Notes: generated by a model from the letters alone, not told the origin. A stretch of DNA of 64,000 nt from Candidatus Nanohaloarchaea archaeon (GCA_042218075.1 JBDGRK010000022.1:12897-76896), one strand, 5' to 3'; numbered from the stretch's first letter, positions 1 to 64,000 are shown. Translations and numbers: made by a program.

Positions 1-424
1 CCGACCCAGGCTCTGCCACAATCTTATCCGCCAGTTCCTCCTGGACTATAAGCGAGCTCTGAATCTGGGCCTCTCCCAGCCTCTGGAGTATATCACCTGA
101 TAGCTGGAAGGGTATGTTGGAGATGCACCTCTCGTATCCCTTCATTTCCAGGTCAAGAAAGTCCTGTTTCAGTACTTCAGCCTCAGGAAATTCTTTCTCA
201 AGATGGTTTGCCATAGTGGTATCTTTCTCCACTACCGTCAGATCCGCTGTTTTTTCTAGTATCTCCAAGGTTATCGATCCAGTACCCCCGCCTATCTCCA
301 GGACGTGTTTTCCGTCGGCCTCTCCAGACTCCACCAGGGCCTGAATCACCGCCTCCGACTCCAGGAAATGCTGTCCTTCAGTCGGTTTTATCCCCAATTC
401 ATCGAGTTTTTGCCGAATTTTCAT
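1..424 (-). CDS. ksgA: 16S rRNA adenine dimethyltransferase (KsgA/Dim1), 3' end outside window
   Basis: Manual translation MKIRQKLDELGIKPTEGQHFL...VLEIGGGTGSIT...VEKD...SNIPFQLS; GQHFL, SAM-binding and NIPF motifs; usual neighbour of DUF655/rpoF. Confidence 0.92.
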   Translation of the reverse strand, partial: MKIRQKLDELGIKPTEGQHFLESEAVIQALVESGEADGKHVLEIGGGTGSITLEILEKTADLTVVEKDTTMANHLEKEFPEAEVLKQDFLDLEMKGYERCISNIPFQLSGDILQRLGEAQIQSSLIVQEELADKIVAEPGS

Positions 425-507
425 ATTATCTTTTTGCCAGGTAAATGTTTTCAACCAGACCTGCCGTTACATTCTTAAGCGTTTGTAACGGTAACCTCGG
501 TGTGGCT

Positions 508-801
508 ATGGAAACTGTAACAGCCAGGATACCAGAGGAACAGAAAAAACTGCTGGATAAAATTGGGGACGAAGAAGGTCTAGCGCAGTCAGAGGTTTTG
601 AGAAAGATAATAAGCAAAGGCACTGATGACTGGCGTCGGGAGAGAGCTATAAAGATGCTCGAAGATGGTTCTATAACTCTCAGGAAGGCGGCCGATTTCG
701 CCGGAACATCCTACCTTGAAATGCTTGAACTGGCCTCGGATAAAGGTATTGAAACCGGTTACGACTTAGAAGAATTTGAGAAAGATATGGAATGGCTGTA
801 G
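508..801 (+). CDS. UPF0175-family antitoxin (RHH + HTH)
   Basis: METVTARIPEE...ITLRKAADFAG; overlaps downstream PIN gene. Confidence 0.8.
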   Translation: METVTARIPEEQKKLLDKIGDEEGLAQSEVLRKIISKGTDDWRRERAIKMLEDGSITLRKAADFAGTSYLEMLELASDKGIETGYDLEEFEKDMEWL

Positions 802-1280
802 TAGATTCCTCCGCAATAATACCTCTTGCCAGATCTGGAAACCTCTATCTCCTAGAGGAATTATTTGGAACCGTTTACACTGTTGAGAAAGTAAGAGATG
901 AAACAGTTCAGCAGGGAAAAAGAGGGTCTTCAACGATTAATGGAGCCTTCGGAGAATTGATAAGAGTGGAAGAACCGGATAGCGAAGAGGAGAAGATTCC
1001 GGAACTTGAAAATGTAGGCAAGGTTGATGCAAGAATAATTCTGCTGGCTGAGGAGAGAGAAGAAATTCTGTTGGCGAATGACAGGGCTCTGATAAAAGTG
1101 GCGAGAGCTAGAGGTGTAGAATCAATCTGGCCGACCACTGTAGTTATGAAGTCAGTAAAGAGAGGGGTGATTCAATCCGAAGAGGGAAAGTCTGCTATCC
1201 GACAGATGGTATCGGAAGGAATGAACCTTTCAACAGTTATTTACGATCGAGTCATCAGGAAAATAGAAAGCTATGATTAG
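792..1280 (+). CDS. PIN-domain toxin (DUF3368/VapC-like)
   Basis: VVDSSAII start, V.DE, D..I.LA, LLANDRAL; paired with UPF0175 gene. Confidence 0.82.
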   Translation: MAVVDSSAIIPLARSGNLYLLEELFGTVYTVEKVRDETVQQGKRGSSTINGAFGELIRVEEPDSEEEKIPELENVGKVDARIILLAEEREEILLANDRALIKVARARGVESIWPTTVVMKSVKRGVIQSEEGKSAIRQMVSEGMNLSTVIYDRVIRKIESYD

Positions 1281-1810
1281 GTGAAAAGTCTTCGTTTGGT
1301 TTCTCCCCTTAACTCGTTCATGATTCTCTCTCGGATGAGTTTCTCCGGGTCCGGAAGACTTGAGACTCTTTCTTTGATGTCCCCGTAGCTCTCAAACTCG
1401 CCTTCGTCCCTTGCATCGAGCAATTTCTGCATGTGCTTGTTTCCCACCCCGGGAAGAAGTTCGAATGCGTGTCTCCTGGGTGTTACCGGCGTGGCCTCGT
1501 TGAAGAACTCCACGAACCTGTCCTCCCGCTCCTTCACAAGCGCGTCCAGCACGTATTTGAGTTCGCTCTGCGCCGAGCCTGTAAGCTGGTCGAATTCCAG
1601 TTTGGTCTTGATGTACTTTACCTTCTCCCTATCTCCCTCTCCTATATAGAGTTCTTCTCCTCCCTTGGGATGCTCGTTCTCCCGCATAACTACCTCTAGA
1701 AGGTTGAAGTTCTCCGTTCCTATTCCCTGCGCAACGGGTTCATCTTTCTCTTCGGCTCTCCCGTGCTCAAGGAAGTCAAGCACTTTGATGTTATCGTCTT
1801 TATCTGACAT
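1277..1810 (-). CDS. DUF655 RNA-binding protein
   Basis: VLDFL..G, AQGIG..F.LLE, H.FELLPGVG.K; conserved position after rpoF. Confidence 0.92.
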   Translation of the reverse strand: MSDKDDNIKVLDFLEHGRAEEKDEPVAQGIGTENFNLLEVVMRENEHPKGGEELYIGEGDREKVKYIKTKLEFDQLTGSAQSELKYVLDALVKEREDRFVEFFNEATPVTPRRHAFELLPGVGNKHMQKLLDARDEGEFESYGDIKERVSSLPDPEKLIRERIMNELRGETKRRLFT

Positions 1811-1865
1811 ATTATCGACCAGAGCTATGATTAATCAGCGTTTGCAGAAGTTAAAAGTCTGTCGA

Positions 1866-2195
1866 TCAGGTTTCAATCGATCTGCAGATTTCGAGTATTT
1901 CCTCGATCTCGGAGTCTTCCAGCTTGACTCTTTCCTTTGAGAAGACTGCCATCACCGTCGATTCATGCTCAGGTACTACTTCCAGAAGTTTGTAGATGTG
2001 CTTCTCTTTCAGTGAATCGATCTCTGAAAACTCTTCCCTTAATTCTTCAAGAGTGTCAACATCTTCGATCTTGGTGTGCCGGGTGAGGTTTTCAAGAGCA
2101 ATCTTCTGCTCATGGCTTAGCTTTTCTTCATCCTTCTTTTCAAGTGCTTCCAGAGCTTCTACAGGGTAGACTTGCTCCTCATCTACTACTTCCAT
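1866..2195 (-). CDS. rpo4: RNA polymerase subunit F (Rpo4)
   Basis: LSHEQKIALE, HRDC-like C-terminus; between rpl21e and DUF655. Confidence 0.85.
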   Translation of the reverse strand: MEVVDEEQVYPVEALEALEKKDEEKLSHEQKIALENLTRHTKIEDVDTLEELREEFSEIDSLKEKHIYKLLEVVPEHESTVMAVFSKERVKLEDSEIEEILEICRSIET

Positions 2196-2485
2196 CACTG
2201 GTCCACCTTCATGAGATGAATCGGCTTTATGTAAAGCGTTTTATCCTTCCCCTTGTCATTTAACTCAACCTCGTAGGCATCTCCTCTCTCGCCCACGACT
2301 TGAACTGTCCTCCCATGGTATCTCATGTGGATTCTTCCCTCGGGAACAGAAGGATTGATCTTTATCTTAGCCTTTTCTCCTTCCTCGAATTGCTTGAAAT
2401 GGTCGTTCACCGTTGGTTTTTCCCGAGAATCCTTTGATAGAGTCTTTCTGGCTCCCTGCTGTGCACCGCTTGACTTCTGCGCCAT
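2195..2485 (-). CDS. rpl21e: 50S ribosomal protein L21e
   Basis: FEEGEKAKIKINPSV..GR.H.RYHGRT, K.LYIKPIHL. Confidence 0.93.
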   Translation of the reverse strand: MAQKSSGAQQGARKTLSKDSREKPTVNDHFKQFEEGEKAKIKINPSVPEGRIHMRYHGRTVQVVGERGDAYEVELNDKGKDKTLYIKPIHLMKVDQ

Positions 2486-2560
2486 TTTATCCAAACACCT
2501 TATAACCGGTTAAACGGTAGAAATCTTTTTAACTCCACAGAGACTTGCCGAGATTATTAG

Positions 2561-3106
2561 TTGTGTCTATATGTTAACAACAAATTCTACTTCAGACTCC
2601 ATCCAACAGGAGTTGAAGGATTGGAGGTTAAAGAGAGTTCGTATAAATTAGGTTCTGAGGTGCCAGAAAATCCAGGAGAAGGAGTTTCAGATTATGAGAG
2701 ATCACACGATCTAAATAGTGTGCATCCGGTCTGGGAAGCGGATTCACAGGATAGAGAAAACCCGATCAGCTACCTGCTGGACAGGCAGGAGCCTGAAAAG
2801 CCAGTTATACTTGGAGAATACCTACTTGAAGGAGAACTGGGAAGATTTGATTCGAACGTGGTGGCAGGAATACAATTGCTGGCTGAATAAACTGTAGAAG
2901 AAGTGCAAAAATATGTGAGGGTTGAAACATTTAATACAAATCTACAGGATAACGACAATTTCGAAGAAGTAAGGGATTTTGAGGCGGTTATAGAAGATAA
3001 TTTGGATGATACGGAATGCGATGTATGGAGAAACTCACAGACTGAGGGAGAATACATAGAGTTTTTCCCGAATCAAGAGAATACAGAAGCCGCAACAGGA
3101 GATTGA
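2561..3106 (+). pseudogene. Acidic hypothetical gene interrupted by in-frame TAA (2888-2890), or two small ORFs
   Basis: ORFs 2561-2890 and 2903-3106 are in the same frame and read through as ...QLLAE*TVEEVQKYVRVE... Confidence 0.45.
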
Positions 3107-4336
3107 TTACTTCTCTATCTCAATAACATCCAGCTCTACGCATTCCGCCTCACATCCCAGGATTCCGGCGACGCTCGGCTGCGTCCTTCCTTCATCGCCG
3201 TGGATAAGCTCCTTTATGTAGGTCCCAGCCTCCGCTTTCACTTCAAGCTCGATTATATCGCTATCCAGCTTTTCAGCCTCTACCGAATAAACTTGCCTCT
3301 CCCTTGTCTTGTCGGCTCTCCTGTGCTTTACCCTGTCTGGCGTGTCCTGCTCCACTTCTCCAACAATCTGATTCAGCTCCTCCAGTTCATCCTCATCCAC
3401 ATCTGCTGACAGCTCTATCTCCGCCCTATAAGTCTTGTCAGCGTGCTTCTGTTTGATCTCCTCCACCTCGTCCTTATCAGCGAACCTCAGGTTGAAGATC
3501 TCAACTTTATCACCTTCGTTCACCTCTTCCTGAAGCGAATCAAGATCAAGCTCGCGGTTCAGCGGCTCCTTTAATTCGAGTATAAACTCCCTCTTGCCTA
3601 GACATTTAGCATTCACATCCTCTCTGCCTCCGCCGTGGAACTTGGCCTCTATAGCCTTCGATTCACGCTTGAAAGGCTCCTGTATCTCCTCCTGTACAGA
3701 GGTCTGGTACTGCTTGCCTGTCCAGTCGCACTCGTCGCACCCGTCTCCTCTGCAGTTCCTGCAATGCCATTCCGTCTGCGGTATCTGCCTCGAATACTTG
3801 TTGTACTGGCCGTAGATCAACAGGGAATTCACCTGTAGCTCAACTCTATCCTTGGACTCTTCCATCTCAATTACTGCGTTAATGTCCGGCCTCTTGAAGT
3901 CAACCTCCAGATCAAGCTCTTGCTCTATCCTCTTTCCAATCAGCCGGGAAAGCTCAGTCTTTACCGGCTCAACCCATTCAAGACCGTAATCCTCCCAGAG
4001 TTCTTCCTCTGCTTCAATCACACTGTTTGGCGGCCTTATTCCAATCAGGAAAGTATCAAGCTCATAGCGCTCGAAAGAATTATCCACTAGCTCAATCCAG
4101 TGATCCATCTTGTCAAAAACGTTCTGGCATACCCAGCAGCTTCCTCCAGGTTCAGCATCTTCCGGAATGTTCTCTCTTACAAAAGAATCCTCCTCGAGTT
4201 CATCAATTTCCCTGCAGATAGCGCCTCTCTCGTAATTTTCGAGCCCATGACCCAGCTTGGCGAACTGCCTCCCGAGGCAGTGTTCACACAGATTCTCTTC
4301 CAGCAGCGCGTCTCTTTTCTCCTCTACGGAAAGCAT
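3107..4336 (-). CDS. pus10: tRNA pseudouridine(54/55) synthase Pus10
   Basis: LCEHCLGRQF, YNKYSR.IPQT.W.C, FHGGGRED, AGTYIKELIHGDEGRT.PS. Confidence 0.95.
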   Translation of the reverse strand: MLSVEEKRDALLEENLCEHCLGRQFAKLGHGLENYERGAICREIDELEEDSFVRENIPEDAEPGGSCWVCQNVFDKMDHWIELVDNSFERYELDTFLIGIRPPNSVIEAEEELWEDYGLEWVEPVKTELSRLIGKRIEQELDLEVDFKRPDINAVIEMEESKDRVELQVNSLLIYGQYNKYSRQIPQTEWHCRNCRGDGCDECDWTGKQYQTSVQEEIQEPFKRESKAIEAKFHGGGREDVNAKCLGKREFILELKEPLNRELDLDSLQEEVNEGDKVEIFNLRFADKDEVEEIKQKHADKTYRAEIELSADVDEDELEELNQIVGEVEQDTPDRVKHRRADKTRERQVYSVEAEKLDSDIIELEVKAEAGTYIKELIHGDEGRTQPSVAGILGCEAECVELDVIEIEK

Positions 4337-4388
4337 ATCAGAATGATCGGATGGAAGCTTTAAAGAGATGATCTGGGAAGAGGAATTT

Positions 4389-5693
4389 ATGAAAAACGTA
4401 GTGTTCATAGTGACCGATGCGATGAGGAGAGACAGGGTAGGAGCCTACAATAATGAAGTAGACTTCACCGGCTCGATCGATAAATTCGCGGAAGAGGCCA
4501 CGATCTTCGAGGATGCTGTCTCAAATTCTTCCTGGACCCTGCCCTCTCACGCATCCTTCTTCACCGGAATTTATCCGTGGGAGCATTACGCTACGCAGAG
4601 AAACCTGGAACTCAAAGTCGAGAAAGATACACTGGCTGAAAGATTCTCTGAAGAGGGATACAAAACCTACTGCTACTCTATAAACGGTTTTCTGAGGCCG
4701 CATTCAGGTCTTCTGAAAGGTTTCGATCGGTGGGGGAGCTTCAAGATCAGCGACAGGTTCTCCACTCTAGTGAAACTGAAGGCAAAAGCGGAAAAGTGGC
4801 TGGCGAGCGACGATAGCTGGCTGAAGAAGAAGCTGATGAGCATCGGGGACTACTTCTACCATTATAAGCAGGGAGAGATGCGGGAGACTGAGAAGATAAT
4901 GGAAGAGGCGAGGAGAACTGTTACAGGATCGGACAACTTCTTCCTCTTCATGAACCTGATGGATCCTCACGTCCCTTACTTTCCGCCTGAAGAGTACAGG
5001 AAAAAGCACTCAGGGCCTGAGCCTTCTCAAATATGCCAGGACAATTCAGAGTACTATTCGGGAAAGAAAGAAGCCGATTTCAATGAGATATCAAGAATAT
5101 ATAACGCCTCAATCGACTACATGGACGACCAGATTGGAGAATTCTTTGATTTCCTGAAGAAGCAGGACATCTGGGATGATACCGTTATAGTACTTGTATC
5201 AGACCATGGCCAGCTACTCGGTGAGGAAGGCCACTACGGCCACCAGTACAGCGTCCACGAGAAGCTAGTGCAGGTCCCTCTGATAGTTAAGGGCGCAGGC
5301 AGAGACGTTTTGGAAGAACAGGTGGAGCTGAGAGAGCTCTACGATTTGATACAGGGATGGGCCGGTTTGGCAGAGAAGGAAACGCCCGGTACAGAGATCG
5401 CGAAGGGAGGATACGAATTTCCCGACATGATGAGGCAGAGAATACCTGAAGACAGGATAGAAGAGCTTTACCGGAGGCACACATTCGCAAGAAAGAGCGA
5501 CCACAAAGTCGTGAGATCGGAGACCGAGAAAGGAGAAGTTGAGCGGAGGGAGATCAAGCTGGAAGAAGGAGACAAAGACTTCAGCGATCTGAGGGATGAG
5601 GTCCCCGAATTCGAAACTCAGGGAAATGGCGAAAAGCTGCACGATAAAGATGAAGAAGTCAAGAAGAAGCTGAGAGACCTGGGTTACGGCTAG
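4389..5693 (+). CDS. Sulfatase-like hydrolase (alkaline phosphatase superfamily)
   Basis: NVVFIVTDAMRRD, WTLPSHASFFTG, NLMDPH.PY, SDHG, C-terminal LRDLGY. Confidence 0.88.
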   Translation: MKNVVFIVTDAMRRDRVGAYNNEVDFTGSIDKFAEEATIFEDAVSNSSWTLPSHASFFTGIYPWEHYATQRNLELKVEKDTLAERFSEEGYKTYCYSINGFLRPHSGLLKGFDRWGSFKISDRFSTLVKLKAKAEKWLASDDSWLKKKLMSIGDYFYHYKQGEMRETEKIMEEARRTVTGSDNFFLFMNLMDPHVPYFPPEEYRKKHSGPEPSQICQDNSEYYSGKKEADFNEISRIYNASIDYMDDQIGEFFDFLKKQDIWDDTVIVLVSDHGQLLGEEGHYGHQYSVHEKLVQVPLIVKGAGRDVLEEQVELRELYDLIQGWAGLAEKETPGTEIAKGGYEFPDMMRQRIPEDRIEELYRRHTFARKSDHKVVRSETEKGEVERREIKLEEGDKDFSDLRDEVPEFETQGNGEKLHDKDEEVKKKLRDLGYG

Positions 5694-6226
5694 AGCTCGA
5701 ATTCCTCCTCGCTTACAGCTTTCAAATCACCGGATAATTCAAGTAACCGTGCCCTGATCGTTCTCTCCCGGACTTCGGCTTCCATCATAGTCGGATCTGA
5801 CTTGGTTGCCGAACCTCCACCAACTCCTGTGCAGCTTCCAGGATTCAGCAGAATCGTATCTCCACTCCTGAAAATCTCCTCCCGGTGGGTATGGCCGTGG
5901 AGAAGAACATCAACCTCCATCTTGTTTCTGGCGATTTCCAGCAGGGTGTCATGATCGCCTCTCGGATGGATTCCGGTCCCGTGATATACACCGAACTCTA
6001 ATCCATCGATTTGGAACTTCTCTGATGTGGATAGATCAAACCTCTCACAGTTTCCTTTTACCGCTACAAAGTCATCGAAGCTTTCTTCCAGCTCATAGTA
6101 AATCTCTTTCGAAACTATATCTCCGCAATGTACAGCTTTATCCGCCTTGTCCGCTCTCTCAAGCAATCTCTGCGGTATCTCGGGAGCTCTATTCGGCACA
6201 TGGGAATCGGAAAGGATCGCAATCAT
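5690..6226 (-). CDS. Metallophosphoesterase YfcE/Vps29 family
   Basis: SDSH, HCGD, KGNC, HGHTH, LNPGS motifs. Confidence 0.9.
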   Translation of the reverse strand: MIAILSDSHVPNRAPEIPQRLLERADKADKAVHCGDIVSKEIYYELEESFDDFVAVKGNCERFDLSTSEKFQIDGLEFGVYHGTGIHPRGDHDTLLEIARNKMEVDVLLHGHTHREEIFRSGDTILLNPGSCTGVGGGSATKSDPTMMEAEVRERTIRARLLELSGDLKAVSEEEFEL

Positions 6227-6338
6227 GTACTCTAGATTGGGAAGTAGATCTTTTTATCCTGTCTGAATTTATTTAAAGCAGGACTTGGAATTCTCAGGTG
6301 CGGGGGTAAGAGGGGAGTCCGGACCGGAATCTCCAGAA

Positions 6339-6644
6339 ATGAAACTTCACGAGAAAATCTACAGGAAATCGTTGATAGCGCTTCTAGGGTTTACAAGACT
6401 CCTCTCGAAGGCTGATTTCAGTGTTCCCAGCAAGTGGCTTGCTGTTTTTGAGAATATAAGGATTTCCTCGGATATTCTCTACGTTAAGCTGAGTTCTATA
6501 GATGAGGAAGCGGAGGAAAAAATCCTGAGAAAGGAAGATATAATTGCGAAGAAGCTTGGCCAGGACAAGTTCTACAGCCTGGAAGAGCTTGAACATATCA
6601 AGGACAACCGGGAGGACGTGGAGATTCAGATCCCCAAGTTCTGA
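6339..6644 (+). CDS. Hypothetical protein
   Basis: Fills gap between convergent genes; acidic composition; start uncertain. Confidence 0.45.
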   Translation: MKLHEKIYRKSLIALLGFTRLLSKADFSVPSKWLAVFENIRISSDILYVKLSSIDEEAEEKILRKEDIIAKKLGQDKFYSLEELEHIKDNREDVEIQIPKF

Positions 6645-7933
6645 AGCATATCCTGCATGTTGCCTCTCTTCATCGAACCCTTGTCAAACTTGTCCATCAT
6701 GTTCTTGGTCTGCCTGTAGTGCTTGATGAGCTCTCTGACCTCGCTCCTTGATGTACCAGAACCTCTAGCTATCCTTTCAGCCCTTGACCTGTCGACGATT
6801 GAAGGATCTTTTTTCTCCTCCAGATTCATAGAATCGATTATCAGAGAGTATTTCTCTATCTTTCCCTCGGTAAGGTCACGGATATTGTCAGGTACCTGGC
6901 CGCCGAAAGGCATCTGCTGCACGACCTCCTCCATCATGCCTGCATCGGTTACACTTTCCATCTGCTGCCTGAAATCCTCCAGCGTGAATTCTCCCTCTAG
7001 AAGTTCCTCCGGGTCCGTATCCATCTGCTCAACCTTCTCAAGAAGGGACTCCAGATCAGGCTGACCTAATATGTCCGAGACAAACTCAACCGGATCATAC
7101 AGCTCAAGATCCTCCATCTTCTCTCCTGTACCTATAAACCTGACATTCGATCCAGAGTGCTCGCAGGCAACCAGGGCTCCTCCACCCTTCGCTGATGAAT
7201 CCATCTTGGTAACTATGACCCCGGTTATCCCGACCGCCTCTTCAAAGTTCTCAGCTTGATCACCCGCTGACTGGCCTATATCCGCCGGCATAACCAGGTA
7301 CTTTTCATCGGGCTCCATCACTTTCTCAATATCCTCCAGCTCCTCTCTTAGCTTATCATCCAGTGAGTCCCGACCAGCGGAGTCCACAATCGTGATATCC
7401 GTTTCAAGCCTTTCAATCCCATTTTCCACCACTCTGACCGGATCCTCCGCGTCTTTCTCGCCGTAGAACTCGGCCTCTACCTTCTCCGCAACCTGTTCCA
7501 GTTGATCGTAGGCCGCGGGACGGTCAGTATCGGCGCAGATCACCCCGACCTTCATCCCTCTCTTCCGGTAGTAGTCCGCGAGTTTGCCTGTAGTAGTTGT
7601 CTTGCCGGAACCGAAAAGACCAAGCAGAAGAATGCTCTTGGACTCTACCTCTACCTCTGCCTCCTCTCCAAGTAATCCCTCAAGCTTTGAGTATACTATC
7701 TCAAGCACATGTTCCTTCCTGGAGAGTCCGGAAGGGAGTTCATCATTCAGAGCCTCTTTCCTTATATCATCCGACAGATCCGATACAAGCGAGACATCCA
7801 CGTCAGCCTTTATCAGGTCTCTCTGTATATCCCTCACTAGCTGTTCGACAGCCTCTTCATCGGCCACTCCACGGGACGAGAATTTCTGGACGGACTCCTT
7901 TATTTTGTCAAACATGTGATCCAATACGGCCAC
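6626..7933 (-). CDS. srp54: Signal recognition particle protein SRP54
   Basis: GLFGSGKTTT, DTDRPAA, DSAGR, TKMDSSAKGGGAL, Met-rich M domain RIARGSG. Confidence 0.96.
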   Translation of the reverse strand: MAVLDHMFDKIKESVQKFSSRGVADEEAVEQLVRDIQRDLIKADVDVSLVSDLSDDIRKEALNDELPSGLSRKEHVLEIVYSKLEGLLGEEAEVEVESKSILLLGLFGSGKTTTTGKLADYYRKRGMKVGVICADTDRPAAYDQLEQVAEKVEAEFYGEKDAEDPVRVVENGIERLETDITIVDSAGRDSLDDKLREELEDIEKVMEPDEKYLVMPADIGQSAGDQAENFEEAVGITGVIVTKMDSSAKGGGALVACEHSGSNVRFIGTGEKMEDLELYDPVEFVSDILGQPDLESLLEKVEQMDTDPEELLEGEFTLEDFRQQMESVTDAGMMEEVVQQMPFGGQVPDNIRDLTEGKIEKYSLIIDSMNLEEKKDPSIVDRSRAERIARGSGTSRSEVRELIKHYRQTKNMMDKFDKGSMKRGNMQDMLQNLGI

Positions 7934-7952
7934 AAGGTTTAATGGGTTTGTC

Positions 7953-8291
7953 TCACCCTCCTATGTTCCAGTAATTGAATATAAACATGGATACCGCGGA
8001 ACCAAGAAAGGCTACACCTATGGATTTCATCGTTGCCGCGAACGCGGTGTCACCCTGGAAACTCATGTAGATGAAAGAAAGCATGAAAGAGATAAGAAAC
8101 CCCATGAAAGGGTTTTTTAGCGCCCCAAGAGATTTCCACAGCCCTATGCCAGACATCAGACTACCCAGAATAACTCCCGAGAAAACAGTGACTATCACCC
8201 CTGAAACAAGACCCGATTCCATATAAGATAGATAACCTATTAAGCCCGAGAGAGATGCCAGAAATATAATTTTGAACCATGCCTGATCCAT
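7953..8291 (-). CDS. Small multi-pass membrane protein
   Basis: About four hydrophobic segments. Confidence 0.6.
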   Translation of the reverse strand: MDQAWFKIIFLASLSGLIGYLSYMESGLVSGVIVTVFSGVILGSLMSGIGLWKSLGALKNPFMGFLISFMLSFIYMSFQGDTAFAATMKSIGVAFLGSAVSMFIFNYWNIGG

Positions 8292-8343
8292 GGGAGAGGT
8301 TTCAGCTTCGAAAATATAAGAGTTTGACCAGCAGCCTAGAACT

Positions 8344-9135
8344 ATGGAATTCTCCCTCAGAAATATTGAAGGAACCAATATGCATTACGGAGAGGAAGGG
8401 AAAGACTCCGAGCTGCAGCTTGTTTTCTGCCCCGGAGGATTCAACCCTGAAATCTGGAGACACCAGCTCAAATACTTTTCAAAGAAGTGTAAGACTGTAG
8501 GCTTTGGAACCACGAGAAGCGAGAACAGCTACAGCGGAGAGAAAGAGGCTTTGAGATCGATTCTGGACCAGGAACACATCGATAATGCGGTACTGGTCTC
8601 CAACCTCCTGGGAAATCCGCTGATCCAGTCCTTCGAGGACAGGCAAGATGTAAAAACCACTGTTCTATCAGGACCCCTTAGCCGGGGATTGAAACTGGAG
8701 AAAAGCTTCTACAATCTCACGTGGCGGATCGCGAAAAGAAAGCCGAAAATAATGAAGAAGATATTCTTCTCACCGGAATGCGATTACAGCTCGCTGAAAA
8801 GCTTTGCCGAAAAAGTCGATCCTCCTTCCCACGAAAGCTTCCTGGAATACGCAGAAAAAGATGTAAGGAGGCCTGTCAAAATCTCACTGGTCATACATGC
8901 TGAAGACGACAGATTCTCAAGCATGGAGAACGCCCGTAACCTGAATTCGAGACTCAGCGTGATAAGAAGGGCGGGAAGCTTCTGCTTCTACGAGAAGCCT
9001 CAGGAGTTTAACAAGGCGCTGAGCGACTACCTGGAGATAGTCAGGCAGGAAATAAGGAAGCAGGAAATCTTCAAGTCCTCGGAGAAAAACCGTTCACTGG
9101 AAGAGTTCGGCAGGGAGGTGAAAACGGGCAAATGA
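8344..9135 (+). CDS. Alpha/beta-hydrolase-fold protein, catalytic residues apparently lost
   Basis: LVFCPGG..W..Q...F, LVIHAEDD, EKPQEFN; nucleophile elbow reads VSNLLG rather than GxSxG. Confidence 0.65.
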   Translation: MEFSLRNIEGTNMHYGEEGKDSELQLVFCPGGFNPEIWRHQLKYFSKKCKTVGFGTTRSENSYSGEKEALRSILDQEHIDNAVLVSNLLGNPLIQSFEDRQDVKTTVLSGPLSRGLKLEKSFYNLTWRIAKRKPKIMKKIFFSPECDYSSLKSFAEKVDPPSHESFLEYAEKDVRRPVKISLVIHAEDDRFSSMENARNLNSRLSVIRRAGSFCFYEKPQEFNKALSDYLEIVRQEIRKQEIFKSSEKNRSLEEFGREVKTGK

Positions 9136-9653
9136 TCGCGGGACTGATGCTTTCGGATTCAGAGAAGGAAGATTCACAGCTCGCCCTCCTCGGAGATGAA
9201 ACAGATTCTCTGTCCCTGAAAGATACAGGTAGGATAGTAGATGAAATCTCAGGGAGAGAGGTAGAGGTTCTGGCAGTTAACTGCGGCACCGAGCTGAATG
9301 CCGGTGAGCTGACGGAGGATGAGGAAGAATTGAAGGAAGCTGGTTACGCCTTCACCCCTTCACACACTGAAAAGAAAAAAGTTGAGAGGCTCCGCGCGAT
9401 AGAGAGGTCTCTCAAGCATCTCATGGATAAGCCAACTGAACTTATCAGGTTTGATCCCGCCATAACATCGGAAAAACTGGCGCTGGATTCGGATGATTCC
9501 CTGGAATCACTTGGAGTTGACGCATCTGATATTTCGAGCTCAAAACAGTTCGATGCCGTGCTTGGAGCTATAACAGCAAGATTCTACTCACAGAACCACT
9601 ACAGCGATGAAGGACTCATAGTGCCGGAGAAGCTGGAAAATGGAAAAACTTAA
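9132..9653 (+). CDS. Hypothetical protein, possibly degenerate DUF429/RNase H-like fold
   Basis: MIAGL.LS start, VLAVN, FDAVLGAITA resembling DUF429 DAxxxAxxA; coupled to upstream gene. Confidence 0.45.
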   Translation: MIAGLMLSDSEKEDSQLALLGDETDSLSLKDTGRIVDEISGREVEVLAVNCGTELNAGELTEDEEELKEAGYAFTPSHTEKKKVERLRAIERSLKHLMDKPTELIRFDPAITSEKLALDSDDSLESLGVDASDISSSKQFDAVLGAITARFYSQNHYSDEGLIVPEKLENGKT

Positions 9654-9694
9654 AAGAGTTTTACGATCAACAGGTAAATACAGGTAGATAGGAC

Positions 9695-10036
9695 ATGGGA
9701 ATGGAAAAGTTTTACAGCGCGGTAAGGAAGAAGTTCGGCCTGGAGAAGGCCCAGCTCAAAGATGAATTAAAAGAAGAAGTCACCGATGAATTAAGGAGAG
9801 AGTTCGCGGAGGAGATATCCTACATAGAGGCACAGATGAAGGAATACGAACAGTTCGTTGCTGAGGTAAACCACCTGATGTCGAAGATGAGGAAGGACAG
9901 GATAAGATCCTCTGAAACAAGCAGAGACATCAAGATGGACGATTTCGATGACGACCTTGAACCGCTGAAGGCAAAGCTCCAGAAGCTTGAGGAATCCATG
10001 CAGAAAAGGCTGGACGAGCAGAAGGCCTACAGCTGA
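9695..10036 (+). CDS. Coiled-coil hypothetical protein
   Basis: Charged helical 113-aa ORF with host-like codon usage. Confidence 0.65.
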   Translation: MGMEKFYSAVRKKFGLEKAQLKDELKEEVTDELRREFAEEISYIEAQMKEYEQFVAEVNHLMSKMRKDRIRSSETSRDIKMDDFDDDLEPLKAKLQKLEESMQKRLDEQKAYS

Positions 10037-10067
10037 GAGGTCAATTCAACTGAGGAATCAGTTTAAT

Positions 10068-11243
10068 ATGTCTAAGGCCGAAAATATAATACCAACACTT
10101 GAAGAAACAGTTGAAAAAGAAGAATATGACAGAGCTTCAAGATTTCTTGCTCAGATCTCCAGAAATATTGATTCATACGATTTCAGTGAACTCGAATATA
10201 GAAGGATAGAAAACTGTGCAGAGGAACTATCTGAGAGAGTTATCGAAGACGCTAAAGTAATGCTTGAGAAAGAGAAAAACCTATATGGAAATAAGGCATT
10301 CTGCCTCCAGGTCGAGGATACAGTTACCGATCTGGAAATCTCGGAAGAATTTCTGGATCAGGAGGCGATTGAAGATCTGAGGAAACTGAAGGAATCTGCT
10401 TATGAAAAGGCTGCAGATTACAATCTTGAAGAGGCTGTAGAAACATTCGAGAGAGGCCTAAAGAATCCTTCTAATGCATCCTGCTTCACTGGCAGCTGGG
10501 ACCTTCTTAAGAATGCGGAAGATTACGCTGAACTAATAGATAGAGATTACAGCCGTAGAATAGAGCAGATTAAAGAAGAAGTTAGTGAGAACGCTCCAGA
10601 GTTTATTTACAGACATATGCTACGTAATTTAAATGCAAGAGTTTTCGAGAGCGAGGATTTCGGAGTTGAAAGCTCCCAACTAGATACCAGCCGACTGATG
10701 CTGGCTGAAAGCTATGTAGAGGATCTTGAGGAAATGCTGGAATACCGGGGAGATGATAATCTTGAATCTATAGAAGGTTTTCAGATTTCAGAAGTTTCAG
10801 ATGAAGCCGGGCAAGTTTTCTGGAACCTTGTGAGTCTAGTCGAAGAAAGACCCTTTGAAACTGAGGAAGCACTAAAATATCTGAAAAAATTCGGAGAAAA
10901 AACAGGTTTTTACAATTCAGGTACCGAGGACGCTCTTGAAAGAGCTGAAAAGATTCAGAACCTACATAATGCAGTTAATATGGCCGAAGAAGAAATAGAA
11001 CAGATTTTTAGAAAGCTTGATATTAAAGAAAAATACGAACCGGGAGATGACATAGGTTTACCTGAAGCTTTAATGCTTCCTTCAGAATTGACTCTAAATA
11101 ATTCCTTGGAGTGGGCGGAAGATCTAATTTTAGAGGCTGAAGAAGAGATTTCAGAGGAAAATAGAAGTGAAAAAGAAGATGAATACAGAGATAGAATAAT
11201 TGAAATTAGAGATAAATTATCAAGTCTGGAAAGATTGATTTGA
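10068..11243 (+). CDS. Acidic alpha-helical hypothetical protein
   Basis: Long ORF, very Glu-rich, visibly AT-richer than neighbours. Confidence 0.7.
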   Translation: MSKAENIIPTLEETVEKEEYDRASRFLAQISRNIDSYDFSELEYRRIENCAEELSERVIEDAKVMLEKEKNLYGNKAFCLQVEDTVTDLEISEEFLDQEAIEDLRKLKESAYEKAADYNLEEAVETFERGLKNPSNASCFTGSWDLLKNAEDYAELIDRDYSRRIEQIKEEVSENAPEFIYRHMLRNLNARVFESEDFGVESSQLDTSRLMLAESYVEDLEEMLEYRGDDNLESIEGFQISEVSDEAGQVFWNLVSLVEERPFETEEALKYLKKFGEKTGFYNSGTEDALERAEKIQNLHNAVNMAEEEIEQIFRKLDIKEKYEPGDDIGLPEALMLPSELTLNNSLEWAEDLILEAEEEISEENRSEKEDEYRDRIIEIRDKLSSLERLI

Positions 11244-11277
11244 GAATTTTTGATCTACATAAATTGCATTTATTTTG

Positions 11278-12168
11278 CTAATCCAGAATTCTTTCAATAA
11301 ATTCTTCCATGTCAAACTCCTCTATATCCCCGTAATCCTGTCCTGTACCTAAGAAGGCGACAGGCTTTCCACTCTTCTCCGCAATCGAGATTATCGCCCC
11401 TCCCTCTTCATCGACATCCATCTTCGTGACTATTATGGCATCGAACATTCCCTCATAGGCTTCCGCCTGTTCTATAACGTCGTTACCCGAGAGAGCATCA
11501 ACAATCAGAAAAGTAATGTCAGGTTCATTAACCCTGATCATCTTCTCAAGTTCATTCATCAGGTTGTCGTCCGAATGAGATCTGCCTGCCGTATCAACGA
11601 TAGTCACCGCATCTTCATTACCAGCCTTCTCAACCGCATCATAAGCTACAGCCGCGGGATCAGACTCGTACTCGTGAGATATAACATCGACTCCCAGATT
11701 TTCCCCGTGCTTCTCCAGCTGTTCTATCGAAGCCGCTCTAAAGGTATCTCCAGCCCCGAGAACCACATCTCTACCTCCTTCCTCCATCATTTTTGAAAGC
11801 TTGGAAGCTGTTGTAGTCTTTCCAGACCCGTTGAACCCTACAAGGAAAACCACCGGCGGATCTCCGGCATCCTCCAGCTCTTTCTCAAGTTCAAAATCAT
11901 CGTCAAGAACCTCCAGGAGCACTTCTCTAACAGCTTCATCCACTTTCTCTCCAACCTTCATTCTGCCGGCTTTCTCTCCCACGAGATCCTCTTTCAAGCG
12001 CTCCTCCATCCGGTCAACCACTTCTAGAGAGACATTGCTCTGGAGAAGCTCAAGCCTCATATCGTCCAGCAGAGGATCTATATCCTTCTCCTCGATCTCC
12101 TTCTCCGCGACTTTGGACTTCACGCTGTCGGAAAAATCCTTCACCGACTCTTTCACTCCTTCAAACAT
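11278..12168 (-). CDS. ftsY: SRP receptor FtsY
   Basis: GFNGSGKTTT, DTFRAASIEQL, DPAAVAYDA, DTAGR, TKMD. Confidence 0.95.
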   Translation of the reverse strand: MFEGVKESVKDFSDSVKSKVAEKEIEEKDIDPLLDDMRLELLQSNVSLEVVDRMEERLKEDLVGEKAGRMKVGEKVDEAVREVLLEVLDDDFELEKELEDAGDPPVVFLVGFNGSGKTTTASKLSKMMEEGGRDVVLGAGDTFRAASIEQLEKHGENLGVDVISHEYESDPAAVAYDAVEKAGNEDAVTIVDTAGRSHSDDNLMNELEKMIRVNEPDITFLIVDALSGNDVIEQAEAYEGMFDAIIVTKMDVDEEGGAIISIAEKSGKPVAFLGTGQDYGDIEEFDMEEFIERILD

Positions 12169-12208
12169 GGAAGAAACAATCCCGGAGAAGCTTTAACAAT
12201 ACAGCAGG

Positions 12209-14065
12209 TCAGGTATAATCTTCCAGCTCCTCGCCTAGAATCTCCGAAATCCTGGCGCCATCCGCTTCAATCCTCTGCTGGAGAACACCCATTAGAGGCC
12301 CCCTGGCTCGCTCGCCCTGCTCTTCTACCATCTCCTGTTTCTCATCCAGAACATTTCTGACCTCCTCTCTTATCTCATCATCGGACATCTTCCCCTCGAC
12401 AACTTCCTCAATCGCTTCCCCTGCGGATGAACCCTCAGCTATGCCAATGATGACCTCTTCAATATCTCCCTTTGAAATCTCACCGGACTCAAACGCCTCG
12501 AACAGCCTTCTGAAATCCTCTTCACCAACCCGAGAGACATCCACTCCCTCGGATTCAAGCCCTGAAACTGTGTTGGTCAGCACGTTCGCAACAACCCTTG
12601 AATCCGCAACCTGCTTAAGCTGCTCGAACAGCAGAAGTCTCTCGCTGTTGACAATCTGGGAGGCGAGTTCATCTCCGATTTCGTCTGAATACATCTGCTC
12701 TCTCTCCTCCAGCGTTGGAGGAATATTCTGATCTATCTCGCGAACCCTATCCTCTTTCACCCTGACAGGCGTGATATCGGTCTCGGGATACATTCTCGCC
12801 GCTCCTGGAAGAGGCCTTGAATAGCTCGTGTTGAAGTCCTGCTCCGCGTTCCTGGTCTCCTCCGGAACTTCTCCCCTGTAAAGCTTCTCCGCTCTATCCC
12901 TGACCTCCTTTCCAGCATTCCTCGCCTCTTCTGAATCGCCTGCAATTATCGCCAGAACATCTCCATCTTTCCTGTCAAAGATATCTGAAAGATTCTCAAA
13001 CTCTTCCTCCAGGCCGTATCCTTCAATATCTTCATCAGTGTGAATTATTCCTCTAGGGCCCTGGCTCTTGGCGTAGTCGACCAGTTCCTTTGCAATATAT
13101 CTTTCACCGGAGATCTCCCGCTTCATCTTTCCACTCATGCCCGGAAGTTTCAGGCAGTAAACCGCTCCATCGTTTTCCAGCACCGCGGACACTATATCGT
13201 TTTCAGTTCCCTCGAAAACGTGCGTTACATTATCGGCCTCGATCTCCGCATCAGGGAGTTCTTCACCCAGCCTGACAAGATTCTTCTGTCTCTCCACCTC
13301 AAGCCTGATCAGTTCATCAATGTTTCCAACGTCCTGGAAGCCCTTGATCTCAACTCTAGCGCCTTCCTTAATCGAAACGTTGACATCCTGTCTAATGGTT
13401 CCGAGACCCCGCCTTGCCTTTCCGGTGGACCGCAGAAGCATGCCTATCCTCTCGGCGACCTCTCTCGCGTGATCAGGATCCCTGATAGATGCATCGGTTC
13501 CAACCTCGATCAGAGGCACACCAAGCCTGTTCAGATCGTAAACCGCCCTCTCGGAGTCTCTTTCGTGGATACCTGCGGACTCCTCCTCTAGCTCTATATC
13601 CTCTATATCCACCTTACCAGAATCAGTTTCAAGCTGTCCATCAAGGCCGACCATCGCGGTCCTCTGGAAACCGGAAGTGTTCGAGCCGTCGATAACCATC
13701 TTCCTCATCACCTGTATCTCCTCAGGGATTTCAGCTCCAACCATCCTGGCAAATGTCAGAGCAATCTCCAGTGCCTCATCGTCCAGTTGATGAGGAGGCT
13801 CCTCATCCAGCTCCACCAGGCAGTTGTTTCTGGCGTAGTAATTGTATACGTATTTCCTCTGCTTCTGCTCTTCCTTCTCTGCGGCCTCGTCTTTCCCGCC
13901 TGACTCCCCCTCTACCGCGCTTAGAAATCGCTCTACTCTTGAATCCGGGGCCTCATCCTCCAGGTCGACAGGGCATTGGCAGAAAAGTTTTGTATCAGTA
14001 GCGAGCTGCTGGTGCAGCTCCAGACCACATTTGAATCCAAGTTCATCGTAATCAATCTTCGACAA
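12209..14065 (-). CDS. gatE: Glu-tRNA(Gln) amidotransferase subunit GatE
   Basis: GLELHQQL..KLFC, DGSNTSGFQRT, RRGLGTIRQDVNVS, RPLPGAARMYPETD. Confidence 0.96.
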   Translation of the reverse strand: MSKIDYDELGFKCGLELHQQLATDTKLFCQCPVDLEDEAPDSRVERFLSAVEGESGGKDEAAEKEEQKQRKYVYNYYARNNCLVELDEEPPHQLDDEALEIALTFARMVGAEIPEEIQVMRKMVIDGSNTSGFQRTAMVGLDGQLETDSGKVDIEDIELEEESAGIHERDSERAVYDLNRLGVPLIEVGTDASIRDPDHAREVAERIGMLLRSTGKARRGLGTIRQDVNVSIKEGARVEIKGFQDVGNIDELIRLEVERQKNLVRLGEELPDAEIEADNVTHVFEGTENDIVSAVLENDGAVYCLKLPGMSGKMKREISGERYIAKELVDYAKSQGPRGIIHTDEDIEGYGLEEEFENLSDIFDRKDGDVLAIIAGDSEEARNAGKEVRDRAEKLYRGEVPEETRNAEQDFNTSYSRPLPGAARMYPETDITPVRVKEDRVREIDQNIPPTLEEREQMYSDEIGDELASQIVNSERLLLFEQLKQVADSRVVANVLTNTVSGLESEGVDVSRVGEEDFRRLFEAFESGEISKGDIEEVIIGIAEGSSAGEAIEEVVEGKMSDDEIREEVRNVLDEKQEMVEEQGERARGPLMGVLQQRIEADGARISEILGEELEDYT

Positions 14066-14591
14066 CCTTCTTCACCTCCTGCTCCAGTTCTTCCATAGTG
14101 ATTCCATCGTTTGCAACTATTTTATCGCTTAAGGCCATCAACTTTCCGACCCCGTTCTCTATCTCCCTCAGGTCCCGCTCATGGAAACTCTGTCCTTTAA
14201 CATCTTCATCCCTCTGTCTTTCCTCGCGTCTCTCCCTTCTGGTTCCGCGGGAAGCCCAAACTGCCAGAACATCTATCTCCTCTGAGGTCTCCTGCTCGAA
14301 CCTCTGCTTTTCACTCCATCCCCTCATCCCGGTTATGACAACTTTTTCCTTCTCGTCCAGTATCTCTTCCAGGTAGGGCATCGATAGCTGTGCTATAGCA
14401 TCCGTGCCGTGTTCATCTCTCATAGAGTTCACGAAATCTCCCTCCTTGCCCGATGCTACACCCCTTTTGTCCATCTCGATTCTAACTACCTCTCCCATGT
14501 CAAGCACAGTGTATCCTTCCTCTTCGAGTATCTCCGCCACAGTAGTCTTCCCGGACAGAGGCATGCCAGTGACCGCTAGGATTTCAGGAAT
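14052..14591 (-). CDS. P-loop nucleotide kinase (dephospho-CoA/adenylate kinase-like), probable ATT start
   Basis: ILAVTGMPLSGKTT, MGEVVR, G.R...E, RDLREIENGVG; no ATG/GTG/TTG upstream of the first conserved strand. Confidence 0.8.
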   Translation of the reverse strand: MPEILAVTGMPLSGKTTVAEILEEEGYTVLDMGEVVRIEMDKRGVASGKEGDFVNSMRDEHGTDAIAQLSMPYLEEILDEKEKVVITGMRGWSEKQRFEQETSEEIDVLAVWASRGTRRERREERQRDEDVKGQSFHERDLREIENGVGKLMALSDKIVANDGITMEELEQEVKKVVED

Positions 14592-14860
14592 CCGAACACA
14601 CCTCCTTTTTTACCGTTCTCCATCTTTATCTTCCTCCTGATAACATTCTTGGCAACCTGGTACTTGGTGAAGTCGTCGATATCCCCTACATTAACTCCTG
14701 CCTCGTTTATGATTCTCTCTGGATTATCCAGCTCCACATCGTGGGAATAGCCCTCGCAGAGAGCGAACTCTTTCAGAATATTTTCCAGCCTGGAAAAATT
14801 GTCCGCCTCCAGGAATTTCTTCGCCTTCCTGTCGAACTCGTCAAGCTCCTTCTCACTCAT
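14576..14860 (-). CDS. Hypothetical protein
   Basis: 94-aa ORF overlapping both neighbours in the gatD-gatE operon. Confidence 0.65.
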   Translation of the reverse strand: MSEKELDEFDRKAKKFLEADNFSRLENILKEFALCEGYSHDVELDNPERIINEAGVNVGDIDDFTKYQVAKNVIRRKIKMENGKKGGVFGFLKS

Positions 14861-16157
14861 TATACAAGGACCTTCCGCTTATCTCTCCATTCACGTTTTT
14901 CCTGAAAAGCTGTTCCGCATCCTCAAGCGAATCCGCCTGTCCGAGGCTCCACATCAGCTTCACGTAGGTCAGCTCTGGATGCATATCCTCGGATCCTATC
15001 ACACCTCTTTCCTTCACCTTTCTCTGGTTCGCGTAAACATCCATGTCAACCCTGCCATTAATACAGTTGGAGGACATCACCACAACAGCATCCTCGGCCA
15101 GTTCTTCCAGTTTTTCTTGAATCTCAATGTGATTTTCGGTCTCTTCATCAAACGCGCTTATCGGCATATGGCCGAGTCCTGTCCCCTCTATCACAACTCC
15201 ATCGTAATCCTGTTCAATCAGGAACTCTATCTCCTCCGGATCGATGCCCGGCCTCACCTTCAAAAATCCAACATTTTCATTTAGATCGAAGCTTGGTTCG
15301 TAATCCTTTTCCTCTGATTGTTCATCGTATTTAATCTCACCTGTCTGGTAATCCACAGTCCCCACTTCGCCTGTGTTTATCGCTTCAAAAGCATCCCTCC
15401 TTGAGGTATGCATCTTCCTTGTCTTTGCACCGTCGAGTATAGCGCATTCATCGTCGCTCGAAGATCTGTGCATGCAGACTCCGATTCCCTGGAAGCCAGT
15501 CTCCGATAGAAACTTCGCCGCGCAGTAGACGTTCATTCTTGCGTCGCTGCTGGGCCTGTCGCTCGATCTCTGTGCACCTACCAGCAAAACACCTGTATCT
15601 ATACCCTTCAACATCAGGTTGAGGGCGGCAGCTGTATCGCTTAATGTATCGGTGCCGTGACCCACAATTATTCCATCATATTCGTGCCTGACCTCATCGA
15701 TCTTCCTCGCAATTCCCTGCCAGTGGGCCGGTTCCATGTCCTCCGACATTATCTCTCCGACGTAGACATCTGAGTGAATATTTACTTCTTCCGCGACCTC
15801 CGGGTACATGCTGACAGTCTCCTCCTGCTCGAAGGCAGCTTTTACCCCTCCCTTCTCGTAGTCAACCCTCGAACCGATTGTACCTCCAGTGTGGATTACC
15901 AGTATGTCGGCTTTGTCCTCATTATGCTGGATTCCTCCACTTTGCTCTTCTGAATCCTGCTTCTTCTTCTCGACCAGCTCGATGCTTTCCATTTCAACAC
16001 CGATATTGTACCCGTTTTCCAGCTTGAGCACTATTTTCCCCGGATCTCCGCTCTCCGGCTTCGGCATCAATCTTCCCTCTCTGCCATCAACCCTAACCCG
16101 GTCTCCAACTTCAATCCCCTTCTCATCCAGTTCTTCCAATAAATGCTCAGAATACAT
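14853..16157 (-). CDS. gatD: Glu-tRNA(Gln) amidotransferase subunit GatD
   Basis: LKLENGYNIG, TGGTI.SRVDY, HGTDT, GAQRSSDRPSSD, KMHTSRRDAF. Confidence 0.96.
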   Translation of the reverse strand: MYSEHLLEELDEKGIEVGDRVRVDGREGRLMPKPESGDPGKIVLKLENGYNIGVEMESIELVEKKKQDSEEQSGGIQHNEDKADILVIHTGGTIGSRVDYEKGGVKAAFEQEETVSMYPEVAEEVNIHSDVYVGEIMSEDMEPAHWQGIARKIDEVRHEYDGIIVGHGTDTLSDTAAALNLMLKGIDTGVLLVGAQRSSDRPSSDARMNVYCAAKFLSETGFQGIGVCMHRSSSDDECAILDGAKTRKMHTSRRDAFEAINTGEVGTVDYQTGEIKYDEQSEEKDYEPSFDLNENVGFLKVRPGIDPEEIEFLIEQDYDGVVIEGTGLGHMPISAFDEETENHIEIQEKLEELAEDAVVVMSSNCINGRVDMDVYANQRKVKERGVIGSEDMHPELTYVKLMWSLGQADSLEDAEQLFRKNVNGEISGRSLYNE

Positions 16158-16195
16158 ACCTCAGATCGGAACTTTAAAGCTTAATAATCAAATGG

Positions 16196-16915
16196 CTACC
16201 GGAAATTCCGGACGTCAACCTTAAGGAAATCTGCGCCAGTTGGAAGCCGGAAGAACACATCGTAGGTAAACCCGTAGTCGCTTTCTACCACCGCCTTCAC
16301 TTCGCCTGTTCCTATGTAGTCCCCGAACTCAGCTGTAGTATAACCCACACCTTCAGAAGAGTTGGGTTCGCTGTTCAGCTCAACTGTCAGGTTTGCACTC
16401 AGGTTCCTGCTCTCATCCTTGAACTGGTACATTGTGAGGAGCTCCGAGGTTGATATATTCGTGTAGTTGCCCGGGCCACCCAGATCTTTTATGCATGCCT
16501 TGATATGCTCATTCTCCATCATGTAGCAGTCTGTACTGTCTATAGTTGCGTTGGAAACTGTGACGTTCGAGCTCGAGCTAAGAATCACGTCACCGCTTAC
16601 AGAAGCTGTCTGTGGCGATATAACGTTGGCAGAGGTTTCAAGCTCATAGACGAGCGAGTCAGTGCTGTTATCAAAGTAAATCTCGCCCCTGTCAAAGCTG
16701 TGCGTCAACTGCCTGGTTGAACCCTCTCCCTCGGCAATCACTGACTCTACATCATTATCCAGCTCCTGCATGAACTGCTGGGCCTGGCGGACAGAAGCCG
16801 CGTCCTGCATATTTTCAATTACAGGAGTACCGGCAGTCAAAGCCACGGAAATAGCGGTCACAGTAACTCCCACGTAGATTGCGGCGGTCGCTACCTGTGA
16901 GATTCCCTTGCCCAT
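16196..16915 (-). CDS. Type IV pilin-like protein (class III signal peptide)
   Basis: MGKG/ISQVATAAIYVGVTV N-terminus; GEGSTR; many N-x-S/T sequons. Confidence 0.75.
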   Translation of the reverse strand: MGKGISQVATAAIYVGVTVTAISVALTAGTPVIENMQDAASVRQAQQFMQELDNDVESVIAEGEGSTRQLTHSFDRGEIYFDNSTDSLVYELETSANVISPQTASVSGDVILSSSSNVTVSNATIDSTDCYMMENEHIKACIKDLGGPGNYTNISTSELLTMYQFKDESRNLSANLTVELNSEPNSSEGVGYTTAEFGDYIGTGEVKAVVESDYGFTYDVFFRLPTGADFLKVDVRNFR

Positions 16916-16946
16916 GGAACAATTTACTCGGTAGCTGCCTTAAATG

Positions 16947-17492
16947 TTACCTGACCACGTAATCCTCCCAGTTCTGGTTGCTGTTGTTCAGTCTAGTGTA
17001 TGTGACCAGTGTCGGCCCGTCAGCCCCGAAGCTTTCGTTTATGTTTAGCTCTGAGACGGTAAGGTTGTACTCCCTGTACGAACTGGAAATGCTTATCTTC
17101 GTATTCTCCAGGGATGCCAGGGTCTTGGTGTGCTTCTCATCTCCCTCGAAAGTGAAATCAATAGAGTTAGGCCGGTAGTTGATGAAAAGCGCCTGACCCC
17201 TTTCAGGAAGTATAAGGGCCTGGAAACCGCTGTAATCAAGCCCCTTTCTCGCGGAAGTGGTGTTCACAAACCTGTTGTAGAGGTAGACACTGTGCTTGAT
17301 TTTCTCAGTCGAGTAGTTTTCCTTGATCTGGTTGTTGTAGACCTCCTGCTGGTTGGTGAGTATGTTCTGGTAGTAGTTTTTCACAGAGTTATCCTGGCTG
17401 TACTCCGGGCCCTGGAAGCTGAAGACGATCAGTAGAAGCAGGGAGCTGAATACTATAGCTCCGACCGAGAAAGACTGTCCTTTTATTGCCAT
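16947..17492 (-). CDS. Pilin-like protein (class III signal peptide)
   Basis: MAIKG/QSFSVGAIVFSSLLLL. Confidence 0.65.
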   Translation of the reverse strand: MAIKGQSFSVGAIVFSSLLLLIVFSFQGPEYSQDNSVKNYYQNILTNQQEVYNNQIKENYSTEKIKHSVYLYNRFVNTTSARKGLDYSGFQALILPERGQALFINYRPNSIDFTFEGDEKHTKTLASLENTKISISSSYREYNLTVSELNINESFGADGPTLVTYTRLNNSNQNWEDYVVR

Positions 17493-18073
17493 ATGCGGGC
17501 CTTCACCTCTCTGGTGTTGTTTCCGTCATCTGTAACGTAGTTAACAGTGAAAACTTCCTGGTTCTTCGTTGATATGGAGCCCCAGCCGGGATACTCCACC
17601 GCCTCCAGGTGTGCTTCCACCGTACCTGAAAAGTTTAGCGAACCTGAACCTGAAACCGACCTGTGCAGGTATCCGTTTTTGCTATAGCTGTCGATGATCG
17701 TGGAATTCTGGAAGTCCGCAGAGAATCCTGAGTTCGAGTCTATCCACAGCATTATATCCTTGTAACCGCCATTATCCAGCGAAAAGCTTTCATTTCCGTC
17801 GATATCGGAGCTGACAACTACAGAATTATTGACCTGGCGGACGGAGACGTTGTAGCCGGTACTCAGTCTGTCTTCGAGCTGTGTCTCTATCTCTGAGCTG
17901 TTATGGCTGAGATTGTCCCTCTGGTCTATCCTGTCCATCTTCTGCCTCAGATCTCCTGTCCTTATACCGGATTCGTTGTTCACCTGGGGGAAGACGAAAA
18001 GCACCACGCCCAGAACCAGTGAAGAAGCTATGATCGCCTCGAGAGTGTGTATGAATCCCTTACTTACTCCCAT
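17483..18073 (-). CDS. Pilin-like protein (class III signal peptide)
   Basis: MGVSKG/FIHTLEAIIASSLVL. Confidence 0.7.
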   Translation of the reverse strand: MGVSKGFIHTLEAIIASSLVLGVVLFVFPQVNNESGIRTGDLRQKMDRIDQRDNLSHNSSEIETQLEDRLSTGYNVSVRQVNNSVVVSSDIDGNESFSLDNGGYKDIMLWIDSNSGFSADFQNSTIIDSYSKNGYLHRSVSGSGSLNFSGTVEAHLEAVEYPGWGSISTKNQEVFTVNYVTDDGNNTREVKARIWQ

Positions 18074-19251
18074 ATGACCACCCTTCCCTCAACTTCCTCC
18101 AGCTCCCCATCATCTCTAAGCAGGTTGTGCGTGAAGGTCTCGACGGCGGTAGATTTGAGAGGTACGTTCTCTCCCACGGACAGAATCCTGTGGCTCCCGG
18201 TAGAGTTCTCAACGTTCATCGTGACGTTGAATCCGTAGCTGCCCGCATTCAACTTGTTCTCCAGCTCCGAGCCGGTCAGGTTTTCCATGTCTTCGGCCTC
18301 GCTCTCTGATGTGGCCTCGATCAGCCTCTCCATCTGGATGTATCGATCTCCATCTGCGTAATTCTCTATCCTTTTTTCCCCGAATGAGCTGTCTTTCTCG
18401 TGCAGCATAACCCTTGTCCTGTTGGATTCTACGTCGAGCTTCACCGTTTTATTGTCCGGGCGGGATACGTTGACAGTCATGTTTCCAGTGAAAGTTATTC
18501 CCAGGCTCGAGTTTGCAACTGTAAACCCCTGTGTTTCCCCCTGCTTTACAGTTCCATTCTGGTTCAGGTCTATCCTGTTGTCAGTGGCGTACCAGTAAAG
18601 CGTGGAGAAGTTTGCAGTCTTGAAGACCGGGTCGTCAGCCCTGAGGATGAACTCCCTCGACTCGTTGTAGACCGTGAGGTTTCCCCCGGTGGTCTCGTGG
18701 AACACTTTGGTCTGCCTGAAACTGGTTGAGCTTGAGAACTCCGCTTCCTCGTTCAGCAGCTCCTCACCATCTATCCTCATGGACGTGAGTCCCGGATTCT
18801 CAACCTTCAGTGAGATATTGCTGTTATTTATCCAGCTGTTGTTCGAGGACAGGTCGGTAGAAAGGTTAGAAGAAACGTTAAGGGATGAGTATGTAGCGTT
18901 GAAGCTGTTATTCCCGGTATCGAAGACGGTTGCAAACCTGTCATCCGAGAAGTTGAAGTGGGAGGGATTCGTGGCCGTGCCGTTTTTACTTGACAGGTTC
19001 CTGTAGTAGTATTCCCTGTCCAGAGGTATATTCGCGATGGATGAATTTGTCCTTGACACTACCTGAGTCCTGACAGCTGTACTGGTAACTTCATCAATAA
19101 CATTATCCTCGATCTCTGAAACTTTATCCTCGATGTCCTGCCTCTGGTCGAGGAAGTCTGAGCTATTAAGTACGATAATCGAGGATAGCATCGTGGTGAT
19201 GAATAGAGCGAATCCTATCGACCAGTCTATGTTTATTGCCTGTCCCTTCAT
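18064..19251 (-). CDS. Large pilin-like protein (class III signal peptide)
   Basis: MKG/QAINIDWSIGFALF; Asn/Ser/Thr-rich. Confidence 0.68.
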   Translation of the reverse strand: MKGQAINIDWSIGFALFITTMLSSIIVLNSSDFLDQRQDIEDKVSEIEDNVIDEVTSTAVRTQVVSRTNSSIANIPLDREYYYRNLSSKNGTATNPSHFNFSDDRFATVFDTGNNSFNATYSSLNVSSNLSTDLSSNNSWINNSNISLKVENPGLTSMRIDGEELLNEEAEFSSSTSFRQTKVFHETTGGNLTVYNESREFILRADDPVFKTANFSTLYWYATDNRIDLNQNGTVKQGETQGFTVANSSLGITFTGNMTVNVSRPDNKTVKLDVESNRTRVMLHEKDSSFGEKRIENYADGDRYIQMERLIEATSESEAEDMENLTGSELENKLNAGSYGFNVTMNVENSTGSHRILSVGENVPLKSTAVETFTHNLLRDDGELEEVEGRVVIWE

Positions 19252-20198
19252 CTCACTACCCTGATCTTGGCCTTATTGTCGCCAGTTTTCTCCACCTCGA
19301 AGTCGTACCTGCCCGGGAGAACGTCAACTTCCGAGCTCAGATTGTAATCCGGGTCATACCTTACTCTCACTGTCGCCTCATCGGGCATCAGGAATCCAAA
19401 GCTAGGCTCTATATTCGATACAAAATTATCATTTCTTATCGTTGTCTCCTGGTCATCGATCTCGAAGTAGTCTCCCTTAGTGAAAGGTAAAAGGAATGAT
19501 GCAGATTTCCGCTTTGTGCTCATCTGGAGAAGATTATTGTCGCTGATATTTCTGCCGGCACTCAGGAAGTCTTTCTTCACGATACCTGCTACGTATCCGT
19601 CTCCCTGTGCAACCAGGTAAGGATAACTGGATGAACTGAAGCTTTCGTTTCCGTAGACCCGCTCACCGGAGAAATACACCTCATCTGATGATGTGTGGTT
19701 GAACTCTAGCTGGAGTGAAACGTTTTCCGGTCTAGAAATACTTCCGCATACCAGCCTGTCGAAAACATTAGTATCCGCGGCATGAAGGTTTACTTTCGGA
19801 GAGGATTCATCCACGGGCGATACCGAGAAAAGGGCCGTCTCATTACTCTTGCATGCTCCTAGAGGCGACGTCAATCTAGTCTTCATCTTCCCTGTACATA
19901 CTTTCAGGTTGTAGGCACCGGTGAAGGAGAGGTGAGCCTTCCTGTTCCTTCCGGATATGTAGAAACCCACGTTCTTCGAGCATTCTCCGCTGGTAACCTC
20001 AACCGGGTCCTCCAGCCCTGATACACATACATTTTCGCTGTACTGGTTAAGGTCGCCAGGATGGCTGTACTCCTTCGAGGGATCCGAGAGCGATATTACA
20101 GGTTCAGCATCACCACAGCTCGAGTCAATATTAGAACTGATGTCGGCCTGTGCAAAAGGCACCATTAACAGAAGAGAGAGCAGGTAGAGCCTTTTCAT
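19248..20198 (-). CDS. Secreted Cys-containing surface protein
   Basis: Sec-type signal MKRLYLLSLLLMVPFAQA; repeated C..S..H...VC units; first gene of the pilin-like operon. Confidence 0.65.
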   Translation of the reverse strand: MKRLYLLSLLLMVPFAQADISSNIDSSCGDAEPVISLSDPSKEYSHPGDLNQYSENVCVSGLEDPVEVTSGECSKNVGFYISGRNRKAHLSFTGAYNLKVCTGKMKTRLTSPLGACKSNETALFSVSPVDESSPKVNLHAADTNVFDRLVCGSISRPENVSLQLEFNHTSSDEVYFSGERVYGNESFSSSSYPYLVAQGDGYVAGIVKKDFLSAGRNISDNNLLQMSTKRKSASFLLPFTKGDYFEIDDQETTIRNDNFVSNIEPSFGFLMPDEATVRVRYDPDYNLSSEVDVLPGRYDFEVEKTGDNKAKIRVVR

Positions 20199-20281
20199 CT
20201 CCTGTAAATTTTATGCTCTCTGCTGTTATTAAACCTGATCTAGGCCGGTAGTTTAAAATAGGTAGACGCCAATTAATTAGC

Positions 20282-20497
20282 ATGGCGTTCATTGGACTTA
20301 ACGAAGCCCTTCTGATAGGCGCAGTACTGCTGGCTCTTGTTCTAGGACCGAAAAAACTACCGGAACTTGCCAGGAGTCTTGGAGAATCCAAGAAGGAGTT
20401 CAAGAAGTCGATGAAGGAAGCGGATGAGGCAGTGGAAGACATGAAGCCCGATGCAGAAGGAGAGATGGAAGAAGTCGAAGAAATGAAGGATGAATAA
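20282..20497 (+). CDS. tatA: Twin-arginine translocase TatA
   Basis: LGPKKLPELARSLGE..KEFKK. Confidence 0.93.
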   Translation: MAFIGLNEALLIGAVLLALVLGPKKLPELARSLGESKKEFKKSMKEADEAVEDMKPDAEGEMEEVEEMKDE

Positions 20498-20511
20498 GCC
20501 CGGGTAAAAAG

Positions 20512-21198
20512 ATGGAAACTCTGGAAGACCATGTGAGGGCCCTGAAAAAGAGGTTGACCTTTATTATTTTGGCCTTCACCGCTGCAACTGCGATAACGTT
20601 CTACTATTCTCAGGACATACTTGTGTGGGTCCAGAACGACCTGAATTTTACACTGAACGCTCTGCACGCCTACGAGGCTTTCTACACCCAGATAATGATT
20701 GCGATGCTGGGCGGTTTCCTGATTTCCCTTCCCTTCAACGTTTACCAGGTGCTACAGTTCCTTAAACCGGGACTGAGGAAGAAAGAGTACAGGACCATCA
20801 GAAACTTTCTTCCTTTCTCGATAATACTTTTCCTGGGAGGAGCCGCATTCGCCTACAATTACGTTGTGAAACTCAGCCTGGCCTTTTTCTCGAGGACCAC
20901 GGCGGCTGCCGGAGTCGAGGCGATTTGGGGGCTACAGAACACTATAGGCTTCGCTCTCAAGCTTTCAGCCTTTACAGGAATAATATTCCAGCTGCCTATC
21001 GTGGCTCTGGTACTTTCCAGGGCAGGTGTTATAGACAGCGAAATAATGGAAGAATACAGGGCATACTTCATCGTGGCTATTCTCATCGTCTCTGCGGTCG
21101 CGACTCCCCCCGACATCATAACCCAGCTTCTTATTACAGGCCCAGTTATAGGCCTCTACCAGCTTAGCATTTTTCTCGTCAGAAAATTCGAATCCTAG
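20512..21198 (+). CDS. tatC: Twin-arginine translocase TatC
   Basis: L.DH...LKKRL, F.KPGL, FQLP, TPPDIITQ. Confidence 0.93.
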   Translation: METLEDHVRALKKRLTFIILAFTAATAITFYYSQDILVWVQNDLNFTLNALHAYEAFYTQIMIAMLGGFLISLPFNVYQVLQFLKPGLRKKEYRTIRNFLPFSIILFLGGAAFAYNYVVKLSLAFFSRTTAAAGVEAIWGLQNTIGFALKLSAFTGIIFQLPIVALVLSRAGVIDSEIMEEYRAYFIVAILIVSAVATPPDIITQLLITGPVIGLYQLSIFLVRKFES

Positions 21199-21257
21199 TA
21201 ATAGTCGGTTTTTAAAGTTAACCTCCGCATTTTTACTTATGGAACGTGATAAAATAG

Positions 21258-22577
21258 ATGAAAGTTTACACACTAGGCGGCTACGAAGAAGTTGGCCGCA
21301 ACATGACGGCTGTTGAAGCCCACGGCCAGACTGTTATCTTCGACATGGGCTTCGAGATGGAAGAAGTCATCAACGCTGATGGCGAAATCAACGAAATGAC
21401 GACAAATGAAACCCTTGAAACCGGAGCGATTCCGGAAGACGAAGTTCTCTACGAAAACGATGAGGACGTCCGGGCCATCGTAATCGGGCACGGGCACCTC
21501 GACCACGTTGGAGCGATTCCAAAACTTGCGGGAGCATACGACTGTCCTATAGTCTGTACGCCCTACACGAAGAAGATCGTGGAGAAACAGCTGGAGGATG
21601 ATCGAAAAAACATCCAGAACCCGATAATCGCTGTTGAAAAGGGAGAAGAATACTCGATCTCCGACCAGCTCGATCTTGAATTTATCCACGTCAACCACTC
21701 GATCCCGCAGGCCACACTTTCCTGGCTGAAAACGCCGGAAGGAGGAGTTATCTACGGGAACGACATGAAGATTGATAGATCGCCCGTGATAGAAGAGACA
21801 ACAGACATAGAAAAGATGAAGCAGGCTGGCAGAGAGGGTATCAAGTGCATGATCCCCGGAACCACTAGAGTAGAAGACGAGGGAAGGTGCAGATCCGAGC
21901 GATCGGTCGAGGTGGAACTCGAAGATGTGCTTAACTCCTGCTACGAGGCAGGAGGCGCAGTCATCATGAGTACCTTCTCCTCGCAGATCTCCAGGCTGAA
22001 CTCGATAATCGAGGCCAACAACGGAAGAAGAAAGATAGCCTTTGTCGGAAGATCACTCAAGGAGTACACGAAGGCGGCTGAAGAACTTGATCTGATCGAT
22101 CTCTCGAAGGTTGAAGTCGTATCCTACTACGACGAGTGCGAGGAACTCATGGATCGCGTTTCCGGTGAGAAAGAGGAATGGCTTGTAGTCGCGACAGGAA
22201 ACCAGGGAGAACCCGGAGCCCAGCTGGACAAGATTGCGTCACAGGAGTATCCCTTCAGGTTTGAGGAGGGCGATCACGTGATCTTTTCATCCCAGACAAT
22301 TCCAACACCACTGACGCAGGCCAACCGCTACACCCTGGAGAAAAAGCTGAAGGAGCAGGGCGTAAGATTGTACAAGGACGTCCACACCTCGGGACACGCA
22401 AAGAGGGAAGATCACAGGGACTTCATCCAGATGCTAGACCCCGAGAACATCGTTCCTTCACACGGAGATATCCAGAAACTGGGAGCCTACGTGGAGCTTG
22501 CAAGAGAGGAAGGTTACTCGCTGGAGGAAGATGTTTTCATAGGGGAGAACGGAAGAGTCATCGAGATTGATCAGTAG
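21258..22577 (+). CDS. rnj: Ribonuclease J (beta-CASP metallo-beta-lactamase)
   Basis: LGGYEEVGRNMT, HGHLDHVG, NHSIP, TGNQGEP, VHTSGHA. Confidence 0.92.
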   Translation: MKVYTLGGYEEVGRNMTAVEAHGQTVIFDMGFEMEEVINADGEINEMTTNETLETGAIPEDEVLYENDEDVRAIVIGHGHLDHVGAIPKLAGAYDCPIVCTPYTKKIVEKQLEDDRKNIQNPIIAVEKGEEYSISDQLDLEFIHVNHSIPQATLSWLKTPEGGVIYGNDMKIDRSPVIEETTDIEKMKQAGREGIKCMIPGTTRVEDEGRCRSERSVEVELEDVLNSCYEAGGAVIMSTFSSQISRLNSIIEANNGRRKIAFVGRSLKEYTKAAEELDLIDLSKVEVVSYYDECEELMDRVSGEKEEWLVVATGNQGEPGAQLDKIASQEYPFRFEEGDHVIFSSQTIPTPLTQANRYTLEKKLKEQGVRLYKDVHTSGHAKREDHRDFIQMLDPENIVPSHGDIQKLGAYVELAREEGYSLEEDVFIGENGRVIEIDQ

Positions 22578-22938
22578 CTCTCCACCTCTAGCTCTTCTAT
22601 TTTCTCGAAGTGGGTGTCTCGCGTTACAAGGGTGCGGTTTCGGTTGAAAGCTGTGCACCGATAAGTATATTGATCTGTCCGATCATTTCCCCATTTTTCT
22701 TGAGTTTTCTATAGATTTTGGAAGCTTTCTGAACATCCCTCTGATTTAGTTCTACAAGCGTATTTTCCAGGAGTTTTTCCTCATCAAACCTGGCGAGCTT
22801 GTTCAACTCATAGAAGCATAATATACTGCTTATCACTCTATCTGCGTTCTTCCACTTTCTAACAGCTATTTCTTTGCCTTCAAATAAATCTATAAGAAAG
22901 CTGCTATCGGCTAAGTAGCTCCTCTCTTTCTTCATCAA
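22571..22938 (-). pseudogene. VapC PIN toxin, frameshifted near 22655
   Basis: YLADSSFLID N-terminus; C-terminal TAFNRNRTLVTRDTHFEKIEELEVESY* lies in another frame. Confidence 0.8.
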
Positions 22939-23134
22939 TAAAATCTTCTTCCCTTCTCATTTTTATTAAATCTTCCACCGTAATGTCGATTTCTTCCCCT
23001 ATTATATTTTCGAATCCCCTGACTTCATCTTCTGTAATTTCCATCACCACGTCCGAGAAGCTCTTGCCGTTATCTTTCAGAGCTTTCAGTCTCTGGTACG
23101 CCTCCTCCCTCAGGGATATGGTCTTGGAAGCCAT
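22904..23134 (-). CDS. VapB-type antitoxin (DUF217 family)
   Basis: KTISLREEAYQRLKALK...KSFSDVV. Confidence 0.88.
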   Translation of the reverse strand: MASKTISLREEAYQRLKALKDNGKSFSDVVMEITEDEVRGFENIIGEEIDITVEDLIKMRREEDFIDEEREELLSR

Positions 23135-23168
23135 GATCTGTGTATGTGTACCAATACTTATACTATTT

Positions 23169-23642
23169 TTATCCCGTCCGATTAAAATAAAACCTGTCTC
23201 CCTCCTCTATACCGTTTCTATCGGTAAAGTTCTGGTTGACCTCCAGGACGTACTTCGCGGGTCCTCCTATGTATCTTGTCAACTCTGAATCCGGGGTTCC
23301 CGGCTCCGGGTAGGCCTTCATTACATCCATGACAGTGTTGTTGGAGGCGATGTATACAATATCCAGGGGAATGTAGGTGCTTTTCATCCAGAAAGCCCTG
23401 ATCTGCTCGTCATCGAAGATAAACAGCATCCCGTAGTTCTCTGCCAGTTTGGAGCGGTTCATCAACCCTTCTCTCTTTTCCTTAGTAGTTTCAGCCAGCT
23501 CCAGTTCCAATTCTCCAATCCTTTCTCCATCGCTCAAGAAGTATCCTGTAGCCTCCAACTCTCCCTGAGAAAAAGAGGCCGACACCGCCACCACGACAGC
23601 TAGAATAACAGTAAAAATTGCTACAAGGTTCTGCTCTTCCAT
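23169..23642 (-). CDS. DUF192 family membrane-anchored protein
   Basis: ELAET...R.GLM.R, GMLFIF, FWMK.T.IPLDI, YVLEVN. Confidence 0.9.
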   Translation of the reverse strand: MEEQNLVAIFTVILAVVVAVSASFSQGELEATGYFLSDGERIGELELELAETTKEKREGLMNRSKLAENYGMLFIFDDEQIRAFWMKSTYIPLDIVYIASNNTVMDVMKAYPEPGTPDSELTRYIGGPAKYVLEVNQNFTDRNGIEEGDRFYFNRTG

Positions 23643-23786
23643 CAGTACCGCCTCCAGAAATAGATTATAATGCTTATCAGCGAGATTATGAGGGCTTCCC
23701 TGAAACCGACGGGTAGAGGTATTGGAATTATCACAGATGATTATTGCTGGACATGATATTTAGAGCTTGCGCGTTGAATTCACTAC

Positions 23787-25469
23787 ATGGAGCTTGAAGA
23801 ACTCGCAAGGAAGTACGCGCTTAGGAACGCAGTGGAGCACGGGGGAGAATCGGATCCGGGCGCGGTGATTGGAAAGATAATGGCGGAAGAAGACTTCGAC
23901 CCCGGAGAAGTACAGGAAATCGCAGGAAAAATCTGTGGGGAGATCAACTCGATGAGCCAGAAAGAGCAGGCGAAAGAGCTTGAGAAATACGAGTTCGAGA
24001 AGGAAGAGGAGGAGCACGATCCCATCCCGGACCTGAAGGATGCGGAGCAGGCAGAAGCCGTGGTGAGGTTCGCGCCGAATCCAAATGGGGCGCCACACAT
24101 AGGCCACGCGAGAGGAATGATCATCAACGGCGAGCTGAAGCAGAAGTACGATGGAGAACTGATCCTTCGGTTCGACGACACTGATCCCCGGACGAAGAGA
24201 CCTCTGAAGAACGAAGAATACGATGCATACCGGATGATAGAGGAGGATTACCGCTGGCTTGGATACGAGCCCGATCGAGTGGTAAAGAGCTCGGAAAGAT
24301 TCGATATTTACATTGAATACGCGGAAGATCTGATTGAGAAGGAAAAGGCATACGTCTGCTTCTGCGACCAGGAGAAAGCCTCGGAGCTGAGATCAAAGGG
24401 AGAAGCCTGTCCACACAGAGATCAGTCTGAGGAGGAAACGATTGAGAGCTGGGAAGAGATGAGAGAAGGAGAAATTGCTGAGGGAGAGGCAGTCCTAAAG
24501 ATCAAGACGGATCTCGACCACAAGAATCCCGCGATTAGAGACTTTGTCGCGTTCCGGATTATAGAAGATCCTGATCACCCTATTACAGGCGATAAGTACC
24601 GGGTCTGGCCGATGCTTGACTTCCAGGGAGCCATAGAGGACCAGGAGCTTGGAACCACCCACATCGTTAGGGGAAAGGAACTGAGAGCCTCTACAAAGAG
24701 GCAGAAGTATATCTACGACTACTTCGGCTGGGATTATCCCGAGGTAAAGTACTGGGGAAAAGTCCAGATTTCCGGCTTCAATACGCCTGTAAGCGGCTCA
24801 GAGCTGAAGGAGATGATCGAGTCGGGAGAGCTTGAAGGATGGAATGATGTGAGAGCTCCCACACTCAAAGCGCTGAAGAAGAGAGGTTTCAGACCCGAGG
24901 CGATCCGCAACTTCTTCTCTAAGATGGGAGTTACTGAAAACGATATCGATGCCTCGGTCGAAAATCTTGAATCCGAGAATAGAAATATTGTTGAAGAGAA
25001 AGCCGACAGGTACTTTTTCGTCCGAAATCCGGTTGAACTGGAGATTGAAGGCGTCCCAGAAAAAGCTGAGCCAGAGATGCCGCTGCACCCCGACTATCCG
25101 GAAAGAGGCACTAGATCGCCTGAACTGGAGAGAGATGGAGAAACCGCCAGAGTTTTAATCGAGAAGGAAGACCTGGAAGAAGGTTTCCTGAGATTGAAGG
25201 GATTCTGCAACATTGAAATTACCGATCCAGATGAAGGAAAAACAGAGTTTGTCGAAGGAGATCACACGGTAGCGGTTGAGAGAGACGCTCCTATCATCCA
25301 CTGGACACCGACTCTTGGAGAAGAAGCCACCGTCAAGATGCCTAATGGAACCAATTACCAGGGAATCCTTGAGCAGAACGAGATAGAGGTCGATCAAGTG
25401 GTCCAGTTCGAGAGGTTCGGATTTGTCAGGAAGGATGCGGACGGTAAATTCTACTACGCACATGAGTGA
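23787..25469 (+). CDS. gltX: Glutamyl-tRNA synthetase (archaeal type)
   Basis: RFAPNPNG.PHIGH, RFDDTDP, THIVRGK, VVQFERFGF. Confidence 0.96.
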   Translation: MELEELARKYALRNAVEHGGESDPGAVIGKIMAEEDFDPGEVQEIAGKICGEINSMSQKEQAKELEKYEFEKEEEEHDPIPDLKDAEQAEAVVRFAPNPNGAPHIGHARGMIINGELKQKYDGELILRFDDTDPRTKRPLKNEEYDAYRMIEEDYRWLGYEPDRVVKSSERFDIYIEYAEDLIEKEKAYVCFCDQEKASELRSKGEACPHRDQSEEETIESWEEMREGEIAEGEAVLKIKTDLDHKNPAIRDFVAFRIIEDPDHPITGDKYRVWPMLDFQGAIEDQELGTTHIVRGKELRASTKRQKYIYDYFGWDYPEVKYWGKVQISGFNTPVSGSELKEMIESGELEGWNDVRAPTLKALKKRGFRPEAIRNFFSKMGVTENDIDASVENLESENRNIVEEKADRYFFVRNPVELEIEGVPEKAEPEMPLHPDYPERGTRSPELERDGETARVLIEKEDLEEGFLRLKGFCNIEITDPDEGKTEFVEGDHTVAVERDAPIIHWTPTLGEEATVKMPNGTNYQGILEQNEIEVDQVVQFERFGFVRKDADGKFYYAHE

Positions 25470-25474
25470 AAGGT

Positions 25475-25624
25475 TGGGAAGGCCGGGGATCGAACCCGGG
25501 ACCTCTGCGTAGCTCATTTCTGCACCAAACTTCGGATGGGATTTTTAATCATCGAGTCTCCCGACTCTCATCGCTCATACAGCAAGTATGAGCGCAGCGC
25601 TCTATCCGACTGAGCTACCTTCCC
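25475..25624 (-). tRNA. tRNA-Met(CAT), probably elongator, with 76-nt BHB intron at 37/38 (25511-25586)
   Basis: Acceptor GGGAAGG/CCTTCCC, D arm GCTC/GAGC, anticodon stem CTGCG/CGCAG, T loop TTCGATC; BHB central helix CTCA/TGAG; G1-C72 excludes initiator; Ile2 not fully excluded. Confidence 0.88.
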
Positions 25625-25675
25625 GCACAACTGCCAAACGAAGCAGTTGGCAATTCTTCCAATACAACTTACCGG

Positions 25676-25733
25676 AAGCGATGCGGCGTCAGCCGCATGG
25701 CTTATTGCGTGCCCACTCAGCGTAACGAGTGGG
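25676..25733 (-). repeat. tRNA-associated structured element, copy 1 (trailer of tRNA-Val)
   Basis: Minus strand ACTCGTTACGCTGAGTGGGCACGCAATAAGCCATG-hairpin-CATCGCTT; related copies at 51958-52010 and 52252-52364. Confidence 0.75.
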
Positions 25734-25895
25734 TTCGCCCGGATTTGAACCGGGGATCTCCGCCACTCCGACCGCGAAGCTGATCCTCTATTCGTCGAAA
25801 CTCTCAGGTTCTTCGAGTTTCTCAGCCTCACATCTCGCCGACGGCGAGAAGTTCGGGTGTCAAGGCGGTGTCATAACCAGCTAGACCACGAACCC
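25730..25895 (-). tRNA. tRNA-Val(GAC) with 92-nt BHB intron at 37/38 (25766-25857)
   Basis: Acceptor GGGTTCG/CGAACCC, anticodon stem CCGCC/GGCGG, T loop TTCAAAT; BHB central helix TTGA/TCGG. Confidence 0.9.
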
Positions 25896-25980
25896 CAACC
25901 GACTTAAGACTGGTGTTTCCGGATTTTCGAGTTAGGCTTAAATAATTGGGAATCAATGGTTTATTGTGGAGGACAGTTTG

Positions 25981-26130
25981 ATGGTTTCATGCGAGAACTG
26001 TGGAAGAGACCTGAACGTTGACAAGGTTGAAAAACCAGAGGTTGACTGGGTTAAGGTTGTCTGCAGCGAATGCGGAGAAGTGAAGAATATCTCAATGGTC
26101 AGGCTGTCCGCTAATGCGAGGACGAAATAA
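25981..26130 (+). CDS. Small zinc-finger protein (two CxxCG motifs)
   Basis: Manual translation MVSCENCGRDLNVDKVEKPEVDWVKVVCSECGEVKNISMVRLSANARTK; below ORF-track cutoff. Confidence 0.7.
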   Translation: MVSCENCGRDLNVDKVEKPEVDWVKVVCSECGEVKNISMVRLSANARTK

Positions 26131-26181
26131 TCTGTATTCAAAGTTGTTTTAAATTTAGCAGTGGAGTTCTTATTTGATAAC

Positions 26182-26715
26182 ATGGTAAACAAGTGGCAGG
26201 ACTACGAGACAGGTCCGAACCCTCCAGAGGAAATCTACGCAGTGGTTGAAAATCCTGAAGGAACGCAGAATAAGTACGAATATGATAAGGAGAAGGAGTC
26301 AGTTGTTCTGGATCGTGTTCTATACGCTTCTATAAACTATCCGGGCGACTACGGCTTCATCCCGAGAGCATACTACGAGGACGGGGATCCAATGGACATC
26401 CTTGTGCTGACAACTCATTCCACCTTCCCCGGCTGCGTGATAGAGGTCAGGCCTGTCGGAATTCTCTACATGGACGATGACGGAGAGCAGGACGACAACA
26501 TCATCGCGGTTCCGACGGAAGATCCGAGGTGGAACAATATCCAGGATCTTGATGATGTGAACGAACACAGAAAGAAGGAAATCGCCGAGTTCTTCCGGAC
26601 CTACAAGAACCTGGAGCCGAATAAAGAAGTCGAGATCGAGGGATGGGGAGGAAAGGAAGAGGCCCATGAAGCCATCGAGAGAAGCCAGGAGCTGTACAGG
26701 GAGGAATTCTATTAA
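26182..26715 (+). CDS. ppa: Inorganic pyrophosphatase (family I)
   Basis: NKYEYDK, LDRVL, YPGDYGFIP, EDGDPMD, EFFRTYKNLE. Confidence 0.95.
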   Translation: MVNKWQDYETGPNPPEEIYAVVENPEGTQNKYEYDKEKESVVLDRVLYASINYPGDYGFIPRAYYEDGDPMDILVLTTHSTFPGCVIEVRPVGILYMDDDGEQDDNIIAVPTEDPRWNNIQDLDDVNEHRKKEIAEFFRTYKNLEPNKEVEIEGWGGKEEAHEAIERSQELYREEFY

Positions 26716-27119
26716 TGTTCAGTATAGACTATGATGAACTTTCAGACGAGACCCTGAGTTTTGCCCGAGAGCTTCATCGATACTCGACTGAAGCCGCAAA
26801 TTTGCTTGAAGAGAGCGGGGAAAGTGATCCAGAATACAATCCACTCAAAAAGGCCAGAAATCTCCTTAAACAGGATGCGGGAGAGTTTTTCGGACAACCA
26901 GGAGATGAGACAGTTGCAGAAATGCTGGTCGATGACCCGGATGAACTACTTGGATACTACCGGGAATTGGAGGAAGATATAGAGTACATTAAAAATTCTG
27001 GATCAGGATATGAACCTCCTTCAGCTGTAGAGTCCTCAGTCGAAAGGAGGCTTGAAGCCCTCGCGGAAATGACTTTCAACCTTGTTCAGACTCAGGGAAT
27101 CTCAGCTACCGGTGCTTGA
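26715..27119 (+). CDS. Acidic hypothetical protein
   Basis: Coupled to ppa stop (TAATG). Confidence 0.6.
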   Translation: MFSIDYDELSDETLSFARELHRYSTEAANLLEESGESDPEYNPLKKARNLLKQDAGEFFGQPGDETVAEMLVDDPDELLGYYRELEEDIEYIKNSGSGYEPPSAVESSVERRLEALAEMTFNLVQTQGISATGA

Positions 27120-27908
27120 GTACCTTCCCAGGCCAAACCTCCAGAACCTGTAACTTATGTAGAAGAATAGAGGTCCGGCGAGAGGAAGAATGACCTGCCA
27201 GAGCTCCTGACCTTCTTTACCTAGGATGAAGGAGGCAGGAAAAATTGTTGCGAATGCGAGCGGAACAAGGGTTACGAGAAGGGCCTGTACCGCTATACCG
27301 AAAATCTCGAACGGATATTTTCTGAAGTTGCTCATCCTGAAGAGCAGCCAGACCGCACTTCTCGAGGTTCCGGTCCAGAACGCGGTAGAGGAGAACAGAA
27401 GATAAATCGATCCCATGATCAGAATCCCACTCCCCAACGATAGACCTGCGTAGATAAGTTTTATGAGTCCAACTTCAAGTCCAAGCTGAAGTGAAGCGTA
27501 GATAACGAGTGCGATGTTTGCGATGATCTTGGGCAGGTTGCTGTCCCTTATGTTATCCGCGTAAACCTGGAAGAGAGGATCAAGAGGTCTTACCAGGAAG
27601 CGATCGAAGTCTCCCGTCAGGATGTAGTCTTCTCCGATCCGGGTGGCATTATATAGGAAAACATTGTGAGTGAAGACGACCACACCACCGAATCCGGAAA
27701 GGAAGAGCATCTCATTGAAGCTCCAGCCGTTCAGCGATTCTATCTGGGTGAAGACCAGTGTCAGGAAGATCAGAGATACTGACACACTCGTCAGGTGAGC
27801 AGTAGTACCGAGAAGGAAGTCTTTCTTGTAGACCAGTCGAGATTTCCAGTACTGCCTGAAGTAGAGCCAGTAGATACCTACATACTTACCGATCTCCTCT
27901 CTATTCAT
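27102..27908 (-). CDS. ABC-2 family permease (DUF990-like)
   Basis: GW...E, GDFDRFLVRPLDPL, YP..IF, YSSTGS end. Confidence 0.87.
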   Translation of the reverse strand: MNREEIGKYVGIYWLYFRQYWKSRLVYKKDFLLGTTAHLTSVSVSLIFLTLVFTQIESLNGWSFNEMLFLSGFGGVVVFTHNVFLYNATRIGEDYILTGDFDRFLVRPLDPLFQVYADNIRDSNLPKIIANIALVIYASLQLGLEVGLIKLIYAGLSLGSGILIMGSIYLLFSSTAFWTGTSRSAVWLLFRMSNFRKYPFEIFGIAVQALLVTLVPLAFATIFPASFILGKEGQELWQVILPLAGPLFFYISYRFWRFGLGRYSSTGS

Positions 27909-27911
27909 ACA

Positions 27912-28691
27912 TCAACCACCCTGCACCGTCAGTTTCTTCTTGGCTTTTTTCCAGAGAACCTGGCTGAACAAGAGCAGGAAACCAATCCAGAATAGCTGGA
28001 TCGCAAACACGGATAGAACGCCCTGAGAACTTCCTAAATAAATGGAGATAGGTGCGTCAACTAGAGAGGGAAAAGGAGTCAACCGGAAAAAACGGACAAT
28101 ATTTTCCGGTATCAGGTAGAGGGGTATCATCGCACCTGATAATAAAGCTGTAACCATAAACCTGATCATCCTCAGGCTGTTGCCTATCTTGGTCCAGAAA
28201 ACCAGCATCGAGGTGGTGTAGGAGAGTAGTATCACGAGGTTGAGGCTCAGAAATACAGAAAGAAAGAACATTAACCCCGAAGAGGGGAGGCCGATGCCGA
28301 GCACTAGAATAGCCGCAGTGACTGCAGGAATCCCTCTAGTCACGATCTTGAAACTGGACTTCCCGAGCTGGTAGAAGTAGAGCTGCAAACCAAGCGAGGC
28401 CGGCTTCTTCAGCTCATTCACTATAGTTCCCTTCCTGACTCTTTCACCAACCCAGGATTCAATATCCGCGGAAGTTGAACTGTTGATGACCTGCGCCAGC
28501 GCTACATAGGCAATGATAGAGGAGAAAGGCTGGGCTAGCTCCCCTGAAGCTGCTATAGCCCTCCATACATAGTAGAAAAGAACAAGCGAGATGAAGGTCG
28601 CGAAGACACCGGAGACAGCGTTAGCCCTGTACTGGAGGCCTTCCCGCAGTCCGACTCTGAAAAATGAGAGGTACTTTAGGGGTTTCATCAC
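27912..28691 (-). CDS. ABC-2 family permease (DUF990-like)
   Basis: YRAN, VRKG.I..EL.KP, LSGAMIPL, VQGG end. Confidence 0.87.
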   Translation of the reverse strand: MMKPLKYLSFFRVGLREGLQYRANAVSGVFATFISLVLFYYVWRAIAASGELAQPFSSIIAYVALAQVINSSTSADIESWVGERVRKGTIVNELKKPASLGLQLYFYQLGKSSFKIVTRGIPAVTAAILVLGIGLPSSGLMFFLSVFLSLNLVILLSYTTSMLVFWTKIGNSLRMIRFMVTALLSGAMIPLYLIPENIVRFFRLTPFPSLVDAPISIYLGSSQGVLSVFAIQLFWIGFLLLFSQVLWKKAKKKLTVQGG

Positions 28692-29668
28692 AGACCCTCG
28701 TTGTAGATGTGCTTTACCACTGCCTCAATGTCCGGCTCCTTTATCTGGAAATCTATCACATCGTATTCTTCCAGGACCTCCCTCATCAGCTCTGAGGCGG
28801 AGATCTTTTCGCGATCGAAGACTATCTCTATCCTGGCATCCTCCTTCTCGACCTTTTCGATTCCATCCATCTCCAGATCGAAATCCTCTCCATTCCTGAC
28901 ATCCAGTATCAGCCTCCTGGAAGTGAACCGATTCACAAGTGCATCCAGCTCTCCATCGTATATCTTCTCCCCCTGGTCGAGAACCACGATCCTATCGCAC
29001 AGGTCCTCGATATCATCTATGTCGTGGGTGGTCAGCATCACCGTGATATCCTTCTCCTGGTTCATCTTCCGTATGAAGTCCCTTATCCTCTCCTTCACCG
29101 CGACATCGAGACCGATCGTGGGTTCATCAAGATAGGCGATCTTGGGATGGTGGAGAAACGCGGCCGCAAGCTCGCATCTCATCTTCTGCCCCAGGCTCAG
29201 CTTTCTCACCGGCTGGTCCCAGAAATCCGAAAGCTGGAGAACCTCGTCGAACTCGTCAATCCTCTGCTCGTAATCCTCATCCTCAACCTCGTATATCTCT
29301 TTCAGGAGCTTGAACGATTCCCTTACAGGTAGATCCCACCACAGCTGGGTCTTCTGGCCGAAAACCACGCCGATATTCATCGCGTTCTTCTTCCTCTGTT
29401 TGTTAGGATCCCTGCCGTCGACCTCGATTCTTCCAGAACTCGGCTCGAGAATACCTGTAAGCATCTTGACCGTCGTGGACTTTCCCGCACCGTTAGCACC
29501 GATGTAGCCGATCATCTCTCCCTCCTCTATCTCAAAGTCAAGATCTTCAACTGCTTGAACCTCCTCGTATTCCCTCGAGATGAAGGACTTCAGGTATCCT
29601 CTAATTCCCTCCCCTCTCTGGTAGATTCGGAAAGTCTTATCCAGGTTTTCAGCTTCAATTAAGCTCAT
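28688..29668 (-). CDS. ABC transporter ATP-binding protein
   Basis: GANGAGKST, VFGQKTQLWWDLP, LSLGQ, LDEPTIGLD, TTH. Confidence 0.94.
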   Translation of the reverse strand: MSLIEAENLDKTFRIYQRGEGIRGYLKSFISREYEEVQAVEDLDFEIEEGEMIGYIGANGAGKSTTVKMLTGILEPSSGRIEVDGRDPNKQRKKNAMNIGVVFGQKTQLWWDLPVRESFKLLKEIYEVEDEDYEQRIDEFDEVLQLSDFWDQPVRKLSLGQKMRCELAAAFLHHPKIAYLDEPTIGLDVAVKERIRDFIRKMNQEKDITVMLTTHDIDDIEDLCDRIVVLDQGEKIYDGELDALVNRFTSRRLILDVRNGEDFDLEMDGIEKVEKEDARIEIVFDREKISASELMREVLEEYDVIDFQIKEPDIEAVVKHIYNEGL

Positions 29669-29693
29669 AAAGATTTAGCAAAAACAGAGCTTT

Positions 29694-29999
29694 TTAGTGG
29701 TACTCGTAGACTTCATCTTCCAGTTCCTTAAGTAAACTATCTAAGGCATCGCCTTCTCCGAAAAACTCGAATTTTTTATCTCTGTAGAAAGCGTAGAAAG
29801 TTCCCTCTTCAGATCTATATCTATAGAAATCAACATCAGCTTCATTAAGATCCCTGAGTTTCACATCAATTTCTATCTCATTAGGTTCAATCTCATCTAT
29901 ATCGTAATTAACAATTAGGAGATTCATCAAGTCATCCAGTCCATCAGTTCCTATTTCGACTGAAACATGGTAATAGTCATCTCCAACTCTAATGCTCAT
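29694..29999 (-). CDS. Acidic hypothetical protein
   Basis: ATGA overlap with helicase stop. Confidence 0.6.
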   Translation of the reverse strand: MSIRVGDDYYHVSVEIGTDGLDDLMNLLIVNYDIDEIEPNEIEIDVKLRDLNEADVDFYRYRSEEGTFYAFYRDKKFEFFGEGDALDSLLKELEDEVYEYH

Positions 30000-31633
30000 T
30001 CTTCCACCGTAACTGGAACACCCTTCTCCTTAAGGTGCTCGACCTGTCTCTTCACGAAATCCTCCTCATTGGAGCCTTTGGTTGCGACGATGTAGACCTG
30101 CGCATCACCGAAAGGCCTCATCACCCTCCCGGCTCTCTGGGTCGCCTGCCTCCTGGATCCTCCCTGTCCCGAGGCGATTATGCCGACTTCAGCGTCGGGA
30201 AGGTCAAGTCCCTCATCTCCGATCCTGGAGACGATTATCGTGTCCTGCTCTCCCTGCCTGAACTTCTCGAAGTAATCCTCCCTTTCCTCGAAATCTGTCT
30301 CGCCAGATACGAAAGGAAGGTCGAACTCCTCCGAGAGCTGCTCCCCTTGATCCAGCCAGTCGCAGAAGATGATAGTCTTCTCTTCCTCGTGTTTCTCCAG
30401 TATCGACTCGATCTCAGGGATCTTCGCCGGATTTTTTGAGGCTATTATTGCCTTCTTGAAGCCCGATGCCTCGTTGTACTTGTTCCTGTAGAAGTCGCTC
30501 TCCCATTCAACCAGCTGGATCTCCACGTCCGGCTTCAGAACGTACTCCTGGTTGAAGAAGCGGGCCCAGTCTCCTCCTATCTCCTGGCCTATCAGCGCGA
30601 AAATCTCCTTCTCCTTGTTGTCCTCCCTCACAGGCGAGGCGGAAAGACCTACCCTTCTAGTCGACTGGAGGTTCGCAGTTTTTGAGAACAGCGAGCTCGG
30701 GATGTGGTGGACCTCGTCGTAGATTATCAGCCCCCACTCCCTCCTGAATAGCGAGGTCTTCTCTCCCGCCATGTGGTACGTCGCTATAGTCACATCCTTC
30801 ATGTTCTTCTCGTCGCCGTGGAACTCGCCGATCTGGTCCTCAGTTAGAGTTGTCTTGTCCAGTAGTTCGCGCCTCCACTGTCCCACTAGAGATCTCTGCG
30901 GCACAAGTATCAGGGTTGGAGAATCGATCCTCGCCATCAACCCGATCGCGGTTACTGTCTTTCCTGAACCTGCGGGGTTTGCAAGCACCGCGGCCTTCTT
31001 CTCATGCGCCCGATCCACGTATTCCTCCTGGTAGTCCCTCAGATCCACTTTGAGATCCGCTCCTATACTCCTGTCGACATCCCTGAACCTGGAGTTGTCC
31101 TCCACGGGATAGCCCTTTTTCAGCAGTACTTCCTTGATCTTGGCTCTGGACTTAGCTCCCATCGCGATCCTTGACTTGGTGTCTGAGAGATCCACTGCCA
31201 GGTTTTCTCTTACGTCTTCGATACCTCTCGCCCACTCCATCCTCTCCGGGTCAGAGGAGACCAGAGAGTGATAAGTTCCCTCATGTTCAATTGAGAAAAC
31301 TTCCTGCCTCTCGTAGGTCCTCTCGAGCCAGTTCAGGAAGTTCGGATAGTTGCCGAGTATTCGAGTATATATTTCCTTCATCTCCTCCAGGGAGAGGTCG
31401 GAGTTCCATACATCCATTTGTTTGACGCGGAACTTGTAGTGGTCGCCGGAAGAGGTGTCGAGGTGCGCTATCCCCGACATCTCGCTCAGCGTCTCCTCGT
31501 CCGGGTTCGTCAGAATTATCTCGCGCTGGGGTTCGAAGAATACAGCTCTCTCATCTTCAATTTCGTTCTCCAGCTCATTTATCCTTTCAATCAGTTCTTC
31601 CTTCGGCATCGATTCAAGATCTTCCTCGGGCAT
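29996..31633 (-). CDS. xpb: XPB/Rad25-family SF2 DNA helicase
   Basis: LRDYQ, PAGSGKT, DEVH, GLSASPVRED (RED motif), QRAGRVMRP. Confidence 0.9.
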   Translation of the reverse strand: MPEEDLESMPKEELIERINELENEIEDERAVFFEPQREIILTNPDEETLSEMSGIAHLDTSSGDHYKFRVKQMDVWNSDLSLEEMKEIYTRILGNYPNFLNWLERTYERQEVFSIEHEGTYHSLVSSDPERMEWARGIEDVRENLAVDLSDTKSRIAMGAKSRAKIKEVLLKKGYPVEDNSRFRDVDRSIGADLKVDLRDYQEEYVDRAHEKKAAVLANPAGSGKTVTAIGLMARIDSPTLILVPQRSLVGQWRRELLDKTTLTEDQIGEFHGDEKNMKDVTIATYHMAGEKTSLFRREWGLIIYDEVHHIPSSLFSKTANLQSTRRVGLSASPVREDNKEKEIFALIGQEIGGDWARFFNQEYVLKPDVEIQLVEWESDFYRNKYNEASGFKKAIIASKNPAKIPEIESILEKHEEEKTIIFCDWLDQGEQLSEEFDLPFVSGETDFEEREDYFEKFRQGEQDTIIVSRIGDEGLDLPDAEVGIIASGQGGSRRQATQRAGRVMRPFGDAQVYIVATKGSNEEDFVKRQVEHLKEKGVPVTVEE

Positions 31634-31719
31634 GCCACTCCTGTTGTAGGACAAATCTTAAATTGTTGGATTCAGAGAACTCTGGCATCCATCTGAGAAT
31701 AATCAGTTAAAAATCCCTT

Positions 31720-32057
31720 CTACTCATTCATTCCTTGGATGTAATCCTGAACTGCGTTCACAACTTGGTCATCTCTTCCAGTCTAGCACCAAGTTTCTTA
31801 TCGATTATATCGTTGTCAGAAAGACTGGCGAAGATATCGCTCAAATCCTCTCCCCTTGGCATGTTTTCCGCCGCAGGGATATTATTCCCAATATCGATCG
31901 AGGCCTCCACAGCTTCCTGCAGAGAATGTTTTACTGCCTGTCTACGCTCAAAAGAATCATTAAATTCCTCTTTTCCAGCATTATCTACCTTCGAAAGATA
32001 TGAAAGCTGTTCGTTGATTATATCAATCTTTCTTTCCACAACATCACGATCTATCAT
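31720..32057 (-). pseudogene. HepT/DUF86 HEPN RNase toxin with internal deletion
   Basis: LQEAVEASIDIG..., ARLEEMTK then stop; RNxLVHxY motif absent; C-terminal VNAVQDYI in a shifted frame. Confidence 0.8.
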
Positions 32058-32448
32058 GCCCTAACCGACCTCCTCAGTCGATTATAATCATCAAAGAAAT
32101 GTTTGTAATCATCATACCGGCGGTAAACATTAGTTTCAAAATTCACCCTTTCTCTCTCATCATCGACGTAAACAGGCTCTCCATTGCTTATCACCTGGTG
32201 CTGGAAGACGACATCAGAATCATTCAGCACCGATAGATCAACTTCCTTGTCAATCAGTTTCTCAAGCTCTATAAAAATACGGCTGAGCTGGCGGGGCTTC
32301 AGGCTTTCCTCAACAAAAATAGCAATATCAAGATCGCTACCCTCGTGACCGGTTCCCTTCAGGAGAGAACATGGGCGTAAGCCAACAGTACTTCATCGTA
32401 TTCACTCATGATGCGGGAAATATTTTCTCTCAGGTTTTCCAGATTCAT
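32054..32448 (-). pseudogene. MntA/MNT nucleotidyltransferase antitoxin, frameshifted near 32370
   Basis: Restoring one G gives AYAHGSLLKGTGHEGSDLDIAIF...VDLSVLN...VISNGEPVY. Confidence 0.82.
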
Positions 32449-32596
32449 ACTATAGCTTAGCTCCAGAAATATAAAAGAATGAAACCAATCTCTCCGGTAA
32501 GTCATTACTGCTATAGCAGAAATCCTAAATTGTTGAGTCAAGAGAATCTCCGGAGGTTCCGTTACTGATTTATATTCTGGAGTTCAATTCTACTTC

Positions 32597-32857
32597 ATGG
32601 CTGAAACTGTTGGAAAAGAGACCGAAGTTACTGATGAAGGCGAAATGAGCGGCCCCAGGATAGAGGGTAAAAGGGTTAGAGTTAGCGACATTGCGGTCCG
32701 CTACAGGAGAGGTGAGAGCCCGGAAGAGATAGCGGAGAGATTTCCCGGTCTTGAGCTTTCCGAGGTGCATTCAGCGCTCTCCTACTATCACAGTCACAGG
32801 GAAGAGGTGGAGAAGGAGATTGATAGAAGGGAGCATAAATTTGAGAAATACAGTTAA
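32597..32857 (+). CDS. DUF433 antitoxin
   Basis: GPRIEGKRVRVSDI, GESPEEIA..FP.L, V.SALSYY..H.EE. Confidence 0.9.
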   Translation: MAETVGKETEVTDEGEMSGPRIEGKRVRVSDIAVRYRRGESPEEIAERFPGLELSEVHSALSYYHSHREEVEKEIDRREHKFEKYS

Positions 32858-32866
32858 GTGGTGGTT

Positions 32867-33184
32867 ATGGATTTTCTGCTTGATCACCACATCGACCCTG
32901 CTGTCGCTGAAGGCTTGAAATCCAGGGGTCAAAGGGCAAAGACTCTCTGGGATGAAGATCTACACGAGAATGGTGACGTGGATTTAGTGGATTACGCGAA
33001 TGAGAGAAATATGATTCTCGTAACCAACGATGACGATTTTCTTACAATAATAGACTCAGGCAGAAAGCATTCAGGTATAGTATTCATAACAGAGCAGCAG
33101 ATGCCTGTCGGAGAAATGATAAGAGGAATAATATCGGAGACAAGAAAGTGGGAAAAACCTGACGGCAGCATAGCCTTCGTCTGA
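32867..33184 (+). CDS. DUF5615 PIN-like toxin
   Basis: FLLDHHI, D.DL, ILVTNDDDF, HSGIV. Confidence 0.87.
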   Translation: MDFLLDHHIDPAVAEGLKSRGQRAKTLWDEDLHENGDVDLVDYANERNMILVTNDDDFLTIIDSGRKHSGIVFITEQQMPVGEMIRGIISETRKWEKPDGSIAFV

Positions 33185-33196
33185 CTGGCTGCGGAA

Positions 33197-33460
33197 CTAC
33201 CTGCTTTCTAATTTTTCGATTATTTTCTCTCCCTTTCCAGTTCTCCTGTAAAGTCTTCCATGCTTGTCGTCAGGGTTCAGGAGCTCGACCATGTTTTTCT
33301 CCCTGAGTTCGTTCAGGGCTCGGCTGACGTGAGACTGGTGCATGCCAGTGATCTTCGCGATTTCGCTGGGCATCAACTCTTCCTCGAGAGATCCAAGGGC
33401 TTTCCTCCTCTGTTCCGATCTCTTCACAAAAGAAACGTCGCTCCATTCTATATCTTCCAT
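33197..33460 (-). CDS. Winged helix-turn-helix regulator (ArsR/MarR-like)
   Basis: PSEIA......SHVSRAL.EL, GRLY..T.KG. Confidence 0.85.
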   Translation of the reverse strand: MEDIEWSDVSFVKRSEQRRKALGSLEEELMPSEIAKITGMHQSHVSRALNELREKNMVELLNPDDKHGRLYRRTGKGEKIIEKLESR

Positions 33461-33569
33461 GCCGGGAAATTAGTTACCTGTCTTGACTTGGAATTCTACC
33501 AGAAAGCTACCATTTTCATACCAGAATCCTCGAATCCAGATTCATTAAGATTCAGGAGAAGTTGACGAT

Positions 33570-34166
33570 ATGAAGTCAAAACTTGTGAAGCTGCTTTCAG
33601 GGCTTGAAGATTTCCAGGATCCGAAGGCTTCGCTGGAGCAGTACATGACCCCGCCGGAGTTAGCTGCAGATATTCTCCACTCTGCGGAAATGCAGGAAGA
33701 TGTTGGCGCAGGCAAGAAAGTAGTGGATCTCGGATCGGGAACAGGTATATTTGCCATAGGAGCTGCTCTTCTCGGATCGGAAGTTGTCGCGGTGGAAAAA
33801 GACGAGGAAGCTCTGGAAACCGCGGAGAAAAATGCAGGAAAGCTGGAAGTCAGGGATAGAATTGAGTTCAGACATGAGGAAGTTGCTGAACTGAAGGGCG
33901 ATTTCGACACCTGCCTGATGAATCCTCCTTTTTCTGTGCATTCTGAAGAAGAAATAAAGTTCTTTGAGAAGGCTCTCGAGGTTTCTAGCGTCATTTATTC
34001 GATTGTGTACGAGGAAAGATTGAGTGAGGTTAGAGACCGGGTAGAGCGATCAGATTTCTCGATAGTGGAGCAACAATCTTACAGTATCGAACTACCTCCT
34101 ACACACGGTTTCCATACCGAGGAAGCTCATGAAGCTGAACTGTGTGTTATAGTTGCCAGAAAGTAA
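33570..34166 (+). CDS. METTL5-family N6-adenine methyltransferase
   Basis: LEQY.TP..LA, VDLGSGTG, NPPF, FH near C-terminus. Confidence 0.9.
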   Translation: MKSKLVKLLSGLEDFQDPKASLEQYMTPPELAADILHSAEMQEDVGAGKKVVDLGSGTGIFAIGAALLGSEVVAVEKDEEALETAEKNAGKLEVRDRIEFRHEEVAELKGDFDTCLMNPPFSVHSEEEIKFFEKALEVSSVIYSIVYEERLSEVRDRVERSDFSIVEQQSYSIELPPTHGFHTEEAHEAELCVIVARK

Positions 34167-34221
34167 AGGAGGAAAGTGAAACAAAAAAGTTTCCCAACAA
34201 TCTACAGTTAAAGTGTAATTT

Positions 34222-34464
34222 ATGGAGCTTGAAGCTGTTGAAAAGGATGGAAGAATGATCATAGATGTCAGGCAAAACCATACTATCGCCAACCTCGTGA
34301 GAAAGGCGGTATGGGAGAACGGTGGAGAAGCAGCCTACGACAAAGGTCACCCTCTGGGCGGAGAGTCAAGCCTGATCGTAGAGTCGGAAGAACCGAAAGA
34401 AGTTCTCAAGGATGCGGTGGAAACCGCGAGAGAGTGGATGGAAGAAGTAGAGGCGCAACTTTGA
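34222..34464 (+). CDS. rpo11: RNA polymerase subunit L (Rpo11)
   Basis: HTIANL, AAY...HPL; conserved context with DUF99 and TFS. Confidence 0.88.
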   Translation: MELEAVEKDGRMIIDVRQNHTIANLVRKAVWENGGEAAYDKGHPLGGESSLIVESEEPKEVLKDAVETAREWMEEVEAQL

Positions 34465-34503
34465 TGTATACATATGAAATACCCTGAATTCTAATATCCG
34501 GAT

Positions 34504-35070
34504 ATGAAGGAAGGCGCAAGAATACTCGGGATTGACGATTCTCCTTTCGATCATTCCGACGAGAGAAGCTTTCTTACCGGGGTGGTCTACAGGGGAACAG
34601 AGTTAGTGGAGGATATCAAAAAGGTGGATATAAGGGTGGATGGAGAGAACGCTACAGGGAAAATCATGGGTCTACACGACAGCTGCAATAATCCGGGGCA
34701 GATTACTGCTATATTGCTTGACGGCGTGAGTTTCGCTGGTTTCAACGTTGTCGACCTTGATAGAACTGCTGAAGAAGCAGGTAAGCCTGTTATCTCAGTT
34801 ACTCCCAACGAACCTGACAGGAAACGTTTCAGGCAGGCGATGGAAAATTCTGGTAACACGGACGAGAACTTTGGTAAGCTGCCTGAGTATTCGGAGCTGG
34901 AAATGAAGGATGGCACTGTATATGTCCAGTATTCAGGCTGCAGCTTTCCAGAAGCAGAGGATATAATCAGATCATCCACTATCTACGGACTTGTCCCGGA
35001 ACCGATCAGGGTAGCGGACATGATAGGCTCCGCATTCCGAGAGTTTGAAACAGTTAAAAAAGAAGAGTGA
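34504..35070 (+). CDS. DUF99 / endonuclease V-like protein
   Basis: ILGIDDSPF, VDG.NAT, LDGVSFAGFNVVD, PEPIRVA. Confidence 0.9.
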   Translation: MKEGARILGIDDSPFDHSDERSFLTGVVYRGTELVEDIKKVDIRVDGENATGKIMGLHDSCNNPGQITAILLDGVSFAGFNVVDLDRTAEEAGKPVISVTPNEPDRKRFRQAMENSGNTDENFGKLPEYSELEMKDGTVYVQYSGCSFPEAEDIIRSSTIYGLVPEPIRVADMIGSAFREFETVKKEE

Positions 35071-35082
35071 GGTAACCTGCGT

Positions 35083-35613
35083 ATGGATTTGGAGAAAAGA
35101 TGGAGAGAATTGAGAGATTCAAGGTCTTTCGAGGAATTCTACTTTTTCTCCATAGCGCTGATACTGGCCTTCGGAGTCCTGAGTACGACCGGAGAACTCA
35201 TGAAAACTGAGAGACCGGTAGTTACAGTCACCTCCTGTTCGATGTACCCGGAATACGGGATAGGCGATATCATACTGGTAAAGGGGGAAAAATTCGAAAA
35301 CTATAATGTAGGCGACGTTGTAGTATACGATGCGAATTCTGATTCGGTAAACATCCCGATCATTCACAGGGTTGTGAAGAAAAACAGCAGCGCACTGGAG
35401 ACCAAAGGCGACAACACTAGAGGCCAACACGAGTTCGAGAAACGAGTGACCAGAGAACAGATATTCGGCGAAGCAGTTTTCTCCCTTCCCAAAGTCGGAG
35501 CCGTGAAATTACTGGCTATGGATCTAGTCGGATTCGGCGGACAGAATATCGGAGGAGGGCCAAACTTTCCCGTAGGTATGGAGAACACTTATTTCTGCAG
35601 CAGGGTGAGATGA
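35083..35613 (+). CDS. Signal peptidase I (Sec11-type)
   Basis: S.SMYP....GD, IIHRVV, TKGDN. Confidence 0.9.
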   Translation: MDLEKRWRELRDSRSFEEFYFFSIALILAFGVLSTTGELMKTERPVVTVTSCSMYPEYGIGDIILVKGEKFENYNVGDVVVYDANSDSVNIPIIHRVVKKNSSALETKGDNTRGQHEFEKRVTREQIFGEAVFSLPKVGAVKLLAMDLVGFGGQNIGGGPNFPVGMENTYFCSRVR

Positions 35614-35656
35614 GGGTTACACTATATAAAAGTTCTTCAACTTATACGAACGCTAT

Positions 35657-36007
35657 ATGGAGTTCTGTGATGACTGCGGCGGGATGCTGGTTTCCGAGAA
35701 ACAGGATGGAGAATCAAAAATGAAGTGCAGAAGCTGCGGGGAGTACGAGGAAGAAGTTGATGCCGAAGAAATGAAGGTAACAGAGGAAAAGGAGGAGGAT
35801 CCCATGGACCGACTTAACGTATCTTCCGAGGAGGACCAGGAAACTACCCGCCCTACCACAATGAAGGAGTGCCCCTCATGTTCTGAGGAGAAGGAGGACG
35901 AGAAAGAACACGAATGGTGGATGGAGCAGACAAGATCCAGCGACGAGCCACCGACAAGGTTCTACGAGTGCACCGAGTGCGGTAACGTTCACAAGGAATA
36001 CGACTGA
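35657..36007 (+). CDS. tfs: Transcription factor S (TFS)
   Basis: MEFCDDCG, CPSC, QTRSSDEP.TRFY.C..CG. Confidence 0.93.
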   Translation: MEFCDDCGGMLVSEKQDGESKMKCRSCGEYEEEVDAEEMKVTEEKEEDPMDRLNVSSEEDQETTRPTTMKECPSCSEEKEDEKEHEWWMEQTRSSDEPPTRFYECTECGNVHKEYD

Positions 36008-36070
36008 TAAAATTTAAAGGATAATATAAAGTTAAAAACTTCTTTAAATCTCTATCTTTAGTTTTTTAAC

Positions 36071-36406
36071 ATGGATAGAATAGATTTAGTGATAGATGAA
36101 GATGTAAAGAAATCAATAAAGGTTAAACTGAATTCAAGAGGTATAAAGACTGAAAGATTGAAAAAGAGCCTGACCGACCGGAAGGTGATTTTAGAAGCAC
36201 GAGAAAGAGATGCACCGATATTAACCCGGAATCAGGAGGATTTTATTCATCTCAATGAAGAAATAAGTCACAGCGGAATACTTATTGACAAATTCATGAA
36301 TAAGAGAGGTTCAAAGAAAGTAGCGGAAACCGTACAGCAAGTTTTAGAAGAAAACAAGGAGAAAATAGAAGATAGGGTCTGGTTTGTCTCAAACTTTTAT
36401 CCTTGA
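36071..36406 (+). CDS. DUF5615 PIN-like protein
   Basis: VIDEDV, TD..V...A, ILTRN.EDF, HSGIL. Confidence 0.75.
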   Translation: MDRIDLVIDEDVKKSIKVKLNSRGIKTERLKKSLTDRKVILEARERDAPILTRNQEDFIHLNEEISHSGILIDKFMNKRGSKKVAETVQQVLEENKEKIEDRVWFVSNFYP

Positions 36407-36622
36407 GCCCGGCCTTGAAAACTGGCTCGCCTCACAAGAATAGTTTAGAGCAGCCTCCACATCACAAGTAGAAATCGAAGGTAGCTGGTTTACAATCTGT
36501 TCTTTTTTCATTCCCTCATCATAAAGTTCGAAGATAGCCTCCACAGATACTCTAGTGTCTTTTACTCTTGGCTTACCTCCTATCACTCCCTCAGTCCTTA
36601 CAATTTTAGATTCTTCTACCAT
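36389..36622 (-). CDS. DUF433 antitoxin
   Basis: GGKPRVKDTRVSVEAI, DVEAALNY. Confidence 0.85.
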   Translation of the reverse strand: MVEESKIVRTEGVIGGKPRVKDTRVSVEAIFELYDEGMKKEQIVNQLPSISTCDVEAALNYSCEASQFSRPGSRIKV

Positions 36623-36682
36623 AGATTTCTATTTAGAATAAATTTATTTAAAAATATCTGAAATCTATCCCAGAATTTAACA

Positions 36683-37255
36683 TTATTCTATCTCAATTTT
36701 CTCTTCTTCCCCGATCTCATCGGCTATAGCGTAAATAGAAGCCTCAAGTCTTGAAAGTCGATCCTTTAAGACTTCTTTTTCATCTTCAAACGTCCTTTTG
36801 TCCAGCTTCTTCTCGAAGTCGTACTCACTGTTGTTGCTGTGAACCATGAACCTGTTCTCCAGCTCATCGATTCTATCGGCCAACTTCTCTTCCACCGTTG
36901 AAATCCCATCCTCATTTTCCTCAATCTCTCTATCAAGCCTCTTCATAGTCTCAACTAAAGTCTCAGACTGCTCCTTAATCGTCTTATCAGTTTCCTCAAG
37001 CCTTTCCTCCAGAGACTCGATCCTCAGCGAAAGCTGTTTCCTCGTATCCTCCGACTCCACCTGTTGCTCGATTATTTTCTTGAGGCGATCAACCTCGTCC
37101 GCCTGGAATTCGAGCTCTTCCCTCATTATCCTGTCGTACTCGTCAAGGAAATCCTGTAGGGCAGAATCTACAGCATCAAGATGAGATTCCAGCTGGTCGA
37201 TCCTGGCTTCCAGGCCCTCGATCTGCTGAGCAGACTTCTTACCCAGTATATCCAT
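36683..37255 (-). CDS. Coiled-coil hypothetical protein
   Basis: Heptad-rich acidic ORF. Confidence 0.7.
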   Translation of the reverse strand: MDILGKKSAQQIEGLEARIDQLESHLDAVDSALQDFLDEYDRIMREELEFQADEVDRLKKIIEQQVESEDTRKQLSLRIESLEERLEETDKTIKEQSETLVETMKRLDREIEENEDGISTVEEKLADRIDELENRFMVHSNNSEYDFEKKLDKRTFEDEKEVLKDRLSRLEASIYAIADEIGEEEKIEIE

Positions 37256-37333
37256 GTTTAGAAACTGTACAGAGATACATTTCAAACCCGAGGGCCGGAT
37301 AGAGTTAAAACATTTAATTACCTGAATCGGATT

Positions 37334-37666
37334 ATGCCAGAGCAGAGACAGAGGAGAGCGCCAGCGGAACCCAAGGATATAGAGCAGATAGACCCACAGA
37401 GGGATATAAGAGTAAGGATAGTGGGAACCGTTATCTCGAAAGGAGAGGAGTCGGTAACCCTGGACGACGGCACGGGATCGACTGAGGTATTCATGCAGGA
37501 GGAAGAGCTGGAAGAAGTCGAAGAGGGGGAGAGAATAAGAGTTCTCGGCAGGATTCTGCCCACTCCTGACAGTTTCGAGGTCCAGGCCGAGATAGTACAG
37601 GACCTGGCCTCTGTAGATATGGAAACCTACGACACAGTTAAAAAAATTGTTAACACCTCAGAATAA
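37334..37666 (+). CDS. Single OB-fold protein (RPA small subunit-like)
   Basis: RRAPA, VRIVGTV, LDDGTG, IRVLGR, AEIVQD; upstream of PCNA. Confidence 0.8.
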   Translation: MPEQRQRRAPAEPKDIEQIDPQRDIRVRIVGTVISKGEESVTLDDGTGSTEVFMQEEELEEVEEGERIRVLGRILPTPDSFEVQAEIVQDLASVDMETYDTVKKIVNTSE

Positions 37667-37671
37667 TAACG

Positions 37672-38433
37672 GTGAGCAAAGTGTTCGAAGCTGAACTGGA
37701 GGAAGTAGGACTTGTCAAGGATTCGATGAAAACCATATCCGACCTAATTTCAGAGGGTCTCTTCCAGCTGAAAGAGGACGGGATACATTTGATCGCGGCG
37801 GATCCCGCGATGGTGGCGCTTGTTGACTTCAAGATTGAAGAGGATGTTTTCGAGGAATACGAACTGGACGGGGAATCGAAGGTAGGTCTCAACCTTGAGA
37901 ACCTGTATTCGATACTCAGGAGAGCTAACTCGTCTGACACACTCACTTTTGAGGTAGATGAAGACGAATCAAAATTCAACATAAGAATGGAGAATTCATC
38001 CACAAGAAACTTTTCACTCCCGATACTCAACCTCTCAGAGGACGATATACCGTCCACAGACCAGCTCGACTTTACCGTAACCGCCGACATGGAGACATCG
38101 GTTCTTGAATCCGCGATAAAGGATGCGATGGTAGTCGGAGACTCAGTCACCATCTCCTCGGATGGATCAGAGATCAGGATCGAATCAGAGGGAGACCAGA
38201 GCAACGTTGACTTCACAATACAGAAGGGAGCTGATGGGCTGATGGAGATTGATGGAGATGAAGCAAGCTCAATGTTCTCCCTGGACTACCTCAACTCGAT
38301 TACAGGAGCAAAGAAGCTCAGCGACACGGTCGAGATGAGGCTGGGACAGGACTTCCCGATGAGACTCAACTTTGAAGTCCCGGATAAAGCGAGGCTGAGC
38401 TTCGTTCTAGCGCCCAGGATTGAGGAGGAGTAA
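37672..38433 (+). CDS. pcn: DNA sliding clamp PCNA
   Basis: LI.EG.F, A.DPAMVALV, FSLDYL, DFPM, LAPRIE. Confidence 0.96.
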   Translation: MSKVFEAELEEVGLVKDSMKTISDLISEGLFQLKEDGIHLIAADPAMVALVDFKIEEDVFEEYELDGESKVGLNLENLYSILRRANSSDTLTFEVDEDESKFNIRMENSSTRNFSLPILNLSEDDIPSTDQLDFTVTADMETSVLESAIKDAMVVGDSVTISSDGSEIRIESEGDQSNVDFTIQKGADGLMEIDGDEASSMFSLDYLNSITGAKKLSDTVEMRLGQDFPMRLNFEVPDKARLSFVLAPRIEEE

Positions 38434-38434
38434 T

Positions 38435-38860
38435 GTGTTCGATGAATTAATTGGCCTTTTTGAGAACTATGAATTCCAGAGCCGGACCGAATTTAATCAC
38501 GTGAGATCTAAATTAGGAGACCCAGAGAAATACGGTCCCGCTATAAAAGCCCTGATTTATGCAGAGGAAAATGTAATGAATACGGTAGAGTTGAGAAATG
38601 TTCTGGAGGAAAATGGAGAAAGACCTTTCGGATACGATACAGGAATAATGCAAGAAATTTACGGATATCTTGAAAGAATTGGTTTAATAGAAGAAATCAA
38701 TCCAGAAAATTCAAGCAATCAAGTTGGCTGGAAGACGGAATATCCTCTAGAAGGGGACTGGCAAACTTTCAAAGAATTTCTTGATGAAGATGGGATAGAA
38801 CACCTGAGTGCTCCTGTAGAATTTGGATCCAGTGCTGGTCGCGGAAGACGAGGTTACTGA
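38435..38860 (+). CDS. Hypothetical protein (possible winged helix)
   Basis: GTG start after GAGGAGG; YLERIGLIEE; AT-richer than neighbours. Confidence 0.55.
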   Translation: MFDELIGLFENYEFQSRTEFNHVRSKLGDPEKYGPAIKALIYAEENVMNTVELRNVLEENGERPFGYDTGIMQEIYGYLERIGLIEEINPENSSNQVGWKTEYPLEGDWQTFKEFLDEDGIEHLSAPVEFGSSAGRGRRGY

Positions 38861-38889
38861 TATAACTTCAGAACCTGAATACTCAATTA

Positions 38890-39261
38890 ATGAGCAAGAA
38901 AGATTATCCTGAACTTTCCGAAGAAGAATACCGAGTTCTGAGGGAGAGAGGTACGGAGCCGAGGGGAAGCGGAGAGTACCTGGATAAGGATGAAGATGGC
39001 TTCTACTGCTGCAAGGCTTGTGAACAAAGAATTTTTGACTCGGAAACCAAGTTCGATTCCGGGTCAGGCTGGCCTTCCTTCTACGATGCTATCGAGGGAT
39101 CGGTTGAGTTCCGGGAGGATGATCGACACGGGATGGACCGCACGGAGGTAATCTGTTCTCAATGCGGGTCTCATTTGGGCCATGTATTCAATGACGGACC
39201 TGAACCTACAGGGAAACGGTTCTGTATCAATTCAGTGGCTCTGGACTTCGAGGAAGACTGA
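38890..39261 (+). CDS. msrB: Methionine-R-sulfoxide reductase MsrB
   Basis: [36 protein letters not shown]. Confidence 0.96.
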
Positions 39262-39299
39262 AGATTATTCTTTTACAGTTTCTCACAATACTTGGATAC

Positions 39300-40676
39300 A
39301 TGGGGGAGGAAGGGGAAAAGCCGCAGGACTGGAAGATAAGGCAGTACTACCAGCAGGATGAGCTGGTGGAAAAGATACTCGCTATGGCGGAGTACCGAGA
39401 AGTCGCACCGACCTATCCGGAGGGTTACGGCAAAAGACCTGACGCTATAAACTTTCCTGGAGACTTTGAACAACTTGTTGAGAACGGCGCTGTTGCCTTC
39501 CATTTTTCCGTGGAGAAGTGGAGAAATCCTCTACTAATAGACGAGGTGAGCGATCTAGACAACCTTAGAGAAGGGTGGGACCTCGTGATCGATATAGACT
39601 GTGACTACGATTTTGAGCTGGCAAAGGATACCGCCAATCTTGTAATCGAAGAGCTGAGACAGCACGGTATTGAAAATATTGGTATCAAGTTCTCCGGAAA
39701 CAGAGGCTTCCATATAGGTATAAGGGGTGAAGCCTTCCCCCAGAAAATATCAGGAAAGGATTTCTCGGAACTCTATCCACGCCTTCCGAGAGGCATAGTG
39801 AGCTACCTGAGAGAACAGCTTAGGGATGAGATGGTGAATCTGGTTGAAAAATATGGGCTGGAGGATGAGATGGAAACAGGGGAGGGAAGAGATCCCTACC
39901 AGGTTTCAGACCTTGAGAACGACTGGGGCCAGAGACACCTTTTCAGGATGCCTTACTCCCTGCATGATGGCAGCTGGCTGGTTTCAGTACCCCTGGATGA
40001 GGATGAAATAGAGGGATTCGAGAAGCAGGATGCAGAAATGGATCAGGTCGATTTCGATAACGATTTTCTGAAAGATTACAAGGGAGGAGAGGCATCGAAC
40101 CTGGCGATCCAGGCGATGGATTTTATTGAAAGGAAACAGGAGGAAAGGATAGAGCAAAGGATAGAAAGACAGGAGAAGGACTTTGATAGACCTGATGAAG
40201 CCATTCCCGAAAAATATTTTCCTCCCACGATAAACAATATTCTGGAAGGTCTGGAGGATGGCAGGAAGCGCGGACTGTTTATCCTAATCAACTTTCTGAG
40301 GTGTGTTGGATATTCCTGGGAGCAGATTGAGGCGAAGATATGGGAGTGGAATGAAAGGAATGAAGAGGCGCTTGGAGACACTTACGTGAAGACACAGCTG
40401 AGGTGGCACAGGGAGAGGGATGAGGAGGTTCCTCCACCGAATTATGACTCCGATGGCTACTATAGAGACATGCAGGTTTACGAGGGAGATCACCTGGAAG
40501 AGAAGGTTTCAAACCCTGTGAGCTACGCCTTCAGGCAGGCAAAGAAGCAGGATTCCGGGGAGGAGGATGAGGAAGTCATGGAGTGCCCTCATTGTGGAAA
40601 AGAGTACAAGATGGAGAGTTACTACAGGAAGCACGTCCAGAAGTGCCGTGAAGATGAGAAGGTCAGAAAGCTCTGA
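39300..40676 (+). CDS. priSL: Fused DNA primase PriS-PriL (DPANN type) with C-terminal zinc finger
   Basis: WDLVIDID, KFSGNRGFH, RHLFRMPYSLH; FPP.I..IL.GL.DGRKR PriL-CTD; CPHC...H...C tail. Confidence 0.9.
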   Translation: MGEEGEKPQDWKIRQYYQQDELVEKILAMAEYREVAPTYPEGYGKRPDAINFPGDFEQLVENGAVAFHFSVEKWRNPLLIDEVSDLDNLREGWDLVIDIDCDYDFELAKDTANLVIEELRQHGIENIGIKFSGNRGFHIGIRGEAFPQKISGKDFSELYPRLPRGIVSYLREQLRDEMVNLVEKYGLEDEMETGEGRDPYQVSDLENDWGQRHLFRMPYSLHDGSWLVSVPLDEDEIEGFEKQDAEMDQVDFDNDFLKDYKGGEASNLAIQAMDFIERKQEERIEQRIERQEKDFDRPDEAIPEKYFPPTINNILEGLEDGRKRGLFILINFLRCVGYSWEQIEAKIWEWNERNEEALGDTYVKTQLRWHRERDEEVPPPNYDSDGYYRDMQVYEGDHLEEKVSNPVSYAFRQAKKQDSGEEDEEVMECPHCGKEYKMESYYRKHVQKCREDEKVRKL

Positions 40677-40714
40677 CCGTCACGATAAAAAGTTTTCACC
40701 GCGACCGATTCAAT

Positions 40715-41317
40715 GTGGAAGGGGAGACACTTACTTTCAGTCAACTGAGAAAGATCGAGAAAACTGAAAAGAGACAGGAAGAGCTATCAGAACTTGATTC
40801 TGACTTTCTGCTGAGGGCTTCGCGCTACCTTGATAGAAAGAAGGATGCAGGGGATCAGAGAGAGTACCGTAACGCTAAAAGAGTGCTGGAGAAGATCATA
40901 GGCCTGAGACAGGATAAAATAGTAAAGAACGCAAAGCTGGCGGTGAAGTCAGGCTTAAAGGCGTCTAGCCTTGAAATGTTGCCCAGGGAGCAGGAGTTTT
41001 ACAGGGAGGTAAAGAAGAAGTTCTCAGCTTACTCGGAGAAGATTGAAGAAGTTATAGAGCAGAGTCCGGAAGAGGTTGAGGTTCCCGAGACTGATGAGGA
41101 AGCTGAAGATGAAACTGGTCTGGATGAGGATAAAGAAGATGAAGAGGATAGAAGAGAAGGATACGAGAGAGTGAAAGTAGTCTCCCAAATACCGGAGTTC
41201 ATGGGAACCGATCTCGAATCCTATGGTCCTTTTGAAGAAGGTGAAAAAGTCGAGGTACCGGAGGAAAACGCGGAGATACTTGTGAACAGGGGTAGCGCGG
41301 AGATGATAGGTGGTTGA
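40715..41317 (+). CDS. gins: GINS subunit (Gins15/51-type)
   Basis: EK....L..L..DF, R..KI, C-terminal PEFMG.D...YGPF..G....P..NA.ILV.RG. Confidence 0.88.
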   Translation: MEGETLTFSQLRKIEKTEKRQEELSELDSDFLLRASRYLDRKKDAGDQREYRNAKRVLEKIIGLRQDKIVKNAKLAVKSGLKASSLEMLPREQEFYREVKKKFSAYSEKIEEVIEQSPEEVEVPETDEEAEDETGLDEDKEDEEDRREGYERVKVVSQIPEFMGTDLESYGPFEEGEKVEVPEENAEILVNRGSAEMIGG

Positions 41318-41318
41318 G

Positions 41319-41954
41319 ATGGTAAAAGTTTTCTCTCTAGGAGGCTCATTAATTAGAGAAAATCTCGATGATATAGAAAAATTAGGAGAGGCACTGGACT
41401 ACGAAGAGCAGATAGTGGTGGTTACCGGGGCAGGAGACCTGAACGAGCACCAGGGAGCGGTCAGGGGACAGGCTAACAAGGGGATGCAGGACCTTGTGGG
41501 AATAAAGGCGACAAGGCTGAACGCCCAGACACTGATACCAGTGATTGAAGCATACCCTTCAATCCCCGAAACTCCCGAAGAGGTACAGGAGGCGTCTGAG
41601 TCAGGTAAAGATATAGTAATGGGAGGCCTTACTCCCGGTTACTCGACCGATGCAGTGGCTGCCACGGTCGCAGAGTTACTGGATGCAGATCTCTACATCG
41701 CAACAACTGTCGACGCTGTCTACGATCCACATCCGGAAGATGCCGATGCTGAAAAACTGGAGGAAGTCGGTACCGAAAAACTCAGGGAACTGGTCGGAGA
41801 CGATCACAGACCCGGTAGCTACGAGCTGATTGACTCGACCGCGCTCAACCTGATAGAGAGATCGGGGATAGAAACAAAACTGTTCAGGGGTAGTATTGAG
41901 AATCTTGAAAACGTGGCAAAGGCTGAAGGCACGCACATAAGGACAGATGAATGA
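41319..41954 (+). CDS. pyrH: UMP kinase
   Basis: SLGGS, D.VGI.ATRLNA, GG..PG.STDAVAA, T.VD.VY. Confidence 0.92.
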   Translation: MVKVFSLGGSLIRENLDDIEKLGEALDYEEQIVVVTGAGDLNEHQGAVRGQANKGMQDLVGIKATRLNAQTLIPVIEAYPSIPETPEEVQEASESGKDIVMGGLTPGYSTDAVAATVAELLDADLYIATTVDAVYDPHPEDADAEKLEEVGTEKLRELVGDDHRPGSYELIDSTALNLIERSGIETKLFRGSIENLENVAKAEGTHIRTDE

Positions 41955-41999
41955 AGCCTGAACCAGTGCTTTTAAAGTTTAACCGCCGCTTTTGTTGAC

Positions 42000-42302
42000 A
42001 TGGTAAAGATACCAAAAGAACAGAACCGTTACTGCCCTCACTGCGACACTCATACCGAGCAGACTGTAAAGGAAGTGACAAGCAGACCTGCAGGAGCATT
42101 CAAGAAGAAGGACAGGAAGAGGCAGAGAAAGGTAGACAAAGGGTATGGATCGTTCCCGTACGAGAACCCGGCGATCCGCTCCAGAGGAAGAAAGAATCCC
42201 ACCTCGGAGAAGAAAGACCTGCAGTTTACCTGTAAGGAATGCGGGAAGAGCCACAAGCCAAAAAAACCGATCAGGACCTCCAAGCTGGAGATAGAGAGGT
42301 AA
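42000..42302 (+). CDS. rpl44e: 50S ribosomal protein L44e
   Basis: YCPHC..HT, K.DL...C.ECGK.H. Confidence 0.95.
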   Translation: MVKIPKEQNRYCPHCDTHTEQTVKEVTSRPAGAFKKKDRKRQRKVDKGYGSFPYENPAIRSRGRKNPTSEKKDLQFTCKECGKSHKPKKPIRTSKLEIER

Positions 42303-42308
42303 AATAAT

Positions 42309-42482
42309 ATGGCACAGAACTTCCTGGAAGTGGAGTGCGGAGAATGCGGAAACGCACAGCATATCTTCTCGAGAGCCTCAAACAGGGTTGAGTGCCTAGT
42401 ATGCGGAGAGGAATTAGCATCACCCACAGGCGGAAGGGCAGAAGTAAAGGCGGAAGTAGTTGAAGAACTCCAGGTTGAGTAG
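42309..42482 (+). CDS. rps27e: 30S ribosomal protein S27e
   Basis: Manual translation MAQNFLEVECGECGNAQHIFSRASNRVECLVCGEELASPTGGRA... Confidence 0.94.
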   Translation: MAQNFLEVECGECGNAQHIFSRASNRVECLVCGEELASPTGGRAEVKAEVVEELQVE

Positions 42483-42522
42483 ACAGCTCCAGCTTATAAA
42501 ATTGATTTTCTAAACTGAACCC

Positions 42523-43275
42523 ATGAAATGGTACAAGAATCGGCCGGATTTAGGAGACTACGTGGTCGTAACCATAACTGATGTGGACCAGAACTCTGTA
42601 TACGCTGAGCTTGATGAATATGACGGTATAAGCGGTTTAATTCATATTTCAGAGATTGCAAGGGACTGGGTCCAGGACGCCTCCGATGAGATAGAGGAAA
42701 GTGAAAAGACCGTTGTCCAGGTGATTGAAGACGAGGGAGACACAATGGATCTCTCGCTGAAGAGAGTGAATGAGAAGCAGAAGCGTGAGACTATGGAGAA
42801 GTGGAACAAGGAGCAGAAAGCAGAAGAATTCCTTGAAGACTTGTCAGAGAAATCGGGAGAGGATAAGGAAGACCTCTACGAGAAAGTGGTATTTCCTCTC
42901 CAGAAGGAATTCGGAACTTCCTTTCACGGCTTCGAGCTTGCAGTAGGAAAGAAGGAAAAGATGGAGGAGATGTTCGGTGAGGAGATCGCCGGGGCGCTTG
43001 CAGAAGTCGCCGAAGAAAACATTAATCTGAGGCAGGAGAAACTTGAGGTTGAGATAGAAGTCGAGTACCCTCAGGGAGATGGCATAGACAGAATTAGGGA
43101 CACTTTCAAGGATATGGAGGCAGTGGAAGTGAAATACGTCTCCGCACCAAAGTATGCGATTACTGCCTGGGGAAGAAACCAGGAACTGGCGAAAAAGAGG
43201 ATGGACAGGGCAGTGGAAGAGTTCCGCGAAAAAGCAGGTGAACTGGGCGGGGATTTCGAGTTTTCAAAGGCGTAG
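42523..43275 (+). CDS. aIF2a: Translation initiation factor 2 alpha
   Basis: S1 domain LDEY..GLIHISEI, DLSLKRV, Y.SAPKY. Confidence 0.94.
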   Translation: MKWYKNRPDLGDYVVVTITDVDQNSVYAELDEYDGISGLIHISEIARDWVQDASDEIEESEKTVVQVIEDEGDTMDLSLKRVNEKQKRETMEKWNKEQKAEEFLEDLSEKSGEDKEDLYEKVVFPLQKEFGTSFHGFELAVGKKEKMEEMFGEEIAGALAEVAEENINLRQEKLEVEIEVEYPQGDGIDRIRDTFKDMEAVEVKYVSAPKYAITAWGRNQELAKKRMDRAVEEFREKAGELGGDFEFSKA

Positions 43276-43278
43276 AAA

Positions 43279-43428
43279 ATGATTAGAAGATGTCATAACT
43301 GCGGAAGCTATACTCTTAAAAAAGAGCACTGTAATTCTTCGACATCTGAAGCGAGACCTCCAAAGTTCTCTTTCCCTGATCACTATGGGGATTACAGGAG
43401 GAAAACAAAGAGAGAGGCAGAGGAATAA
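43279..43428 (+). CDS. nop10: H/ACA RNP protein Nop10
   Basis: Manual translation MIRRCHNCGSYTLK...PPKFSFPDHYGDYRR. Confidence 0.92.
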   Translation: MIRRCHNCGSYTLKKEHCNSSTSEARPPKFSFPDHYGDYRRKTKREAEE

Positions 43429-43467
43429 AAAAAGATAAGCTGATAAGTTGGAATAAGGGGCGATTCA

Positions 43468-44229
43468 ATGACAACCGTGGTAGAGATGAACGAAGAATTC
43501 GAGGTAGAAAATCCTGTTTTTGTGGAAGGACTGGCAGGTATAGGTCACATAGGCAAGACCACTGTGAGTTACCTGGTGGATCATCTTGGAGCAGAGAAGA
43601 TAGGAGAGCTTTATTCCCACCATTTTCCACCCTACACCATAGTAAACGATGACAGAACCGTCGATCTCCTGAAAAACAACATCTACGAGATACAGAGGGA
43701 AGGCAATCGGGACATAGTTTTCATAGAGGGGAACGCACAGGCTTCAACTCCCGAGGGTCATTACGAGGTCGCAGAAAAGATAATGGAACTTATAGATGAG
43801 GTAGACGCCTCCGAGGTCGTGACAATCGGCGGATACGGAACAGGAGACGTTGTAGAGGATCCCTCGGTATTCGGAGCTATAACCTCTCCGAAAATTAGAG
43901 ATCAGTACGAAGAAATCGGGATAGACTTCGAACACGATGTAGGACAGATTGTCGGTGCTTCCGGTCTTCTACTGGGACTGAGCCAGGAGAACCAGTACCC
44001 GGGAACATGCCTGCTGGGAGAGACACCGGGATTCCTTTTGAGCGATCCAAAGGCCACGGAGGCGGTACTGAAAGTGATGGAGAAAATGCTGAACCTTGAT
44101 CTTGACTACACGGATCTAGATGAGAAAGTGGAGGAATCACAGCAGGTACTTAAAAAGCTTCAGAACCTTCAGCAACAACAGGGCCAGGACCAGGATCAGC
44201 AACAGCAGGATCTTGGCTACATCGGTTAG
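43468..44229 (+). CDS. Proteasome assembly chaperone PAC2 family
   Basis: EGL.GIG.IGK, IVGASGLLL, CLLGET.G...DP, GYIG end; conserved context. Confidence 0.9.
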   Translation: MTTVVEMNEEFEVENPVFVEGLAGIGHIGKTTVSYLVDHLGAEKIGELYSHHFPPYTIVNDDRTVDLLKNNIYEIQREGNRDIVFIEGNAQASTPEGHYEVAEKIMELIDEVDASEVVTIGGYGTGDVVEDPSVFGAITSPKIRDQYEEIGIDFEHDVGQIVGASGLLLGLSQENQYPGTCLLGETPGFLLSDPKATEAVLKVMEKMLNLDLDYTDLDEKVEESQQVLKKLQNLQQQQGQDQDQQQQDLGYIG

Positions 44230-44253
44230 TCGAAAATCGAAAGATTTTCTCGA
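44230..44253. repeat. Intergenic GAAA..TTTC hairpin module
   Basis: TCGAAAATCGAAAGATTTTCTCGA; near-identical to 52032-52055. Confidence 0.65.
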
Positions 44254-44280
44254 ATCCGAAAATCACGAGGTGATTATCGA

Positions 44281-44442
44281 ATGGAATACACGAGATACGA
44301 GAGAGCCAGAATACTGGGAGCGAGAACCCTCCAACTTGCACAGGGAGCTCCCGCTTTCGTTGAGGAGCAGGAAACCGAGTCTCCGCTTGAACTGGCGAAG
44401 AAAGAGATGGAGGAAGGCAAACTCCCGATCACAGTGAAGTGA
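44281..44442 (+). CDS. rpo6: RNA polymerase subunit K (Rpo6)
   Basis: Manual translation MEYTRYERARILGARTLQLAQGAP...LPITVK; SD GAGGTGA upstream. Confidence 0.95.
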   Translation: MEYTRYERARILGARTLQLAQGAPAFVEEQETESPLELAKKEMEEGKLPITVK

Positions 44443-44485
44443 TTTACTCCAACCAGATTTAAACGAGAGGATTCAATCTTTCTGC

Positions 44486-45613
44486 ATGAGAGTTAAATCG
44501 ATAAGGCTGAGGGAGATCATAGATTCAAGGACCAAACCCACTGTAGAGGCGGAAGTAAACGGGGAATTGGGAAAAGCACCTTCAGGAGCTTCCACTGGAA
44601 GGCACGAGGCGGAGGCGTTTGTTCCGAAGAACCTGGATTCAATCCAGGATAGATTGAGGAATCTGGAGGGAAGAGACCTGACCCAGGAAGAGTTCGACCA
44701 GGAACTGAGGGATATTGACGGTAATGAAAAGTTCTCCAAAATAGGATCGGTTGCAGTTGCCTCAAGCTTCGCTTTCAAGAACGCTTCAGGATTCGACCAC
44801 TCGAAGAAGTTTCCTCTTCCCCTGAGCAATATTATAGGCGGGGGAGAGCACGGAGGCAACACCAGCATACAGGAGTTTCTCGTGCTGCCGGTGAACGCTG
44901 AAAGCTTTCCCGAGGCAGTCAGGACGAACACCGCGATCTACCAGGAGCTGAAGCAAAGGTACAGTCAGAAAGTGAAAGGAATAAACGATGAAGGCGCACT
45001 TATAACCTCCATGGATGATGAGCAGACCCTTAAAGCCCTGAAGAAAGTCGCTGACGGTCATAAAGCCAGGATAGGCCTGGACATCGCTGCTTCAGAATTC
45101 TTCCAGGAAGAAACAGGTAAATACCACCTGAACTCAATAGGAGAAGAATTCGAGCCTGAAGGGCAGCTTGATTTCGTGGAAAAACTGATACAGAGATTCG
45201 ATCTTGTCTACGTGGAGGATCCATTCCATGAAGATGATTTCCGGAATCACGCCAGGCTGAGGAGTAAGCACCCCGAAGTCCTTGTAACCGGCGACGATCT
45301 TTTTGTGACGCAGGAAGAAAGGCTGAAGGAGGGGATAGAGAACAGATCCGGTAACTCGCTGATCGTAAAGCCGAACCAGGTCGGCACTGTTAGCGATGCG
45401 AGGGAGACGGTGGAACTGGCGAAGGAAAACGATTACACTCCCGTAATATCTCACAGATCTGGAGAGACATGCGACCACACTATCTCGGACCTGGCACTTG
45501 AGTGGGAGTGTCCGATAATCAAGGCAGGTATAGCCGACATCAGGATCGCGAAGCTGAACCGCCTTACCAGTCTCTGGGACAGGATTAACGAACCGAAGAT
45601 GAACAACTTCTGA
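44486..45613 (+). CDS. eno: Enolase
   Basis: DSR..PTVE, PSGASTG..EA, GLDIAASE, EDPF, GDDL, SHRSGET. Confidence 0.94.
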   Translation: MRVKSIRLREIIDSRTKPTVEAEVNGELGKAPSGASTGRHEAEAFVPKNLDSIQDRLRNLEGRDLTQEEFDQELRDIDGNEKFSKIGSVAVASSFAFKNASGFDHSKKFPLPLSNIIGGGEHGGNTSIQEFLVLPVNAESFPEAVRTNTAIYQELKQRYSQKVKGINDEGALITSMDDEQTLKALKKVADGHKARIGLDIAASEFFQEETGKYHLNSIGEEFEPEGQLDFVEKLIQRFDLVYVEDPFHEDDFRNHARLRSKHPEVLVTGDDLFVTQEERLKEGIENRSGNSLIVKPNQVGTVSDARETVELAKENDYTPVISHRSGETCDHTISDLALEWECPIIKAGIADIRIAKLNRLTSLWDRINEPKMNNF

Positions 45614-45644
45614 ATTTTTTAACCTTTGCATAAGTTTTAGACAT

Positions 45645-46076
45645 ATGGGTTCCGAAGTGGTTGGATCAAAAAACAATCCGATTATCGACAAGTTTGATCT
45701 TGAAGTTGATGAAGATGAGGCTGATGATGATGAGCCAGCTGCTGAAGTGAGAGATGAAGTAGAAAGTTTTGTTAACCAAATAGAGGAAGAATTATTTGAT
45801 GATGAAGTAGAAATTTTGGAAAAAGGAAATCAAAATTTTACACATTATAGAATCAATAAACCGTCATCAGGACTCTATGAATGCATAAGGGATATTTACG
45901 AAAGATTCTTCGAGAAAGACAAGGAAGCCGACTATCTATCTTTGAAGGTTAACTACTTCGAAGGTGATAAAAGCGTAATGATGACCATGACCCTGGTATA
46001 TCAGAATGATCTGGAATGGAGTCAAAAGGGAGATATAAGACAGATAGCAACGAATTATTTCGAGAACACTGATTGA
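45645..46076 (+). CDS. Acidic hypothetical protein
   Basis: AT-richer ORF between eno and rps2. Confidence 0.6.
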   Translation: MGSEVVGSKNNPIIDKFDLEVDEDEADDDEPAAEVRDEVESFVNQIEEELFDDEVEILEKGNQNFTHYRINKPSSGLYECIRDIYERFFEKDKEADYLSLKVNYFEGDKSVMMTMTLVYQNDLEWSQKGDIRQIATNYFENTD

Positions 46077-46141
46077 TACCTAGATTTCGATCGCCCTTAA
46101 ACTATAGACCTTATTTAATATTTGCTCTGGAACACCTCTCT

Positions 46142-46750
46142 ATGACTGATGAAGAACTTTTGATCGACCGGGAAGAGTATCTCTCGCATGGAGCACATAT
46201 TGGAACCCAGGCGAAGCACAGCGACATGGAAAAATACATCTTTCACGTCAAAAAGAACCAGCTGGCGGTACTGGATCTTAACCAGACAGACGATAGGGTA
46301 AGAAGTGCCGCGAAGTTCCTGGCGAACTACGATTCTGAAGAGATACTCGTGGTTGGAAGAAAGGATGCTGCCAGAAAACCAATCAAGGCTTTCTCGGAAG
46401 AGCTTGAAACCCGGCTAATTGCGGGAAGATTTATGCCCGGAACACTGACCAATCCACAGTCGGACGATTTTATTGAGCCCGAGGTCGTGATCGTGACCGA
46501 TCCGGAGGAAGACGCGCAGGCCATAGATGAGGCTGTAGACGCCCGTATTCCGGTACTGGCGATAGCAGACTCAGGAAACAGTTTGCAGGATGTCGATCTT
46601 GCAATTCCTGCAAACAACAAGGCGGAAAACTCTTTGGGGATAATCTACTACCTGCTAGCGCAGCAGATTAAAGATGAGAAAGGAGAGAATTTCACAGCCG
46701 AAAAGTCGAAATTCCGGCCTGAACCGGACGATGAAAGCGAGGAAGAATGA
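46142..46750 (+). CDS. rps2: 30S ribosomal protein S2
   Basis: YL..G.HIGT, GRFMPGTLTNP, DP..D.QAI.EA, IPANNK. Confidence 0.95.
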   Translation: MTDEELLIDREEYLSHGAHIGTQAKHSDMEKYIFHVKKNQLAVLDLNQTDDRVRSAAKFLANYDSEEILVVGRKDAARKPIKAFSEELETRLIAGRFMPGTLTNPQSDDFIEPEVVIVTDPEEDAQAIDEAVDARIPVLAIADSGNSLQDVDLAIPANNKAENSLGIIYYLLAQQIKDEKGENFTAEKSKFRPEPDDESEEE

Positions 46751-47289
46751 CGGAATTTCTAGTGATAGTAGGCGCCTCCAGGGATGGCAGAAAGACTGTT
46801 CACGCGGCAGAATTCCTCAGGCAAATTCTAACCGAAAAGGGAGAGAAGGTAGAGTTCTTCGATCTGAAAAAGAAACAAATACCCTTCCTCAACTCAAGAA
46901 CATATACAGATCCGGGAGAAGCACCTGAAAACGCACAGCTTCTATCAGAAAAAGTCAAAGAGGCGGATTGCGTAGTGATAGTGACACCGGAGTATAACCA
47001 CTCGATACCGGGGGTTCTAAAGAACGCTATAGATCATCTGTACCCAGAGTACGACGACAAGCCTTTCGCATACGTTACTACTTCCGCGGGAGGTTTCGGG
47101 GGTGTAAGAGGTCTATCCCACCTCCACGACATCACCATAGCTATCGGTGGACATCCGGGTCCGAGCCTGAACGTATCCAGGATAGGCGAAGTGTTCGGTG
47201 AAGAAGGAGAACTAAAGGATGAAGACTACAGGGAGAGATTCAAGGATTTTGTCGATAAAATGAAAGAGCACGCCGAGAAAATGGACTAG
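46747..47289 (+). CDS. NADPH-dependent FMN reductase
   Basis: GASRDGR, TPEYNHSIPGVLKNAID, S.G.FGG.R. Confidence 0.92.
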   Translation: MTEFLVIVGASRDGRKTVHAAEFLRQILTEKGEKVEFFDLKKKQIPFLNSRTYTDPGEAPENAQLLSEKVKEADCVVIVTPEYNHSIPGVLKNAIDHLYPEYDDKPFAYVTTSAGGFGGVRGLSHLHDITIAIGGHPGPSLNVSRIGEVFGEEGELKDEDYRERFKDFVDKMKEHAEKMD

Positions 47290-47432
47290 CGGGATAGTAA
47301 GGTCTTTACATCTTTCTGATTCCATGGAGACCGGGATGAGGGCCAGTGACCTAACGATAAGGAGAAACAGCAAACTCCAGCACCAGACAGGTTAACATTT
47401 AAAGAGAGCAGAGACAATCTACAACTGAAAAG

Positions 47433-48029
47433 ATGTTCGGCTTCGGCGGAGACGAGAAAGACAAACTGGAAGAGAACATGAAGGAGATCAAAGACCTGAT
47501 AGAGAGCCATGGAGAAAACGATGAGAAGGATGAAAAGATAGAAGAATCGGGGCAGGAGTTAGAAGAAGGGCAGAAGAAAGATTTTGCGGCTGAATCACTG
47601 GATATTGATACAGGAGAACAGCAGGATTCCGGACAGGCTACCGGCTCGAAAATGCCGGGTCCGGATGAAGAGGTACAGGATGGGCAGTTCCGGTTTGATC
47701 AGACAGGTGAAAATAATGAACAGGAGCATCAAAAAAGATCGAATCCGAGATCGGGTTTGAGGGACAAAGTACCTGAACCGCCGGAGACCAAGAAGCTTAA
47801 CGTACCTGAAATCGATAAGGGACCGCTTTTTATCAGGAAGGGAAAGTTCAGGTCCGCCAAGCAGATGATTGACGAGATGCAGTATCTATCCAGTGAGATA
47901 GAGCAGGTCATGAACCAGCTAGAGGCCGGTATTGAGGAGGACAGAAATATGGAGAGCGATGCGAGAGAACTTCTCCAGAGGCTGGAAAGCGACAGGGGGG
48001 AAATAAAGGACATAATATCGCAGAAGTGA
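47433..48029 (+). CDS. Hypothetical protein (acidic linker, coiled-coil C-terminus)
   Basis: PLFI..F...I C-terminal helix; host-like codon usage. Confidence 0.7.
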   Translation: MFGFGGDEKDKLEENMKEIKDLIESHGENDEKDEKIEESGQELEEGQKKDFAAESLDIDTGEQQDSGQATGSKMPGPDEEVQDGQFRFDQTGENNEQEHQKRSNPRSGLRDKVPEPPETKKLNVPEIDKGPLFIRKGKFRSAKQMIDEMQYLSSEIEQVMNQLEAGIEEDRNMESDARELLQRLESDRGEIKDIISQK

Positions 48030-48035
48030 TTTGAT

Positions 48036-48263
48036 ATGGATAGAAAAGAGATTCTGGAGTACCTGGAGCAGTACCGGGATGCGCATTCTTCCAAGAAACT
48101 TCTAAAGCTCCTGAAAGCAGAGCTCGTTAAAGAGATGGAACAGATGGAGGTTTCAACGGACAAGCACAGGCACGACCTAAACCTGTTGATCAGGGACCTG
48201 GAGGAAGAACTGGACTACATAGAGTCGGAGAAACTTTCACAGTTCGACCCCGAGCAACAGTAG
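48036..48263 (+). CDS. Hypothetical protein
   Basis: 75-aa ORF in apparent operon. Confidence 0.6.
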   Translation: MDRKEILEYLEQYRDAHSSKKLLKLLKAELVKEMEQMEVSTDKHRHDLNLLIRDLEEELDYIESEKLSQFDPEQQ

Positions 48264-48272
48264 TTCTGGAAC

Positions 48273-48911
48273 ATGAGCAGAGTTGCCTTCATTCTACCCG
48301 GATACCTCTCATCCACAGATGAAGAAAACTACCAGAGAGTCGCCGAAATTTACAGGCAATCAAGTTTCCAAGTGGAGAAGCTCGATATAGAATGGGAGAA
48401 AGACTTCTGGAATAACTGCAATAAGGTCAAGAATTTAATCGAAAAAAGAAGGGAGGAGTATGATTCTCCCGAAACCCATTTCTTCGGCCATTCATGGGGC
48501 TCCGCGGTACTTTTGACTATCTCACCTAATTTCAATCCGAAGACCCAGGTGCTTGCCTCACTTTCACCAGATTTCAAGGAAGACGACGAGCACTATTTCT
48601 ATCTCTGGAAGAAGCTGGCACCGGTCTTTCAAATCTTGCTGAGCCCTTTCTACGATATTCCGGAAGAACTGGATGAAAGACCCTCACTGGAAGAAAAAGG
48701 AGACAAGATCGAAAGCGATCTATACCTCATCTATGGTGAAAGAGAATACAATGGATTTATGGATATAAGTTCTCTCGGAATGGGTGGAAAAATAACCGAG
48801 AACAGGAGGCAAATATTGGACTGTGAAGAAATTATTGTGAAGGGAGCGACTCACTCGATGACATCGGATCACTATATTGAGCAAATAGAAGAGATTGTAG
48901 CAAAACTGTAA
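48273..48911 (+). CDS. Alpha/beta hydrolase
   Basis: ILPGY, GHSWG nucleophile elbow, IYGE.E, GATH. Confidence 0.8.
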   Translation: MSRVAFILPGYLSSTDEENYQRVAEIYRQSSFQVEKLDIEWEKDFWNNCNKVKNLIEKRREEYDSPETHFFGHSWGSAVLLTISPNFNPKTQVLASLSPDFKEDDEHYFYLWKKLAPVFQILLSPFYDIPEELDERPSLEEKGDKIESDLYLIYGEREYNGFMDISSLGMGGKITENRRQILDCEEIIVKGATHSMTSDHYIEQIEEIVAKL

Positions 48912-48953
48912 ACAGGCTCGCTTGGTATAAAAAAGTTCTTTCCCTCTTGTATG

Positions 48954-48981
48954 CACAGGCCTTGATGATCAAGGTTTTGTG
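48954..48981 (+). promoter_or_regulatory. Hairpin with TGATGA in the rpl7ae leader (candidate L7Ae autoregulatory element)
   Basis: CACAGGCCTTGA-TGA-TCAAGGTTTTGTG stem-loop ending 16 nt before the ATG. Confidence 0.4.
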
Positions 48982-48997
48982 AAAGGTGTTAACAAAG

Positions 48998-49372
48998 ATG
49001 GCATACCAGAAATTTGAAGCTTCGGATTCGCTCGCGGAAAAAACCTACAACGCTATTGAGGATGCTGACGATACGGGCAAGGTCGTCATCGGTACTAACG
49101 AAGTGACAAAGGCTATAGAGAGGAATGAGGCAGAACTTGTGGTTATCGCCTCCGATGTATCGCCTGAAGAGATAGTCATGCACCTTCCCGCTCTCGCCGA
49201 GGAGAAAGACATAGCATATACCTTCGTCCCGGACAAGGAAGAGCTAGGTCTGGCAGCAGGAATTAACGTACAGAGCGCTGCTGTAGCGATAACTTCGGTT
49301 GGAAACGCGGAAGACGATATCGACGATATCAAGCTAAAAACAAGGGAACTCCTGGACAAGGACGAAGAATAG
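48998..49372 (+). CDS. rpl7ae: 50S ribosomal protein L7Ae
   Basis: GTNEVTKAIER, IA.DV.PEEIV.HLP, K.ELG.AAGI.V. Confidence 0.96.
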   Translation: MAYQKFEASDSLAEKTYNAIEDADDTGKVVIGTNEVTKAIERNEAELVVIASDVSPEEIVMHLPALAEEKDIAYTFVPDKEELGLAAGINVQSAAVAITSVGNAEDDIDDIKLKTRELLDKDEE

Positions 49373-49385
49373 GTGATCGTCTAGA

Positions 49386-49562
49386 ATGGTTGCTGCCAAG
49401 GTGGTTGAAGTTATTGGAGAGCAGGGACATCGGGGAGTTAGAAAAGTTCGCTGCAGGATCCTGGAGGGAAGCGAGGAAGGAAAGATTCTTGTGAGAAACG
49501 CCAGGGGACCTATAAGAGAGGATGACGTGGTCCACATAAAGGAGACCGAGATGGAAGGGTGA
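49386..49562 (+). CDS. rps28e: 30S ribosomal protein S28e
   Basis: Manual translation MVAAKVVEVIG...VRCRILEG...RNARGPIREDD...ETE; follows rpl7ae. Confidence 0.9.
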   Translation: MVAAKVVEVIGEQGHRGVRKVRCRILEGSEEGKILVRNARGPIREDDVVHIKETEMEG

Positions 49563-49568
49563 TCGAGA

Positions 49569-49718
49569 ATGGAGTGTGAATACTGCGGAGAAGAACTCGA
49601 TAAGACGAAGGGAAAGATGGTTGTTCTCTCTTCAGGAGAAAAACTACATTTCTGCTCCGGGAAATGCGAGAAGAACTGGAGGAAGAACAGGAGCCACGAC
49701 TACCAGAATAAGGAGTGA
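49569..49718 (+). CDS. rpl24e: 50S ribosomal protein L24e
   Basis: Manual translation MECEYCG...GKM.V...G...FCSGKCEKN. Confidence 0.92.
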   Translation: MECEYCGEELDKTKGKMVVLSSGEKLHFCSGKCEKNWRKNRSHDYQNKE

Positions 49719-49782
49719 TGCCTGAATTTCATCCTTCTATATTTAACTTTCATCTACCTATATCCAGTAAAGGTGAGAAGAA

Positions 49783-51537
49783 ATGCCCCGCCAGCCGATT
49801 CTGTCAGTCCTGGGTCATGTGGATACCGGAAAAACGACGTTATTAGACTCTATCAGGGAATCAAGGATAACCGAGGGCGAGGAAGGCGGTATCACGCAGA
49901 TGATAGGTGCGACAGAGGTTCCTCTCGAGACCGTGGAGGAAGTATGCGGAGATCTACTCGAGCAACTTGACACCAAAATCTCCATACCTGGCCTCCTTTT
50001 CATAGACACTCCTGGTCACGCAGCTTTCTCCTCTCTCAGGAAGAGAGGAGGCTCGATATCAGATATCGCAGTGCTTGTAATTGGTATTACAGAGGGAATA
50101 CAGCCACAGACACAGGAAGCACTGAACATTCTGCAGGAATCTGATACACCGTTCGTCATCGCATTAAACAAGATCGACACTCTGCACGGCTGGAGCTCCA
50201 ATCACCAGCTATTCTCTAGGAACATAAGAGAGCAGAACGAAAGGAACAGGAACGCACTGGACGATAGCATCTACGAGCTTATGAGCGATCTTCACGAAGA
50301 AGTGGGGGTAACCGCTGACCGTTTCGACAGGATCGACGATTTCAGGAAGAAGGTGGCCATTATTCCGACCTCCGCAAAGACTGGTGAAGGCATACCTGAA
50401 CTGCTGATGGTCGTGACAGGTCTCGCACAGAACTACCTTGAGGAGAACCTGGAGATCCACGAGGGTATGGGAAGAGGAACTATCCTGGAAACCTCCGAGG
50501 AGAAAGGACTAGGAACCACTATTGATGTAATTCACTACGACGGGACGATTGAAAAGGAAGATACCCTTGTTTTCGGAACGGCCCAGGGAGTAAAAACTAC
50601 AGAGATTAGGGCTTTGATGGAGCCCAGACCCCTGGAGGAAATAAGACTTGATGAAAAATACGAGAGAGTGGAGAAACTGGAGCCGGCATCCGGTGTGAAG
50701 ATAGCGGCCAATGATCTGGAGGGAGCTATTGCAGGAGCACCTGTCAGGACTGTTTCAGGCCAGGATTCGGATGAAGCCGAGAGAGAGGTAAAGGAAGAGC
50801 TGCACTCTGTAGAATTCGAGACTCAAAATGAAGGAGTGGCAGTAAAGGCCAATTCACTCGGATCTCTTGAAGCGGTGATGAGAGAGCTTGAAGAAATCAG
50901 CGCCAAGAAGGCTGAAGTCGGCAAGATTACAAAATCAGATATAATAGAGGTAGAACAGGAGAAACCTGAATACAGGGCGATACTGGCCTTCAATACTAAA
51001 GTGACGGATCAGGCGAGAGAAATTGCAAGGAAGAAAGAAGTGAAGATCTTCCAGAGCAAGGTTATCTACGAGATTGTGGAGAGCTACGAGGACTGGAAAA
51101 AAGATCTGGAGCAGCAAAAAAGAAAGAAAGCTCTCGCGAGCGTTTCCCGTCCGGCCAAATTCAGGGTCATGCACGACCACGTGTTCAATTCTTCGAAACC
51201 TGCGGTTGTCGGAGTGAAAATTTTGGAAGGCGTGCTTACCGCGGGAAGCTCTGTAATGACAATAGGTGGCGACTCAGTGGGGAAGATAAAGAGCGTGCAG
51301 GCGGATAACGAGACACTGGAAAAGGCGGAAAAAGGAGAAGAAGTGGCGGCTTCTATCTCAAAGGCTACAGTAGGAAGAGACTTTGAAGAAGGCGATGAAT
51401 TGATTGTTAACCTCTCCGGGAGAGAGTACCGCCAGTTGCAGGAGCTTGAAGACTTATTGCACGAGGATGAGAAAAACGTTATGAGAGAAATAGTAGAGAT
51501 AAAAGACAACCAGGATCCGCACTGGAAGATAGGTTGA
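49783..51537 (+). CDS. infB: Translation initiation factor aIF5B (IF-2)
   Basis: RQPI..VLGHVDTGKT, GGITQ.IGA, IDTPGH, NKID, LGSLEA. Confidence 0.96.
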   Translation: MPRQPILSVLGHVDTGKTTLLDSIRESRITEGEEGGITQMIGATEVPLETVEEVCGDLLEQLDTKISIPGLLFIDTPGHAAFSSLRKRGGSISDIAVLVIGITEGIQPQTQEALNILQESDTPFVIALNKIDTLHGWSSNHQLFSRNIREQNERNRNALDDSIYELMSDLHEEVGVTADRFDRIDDFRKKVAIIPTSAKTGEGIPELLMVVTGLAQNYLEENLEIHEGMGRGTILETSEEKGLGTTIDVIHYDGTIEKEDTLVFGTAQGVKTTEIRALMEPRPLEEIRLDEKYERVEKLEPASGVKIAANDLEGAIAGAPVRTVSGQDSDEAEREVKEELHSVEFETQNEGVAVKANSLGSLEAVMRELEEISAKKAEVGKITKSDIIEVEQEKPEYRAILAFNTKVTDQAREIARKKEVKIFQSKVIYEIVESYEDWKKDLEQQKRKKALASVSRPAKFRVMHDHVFNSSKPAVVGVKILEGVLTAGSSVMTIGGDSVGKIKSVQADNETLEKAEKGEEVAASISKATVGRDFEEGDELIVNLSGREYRQLQELEDLLHEDEKNVMREIVEIKDNQDPHWKIG

Positions 51538-51543
51538 TAAGAT

Positions 51544-51906
51544 ATGCCTGATTATCTCTCCAAAGTTTACCAGCTCCAGAAACTGGATGGGCTCATGGGA
51601 GATTCTGAGGCGGATACAATTAAATTCCAGTCAAGAGTCACAAGCGATTTATCGTCTAATTACGGAAGAGTAAACCTAGATAGAGAAATTATAGGAGATT
51701 CGTATTCACCGGACGAGGGGTCGACCATCATGAATGGAAGAGTTGGAAATGTCAGAGTTCTAATGGAGGCAAACCATGAAAAGGAAGAAGTATATCTTAT
51801 TACTGAAGAGGATGAGAGCGATGAAAGTGATCTTGGAGAACTGGATAAAATTTTCTCAGAGTTCATTGAAAAGTGGAATTCTACCTATATAGCTAGTAGA
51901 TATTGA
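51544..51906 (+). CDS. Acidic hypothetical protein
   Basis: AT-richer ORF ending at the third tRNA-Ala 3' repeat. Confidence 0.55.
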   Translation: MPDYLSKVYQLQKLDGLMGDSEADTIKFQSRVTSDLSSNYGRVNLDREIIGDSYSPDEGSTIMNGRVGNVRVLMEANHEKEEVYLITEEDESDESDLGELDKIFSEFIEKWNSTYIASRY

Positions 51907-52106
51907 ACCGGCTGGGATGTGAGAACACCGAACTTCAGAAAGTTCGATCATCAGAATGCATGGGTCCGGGAGACCCATGCCTTGCGTACCAACTCAGCGT
52001 AACGAGTTGGACCGGCTGGGATTTGAACCCCTCGAAAATCAAAGATTTTCTGCGAGGCTATCAAATCCTGTGAAGGGAATGGTTGGACCGGCTGGGATTT
52101 GAACCC
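51904..52106 (-). repeat. Three direct copies of the tRNA-Ala 3' end (51904-51922 degenerate, 52008-52030, 52084-52106)
   Basis: Plus strand TGGACCGGCTGGGATTTGAACCC twice and TGAACCGGCTGGGATGTGA once. Confidence 0.85.
51958..52010 (-). repeat. tRNA-associated structured element, copy 2 (trailer of duplicated tRNA-Ala 3' end)
   Basis: Minus strand ACTCGTTACGCTGAGTTGGTACGCAAGGCATG-hairpin-CATGC. Confidence 0.75.
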
Positions 52107-52402
52107 AGGGCCTTCTCCTACCTATGACGAAACGCTCCGACCTCTGTCGAAAACTCCAGAGGAGTTTTCTCGACTCGCAGAAACCCTTTCGGGTTTCGAG
52201 TGGGTCACCTGCGGTCCATTCCAGCAAAGCTGGAATCCACAGGTTATCCAAAAGCGATGAGCCCTAGGCTCATGGCTTATTGCGTGCCACTCCAAAATCG
52301 CTTCCAGCGATTTTGTGCGTTCACAGAAACTCCTAACGGAGTTTCGCGAAGAGCGTAACCAGTCGTGCGAGGGAGACGTTCTGCCAGCTGAACTACCGGC
52401 CC
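52084..52402 (-). tRNA. tRNA-Ala(CGC) with 246-nt intron at 37/38 (52120-52365)
   Basis: Acceptor GGGCCGG/CCGGTCC with G3:U70, D arm GTTC/GAAC, anticodon stem TCTCC/GGAGA, T loop TTCAAAT; intron ends pair (GAC/GTC, ACGCTC/GAGCGT); relaxed BHB. Confidence 0.85.
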
Positions 52403-52485
52403 ATGAAAATTTGTCTGCAAGTTAACTTGAAAAGCGGATTGATTCAACCCACACTTTATAAAGTAATACGACATATTACGATCTC

Positions 52486-52926
52486 ATGTCGCAGAGTTTT
52501 TCGCAGTCTTCAACGGTAGGACAATCAATGATGAATGAAAGCAGTCCAGAGTCTCTTTACAGACTGATAGAGGAAGCCGATCTAGAAGATCACAGTGCTT
52601 TGGATTACACAGAACTGGATGGAGAAGGATACTTCAAGCCGATTGATGTCTGCAGGTATCTCGCGGAAAAAGTGGATAGCGAGGAATTATGCCCTGAAAG
52701 GCTCGAAAGACATGTTGACAGAGGCTTTAGAGAAATTGTGGATGTTTTCCGGCGAACAGAACTTTACGGGGAAGGCACAGGTCCGGGAATGAACAGGAGA
52801 GAGGCTGTAAAAAAATTAGAGGATAGATACCTCATGGATTTACTTGACGAGAAACTTGAGGTGGTTATAGAAGAAGTAAAACACCAGGATTTCGGGTGCA
52901 GAAAAGCCGGATTGTTCCAAAAGTGA
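52486..52926 (+). CDS. Hypothetical protein
   Basis: 146-aa acidic ORF divergent from tRNA-Ala. Confidence 0.6.
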   Translation: MSQSFSQSSTVGQSMMNESSPESLYRLIEEADLEDHSALDYTELDGEGYFKPIDVCRYLAEKVDSEELCPERLERHVDRGFREIVDVFRRTELYGEGTGPGMNRREAVKKLEDRYLMDLLDEKLEVVIEEVKHQDFGCRKAGLFQK

Positions 52927-52964
52927 TAGCAAAAAGTTAAACTCTTCTGGCTTCACTTCTACAC

Positions 52965-54140
52965 ATGGCATACGGAAAACTCGCGAAGGGAATGAGTTCA
53001 GAGCAAGCTAGGAAAAAACTTGAGGAAGTCATGCCATCAATGGATAGAGCCAGGGACTTCAAGGGATCTGCACCCTCTGTTTTCATAGGTTCACATAATT
53101 ATCCCAAGGTAAATACCGGAGTACTTTCTCCACAGCATCCGGGCAACTCGAAAATGCTTGATTCCCCCAGGGATTGGTACAATAACGGTTACTCCGTGGA
53201 AAAAGTGGCTTCTCTGAGGACCTCACTCGTGAACTCCAGAAAACAGTTCAGGGTTGAAAACTCAGACAGTTTCCTGATGAACACCAGAGAAATAGCAATG
53301 TCCAAATCTCCTGTGGATGTAGAAGTGTCGCTGGAGAAGAAGCCAGGGTCGGCCATCTCCGCGGGAAGGGTAAAACCTGTATCCGCCTCCTCGGACGTGG
53401 AGAACTTTTTGCTAACAGAGAATCCCAGCGTAGATAAGAAGGTTGAGAAAATGTTCTACGATACAGATGTAAAGGCGGAGAACGCTATAGAAGAACTTTA
53501 CTCGAAAGGGATTGACAACTACAGGATCCAGAAATCGCTTTCCACGGGCATACTGGGAAAGGAGGAAAATCGCAAGCTTGTACCCACCAGATGGAGCATT
53601 ACAGCCTCAGATGACATGATTTCAAAGAGGCTGAGAGAAAAAATCAAGGATTACCAGGAGATAGGACAGGTAGAGTACTACACCAATAGCTACGTAGGAA
53701 ACGATTTCCACATCTTCCTGATTCCAGGCAGGTATGAGTATGAACTGCTGGAACTGAAGAGACCAGGATCTGTCTGGAACGCCGCCTCCAACACCTATAT
53801 CGCGCAGAACCACGAGTCATACTCGGGAAGGAATGAATATGCAGATGAAACCTCTGGAGCATTCTATGCGGCCAGGCTTGGAGTTGGAGAATACTTGAAC
53901 GATAGAAACAGGCAGGCAAAAGCTCTGATATTGAGAGAGGTGAAGCCCGAATACTGGGCTCCTCTCGGAGTCTGGATTATTCGAGAGACAGTGAGAAACG
54001 CATTCGAAGATGGAAGAGAACTGGAAGACTTTGAACAGGTAAAGTGGAAGATAAGCTCGGAGTTCAAATTCCTCTACGACAGGATAAAGAAAGAGAGTCA
54101 GATGCTGGAATCTAGGCAGTTCTCCCTGAGGGATTTCTAG
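52965..54140 (+). CDS. nreA: DNA repair protein NreA (PCNA-interacting)
   Basis: PSVFIG..NYPKV, RKLVPTRWSITA.DD, FYAARL, YWAPLGVW.IRE.VR, C-terminal PIP box QFSLRDF. Confidence 0.92.
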   Translation: MAYGKLAKGMSSEQARKKLEEVMPSMDRARDFKGSAPSVFIGSHNYPKVNTGVLSPQHPGNSKMLDSPRDWYNNGYSVEKVASLRTSLVNSRKQFRVENSDSFLMNTREIAMSKSPVDVEVSLEKKPGSAISAGRVKPVSASSDVENFLLTENPSVDKKVEKMFYDTDVKAENAIEELYSKGIDNYRIQKSLSTGILGKEENRKLVPTRWSITASDDMISKRLREKIKDYQEIGQVEYYTNSYVGNDFHIFLIPGRYEYELLELKRPGSVWNAASNTYIAQNHESYSGRNEYADETSGAFYAARLGVGEYLNDRNRQAKALILREVKPEYWAPLGVWIIRETVRNAFEDGRELEDFEQVKWKISSEFKFLYDRIKKESQMLESRQFSLRDF

Positions 54141-54242
54141 AATAATACAAATGCATTACATTATCGGGATATCTCGATTTCTATAATACAGATTACCCCT
54201 ATTTTTATAAAAGTAGCAGTAGAATCGTAGTACAGAGATGGA

Positions 54243-54407
54243 ATGGCGACGGTTTCTGTAAGACTGTCGGATTCGCTGAATGATGAAGTAGAGCTAATGG
54301 TGGAAGAAGGAATATTCAAGGACAAGACAGATGCGTTCCACGAAGCCGTACGCCTGTTACTGAAAGAATACCAGGACATGGAGTTCGATCACGAGTTTCC
54401 CAAATAA
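54243..54407 (+). CDS. Ribbon-helix-helix (CopG/Arc/MetJ) protein
   Basis: Manual translation MATVSVRLSDSLNDEVELMVEEGIFKDKTDAFHEAVRLLL... Confidence 0.75.
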   Translation: MATVSVRLSDSLNDEVELMVEEGIFKDKTDAFHEAVRLLLKEYQDMEFDHEFPK

Positions 54408-54420
54408 TCACCTCACTTCA

Positions 54421-54458
54421 TACTTCCCTCCCCTCCCTTTCCCTTTTTCTTCTTTCCA
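54421..54458 (+). terminator. Polypyrimidine tract, possible archaeal terminator
   Basis: CTTCCCTCCCCTCCCTTTCCCTTTTTCTTCTTTCC downstream of the RHH gene. Confidence 0.35.
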
Positions 54459-54493
54459 CTCACTATTTATGACTTCGATCTACTTTTCAAGTC

Positions 54494-57400
54494 ATGAAGC
54501 TTTTCCCTTTTCCCGAGGTCAGAGACAAGCAGGACGAGTTGATGGAAGCCTCCTGGAAGGCGATAAAAGAGGAAAATAGCCTCGTTGCGCACGCGCCTAC
54601 AGGACTGGGAAAATGCGTTTCAGGAGATTCTCAAGTCTTAACAGGCCAGGGTATAGGCCGTATAGAGCAGCTTGAATCAGCAGAATCTATTAAATGCAAT
54701 TCTTTCGACAATATTTTATCTTCGGATATATCCAGAGCCCGTCTTATTAAGAAGAAGAGGGAAGAGCTTCGAGAGATCACGACTTACACAGGAAGAGAGG
54801 TTAAAGTGACTAAGGATCACAAGATTCTGAGATTGAAAAAAGGTGAGGTAGAATGGGTGGAGACAAGAAAGGTGGATGAAGGAGATTATATAGCCAGTCC
54901 CCGGTCTATAGATCTCCCGGAAGTTGAGTTCTCTCTTACTTTGGATGATATAAATGAAAACAATGTGAGAGTTTCTGTTTCGCCAGATTTGGAGAAGGTT
55001 CTGAGAGAACTGAAAAATGAGCTGGAAATGGATGATAGTGAGCTTTCAGAATATCTGGACATACCAGGGAAGAACTTTACTTCAATGAGGAAATCCCGTC
55101 CAGTCAAGGCATGCCATATAGAAGATGTTATCCATGAATCCGTCCATGACTAAGAGGATTTCACTTTAAAGAAAGTTTCCCAGTCTAACAGGAACACAAT
55201 TCAGATACCCGAGATTGATGAAGAGTTCTGCTACTTCCTTGGAATAATGCTGGGTGACGGAGGAATATTTGGGAAAAGAGAAACCATAGCTATGACTACG
55301 GCGGATGAAAGCATAGAAAACTTCTTCAAAAGAACAATGGAGTCCTTTGATTCTTCAGTAAGAGAAGTCAATGGAGATGAATATACTTACAAGTCAAGTA
55401 ATAGGTCTTTAGCCTGGCTATTAAGCGAGCTGGGTCTCCCGACTCAGAGAAAGGAGGATCTTGAAATACCTGACTGCGTTCTGACTTCCAGAGAAAACCT
55501 TGCGGCCTTTATATCAGGTCTTTTGGATACAGATGGTTCCGTTGACAATCAAGGCAAAGTCGAGTTATCAACTAAAAGTAAGAAACTTGCTGATCAACTC
55601 CTAGTAGTATTTCCTGTTTTCGGCATAAGACCAACGAGGAATGAAAAAGAAGTTGAAGGAAAGACGTATCAGAGAATCTTCATATCCAATCAGGAGTATT
55701 TAGAAAAACTGAAAGAACGAATTGGTTTCCGCCTAGAAAGGAAGCAGGAAAGACTTGAGTCCGCATTAGGAAAAGAGCATAACCCGAACAAGGATATAAT
55801 TCCGGAGATGGAAAATCTCATAAAAAAGGCTAGAGAGAAGTCAGGGGTTGAATACAGCAGAAAGACTGTTAGAAGGCGTCTAGAAAGTTACGAGACAGGT
55901 GCAAGGAGACCCTCTAGAGAAGGATTAAGGGAAGTAATAGAAAAACTTGATTTTGAGAAAAATCCTCAAACTCAGAAGCTGGAAAAATTAATTCACTCAG
56001 ATATTTTCTGGGATAAGATTGAATCAATAGAAGAGAGTGGTAAAGAGACGGTGTATGATCTAAACGTGCCTGAAAACCATAATTTCTCAGCTAATAACCT
56101 AGTTTTACATAATACCGCGGCGACACTGACTCCCGCGATTGAGTACGCGCTGGAGAACAACAAGAAAGTCTTCTTCCTTACTCCCCGCCACAGTCAACAC
56201 CAGATAGCTGTTGAGACAGTAAAGAAGATGCAGGATAGGCATGATGTGGAGCTGACTGTGATCGACCTGCTGGGAAAGAAGTGGCTCTGCAACGTGGAGG
56301 GAGTGGAGGAGATGACCTCCTCTGACTTCAAGGACTACTGCCAGACTCTTAGAGACGAGGAACGATGTGACTTCTACACAGCTATGTACGACATGGACGA
56401 GCACAAGCTGAAAGATGAGGCGAAGGACAAGCTCAATGAGATGGAGGGAGAGCCTATGCATTCCCAGGAGTTCAAGCAGTCAACCCCTAACTTCTGTCCT
56501 TACTACATGATGATGGAGCTGGCGAGGAGATCAGACCTTATCATCGCGGATTACTTCCACATCTTTCACCCGGGAGTGAGAGAATCAATCTTCGAGAGGG
56601 CAGGAACACAGCTCGAGGACACCATCCTGATAGTTGACGAGGCACACAACCTTCCTTCCAGGACAAGATCACTGTTCTCAACTTCTCTATCAATTCCTCA
56701 GATCGATAGAGCGATTACAGAGGCTGAAAAGTTCGGTTTCTACGAGACAGAGGAAAAGCTTGAGCAGCTGGAGAACATCCTGAAGCAGATAGCCGCGGAG
56801 AAGTTCGAGTCTGGAAGCCACGAGGAGAAGATCCAGAAGAAAGACCTTAAGGAACCGGTATCGAACATCAGGGATTATGGGGAGTTCGTCGTCGACCTTG
56901 AAACGATTGCCTCAGAGGTAAGAGACGAGAAAGAGCGTTCCTACTGTGGAGGTATAGCAGAATTCCTGAGTGACTGGGACGGAGATGATGAAGGCTACTT
57001 CCGGTGTATCAAGAGGGAGAGAAGCGCATCAGGGAACAGGTACATCAAGCTAAAATACTCCTGTCTGGATCCACAGGTTTCAACCAAGAAAGCGCTGAAC
57101 GAGTGCCATTCAAGCATATTAATGTCAGGAACCCTGACGCCGCAGTCGATGTACGTGGATTTACTGGGTCTTGAAACATCAACGATGACATCAGCCTTCA
57201 AATCTCCCTTTCCCGAGGAAAACGAGCTGAACCTGCTTGTGGAAACGGTAACGACCAAGTACTCGGAGCGAGATGAATCGATGTACCAGAAATACGCATG
57301 GTACCTTGCAAAATCTTTTGAAAAAGTGCCCGGGAACTGTGCCGTTTTCTTCCCCAGCTACTCTCTAATGAAGACGATCAAGCAGGAGATAGAATCTCAT

Positions 57401-57856
57401 ACGGACAGGAAAATTTTCCTCGAGCGACAGGGAATGAACAAGGAGGAGAAGCAGGAACTGCTGGAGGACTTCGCTTCCAGGAAAAACGAAAACGATGCGG
57501 TACTCTTCGGTGTGGCTGCGGGGAGTTTCGGGGAGGGAGTCGATTACCCCGGAGAGATTATCAAGGCTGTATTTATTGTGGGACTGCCTCTCAAGAGGCC
57601 AGACCTGGAGACAAAGTCGCTGATCAACTTCTACGACTACAAGTTCGGGAAGGGCTGGGACTATGGATACTCGTATCCGGCTGTAAACAGAGCTATGCAG
57701 GCGGCGGGAAGGTGCATCAGATCGAAGGATGATGAGGGAGTGATAGTCTATATGGACGAGCGGTACGACTGGAGCAACTACCGGAAAGTTTTTCCACCTG
57801 GAAGAAAGCTGGAGAAAACAAAAGCTCCTTGGAAAGAGATAGAGCAGTTTTTCTGA
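54494..57856 (+). CDS. xpd: XPD/Rad3 Fe-S DNA helicase containing an intein; frame interrupted by TAA at 55151-55153 inside the intein
   Basis: FPF...R..Q, APTGLGK|T after splicing, four Fe-S Cys (WLC, DYC, RCDFY, FCPYY), DEAH, MSGTL, EGVD, QAAGRCIR. Confidence 0.85.
54614..56113 (+). mobile_element. Intein with LAGLIDADG endonuclease and HTH insertions in the XPD Walker A motif
   Basis: Block A CVSGDS, block B T.DH, FLGIMLGDG and FISGLLDTDG, VYDLNV..NHNF.AN..VLHN followed by Thr. Confidence 0.93.
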
Positions 57857-57901
57857 AGCATAAACCAGAAGTTTTTCATTCATAATCACCTATTAGTAGT
57901 T

Positions 57902-58492
57902 ATGTCAGCGGATGAGAGCTGGGAGAAGCGAAGCAGGGAAGCGATACTTGATCTTAAGTCGAATTTATCCCAGAACTTCTGGAAGGCCAGTGGAATCTCC
58001 CTTCTACTAATTTTAGGCATGATACTCACAGATCTGACCGTGGCTATTCTCCTGCTGGTAATGACTGCATCGGTTTCAATCCTGACAAACAGTCTGAAAA
58101 TAAGCTGGACCGGAGTAGAAATTGCCACATTTTCAACAGTTTTACTCGGTTACGTTATAGGACCAAGTGCAGGTGCATTGTTCGGCCTGGCTTTCATTCT
58201 TGTGCAAGTCCTGAGCGGCAGCACACCCGGTTTCTTCATGGTATGGTCGATACCAGGATACATTGCGGCTGGATACGCAGCCGGGATATTTACAGGAATA
58301 GAAATAGCGGTTCTGGGACCGGTGATCTCTGGAGGCCTTCATTTATTCTTCCTGTCAATGACAGCGATCTTGATGGGATCGGAACTTCCGAGATATTTGA
58401 GGTATGCAGGCCTGAACTTCGTCTTCAATCTCCTGATCTTCAGATTAGCAGGATCCCCCGCAGTGGAGCTGTTGCATATGGCAGGTTTATGA
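57902..58492 (+). CDS. Multi-pass membrane protein (ECF S-component-like)
   Basis: Hydrophobic; G.EIATF..VLLG...GP..GALFG pattern. Confidence 0.6.
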   Translation: MSADESWEKRSREAILDLKSNLSQNFWKASGISLLLILGMILTDLTVAILLLVMTASVSILTNSLKISWTGVEIATFSTVLLGYVIGPSAGALFGLAFILVQVLSGSTPGFFMVWSIPGYIAAGYAAGIFTGIEIAVLGPVISGGLHLFFLSMTAILMGSELPRYLRYAGLNFVFNLLIFRLAGSPAVELLHMAGL

Positions 58493-58515
58493 GATTGACA
58501 CATAATTGAATAACC

Positions 58516-58911
58516 ATGAAAAAGGTAATGGCGCAGGGAAGCTTCGATATACTGCATCCCGGACATGTTCACTACCTGAGAGAGTCGAAAAAACTGGGAG
58601 AAGAACTTGTTGTGGTGATAGCCAGGGATTCACGTGTATCAGGCATGAAGGACCTAGTTTTTTCAGAGCAGGAGAGAAGGGAGATGGTGGAAGCGCTTGG
58701 AATGGTAGATAAGGCAATACTTGGAAGCGAGGAAGATATATACTCGACAGTCGAGAAAGTCGACCCCGAGGTAATAACGCTCGGTTATGACCAGGATCAC
58801 AGAGAAGAAAAGGTAAAAGAGATGGCTGAGAGAGCCACAGGACACGATGTGGGAGTGGAGAGGATTGATGAACTGGAGGGTTATTCTTCAAGCAGGATAC
58901 GAGATTTCTGA
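58516..58911 (+). CDS. ribL: FAD synthase (cytidylyltransferase family)
   Basis: GSFDILHPGH..YL, VVIARD, ER..MV, ITLGYDQ, SSSRI. Confidence 0.88.
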   Translation: MKKVMAQGSFDILHPGHVHYLRESKKLGEELVVVIARDSRVSGMKDLVFSEQERREMVEALGMVDKAILGSEEDIYSTVEKVDPEVITLGYDQDHREEKVKEMAERATGHDVGVERIDELEGYSSSRIRDF

Positions 58912-58944
58912 TATCATTTAAAGTTCATACAGGATTTCTTAACC

Positions 58945-61425
58945 ATGACCGAAGAAGTTGAGAAAAACCGCGAGCGTTTCGATCATGTTACGGACGCTGA
59001 AATACGTTACGACTCAGGTGAGGGTCTTTCTGAGGAGACGGTCAGGAGAATTTCCGAGGAGAAAGATGAGCCAGAGTGGATGCTGAAGAAGAGACTGGAT
59101 GCGTTCAGGCACTTCAAAAAGAGGCCGATGCCTGACTGGGGTCCTGATCTCTCCGACCTCGATTTTTCCGAGATCACTCCCTTCAAGGTCGCGGAAGGGG
59201 AGCAGAGCGATGAATGGGAGGAGGTTCCGGAGGAGATTCAGGAGACCTTTGATCGGCTGGGGATCCCGGACGCGGAGAAGGAAGCTCTCTCCGGGGTTGG
59301 AGCCCAGTACGAATCCCAGGTAGTCTACCAGAACATGAAGGAGAAGTGGGAGGAGAAGGGTGTAATCTTCGCAGACATGGATCGCGCTGTCGAAGAGCAC
59401 CCGGAACTTGTCAAGGAATACTTCATGTCTAAATGCGTCCCGCCCCAGGACAACAAGTTCGCTGCTCTCCACGGAGCGGTCTGGAGCGGAGGATCTTTCG
59501 TCTATGTGCCGGAAGGTGTAGAAGTCGAGATTCCCGTCCAGGCCTACTTCCGGATGAACTCCAAAGGAATGGGCCAGTTCGAGCACACGCTGATAATTGC
59601 AGAGGAAAATTCTAAAGTCCACTACATCGAAGGGTGTAGTGCGCCCCGTTACACTCGCAATAATCTACACGCCGGATGCGTCGAGGTTTTTGTCGGAAAT
59701 AACGCACATGTGCAGTATTCTACAGTTCAAAACTGGAGTAAAAATACTTATAACCTTAATACAAAGCGTTCAAAGGTCGAAGAAAACGGTGTGATGGAGT
59801 GGGTATCAGGCTCGATGGGTTCGAAAGTGACGATGCTCTATCCCTCCTCACACCTGAATGGAAAAGGAGCGAGAGCCAATCACATCACTATAGGATTTGC
59901 GGGAGACGGCCAGAATATTGATACCGGGGCAAAAGTTGTCCACAACGCTCCAGAGACGAAATCCACGATCGAGTCAAAATCTATAAGCCAGGGAGACGGA
60001 AGAACCAACTATCGAGGCCTGGTAAGGGTTCCGAAAGGCAGTGAAGATAGCAGCGTGTCGATTGAGTGCGTGCCTCCGGATTCTATGGTACAGACAGAAA
60101 CCGGACTAAAAGAAATTCAGGAAATCAAACCTGGAGAAAAAGTACTGGCGCACTCCGGAGCCTACAGGCAAGTGAAGGCGAAAACAGGCAGAGAATATGA
60201 TGGAAAATTGTACGAATTAAGTCCTGCAGGTAATTCAGAGCCGGTGAAAATTACTCCAGAACACCCCATCAGGATAGTGGAAAGGGAAAACTATCCTCGG
60301 AAAAATGACGAGTTCGAAGCTGAGTGGAAGGAACCTTCCGAAATCGAGGAGGGAGACTACGTTGCTTTCCCAAGGCCAGATCTCGACAGGGAGATGCCTG
60401 AAGACGAATTAGAGGTTGAATACGAATACTACGGCTCGAAACAGAAAGTATCTCTTGAGCACAGGAAAGAAGAGATTGCCGAACTAGCCGGTTATTACCT
60501 CGCAGAGGGATGTACAGACGATAGATACAGGGTCCACTTCAGTTTCAGGTATGACGAGAAGGAAATGATAGAGGAGACTGAAAACCTTCTAAAGGAGATT
60601 GTAGGGAAATCTAACAGAATTACTGTTAAGGAGAACTGCACAGAAGTATATGTGGACGACAAGATGCTCCACGAGTTCATGGAAAGGTTCGGTACCGGAA
60701 ACCAGGAAAAGCGGATTCCAGAGGAATGCATGAACTCAAAAGCACTGCAGAAGATAATCCCTCGAATGTTTGAGGGAGACGGCACCTTCAGGAAGGACAG
60801 GAACCGTATCCACTACACCACAACCTCCAGAGAACTTTCAGAACAGCTAAAGCTTGCCCTCGCCTACTTTGGAATACCTGCGAACATCACCAGAAGAGAC
60901 CAGGAGAACAGGAAACCTGCTTACATCCTGAATATATACGGGATAGGTGTAAAGAGGTTCATTGACGCTTTCAACCCTGACTATGAATACGAGGAAAGAG
61001 AAGATGACAGGAGATCAATCTGCCTGAAACCGGAAGAGATTTTCTACCCTATCAGGGGTATAACCGAAAGAGAATACAGCGGCAAGGTGTACAATTTAGA
61101 TGTAGAGAAAGACTCTTCATACACGGTCGAGGGAATATCCGTCCACAACTGCGACGCGATGATGTTTTCCGATGAGGCGACCTCGGACACCGAACCCTAC
61201 ATCGAGATAAAGGAAGACGACGTGGAGATGGCGCACGAAGCAACCGTCGGAAGGATAGGAGACGAGGAGATCCATTACCTCGAATCCAGAGGTATAGAGG
61301 AAGAGGAAGCCAAGGAAATGATCGTGAGAGGCTTCATAGAACCGATCGCGAAGGAACTGCCTCTTGAATATGCGGTGGAGCTCAACCGCCTGATCCAGCT
61401 GGAAATGGAGGGAAGCCTGGGATGA
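58945..61425 (+). CDS. sufB: Fe-S assembly scaffold SufB with intein
   Basis: GVGAQYES, ALHGAVWSGGSF, GQFEHTLI, EGCSAP, TVQNWS, HEATVG, ELPLEYAVE. Confidence 0.96.
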   Translation: MTEEVEKNRERFDHVTDAEIRYDSGEGLSEETVRRISEEKDEPEWMLKKRLDAFRHFKKRPMPDWGPDLSDLDFSEITPFKVAEGEQSDEWEEVPEEIQETFDRLGIPDAEKEALSGVGAQYESQVVYQNMKEKWEEKGVIFADMDRAVEEHPELVKEYFMSKCVPPQDNKFAALHGAVWSGGSFVYVPEGVEVEIPVQAYFRMNSKGMGQFEHTLIIAEENSKVHYIEGCSAPRYTRNNLHAGCVEVFVGNNAHVQYSTVQNWSKNTYNLNTKRSKVEENGVMEWVSGSMGSKVTMLYPSSHLNGKGARANHITIGFAGDGQNIDTGAKVVHNAPETKSTIESKSISQGDGRTNYRGLVRVPKGSEDSSVSIECVPPDSMVQTETGLKEIQEIKPGEKVLAHSGAYRQVKAKTGREYDGKLYELSPAGNSEPVKITPEHPIRIVERENYPRKNDEFEAEWKEPSEIEEGDYVAFPRPDLDREMPEDELEVEYEYYGSKQKVSLEHRKEEIAELAGYYLAEGCTDDRYRVHFSFRYDEKEMIEETENLLKEIVGKSNRITVKENCTEVYVDDKMLHEFMERFGTGNQEKRIPEECMNSKALQKIIPRMFEGDGTFRKDRNRIHYTTTSRELSEQLKLALAYFGIPANITRRDQENRKPAYILNIYGIGVKRFIDAFNPDYEYEEREDDRRSICLKPEEIFYPIRGITEREYSGKVYNLDVEKDSSYTVEGISVHNCDAMMFSDEATSDTEPYIEIKEDDVEMAHEATVGRIGDEEIHYLESRGIEEEEAKEMIVRGFIEPIAKELPLEYAVELNRLIQLEMEGSLG
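60067..61149 (+). mobile_element. Intein (361 aa) with LAGLIDADG endonuclease in SufB
   Basis: SIE|CVPPDS...ITPEHP...LAGYYLAEG...MFEGDG...VYNLDV...SVHN|CDAMM. Confidence 0.94.
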
Positions 61426-61437
61426 GATCCTATGGCT

Positions 61438-61513
61438 TCGCAGAAAATTATTTAGGATTCGAAAATCTGGAAAGATTTTCCTCAAGAAAATTCAAAGAAT
61501 TTTCGTTTTCGAG
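61438..61513. repeat. Nested cluster of GAAA..TTTC hairpin modules between sufB and sufD
   Basis: Outer TCGCAGAAAA...TTTTCGAG enclosing GAAAATCTGGAAAGATTTTC and GAAAATTCAAAGAATTTTC. Confidence 0.65.
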
Positions 61514-61522
61514 GTGCCTCGG

Positions 61523-62614
61523 ATGAAATCGGAAACTGTAAGAAAAAAGGCGAGGGGGAAAATCAAGGATCTGGAGATGCCTGAATCCATCAGGACTCCG
61601 GGAAGAACCTGGACGCGATACCCGAGAGACCTTGAAGAGAAGATTGGAGAGGTAGAGCAAATCGAGCCGGAGATCGAGGTCGATGGAGAGATCGAGATTT
61701 ACACTGGCGAAGAGGCATTTGAGAAGGCAGGTGAGAAAGCTTTTAACCTGATCAAACCGGAAGAGAACAGGATCAACGCCATACACGCAGCCAACTTCAA
61801 CTCCTTCATATACGCAGAAGTGAAAGGGAAAGCAGAACTGGATATCAGCTACGGTGAACAGTGTCGGGTTCTCAGCCACACCGTGCTGGAACTGAAAAGC
61901 AACGCGGAGCTGAAGATCTCGGAGAAAACAGAATGCGGAAGTTTCAACACTTCTTTCACGGAGATTTACGTTGGGGAAAATGCCTCCGTGGAGTACGGCG
62001 CGGTGGAAAAGCCCTCAGATTTCTCATACAGCAGGAGGAAAGCCCTGGTGAAGGATTACGGTTCGATCAACTGGCTTAACTCTATTTTTAGTGGAGAGCT
62101 CAACAGGACGAAGATCGAGACCGTTCTGAAGGGAGATAACTCAGAGACGGAGAACACAGGGGTCTGGTATCCTACCAGGGAACAGCACCACGATCTGTCT
62201 CTTCATGTCAGGCATATTGGCAACGGAACAAAATGCGACATGGACTCCAGAAGTGTCGTCGATCACTCCGCCAGGTCGCTCTACGAGGGTCTGCAGAAGG
62301 TAGAAGAATCAGCGGAAGAGACATCCAGCTTCCAGGACCAGGAAACACTGATGCTCTCGGATAGAGCAGAATCAGATGCTTCGCCAAAACTGATGATTGA
62401 GAACCCGGACGTGGAGGCTTCCCACGCAGCTGCCTCGGGAACAATCGAGGAGAAGAAACAGCACTACCTTGAGTCAAGGGGCATGGATGAGGAAAAGGCT
62501 GAGAGACTGGTGGTAAAGGGTTTCTTCGAGCCGGTGATGCGGGAGATTGAGCTTCCTGGTATCAAAAAAGATATAAGATCGGAAGTGGAGAGAAAGTTAA
62601 GGGAGAAAGAATGA
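61523..62614 (+). CDS. sufD: SufD-family Fe-S assembly protein
   Basis: Beta-helix repeats, P.L.I.N.DVEASHAA..G, YLESRG, V.GFF; SD GAGGTG before ATG. Confidence 0.9.
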   Translation: MKSETVRKKARGKIKDLEMPESIRTPGRTWTRYPRDLEEKIGEVEQIEPEIEVDGEIEIYTGEEAFEKAGEKAFNLIKPEENRINAIHAANFNSFIYAEVKGKAELDISYGEQCRVLSHTVLELKSNAELKISEKTECGSFNTSFTEIYVGENASVEYGAVEKPSDFSYSRRKALVKDYGSINWLNSIFSGELNRTKIETVLKGDNSETENTGVWYPTREQHHDLSLHVRHIGNGTKCDMDSRSVVDHSARSLYEGLQKVEESAEETSSFQDQETLMLSDRAESDASPKLMIENPDVEASHAAASGTIEEKKQHYLESRGMDEEKAERLVVKGFFEPVMREIELPGIKKDIRSEVERKLREKE

Positions 62615-62802
62615 GCTCGGAGTTTGGGGAAGAAGAGTGGAAGGCGACTGCGGAGGCTTTTGCCTTCTCGGGCCTGGCGTACATCTTCGTGGATGTCGCA
62701 CTATCCGGAGTCATAAACTATTACAGTGTTGTGGCGTACATAGCGGTTTTCATAATAATCGTGCTGGTCGGAAACTACAGGATATCCTCTTCAGATAAAT
62801 AA
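62611..62802 (+). CDS. Small two-helix membrane protein
   Basis: ATGA overlap with sufD; hydrophobic. Confidence 0.55.
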   Translation: MSSEFGEEEWKATAEAFAFSGLAYIFVDVALSGVINYYSVVAYIAVFIIIVLVGNYRISSSDK

Positions 62803-62825
62803 GGTTTCCATTCACAGCTCAGGAC

Positions 62826-64000
62826 ATGAATCCTGAAAAACTCAGGCAGGATTTTCCCATCTTCAGCGAGAGACCGGAACTTGTCTACCTTGATAACGCG
62901 GCGACCTCCCAGAAGCCGGACACTGTGATCGAAAGGATCAGCGAGTTCTACGAGAAGAATAACTCGAACGTTGGAAGAGGCCTCTACGACCTGGCTGGAG
63001 ATGCTACCGGGGAATATGGGAAAGCGAGGAGAAAAGTTGCGGGTTTCATTGGATCTGATTCTGAGGAGGTCATTTTCACAAAGAACACCACAGAGTCGGA
63101 AAACCTTGTGGCTAACTCTCTGGATTTCGAGGGAGATATAGTATTGAGCGAGATGTCCCACCACTCTGAGCAGCTTCCCTGGAGGAGAAGAGCCAAGCAG
63201 GAAGGTAAAGAGATAAGATGGCTTGAGACAGAAGACGGAAGGATTTCTCTGGAATCGGCCAGACAGAAGATAGATGAGGAAACCGGCATGGTCGCGGTAT
63301 CGCATATTTCCAACGTATTCGGCGCCGAAAACCCGGTAAGTCAGATTGTGGATTTAGCCCACGAAAACGATGCTTTTGTGGTTCTCGACGGTGCGCAGTC
63401 GGTCCCTCACATGCCGGTAGATATCGGAGATCTGGAAGTTGATTTCATGTGCTTCTCCGGTCACAAGATGCTTGGTCCTATGGGAATCGGGGTTCTCTAC
63501 GGGAGGAGAGAACTCCTGCATGAGATGGAGCCCTACCAGCTGGGAGGCGGAATGATCAGGAAGGTGGAAAAATCCGGTATCGAATACGAGGAGATTCCAG
63601 GGAAGTTCGAGGCTGGAACTGAAAATGTGGCCGGCGCGGTCGGCCTGGGAGAAGCGGCGGATTACCTGGAAGAAGTAGGAATGGAGGATATTTACGAAAA
63701 CGACAGGAAGCTCTCATCCAGTATCATTCGGGAGCTGAGAGATATCGAGGGAATCGAGGTTGTTTCGCCCGAGGATGCTAGCCTGGTAAGTTTCAGGGCT
63801 GATTTTGCGCATCCCCATGACATCGCGGAGATACTCAGCCAGAACGATGTTGCTGTGAGAGCCGGACATCACTGCGCCCAGATACAGATGGAGCAGATGG
63901 ATCTGAGCGGGACGGTCAGGGCATCACCCTACCTCTACAACACGGAAAAAGATGTTGAACGATTTGTTGAAGCGGTAAGAGAAGTTCGAGAGGTGTTTTC
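62826..64000 (+). CDS. sufS: Cysteine desulfurase SufS (runs off window end)
   Basis: Manual translation MNPEKLRQDFPIF...YLDNAATSQKP...DGAQSVPH...FSGHKMLGP...FEAGT...HPHDI...VRAGHHCAQ. Confidence 0.95.
   Translation, partial: MNPEKLRQDFPIFSERPELVYLDNAATSQKPDTVIERISEFYEKNNSNVGRGLYDLAGDATGEYGKARRKVAGFIGSDSEEVIFTKNTTESENLVANSLDFEGDIVLSEMSHHSEQLPWRRRAKQEGKEIRWLETEDGRISLESARQKIDEETGMVAVSHISNVFGAENPVSQIVDLAHENDAFVVLDGAQSVPHMPVDIGDLEVDFMCFSGHKMLGPMGIGVLYGRRELLHEMEPYQLGGGMIRKVEKSGIEYEEIPGKFEAGTENVAGAVGLGEAADYLEEVGMEDIYENDRKLSSSIIRELRDIEGIEVVSPEDASLVSFRADFAHPHDIAEILSQNDVAVRAGHHCAQIQMEQMDLSGTVRASPYLYNTEKDVERFVEAVREVREVF

Follow-up and report, generated by a model that had tools for sequence, protein, structure and literature searches.

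The window analysed here is a 64,000-nt stretch of DNA from a Candidatus Nanohaloarchaea archaeon (GCA_042218075.1, JBDGRK010000022.1:12897-76896), whose minus strand carries the genes for tRNA-Val(GAC), tRNA-Met(CAT) and tRNA-Ala(CGC) together with three copies of a structured module (Table 1). A first-pass annotation had placed three related elements at these genes and had written out their hairpins; they have been recovered within 3 nt of those places and with the hairpins as written, at 25730-25676 from the discriminator A (copy 1), 52010-51958 (copy 2) and 52363-52252 (copy 3). For copy 1, the start first assigned (25733) lies 3 acceptor bases too far, although these bases do pair in stem a.

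Table 1. Coordinates and supporting evidence of the features described in the window.
Feature	Position	Strand	Evidence
Copy 1, short form	25668..25735	minus	R2 63.3 bits; MFE fold z = -3.99
tRNA-Val(GAC)	25730..25895	minus	Rfam tRNA 50.7 bits
Extra hairpin in the Val-Met spacer, directly ahead of tRNA-Met	25627..25655	minus	read from sequence
tRNA-Met(CAT), intron of 78 nt	25475..25624	minus	Rfam tRNA 55.3 bits
tRNA-Ala(CGC), intron of ~226 nt at 37/38	52080..52403	minus	ARAGORN intron mode
Copy 3, long form, in the tRNA-Ala(CGC) intron	52244..52365	minus	R2 33.0 bits; long-form alignment, six genomes
GA-hairpin, 3' part of the Ala intron	52144..52169	minus	pattern scan
8-nt T-loop complement and GA-hairpin	52033..52069	minus	sequence, fold, pattern scan
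Direct repeat 2, tRNA-Ala 3' end (T-loop to discriminator)	52008..52030	minus	sequence
Copy 2, short form, directly 3' of repeat 2	51947..52012	minus	R2 37.0 bits
Closing hairpin of the copy-2 cassette, UGAUGA motif ahead	51928..51947	minus	sequence and fold
Direct repeat 3, tRNA-Ala 3' end, degenerate	51903..51923	minus	sequence

Copy 1 consists of stem a with a UUACGC hexaloop, a linker, hairpin c and a tail, with the last 4 nt of tRNA-Val included in stem a. The intron of tRNA-Val (~94 nt) is devoid of the module; in its intron mode, ARAGORN wrongly labels this gene as Ser(gga). The tRNA-Met gene starts 105 nt beyond the end of tRNA-Val, and no promoter-like box was seen in the spacer when upstream regions were inspected. 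Hairpins like the one in this spacer are found 3' of the module at two other loci (L038 and L079).

At the tRNA-Ala locus, copy 3 shows the order loop motif, hairpins d and e, linker, hairpin c and tail. The GA-hairpin that follows it in the intron is found close to the 3' splice site in many introns of the same genome. Beyond the gene, a T-loop complement and another GA-hairpin directly precede the second tRNA-Ala 3' end, and copy 2 is located between this and the third, degenerate one. A near-identical paralogue of copy 2 lies 3' of tRNA-Ala(GGC) on contig C40. Copies 2 and 3 are both present with 0 differences in public contigs from two studies, one of which, 6173 nt long, spans copy 3 and the entire tRNA-Ala with 0 differences; 52026-52083 is bridged by no single contig among those listed.

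A structured family across the Nanohaloarchaea

The three copies belong to a real, phylum-wide structured family. The module is non-coding and has a length of about 60 nt with around 25 conserved positions. Its common layout comprises hairpin a, with UUACGC or UGACGC as the hexaloop, a linker of the CACGC type, hairpin c (AAGCC.../...GGCUU) and the tail UYCRGAA. Two additional hairpins (d and e) are present in a long form, and an ACGC motif is shared by the loop, the linker and the junction of the long form. The full-length covariance model R2, built from 17 copies including copy 1 and excluding copies 2 and 3, retrieved the three copies with E-values of 4e-15, 6e-8 and 8e-7, respectively. At E <= 1e-5 it matched 44 out of 70 Nanohaloarchaea genomes, with sequence and structure conserved over four families, and left whole genomes unmatched. 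When both loci were searched against Rfam with cmscan (E <= 10), only tRNAs and noise were returned, and the module is thus, as had been supposed, not a described family.

The conservation of the fold has been evaluated on 77 aligned copies, in which 95.6% of the cells pair (73.9% in shuffles) and 14 of the 16 pairs have changed on both sides, counts that lean toward the model structure because the alignment was fitted to it. Covariation is strong in both stems, with a score of 0.462 (versus 0.133) that none of 500 shuffles attained, and the score falls to 0.07 or less when the 3' partner is slid by 1-3 columns. Moreover, the outer pairs of stem a track the last bases of the adjacent gene (CA/UG, GA/UC, CCCA/UGGG). 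The earlier suggestions of hairpins that vary while continuing to pair, of a first stem that follows the neighbouring gene end, and of a non-coding module under structural selection are all borne out.

Genomic contexts and tRNA introns

According to labels assigned by the author from the flanking sequences, tRNA introns contain 31 of the 77 copies and tRNA trailers 19, so that one and the same module is, as originally proposed, both a trailer and the 5' part of introns. The proposed restriction to tRNA cut sites in sense orientation did not hold: 15 copies are inverted and adjoin the 5' end of a tRNA or the start of an ORF, another 4 come directly after the stop codon of a protein gene, 1 is within a C/D-box sRNA and 7 are elsewhere, while a further long-form copy, beyond the 77, is found in the 5' UTR of rpl3. 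The module adjoins the upstream unit where this ends, be it at a stop codon, at the discriminator base or at position 37 of a tRNA, and the GA-hairpin often adjoins the downstream unit where this starts, which may be with a 3' exon, with the 5' end of a tRNA or with a repeat of a gene's 3' end. The GA-hairpin is a second unit, more abundant than the module (62 strict matches in the window's genome versus 3, 10 and 4 in three shuffles), and hairpin d of the long form corresponds to it in inverted orientation. From the pattern scan and the context table, these short extragenic palindromic units form mosaics in both orientations.

In the window's genome 28 of 37 ARAGORN calls bear introns, and in a module-free genome (G019) 3 of 36 tRNA matches exceed 100 nt. 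Introns containing the module were found in the window's genome in Ala(CGC), Thr(CGU), Lys(UUU), Arg(GCG) and a tRNA called Ile(tat) by ARAGORN, all introns seen being located at 37/38. Identity of 80% or more over the whole intron was not seen between isotypes, and the module alone is common to them; in the d/e part the long forms of Ala and Thr are alike, but so are the copies of other genera. The gene for the splicing endonuclease is present on contig C10 (PF01974, 94.6 bits). Hand reading of the bulge-helix-bulge (BHB) motifs gave canonical structures for two introns, Gly(GCC) and Lys(UUU), and a fitting geometry for Ala(CGC), although with only 2 of the 4 central pairs formed. Bases 35-37, expected to be bulged in the BHB, are engaged by stem a in several introns. 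Among the congeners, the module in the Arg(GCG) intron decays along G001, G003 and G002, and tRNA-Val of G004 has no intron.

Origin and maintenance of the module

Signs of mobility come from repeats and from empty sites. The arrangement of repeats around copy 2 recurs at tRNA-Ala(GGC), tRNA-Trp and tRNA-Arg. Downstream of the thermosome gene of the congener G003, two 20-nt repeats of the end of the ORF (18/20 identical) enclose a 36-nt GA-hairpin insert, the upstream repeat differing from the downstream one by two synonymous changes. The module stands 3' of the thermosome stop codon in the window's genome and in G017 and G008. Empty orthologous sites, whose search had been recommended, were found in 3 of 4 congeners for the thermosome (G001, G002 and G004) and in 3 of the 3 congeners recovered for tRNA-Val(GAC), where gain and loss are inseparable because the congeners are distant (their aIF5B is 62-76% identical to that of the window). 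These target-end repeats and filled versus empty sites are signs at the DNA level and not of an RNA-level targeting of cleavage sites. The initial interpretation as a whole is upheld in part: the structured module stands, while its confinement to tRNA cut sites in sense orientation and its RNA-level targeting are not supported.

No near-identical copies in differing contexts of the same genome occur among the 77, and there is therefore no sign of recent spread. For 53 of the 77 copies the nearest neighbour differs in both genus and context, with an identity of 67-88%, the seven same-genome nearest neighbours are all segment duplicates, and nearest-neighbour identity is mostly 70-85%. The module has been retained, with compensatory changes, in the Thr(CGT) intron of at least eight genera, and at the thermosome 3' end and upstream of tRNA-Pro in three genera each. 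This long-term retention looks like a host-level function or else the reuse of hot spots.

Concerning the enzymes, the lack of a mobilising gene noticed at first is confirmed for the window's contig (C15), where integrase, Y1 transposase and TnpB are all unmatched. In the whole genome (92% complete), neither the Y1 transposase (PF01797; 0 matches, with the control positive in 6 of 14 genomes) nor TnpB was matched, and integrase (PF00589) matches lie on contigs C13, C16, C37 and C19. Integrases are present in module-free genomes too. A casposon reading is not supported: Cas1 (PF01867) was found in 3 of 70 genomes against 44 of 70 for the module.

The explanation that fits these sequence comparisons best, to which we give somewhat less than an even chance, is that of a mosaic of DNA insertion cassettes, similar to bacterial REP/BIME elements, which would give rise to introns where the splicing endonuclease can excise them. 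Cassettes and GA-hairpin units form mosaics in the non-coding space at gene ends, where the cassettes would enter by DNA recombination. The likely route would be Campbell-type integration, whether of small circles or of larger integrative elements that decayed afterwards, with the target end copied on each. Within the anticodon loop or next to it, a cassette would be tolerated, as the splicing endonuclease would remove it and an intron would result, while a cassette at the 3' end would persist as a trailer. The hairpins may be selected by a recombination machinery that reads folded single strands, or by the advantage of a self-contained fold that spares the neighbouring RNA. The match of the outer pairs of stem a to the gene end could perhaps derive from templated correction of a quasi-palindrome. 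Since the introns are without flanking repeats, the passage from insert to intron is inferred; the birth of introns from the module is plausible, no case being seen in progress. The coming and going of the module between related genomes may help to show how archaeal tRNA introns arise.

A more specific proposal, which we regard as rather doubtful, is that the module would be the recognised end of a new archaeal non-autonomous mobile cassette, inserted by a hairpin-directed recombination that duplicates the target end, the targets being the 3' ends of genes with high transcription, and giving a spliceable intron when it lands at tRNA position 37. If true, tRNA introns would be arising by a live route that can be traced.

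A different view, possible though not probable, holds that the module is a cis-acting RNA domain of the host, i.e., a self-folding platform for protein binding or processing with ACGC motifs between its hairpins, whose placement at splice sites, in trailers before oligo-U terminators, in the UTRs of strongly expressed genes and in an sRNA would reflect need and not mobility. The conservation over four families, the recurrence of ACGC and the compensated retention at orthologous sites are consistent with it, as is the nature of the hosts, which include tRNAs, EF-1alpha, thermosome and an r-protein operon. Furthermore, the copies of G002 have all been lost or have decayed together, which fits the loss of a trans-acting factor, and type ii copies can form a second helix, between loop and linker and mutually exclusive, whose mean longest length is 5.8 bp versus 3.1 bp in shuffles (9 copies). 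Four or more T in a row come after the tail in 7 of 19 trailers and in 3 of the 4 UTR copies; the figure is 4 of 31 for intron copies and 6 of 15 for inverted ones. These inverted copies, however, score as high as the sense ones, and the reverse complement of at least some of them must be transcribed as leader or intergenic spacer. Moreover, a domain needed by the host is hard to reconcile with congener sites that are empty with no visible replacement and with whole genomes that are free of the module, and neither a K-turn nor another known protein-binding motif was recognised in it.

It is improbable that the module and the GA-hairpin are scars of classical tRNA-integrating plasmids or viruses, as the attP flanks of one element family. 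In such a scenario attL/attR junctions would be left after deletion of the body, and introns would originate when the DNA from one junction to another is deleted, following the model proposed for Caldiarchaeum, which is its precedent as far as that source describes it (PMC3293823). The order tRNA end, module, GA-hairpin and repeated end would agree with this origin, and in the window's genome tyrosine-integrase genes adjoin tRNA-Asn and tRNA-Pro. In addition, a second contig carries, at a distance of about 60 nt from a type iii module, a 3' fragment of tRNA-Pro with the trailer of tRNA-Pro(TGG), and the G003 upstream thermosome repeat, with its synonymous differences, appears as if imported. 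Nevertheless, all the repeat pairs examined enclose neither integrase nor element body, their spacers being merely 36-150 nt, and the targets (many tRNAs, thermosome, EF-1alpha, C/D sRNA, a 5' UTR) are too varied for the usual range of one integrase family. Dead remnants would not preserve hairpins by compensatory changes, and the five stretches retrieved by a module-pattern scan of viral contigs include no module by R1.

Finally, a self-cleaving ribozyme cutting at its own 5' edge, to generate the 3' ends of tRNAs and mRNAs and the cut at the 5' splice site with the 2',3'-cyclic phosphate and 5'-OH termini used by the RtcB ligase, is hardly credible: the module does start exactly at functional RNA ends, has the ~25 conserved positions and occurs in a genome where RNase P RNA was not detected, but Rfam ribozymes are unmatched at E <= 10, the supposed core varies among types i, ii and iii, cleavage by the inverted or C/D sRNA copies would be harmful, and stem a pairs with the very bases to be cut.

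Comparison with known systems

The attC sites of integrons are conserved in fold above sequence, come immediately 3' of stop codons and are recognised in the form of folded single strands; to our knowledge, they have no tRNA or intron contexts. The module is likewise conserved more in fold than in sequence, has copies directly after stop codons and may also be read in folded single-stranded form but, unlike attC sites, has not been seen in cassette arrays. As at the att junctions of integrative elements, direct repeats of the target 3' end flank the inserts (in the window and at the G003 thermosome), although neither an integrase nor an element body lies between them.

In Caldiarchaeum subterraneum a tRNA gene is disrupted by a 1.8-kb integrating element that encodes a recombinase (PMC3293823). 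In both cases, as far as this account goes, tRNA fragments and intron gain are tied to integration or recombination at a tRNA gene, whereas the inserts described here are of 36-150 nt, gene-free and part of a conserved structured family.

The transposed tRNA introns of the Thermoproteales are related intervening sequences shared across isotypes of one genome (Fujishima et al. 2010; PMC4090602; 10.64898/2026.10.13.758758). Judging from what these sources describe, both sets of introns are of the protein-spliced (BHB) kind and are thought to have arrived at the DNA level. Related intron sequence is found in at least two isotypes of the window's genome too. Unlike in the Thermoproteales as there portrayed, what is common here is a module of ~60 nt and not entire introns, its stems covary, copies of the same genome are only about 70-85% alike, it is not limited to introns (trailers, mRNA UTRs and an sRNA contain it too, as do sites upstream of genes, where it is inverted), and all the introns seen are at 37/38 instead of at varied positions.

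REP/BIME elements are bacterial mosaics mobilised by RAYT (Y1) transposases; they are composed of short imperfect palindromes of several unit types, in both orientations, just outside genes and co-transcribed with them, and their hairpins are maintained through compensatory change. The present units differ in being archaeal, in numbering tens of copies per genome versus hundreds, in having no Y1 transposase found with them, in residing also in tRNA introns and in forming some inserts with long target-end repeats. Like REP/BIME, they comprise several types of short, imperfectly palindromic units that are arranged beside genes, and would be transcribed along with these, in two-orientation mosaics, with hairpins preserved by compensation.

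A family of structured elements outside Rfam

The three copies of the module, two of which follow tRNA-Val (copy 1) and a repeated tRNA-Ala 3' end (copy 2) while the third lies in the tRNA-Ala intron (copy 3), occur, to within 3 nt, where the first-pass annotation had placed them and have the sequences given there. Two studies with public runs have contigs that match copies 2 and 3 with 0 differences; among the contigs listed, no single one bridges 52026-52083. The genome (1.10 Mb, 40 contigs, estimated completeness 92%) encodes tRNAs that default ARAGORN does not see in the window (0 found) because the genes are interrupted; they were recovered through Rfam and the ARAGORN intron mode, which also gave two doubtful calls (see table). 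In the tRNA-Met intron, conserved box-like motifs (GCGAUGAG ... GAUGAUUAAA) are common to three genomes, two of which, G002 (locus L099) and G019 (L108), are module-free; it may be a C/D-type guide intron.

Coordinates of tRNA genes, repeats, hairpin units and neighbouring features (contigs C10-C37 belong to the same genome as the window; G001, G004 and G023 are other genomes)
Feature	Location	Strand	Remarks
tRNA-Met	window 25475-25624	minus	Rfam; intron with box-like motifs
tRNA-Val(GAC)	window 25730-25895	minus	Rfam; labelled Ser(gga) by ARAGORN intron mode (doubtful call)
Spacer from aIF5B to next gene	window 51538-52964		1.4 kb; two small ORFs and tRNA-Ala(CGC)
Repeat 3 of tRNA-Ala 3' end	window 51903-51923		degenerate
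Repeat 2 of tRNA-Ala 3' end	window 52008-52030		
GA-hairpin	window 52033-52050		
tRNA-Ala(CGC)	window 52080-52403		ARAGORN intron mode; ~226-nt intron
GA-hairpin	window 52144-52169		
"tRNA-Pro"	C10:54592-54740		ARAGORN intron mode; sequence unlike tRNA (doubtful call)
Tyrosine integrase	C13:15284-15784		just 3' of tRNA-Asn
Tyrosine integrase	C37:3650-4234		just 3' of tRNA-Pro(TGG)
Three tandem hairpin-bearing units	C14:46442-46572	minus	period ~65 nt
tRNA-Pro 3' fragment	C23 near 103650		same trailer as tRNA-Pro
GA-hairpins	C23 104963/104973		
GA-hairpins	C26 3800/3810		
C/D-box sRNA	L047 (G001) ~200-330	minus	
C/D-box sRNA	L075 (G023) ~190-330	plus	
Hairpin-c-like/CAGAUGAUC/hairpin unit	L116 (G004) ~12300-12350		
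Hairpin-c-like/CAGAUGAUC/hairpin unit	L127 (G004)		upstream of tRNA-Ala(TGC)

Further copies were found across the genome by whole-genome motif and hairpin scans; a loose regular-expression scan gave 1091 matches, mostly spurious, and was not used. A core covariance model built from 13 seed copies recovers all 13 seeds and one weak extra match in this genome. Within the family to which this genome belongs, the model matches 25 of the 36 other genomes, and beyond that family 0 of 24. The full-length model (17 copies) finds 14 distinct places in this genome and extends the module at E <= 1e-5 to 44 of the 70 genomes of the order, a set identical to the 70 genomes of the phylum (by family: f1 34/49, f2 1/1, f3 3/10, f4 5/8, f5 0/1). 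The module has no Rfam match at E <= 10, in line with the earlier impression that it was not a described family. Five stretches of viral contigs show a module-like pattern, and none of the five is the module according to the core model.

In the alignment of the 77 matches of full length, pairing is seen at 95.6% of the cells in stems (73.9% in shuffles), changes on both sides are seen in 14 of 16 stem pairs, and the covariation score is 0.462 vs 0.133 in shuffles, equalled by 0 of 500 shuffles and with slid controls at or below 0.07, figures that are biased towards the model's structure because the alignment was fitted to the model. A separate hairpin parse, independent of the model alignment, gives the same pairing pattern.

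From a structural perspective, the module is composed of a stem a (6-8 bp), a CACGC-type linker, a hairpin c that starts with AAGCC and ends with GGCUU, often with one C-C mismatch, and a UYCRGAA tail. Stem a comes in three types: type i, represented by all three window copies, is closed by a G-U pair and has UUACGC as its hexaloop; type ii has the loop UGACGC, complementary together with the closing G to the linker; and type iii combines a tetraloop with a linker of another kind. The loop-linker helix has a mean longest length of 5.8 bp in type ii vs 3.1 bp in shuffles (9 copies) and is absent in type i (2.6 vs 2.7 in shuffles; 26 copies); on steric grounds, it would be mutually exclusive with stem a. 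A long form, to which window copy 3 belongs, has two added hairpins, d and e, and contains a third occurrence of the ACGC motif. Sequence conservation between genera extends over the stems of d and e and the strand that joins them.

Genomic contexts and the GA-hairpin mosaic

The contexts of the 77 copies were labelled by reading their flanks. The most numerous class comprises 31 copies within tRNA introns at 37/38, always in the 5' part of the intron (tRNAs for Thr, Arg, Ala, Ile, Lys, Val and Ser), and another 19 lie immediately 3' of a tRNA discriminator or of a repeated tRNA 3' end. Inverted copies number 15, of which 14 abut a tRNA 5' end and one the ATG of an RFC-like ORF; four copies directly follow protein stop codons, including that of the thermosome gene in three genera, one is within a C/D-box sRNA whose guide matches the tRNA-Leu variable arm, and seven are in other places. 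Beyond the 77, one long form follows the EF-1alpha stop codon and one is in the rpl3 5' UTR. Thus, the rule that the element sits in sense orientation at tRNA cleavage sites holds for the three window copies and, because of these inverted, stop-codon, sRNA and other contexts, fails for the family. As regards the C/D-box sRNA (L047 and L075), which has a terminal stem, a C box, a D box and a 12-nt guide, the module takes the usual position of the internal C'/D' motif.

In all context classes the gene-proximal end is stem a, whose outer pairs agree with the bases at the end of the adjoining gene (72-73, 35-37 or the stop codon). Because the gene side is constrained, this match could have a neutral cause, namely that the free arm is changed by templated correction of a quasi-palindrome. 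In a strand-of-selection test, inverted copies have 14 wobble pairs, 11 of them the conserved closing G-U, vs one A-C pair; among the other copies, A-C occurs in 10 cases at one hairpin-c pair. Hit strands in single-contig genomes show by eye no pattern of replication-strand bias.

The usual tRNA promoter box of the genome, TTTAAAAG, lies at about -45 to -33. Inverted copies were also considered as possible promoters: they have a TTATT stretch at -30 to -26 (our own count), and in one long-form case there is no such box within range. The distance of the TTTAAAAG boxes from the genes is variable, and therefore there would be short tRNA leaders that need trimming, despite the lack of a match to archaeal RNase P RNA (RF00373) in this 92%-complete genome.

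The module is accompanied by a second and more abundant unit, the GA-hairpin, in which a GAA...UUC stem has A/GA on one side and GA on the other; a strict pattern for it has 62 matches in the genome vs 3, 10 and 4 in three shuffles. Many tRNA introns have a GA-hairpin close to their 3' splice site. The unit also lies immediately 5' of repeated tRNA 3' ends, is often paired back-to-back, and, inverted, constitutes hairpin d of the long form. In the window, tRNA-Ala is followed by a spacer (T-loop complement and GA-hairpin), repeat 2, copy 2, a hairpin and repeat 3; the same architecture is seen at tRNA-Ala(GGC), tRNA-Trp and tRNA-Arg. The GA-hairpin was also considered as a K-turn and rejected, as its fold, inspected by eye, has a 1x2 internal loop where a K-turn would have a 3-nt bulge and tandem G-A pairs. 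In the congener G004, a unit made of a hairpin-c-like stem, a CAGAUGAUC motif and a hairpin abuts tRNA-Val and tRNA-Ala at their 5' ends, and this unit also ends the copy-2 cassette of the window. Tandem hairpin-bearing units occur on contig C14.

Gain, loss and decay among relatives

Empty orthologous sites, which the first-pass annotation had recommended seeking, were found in congeners after the thermosome gene and tRNA-Val(GAC). The module directly follows the thermosome stop codon in the present genome, G017 and G008; no insert is found at this 3' end in the congeners G001, G002 and G004, and in a fourth congener, G003, a 36-nt GA-hairpin insert is flanked on both sides by a 20-nt repeat of the ORF end (18/20 identical). 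G019 was left out of this comparison, its match stopping short of the true C-terminus. The tRNA-Val(GAC) trailer has no module in G002, G003 and G004, the last of which also lacks the intron. In the congener tRNA-Ala genes recovered (GGC or TGC), no module and no repeats were found and three of four are intronless; no tRNA-Ala(CGC) was recovered among congeners. Copies 2 and 3 have no orthologous site in six relatives, because their interval from aIF5B to the next conserved gene (50-830 nt, with different small ORFs) contains no tRNA; the window tRNA-Ala(CGC) sits within a 1.4-kb stretch absent from all six.

Stages of decay are seen in the tRNA-Arg(GCG) intron, in which G001 has an intact module and G003 a mutated one, and G002 retains only the beginning, a single hairpin and the tail; the full-length model has 0 matches in G002. 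Intron-bearing ARAGORN calls are 28 of 37 in the present genome, and in module-free G019 3 of 36 tRNA matches exceed 100 nt. A nearest-neighbour test on the 77 copies revealed no recent transposition: 53 nearest neighbours come from another genus and another context, and the seven from the same genome are all segment duplicates.

Proposed origin of the module and relation to known systems

Our preferred reading, held tentatively, is that the module family could consist of small, structured insertion cassettes arranged in a mosaic of the REP/BIME kind. These would enter gene ends through DNA recombination and would persist as introns where splicing takes the cassette out; a splicing endonuclease gene is present in the genome. 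A serious rival, although a rather less probable one, is that the module has a host RNA function. In favour of this rival, the module has been conserved over the long term, its ACGC motif is repeated, type ii copies can form an alternative helix, and G002 has lost all its copies together. That the copies are plain integrase scars is improbable, and a ribozyme is very improbable.

As for mobilising enzymes, tyrosine integrases adjoin tRNA-Asn and tRNA-Pro, none is found on the window's contig, and module-free genomes have integrases too. Mobilisation of the IS200/IS605 or RAYT kind was rejected, with 0 Y1 transposases and 0 TnpB in the genome, and the casposon idea, to which targets at the 3' ends of tRNA and elongation-factor genes had pointed, was rejected because Cas1 is found in only 3 of 70 genomes. 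The two integrase genes and the tRNA-Pro 3' fragment on C23 suggest an integrated element joining the two contigs.

The module represents a family of structured elements that Rfam lacks and for which open-access full texts and bioRxiv gave no published description. This is notable in ~1-Mb genomes with scarce non-coding sequence, and cultivated nanohaloarchaeal co-cultures or strain-resolved metagenomes could allow direct tracking of insertion and of the fate of the module RNA. According to a 2026 preprint, the arrival route of protein-spliced archaeal tRNA introns remains open. Intron families common to different tRNA types are described for Thermoproteales (PMC4090602 and the same preprint), a tRNA disruption model based on integration is put forward in PMC3293823, and PMC5829648 describes DPANN archaea, one nanohaloarchaeon among them, that have disrupted tRNA genes and relaxed endonucleases. 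What the work in the preprint lacked, and this phylum offers, is one recognisable, covariation-supported module present both within introns and as a gene-end insert, together with target repeats, filled and empty sites between relatives, and stages of decay.
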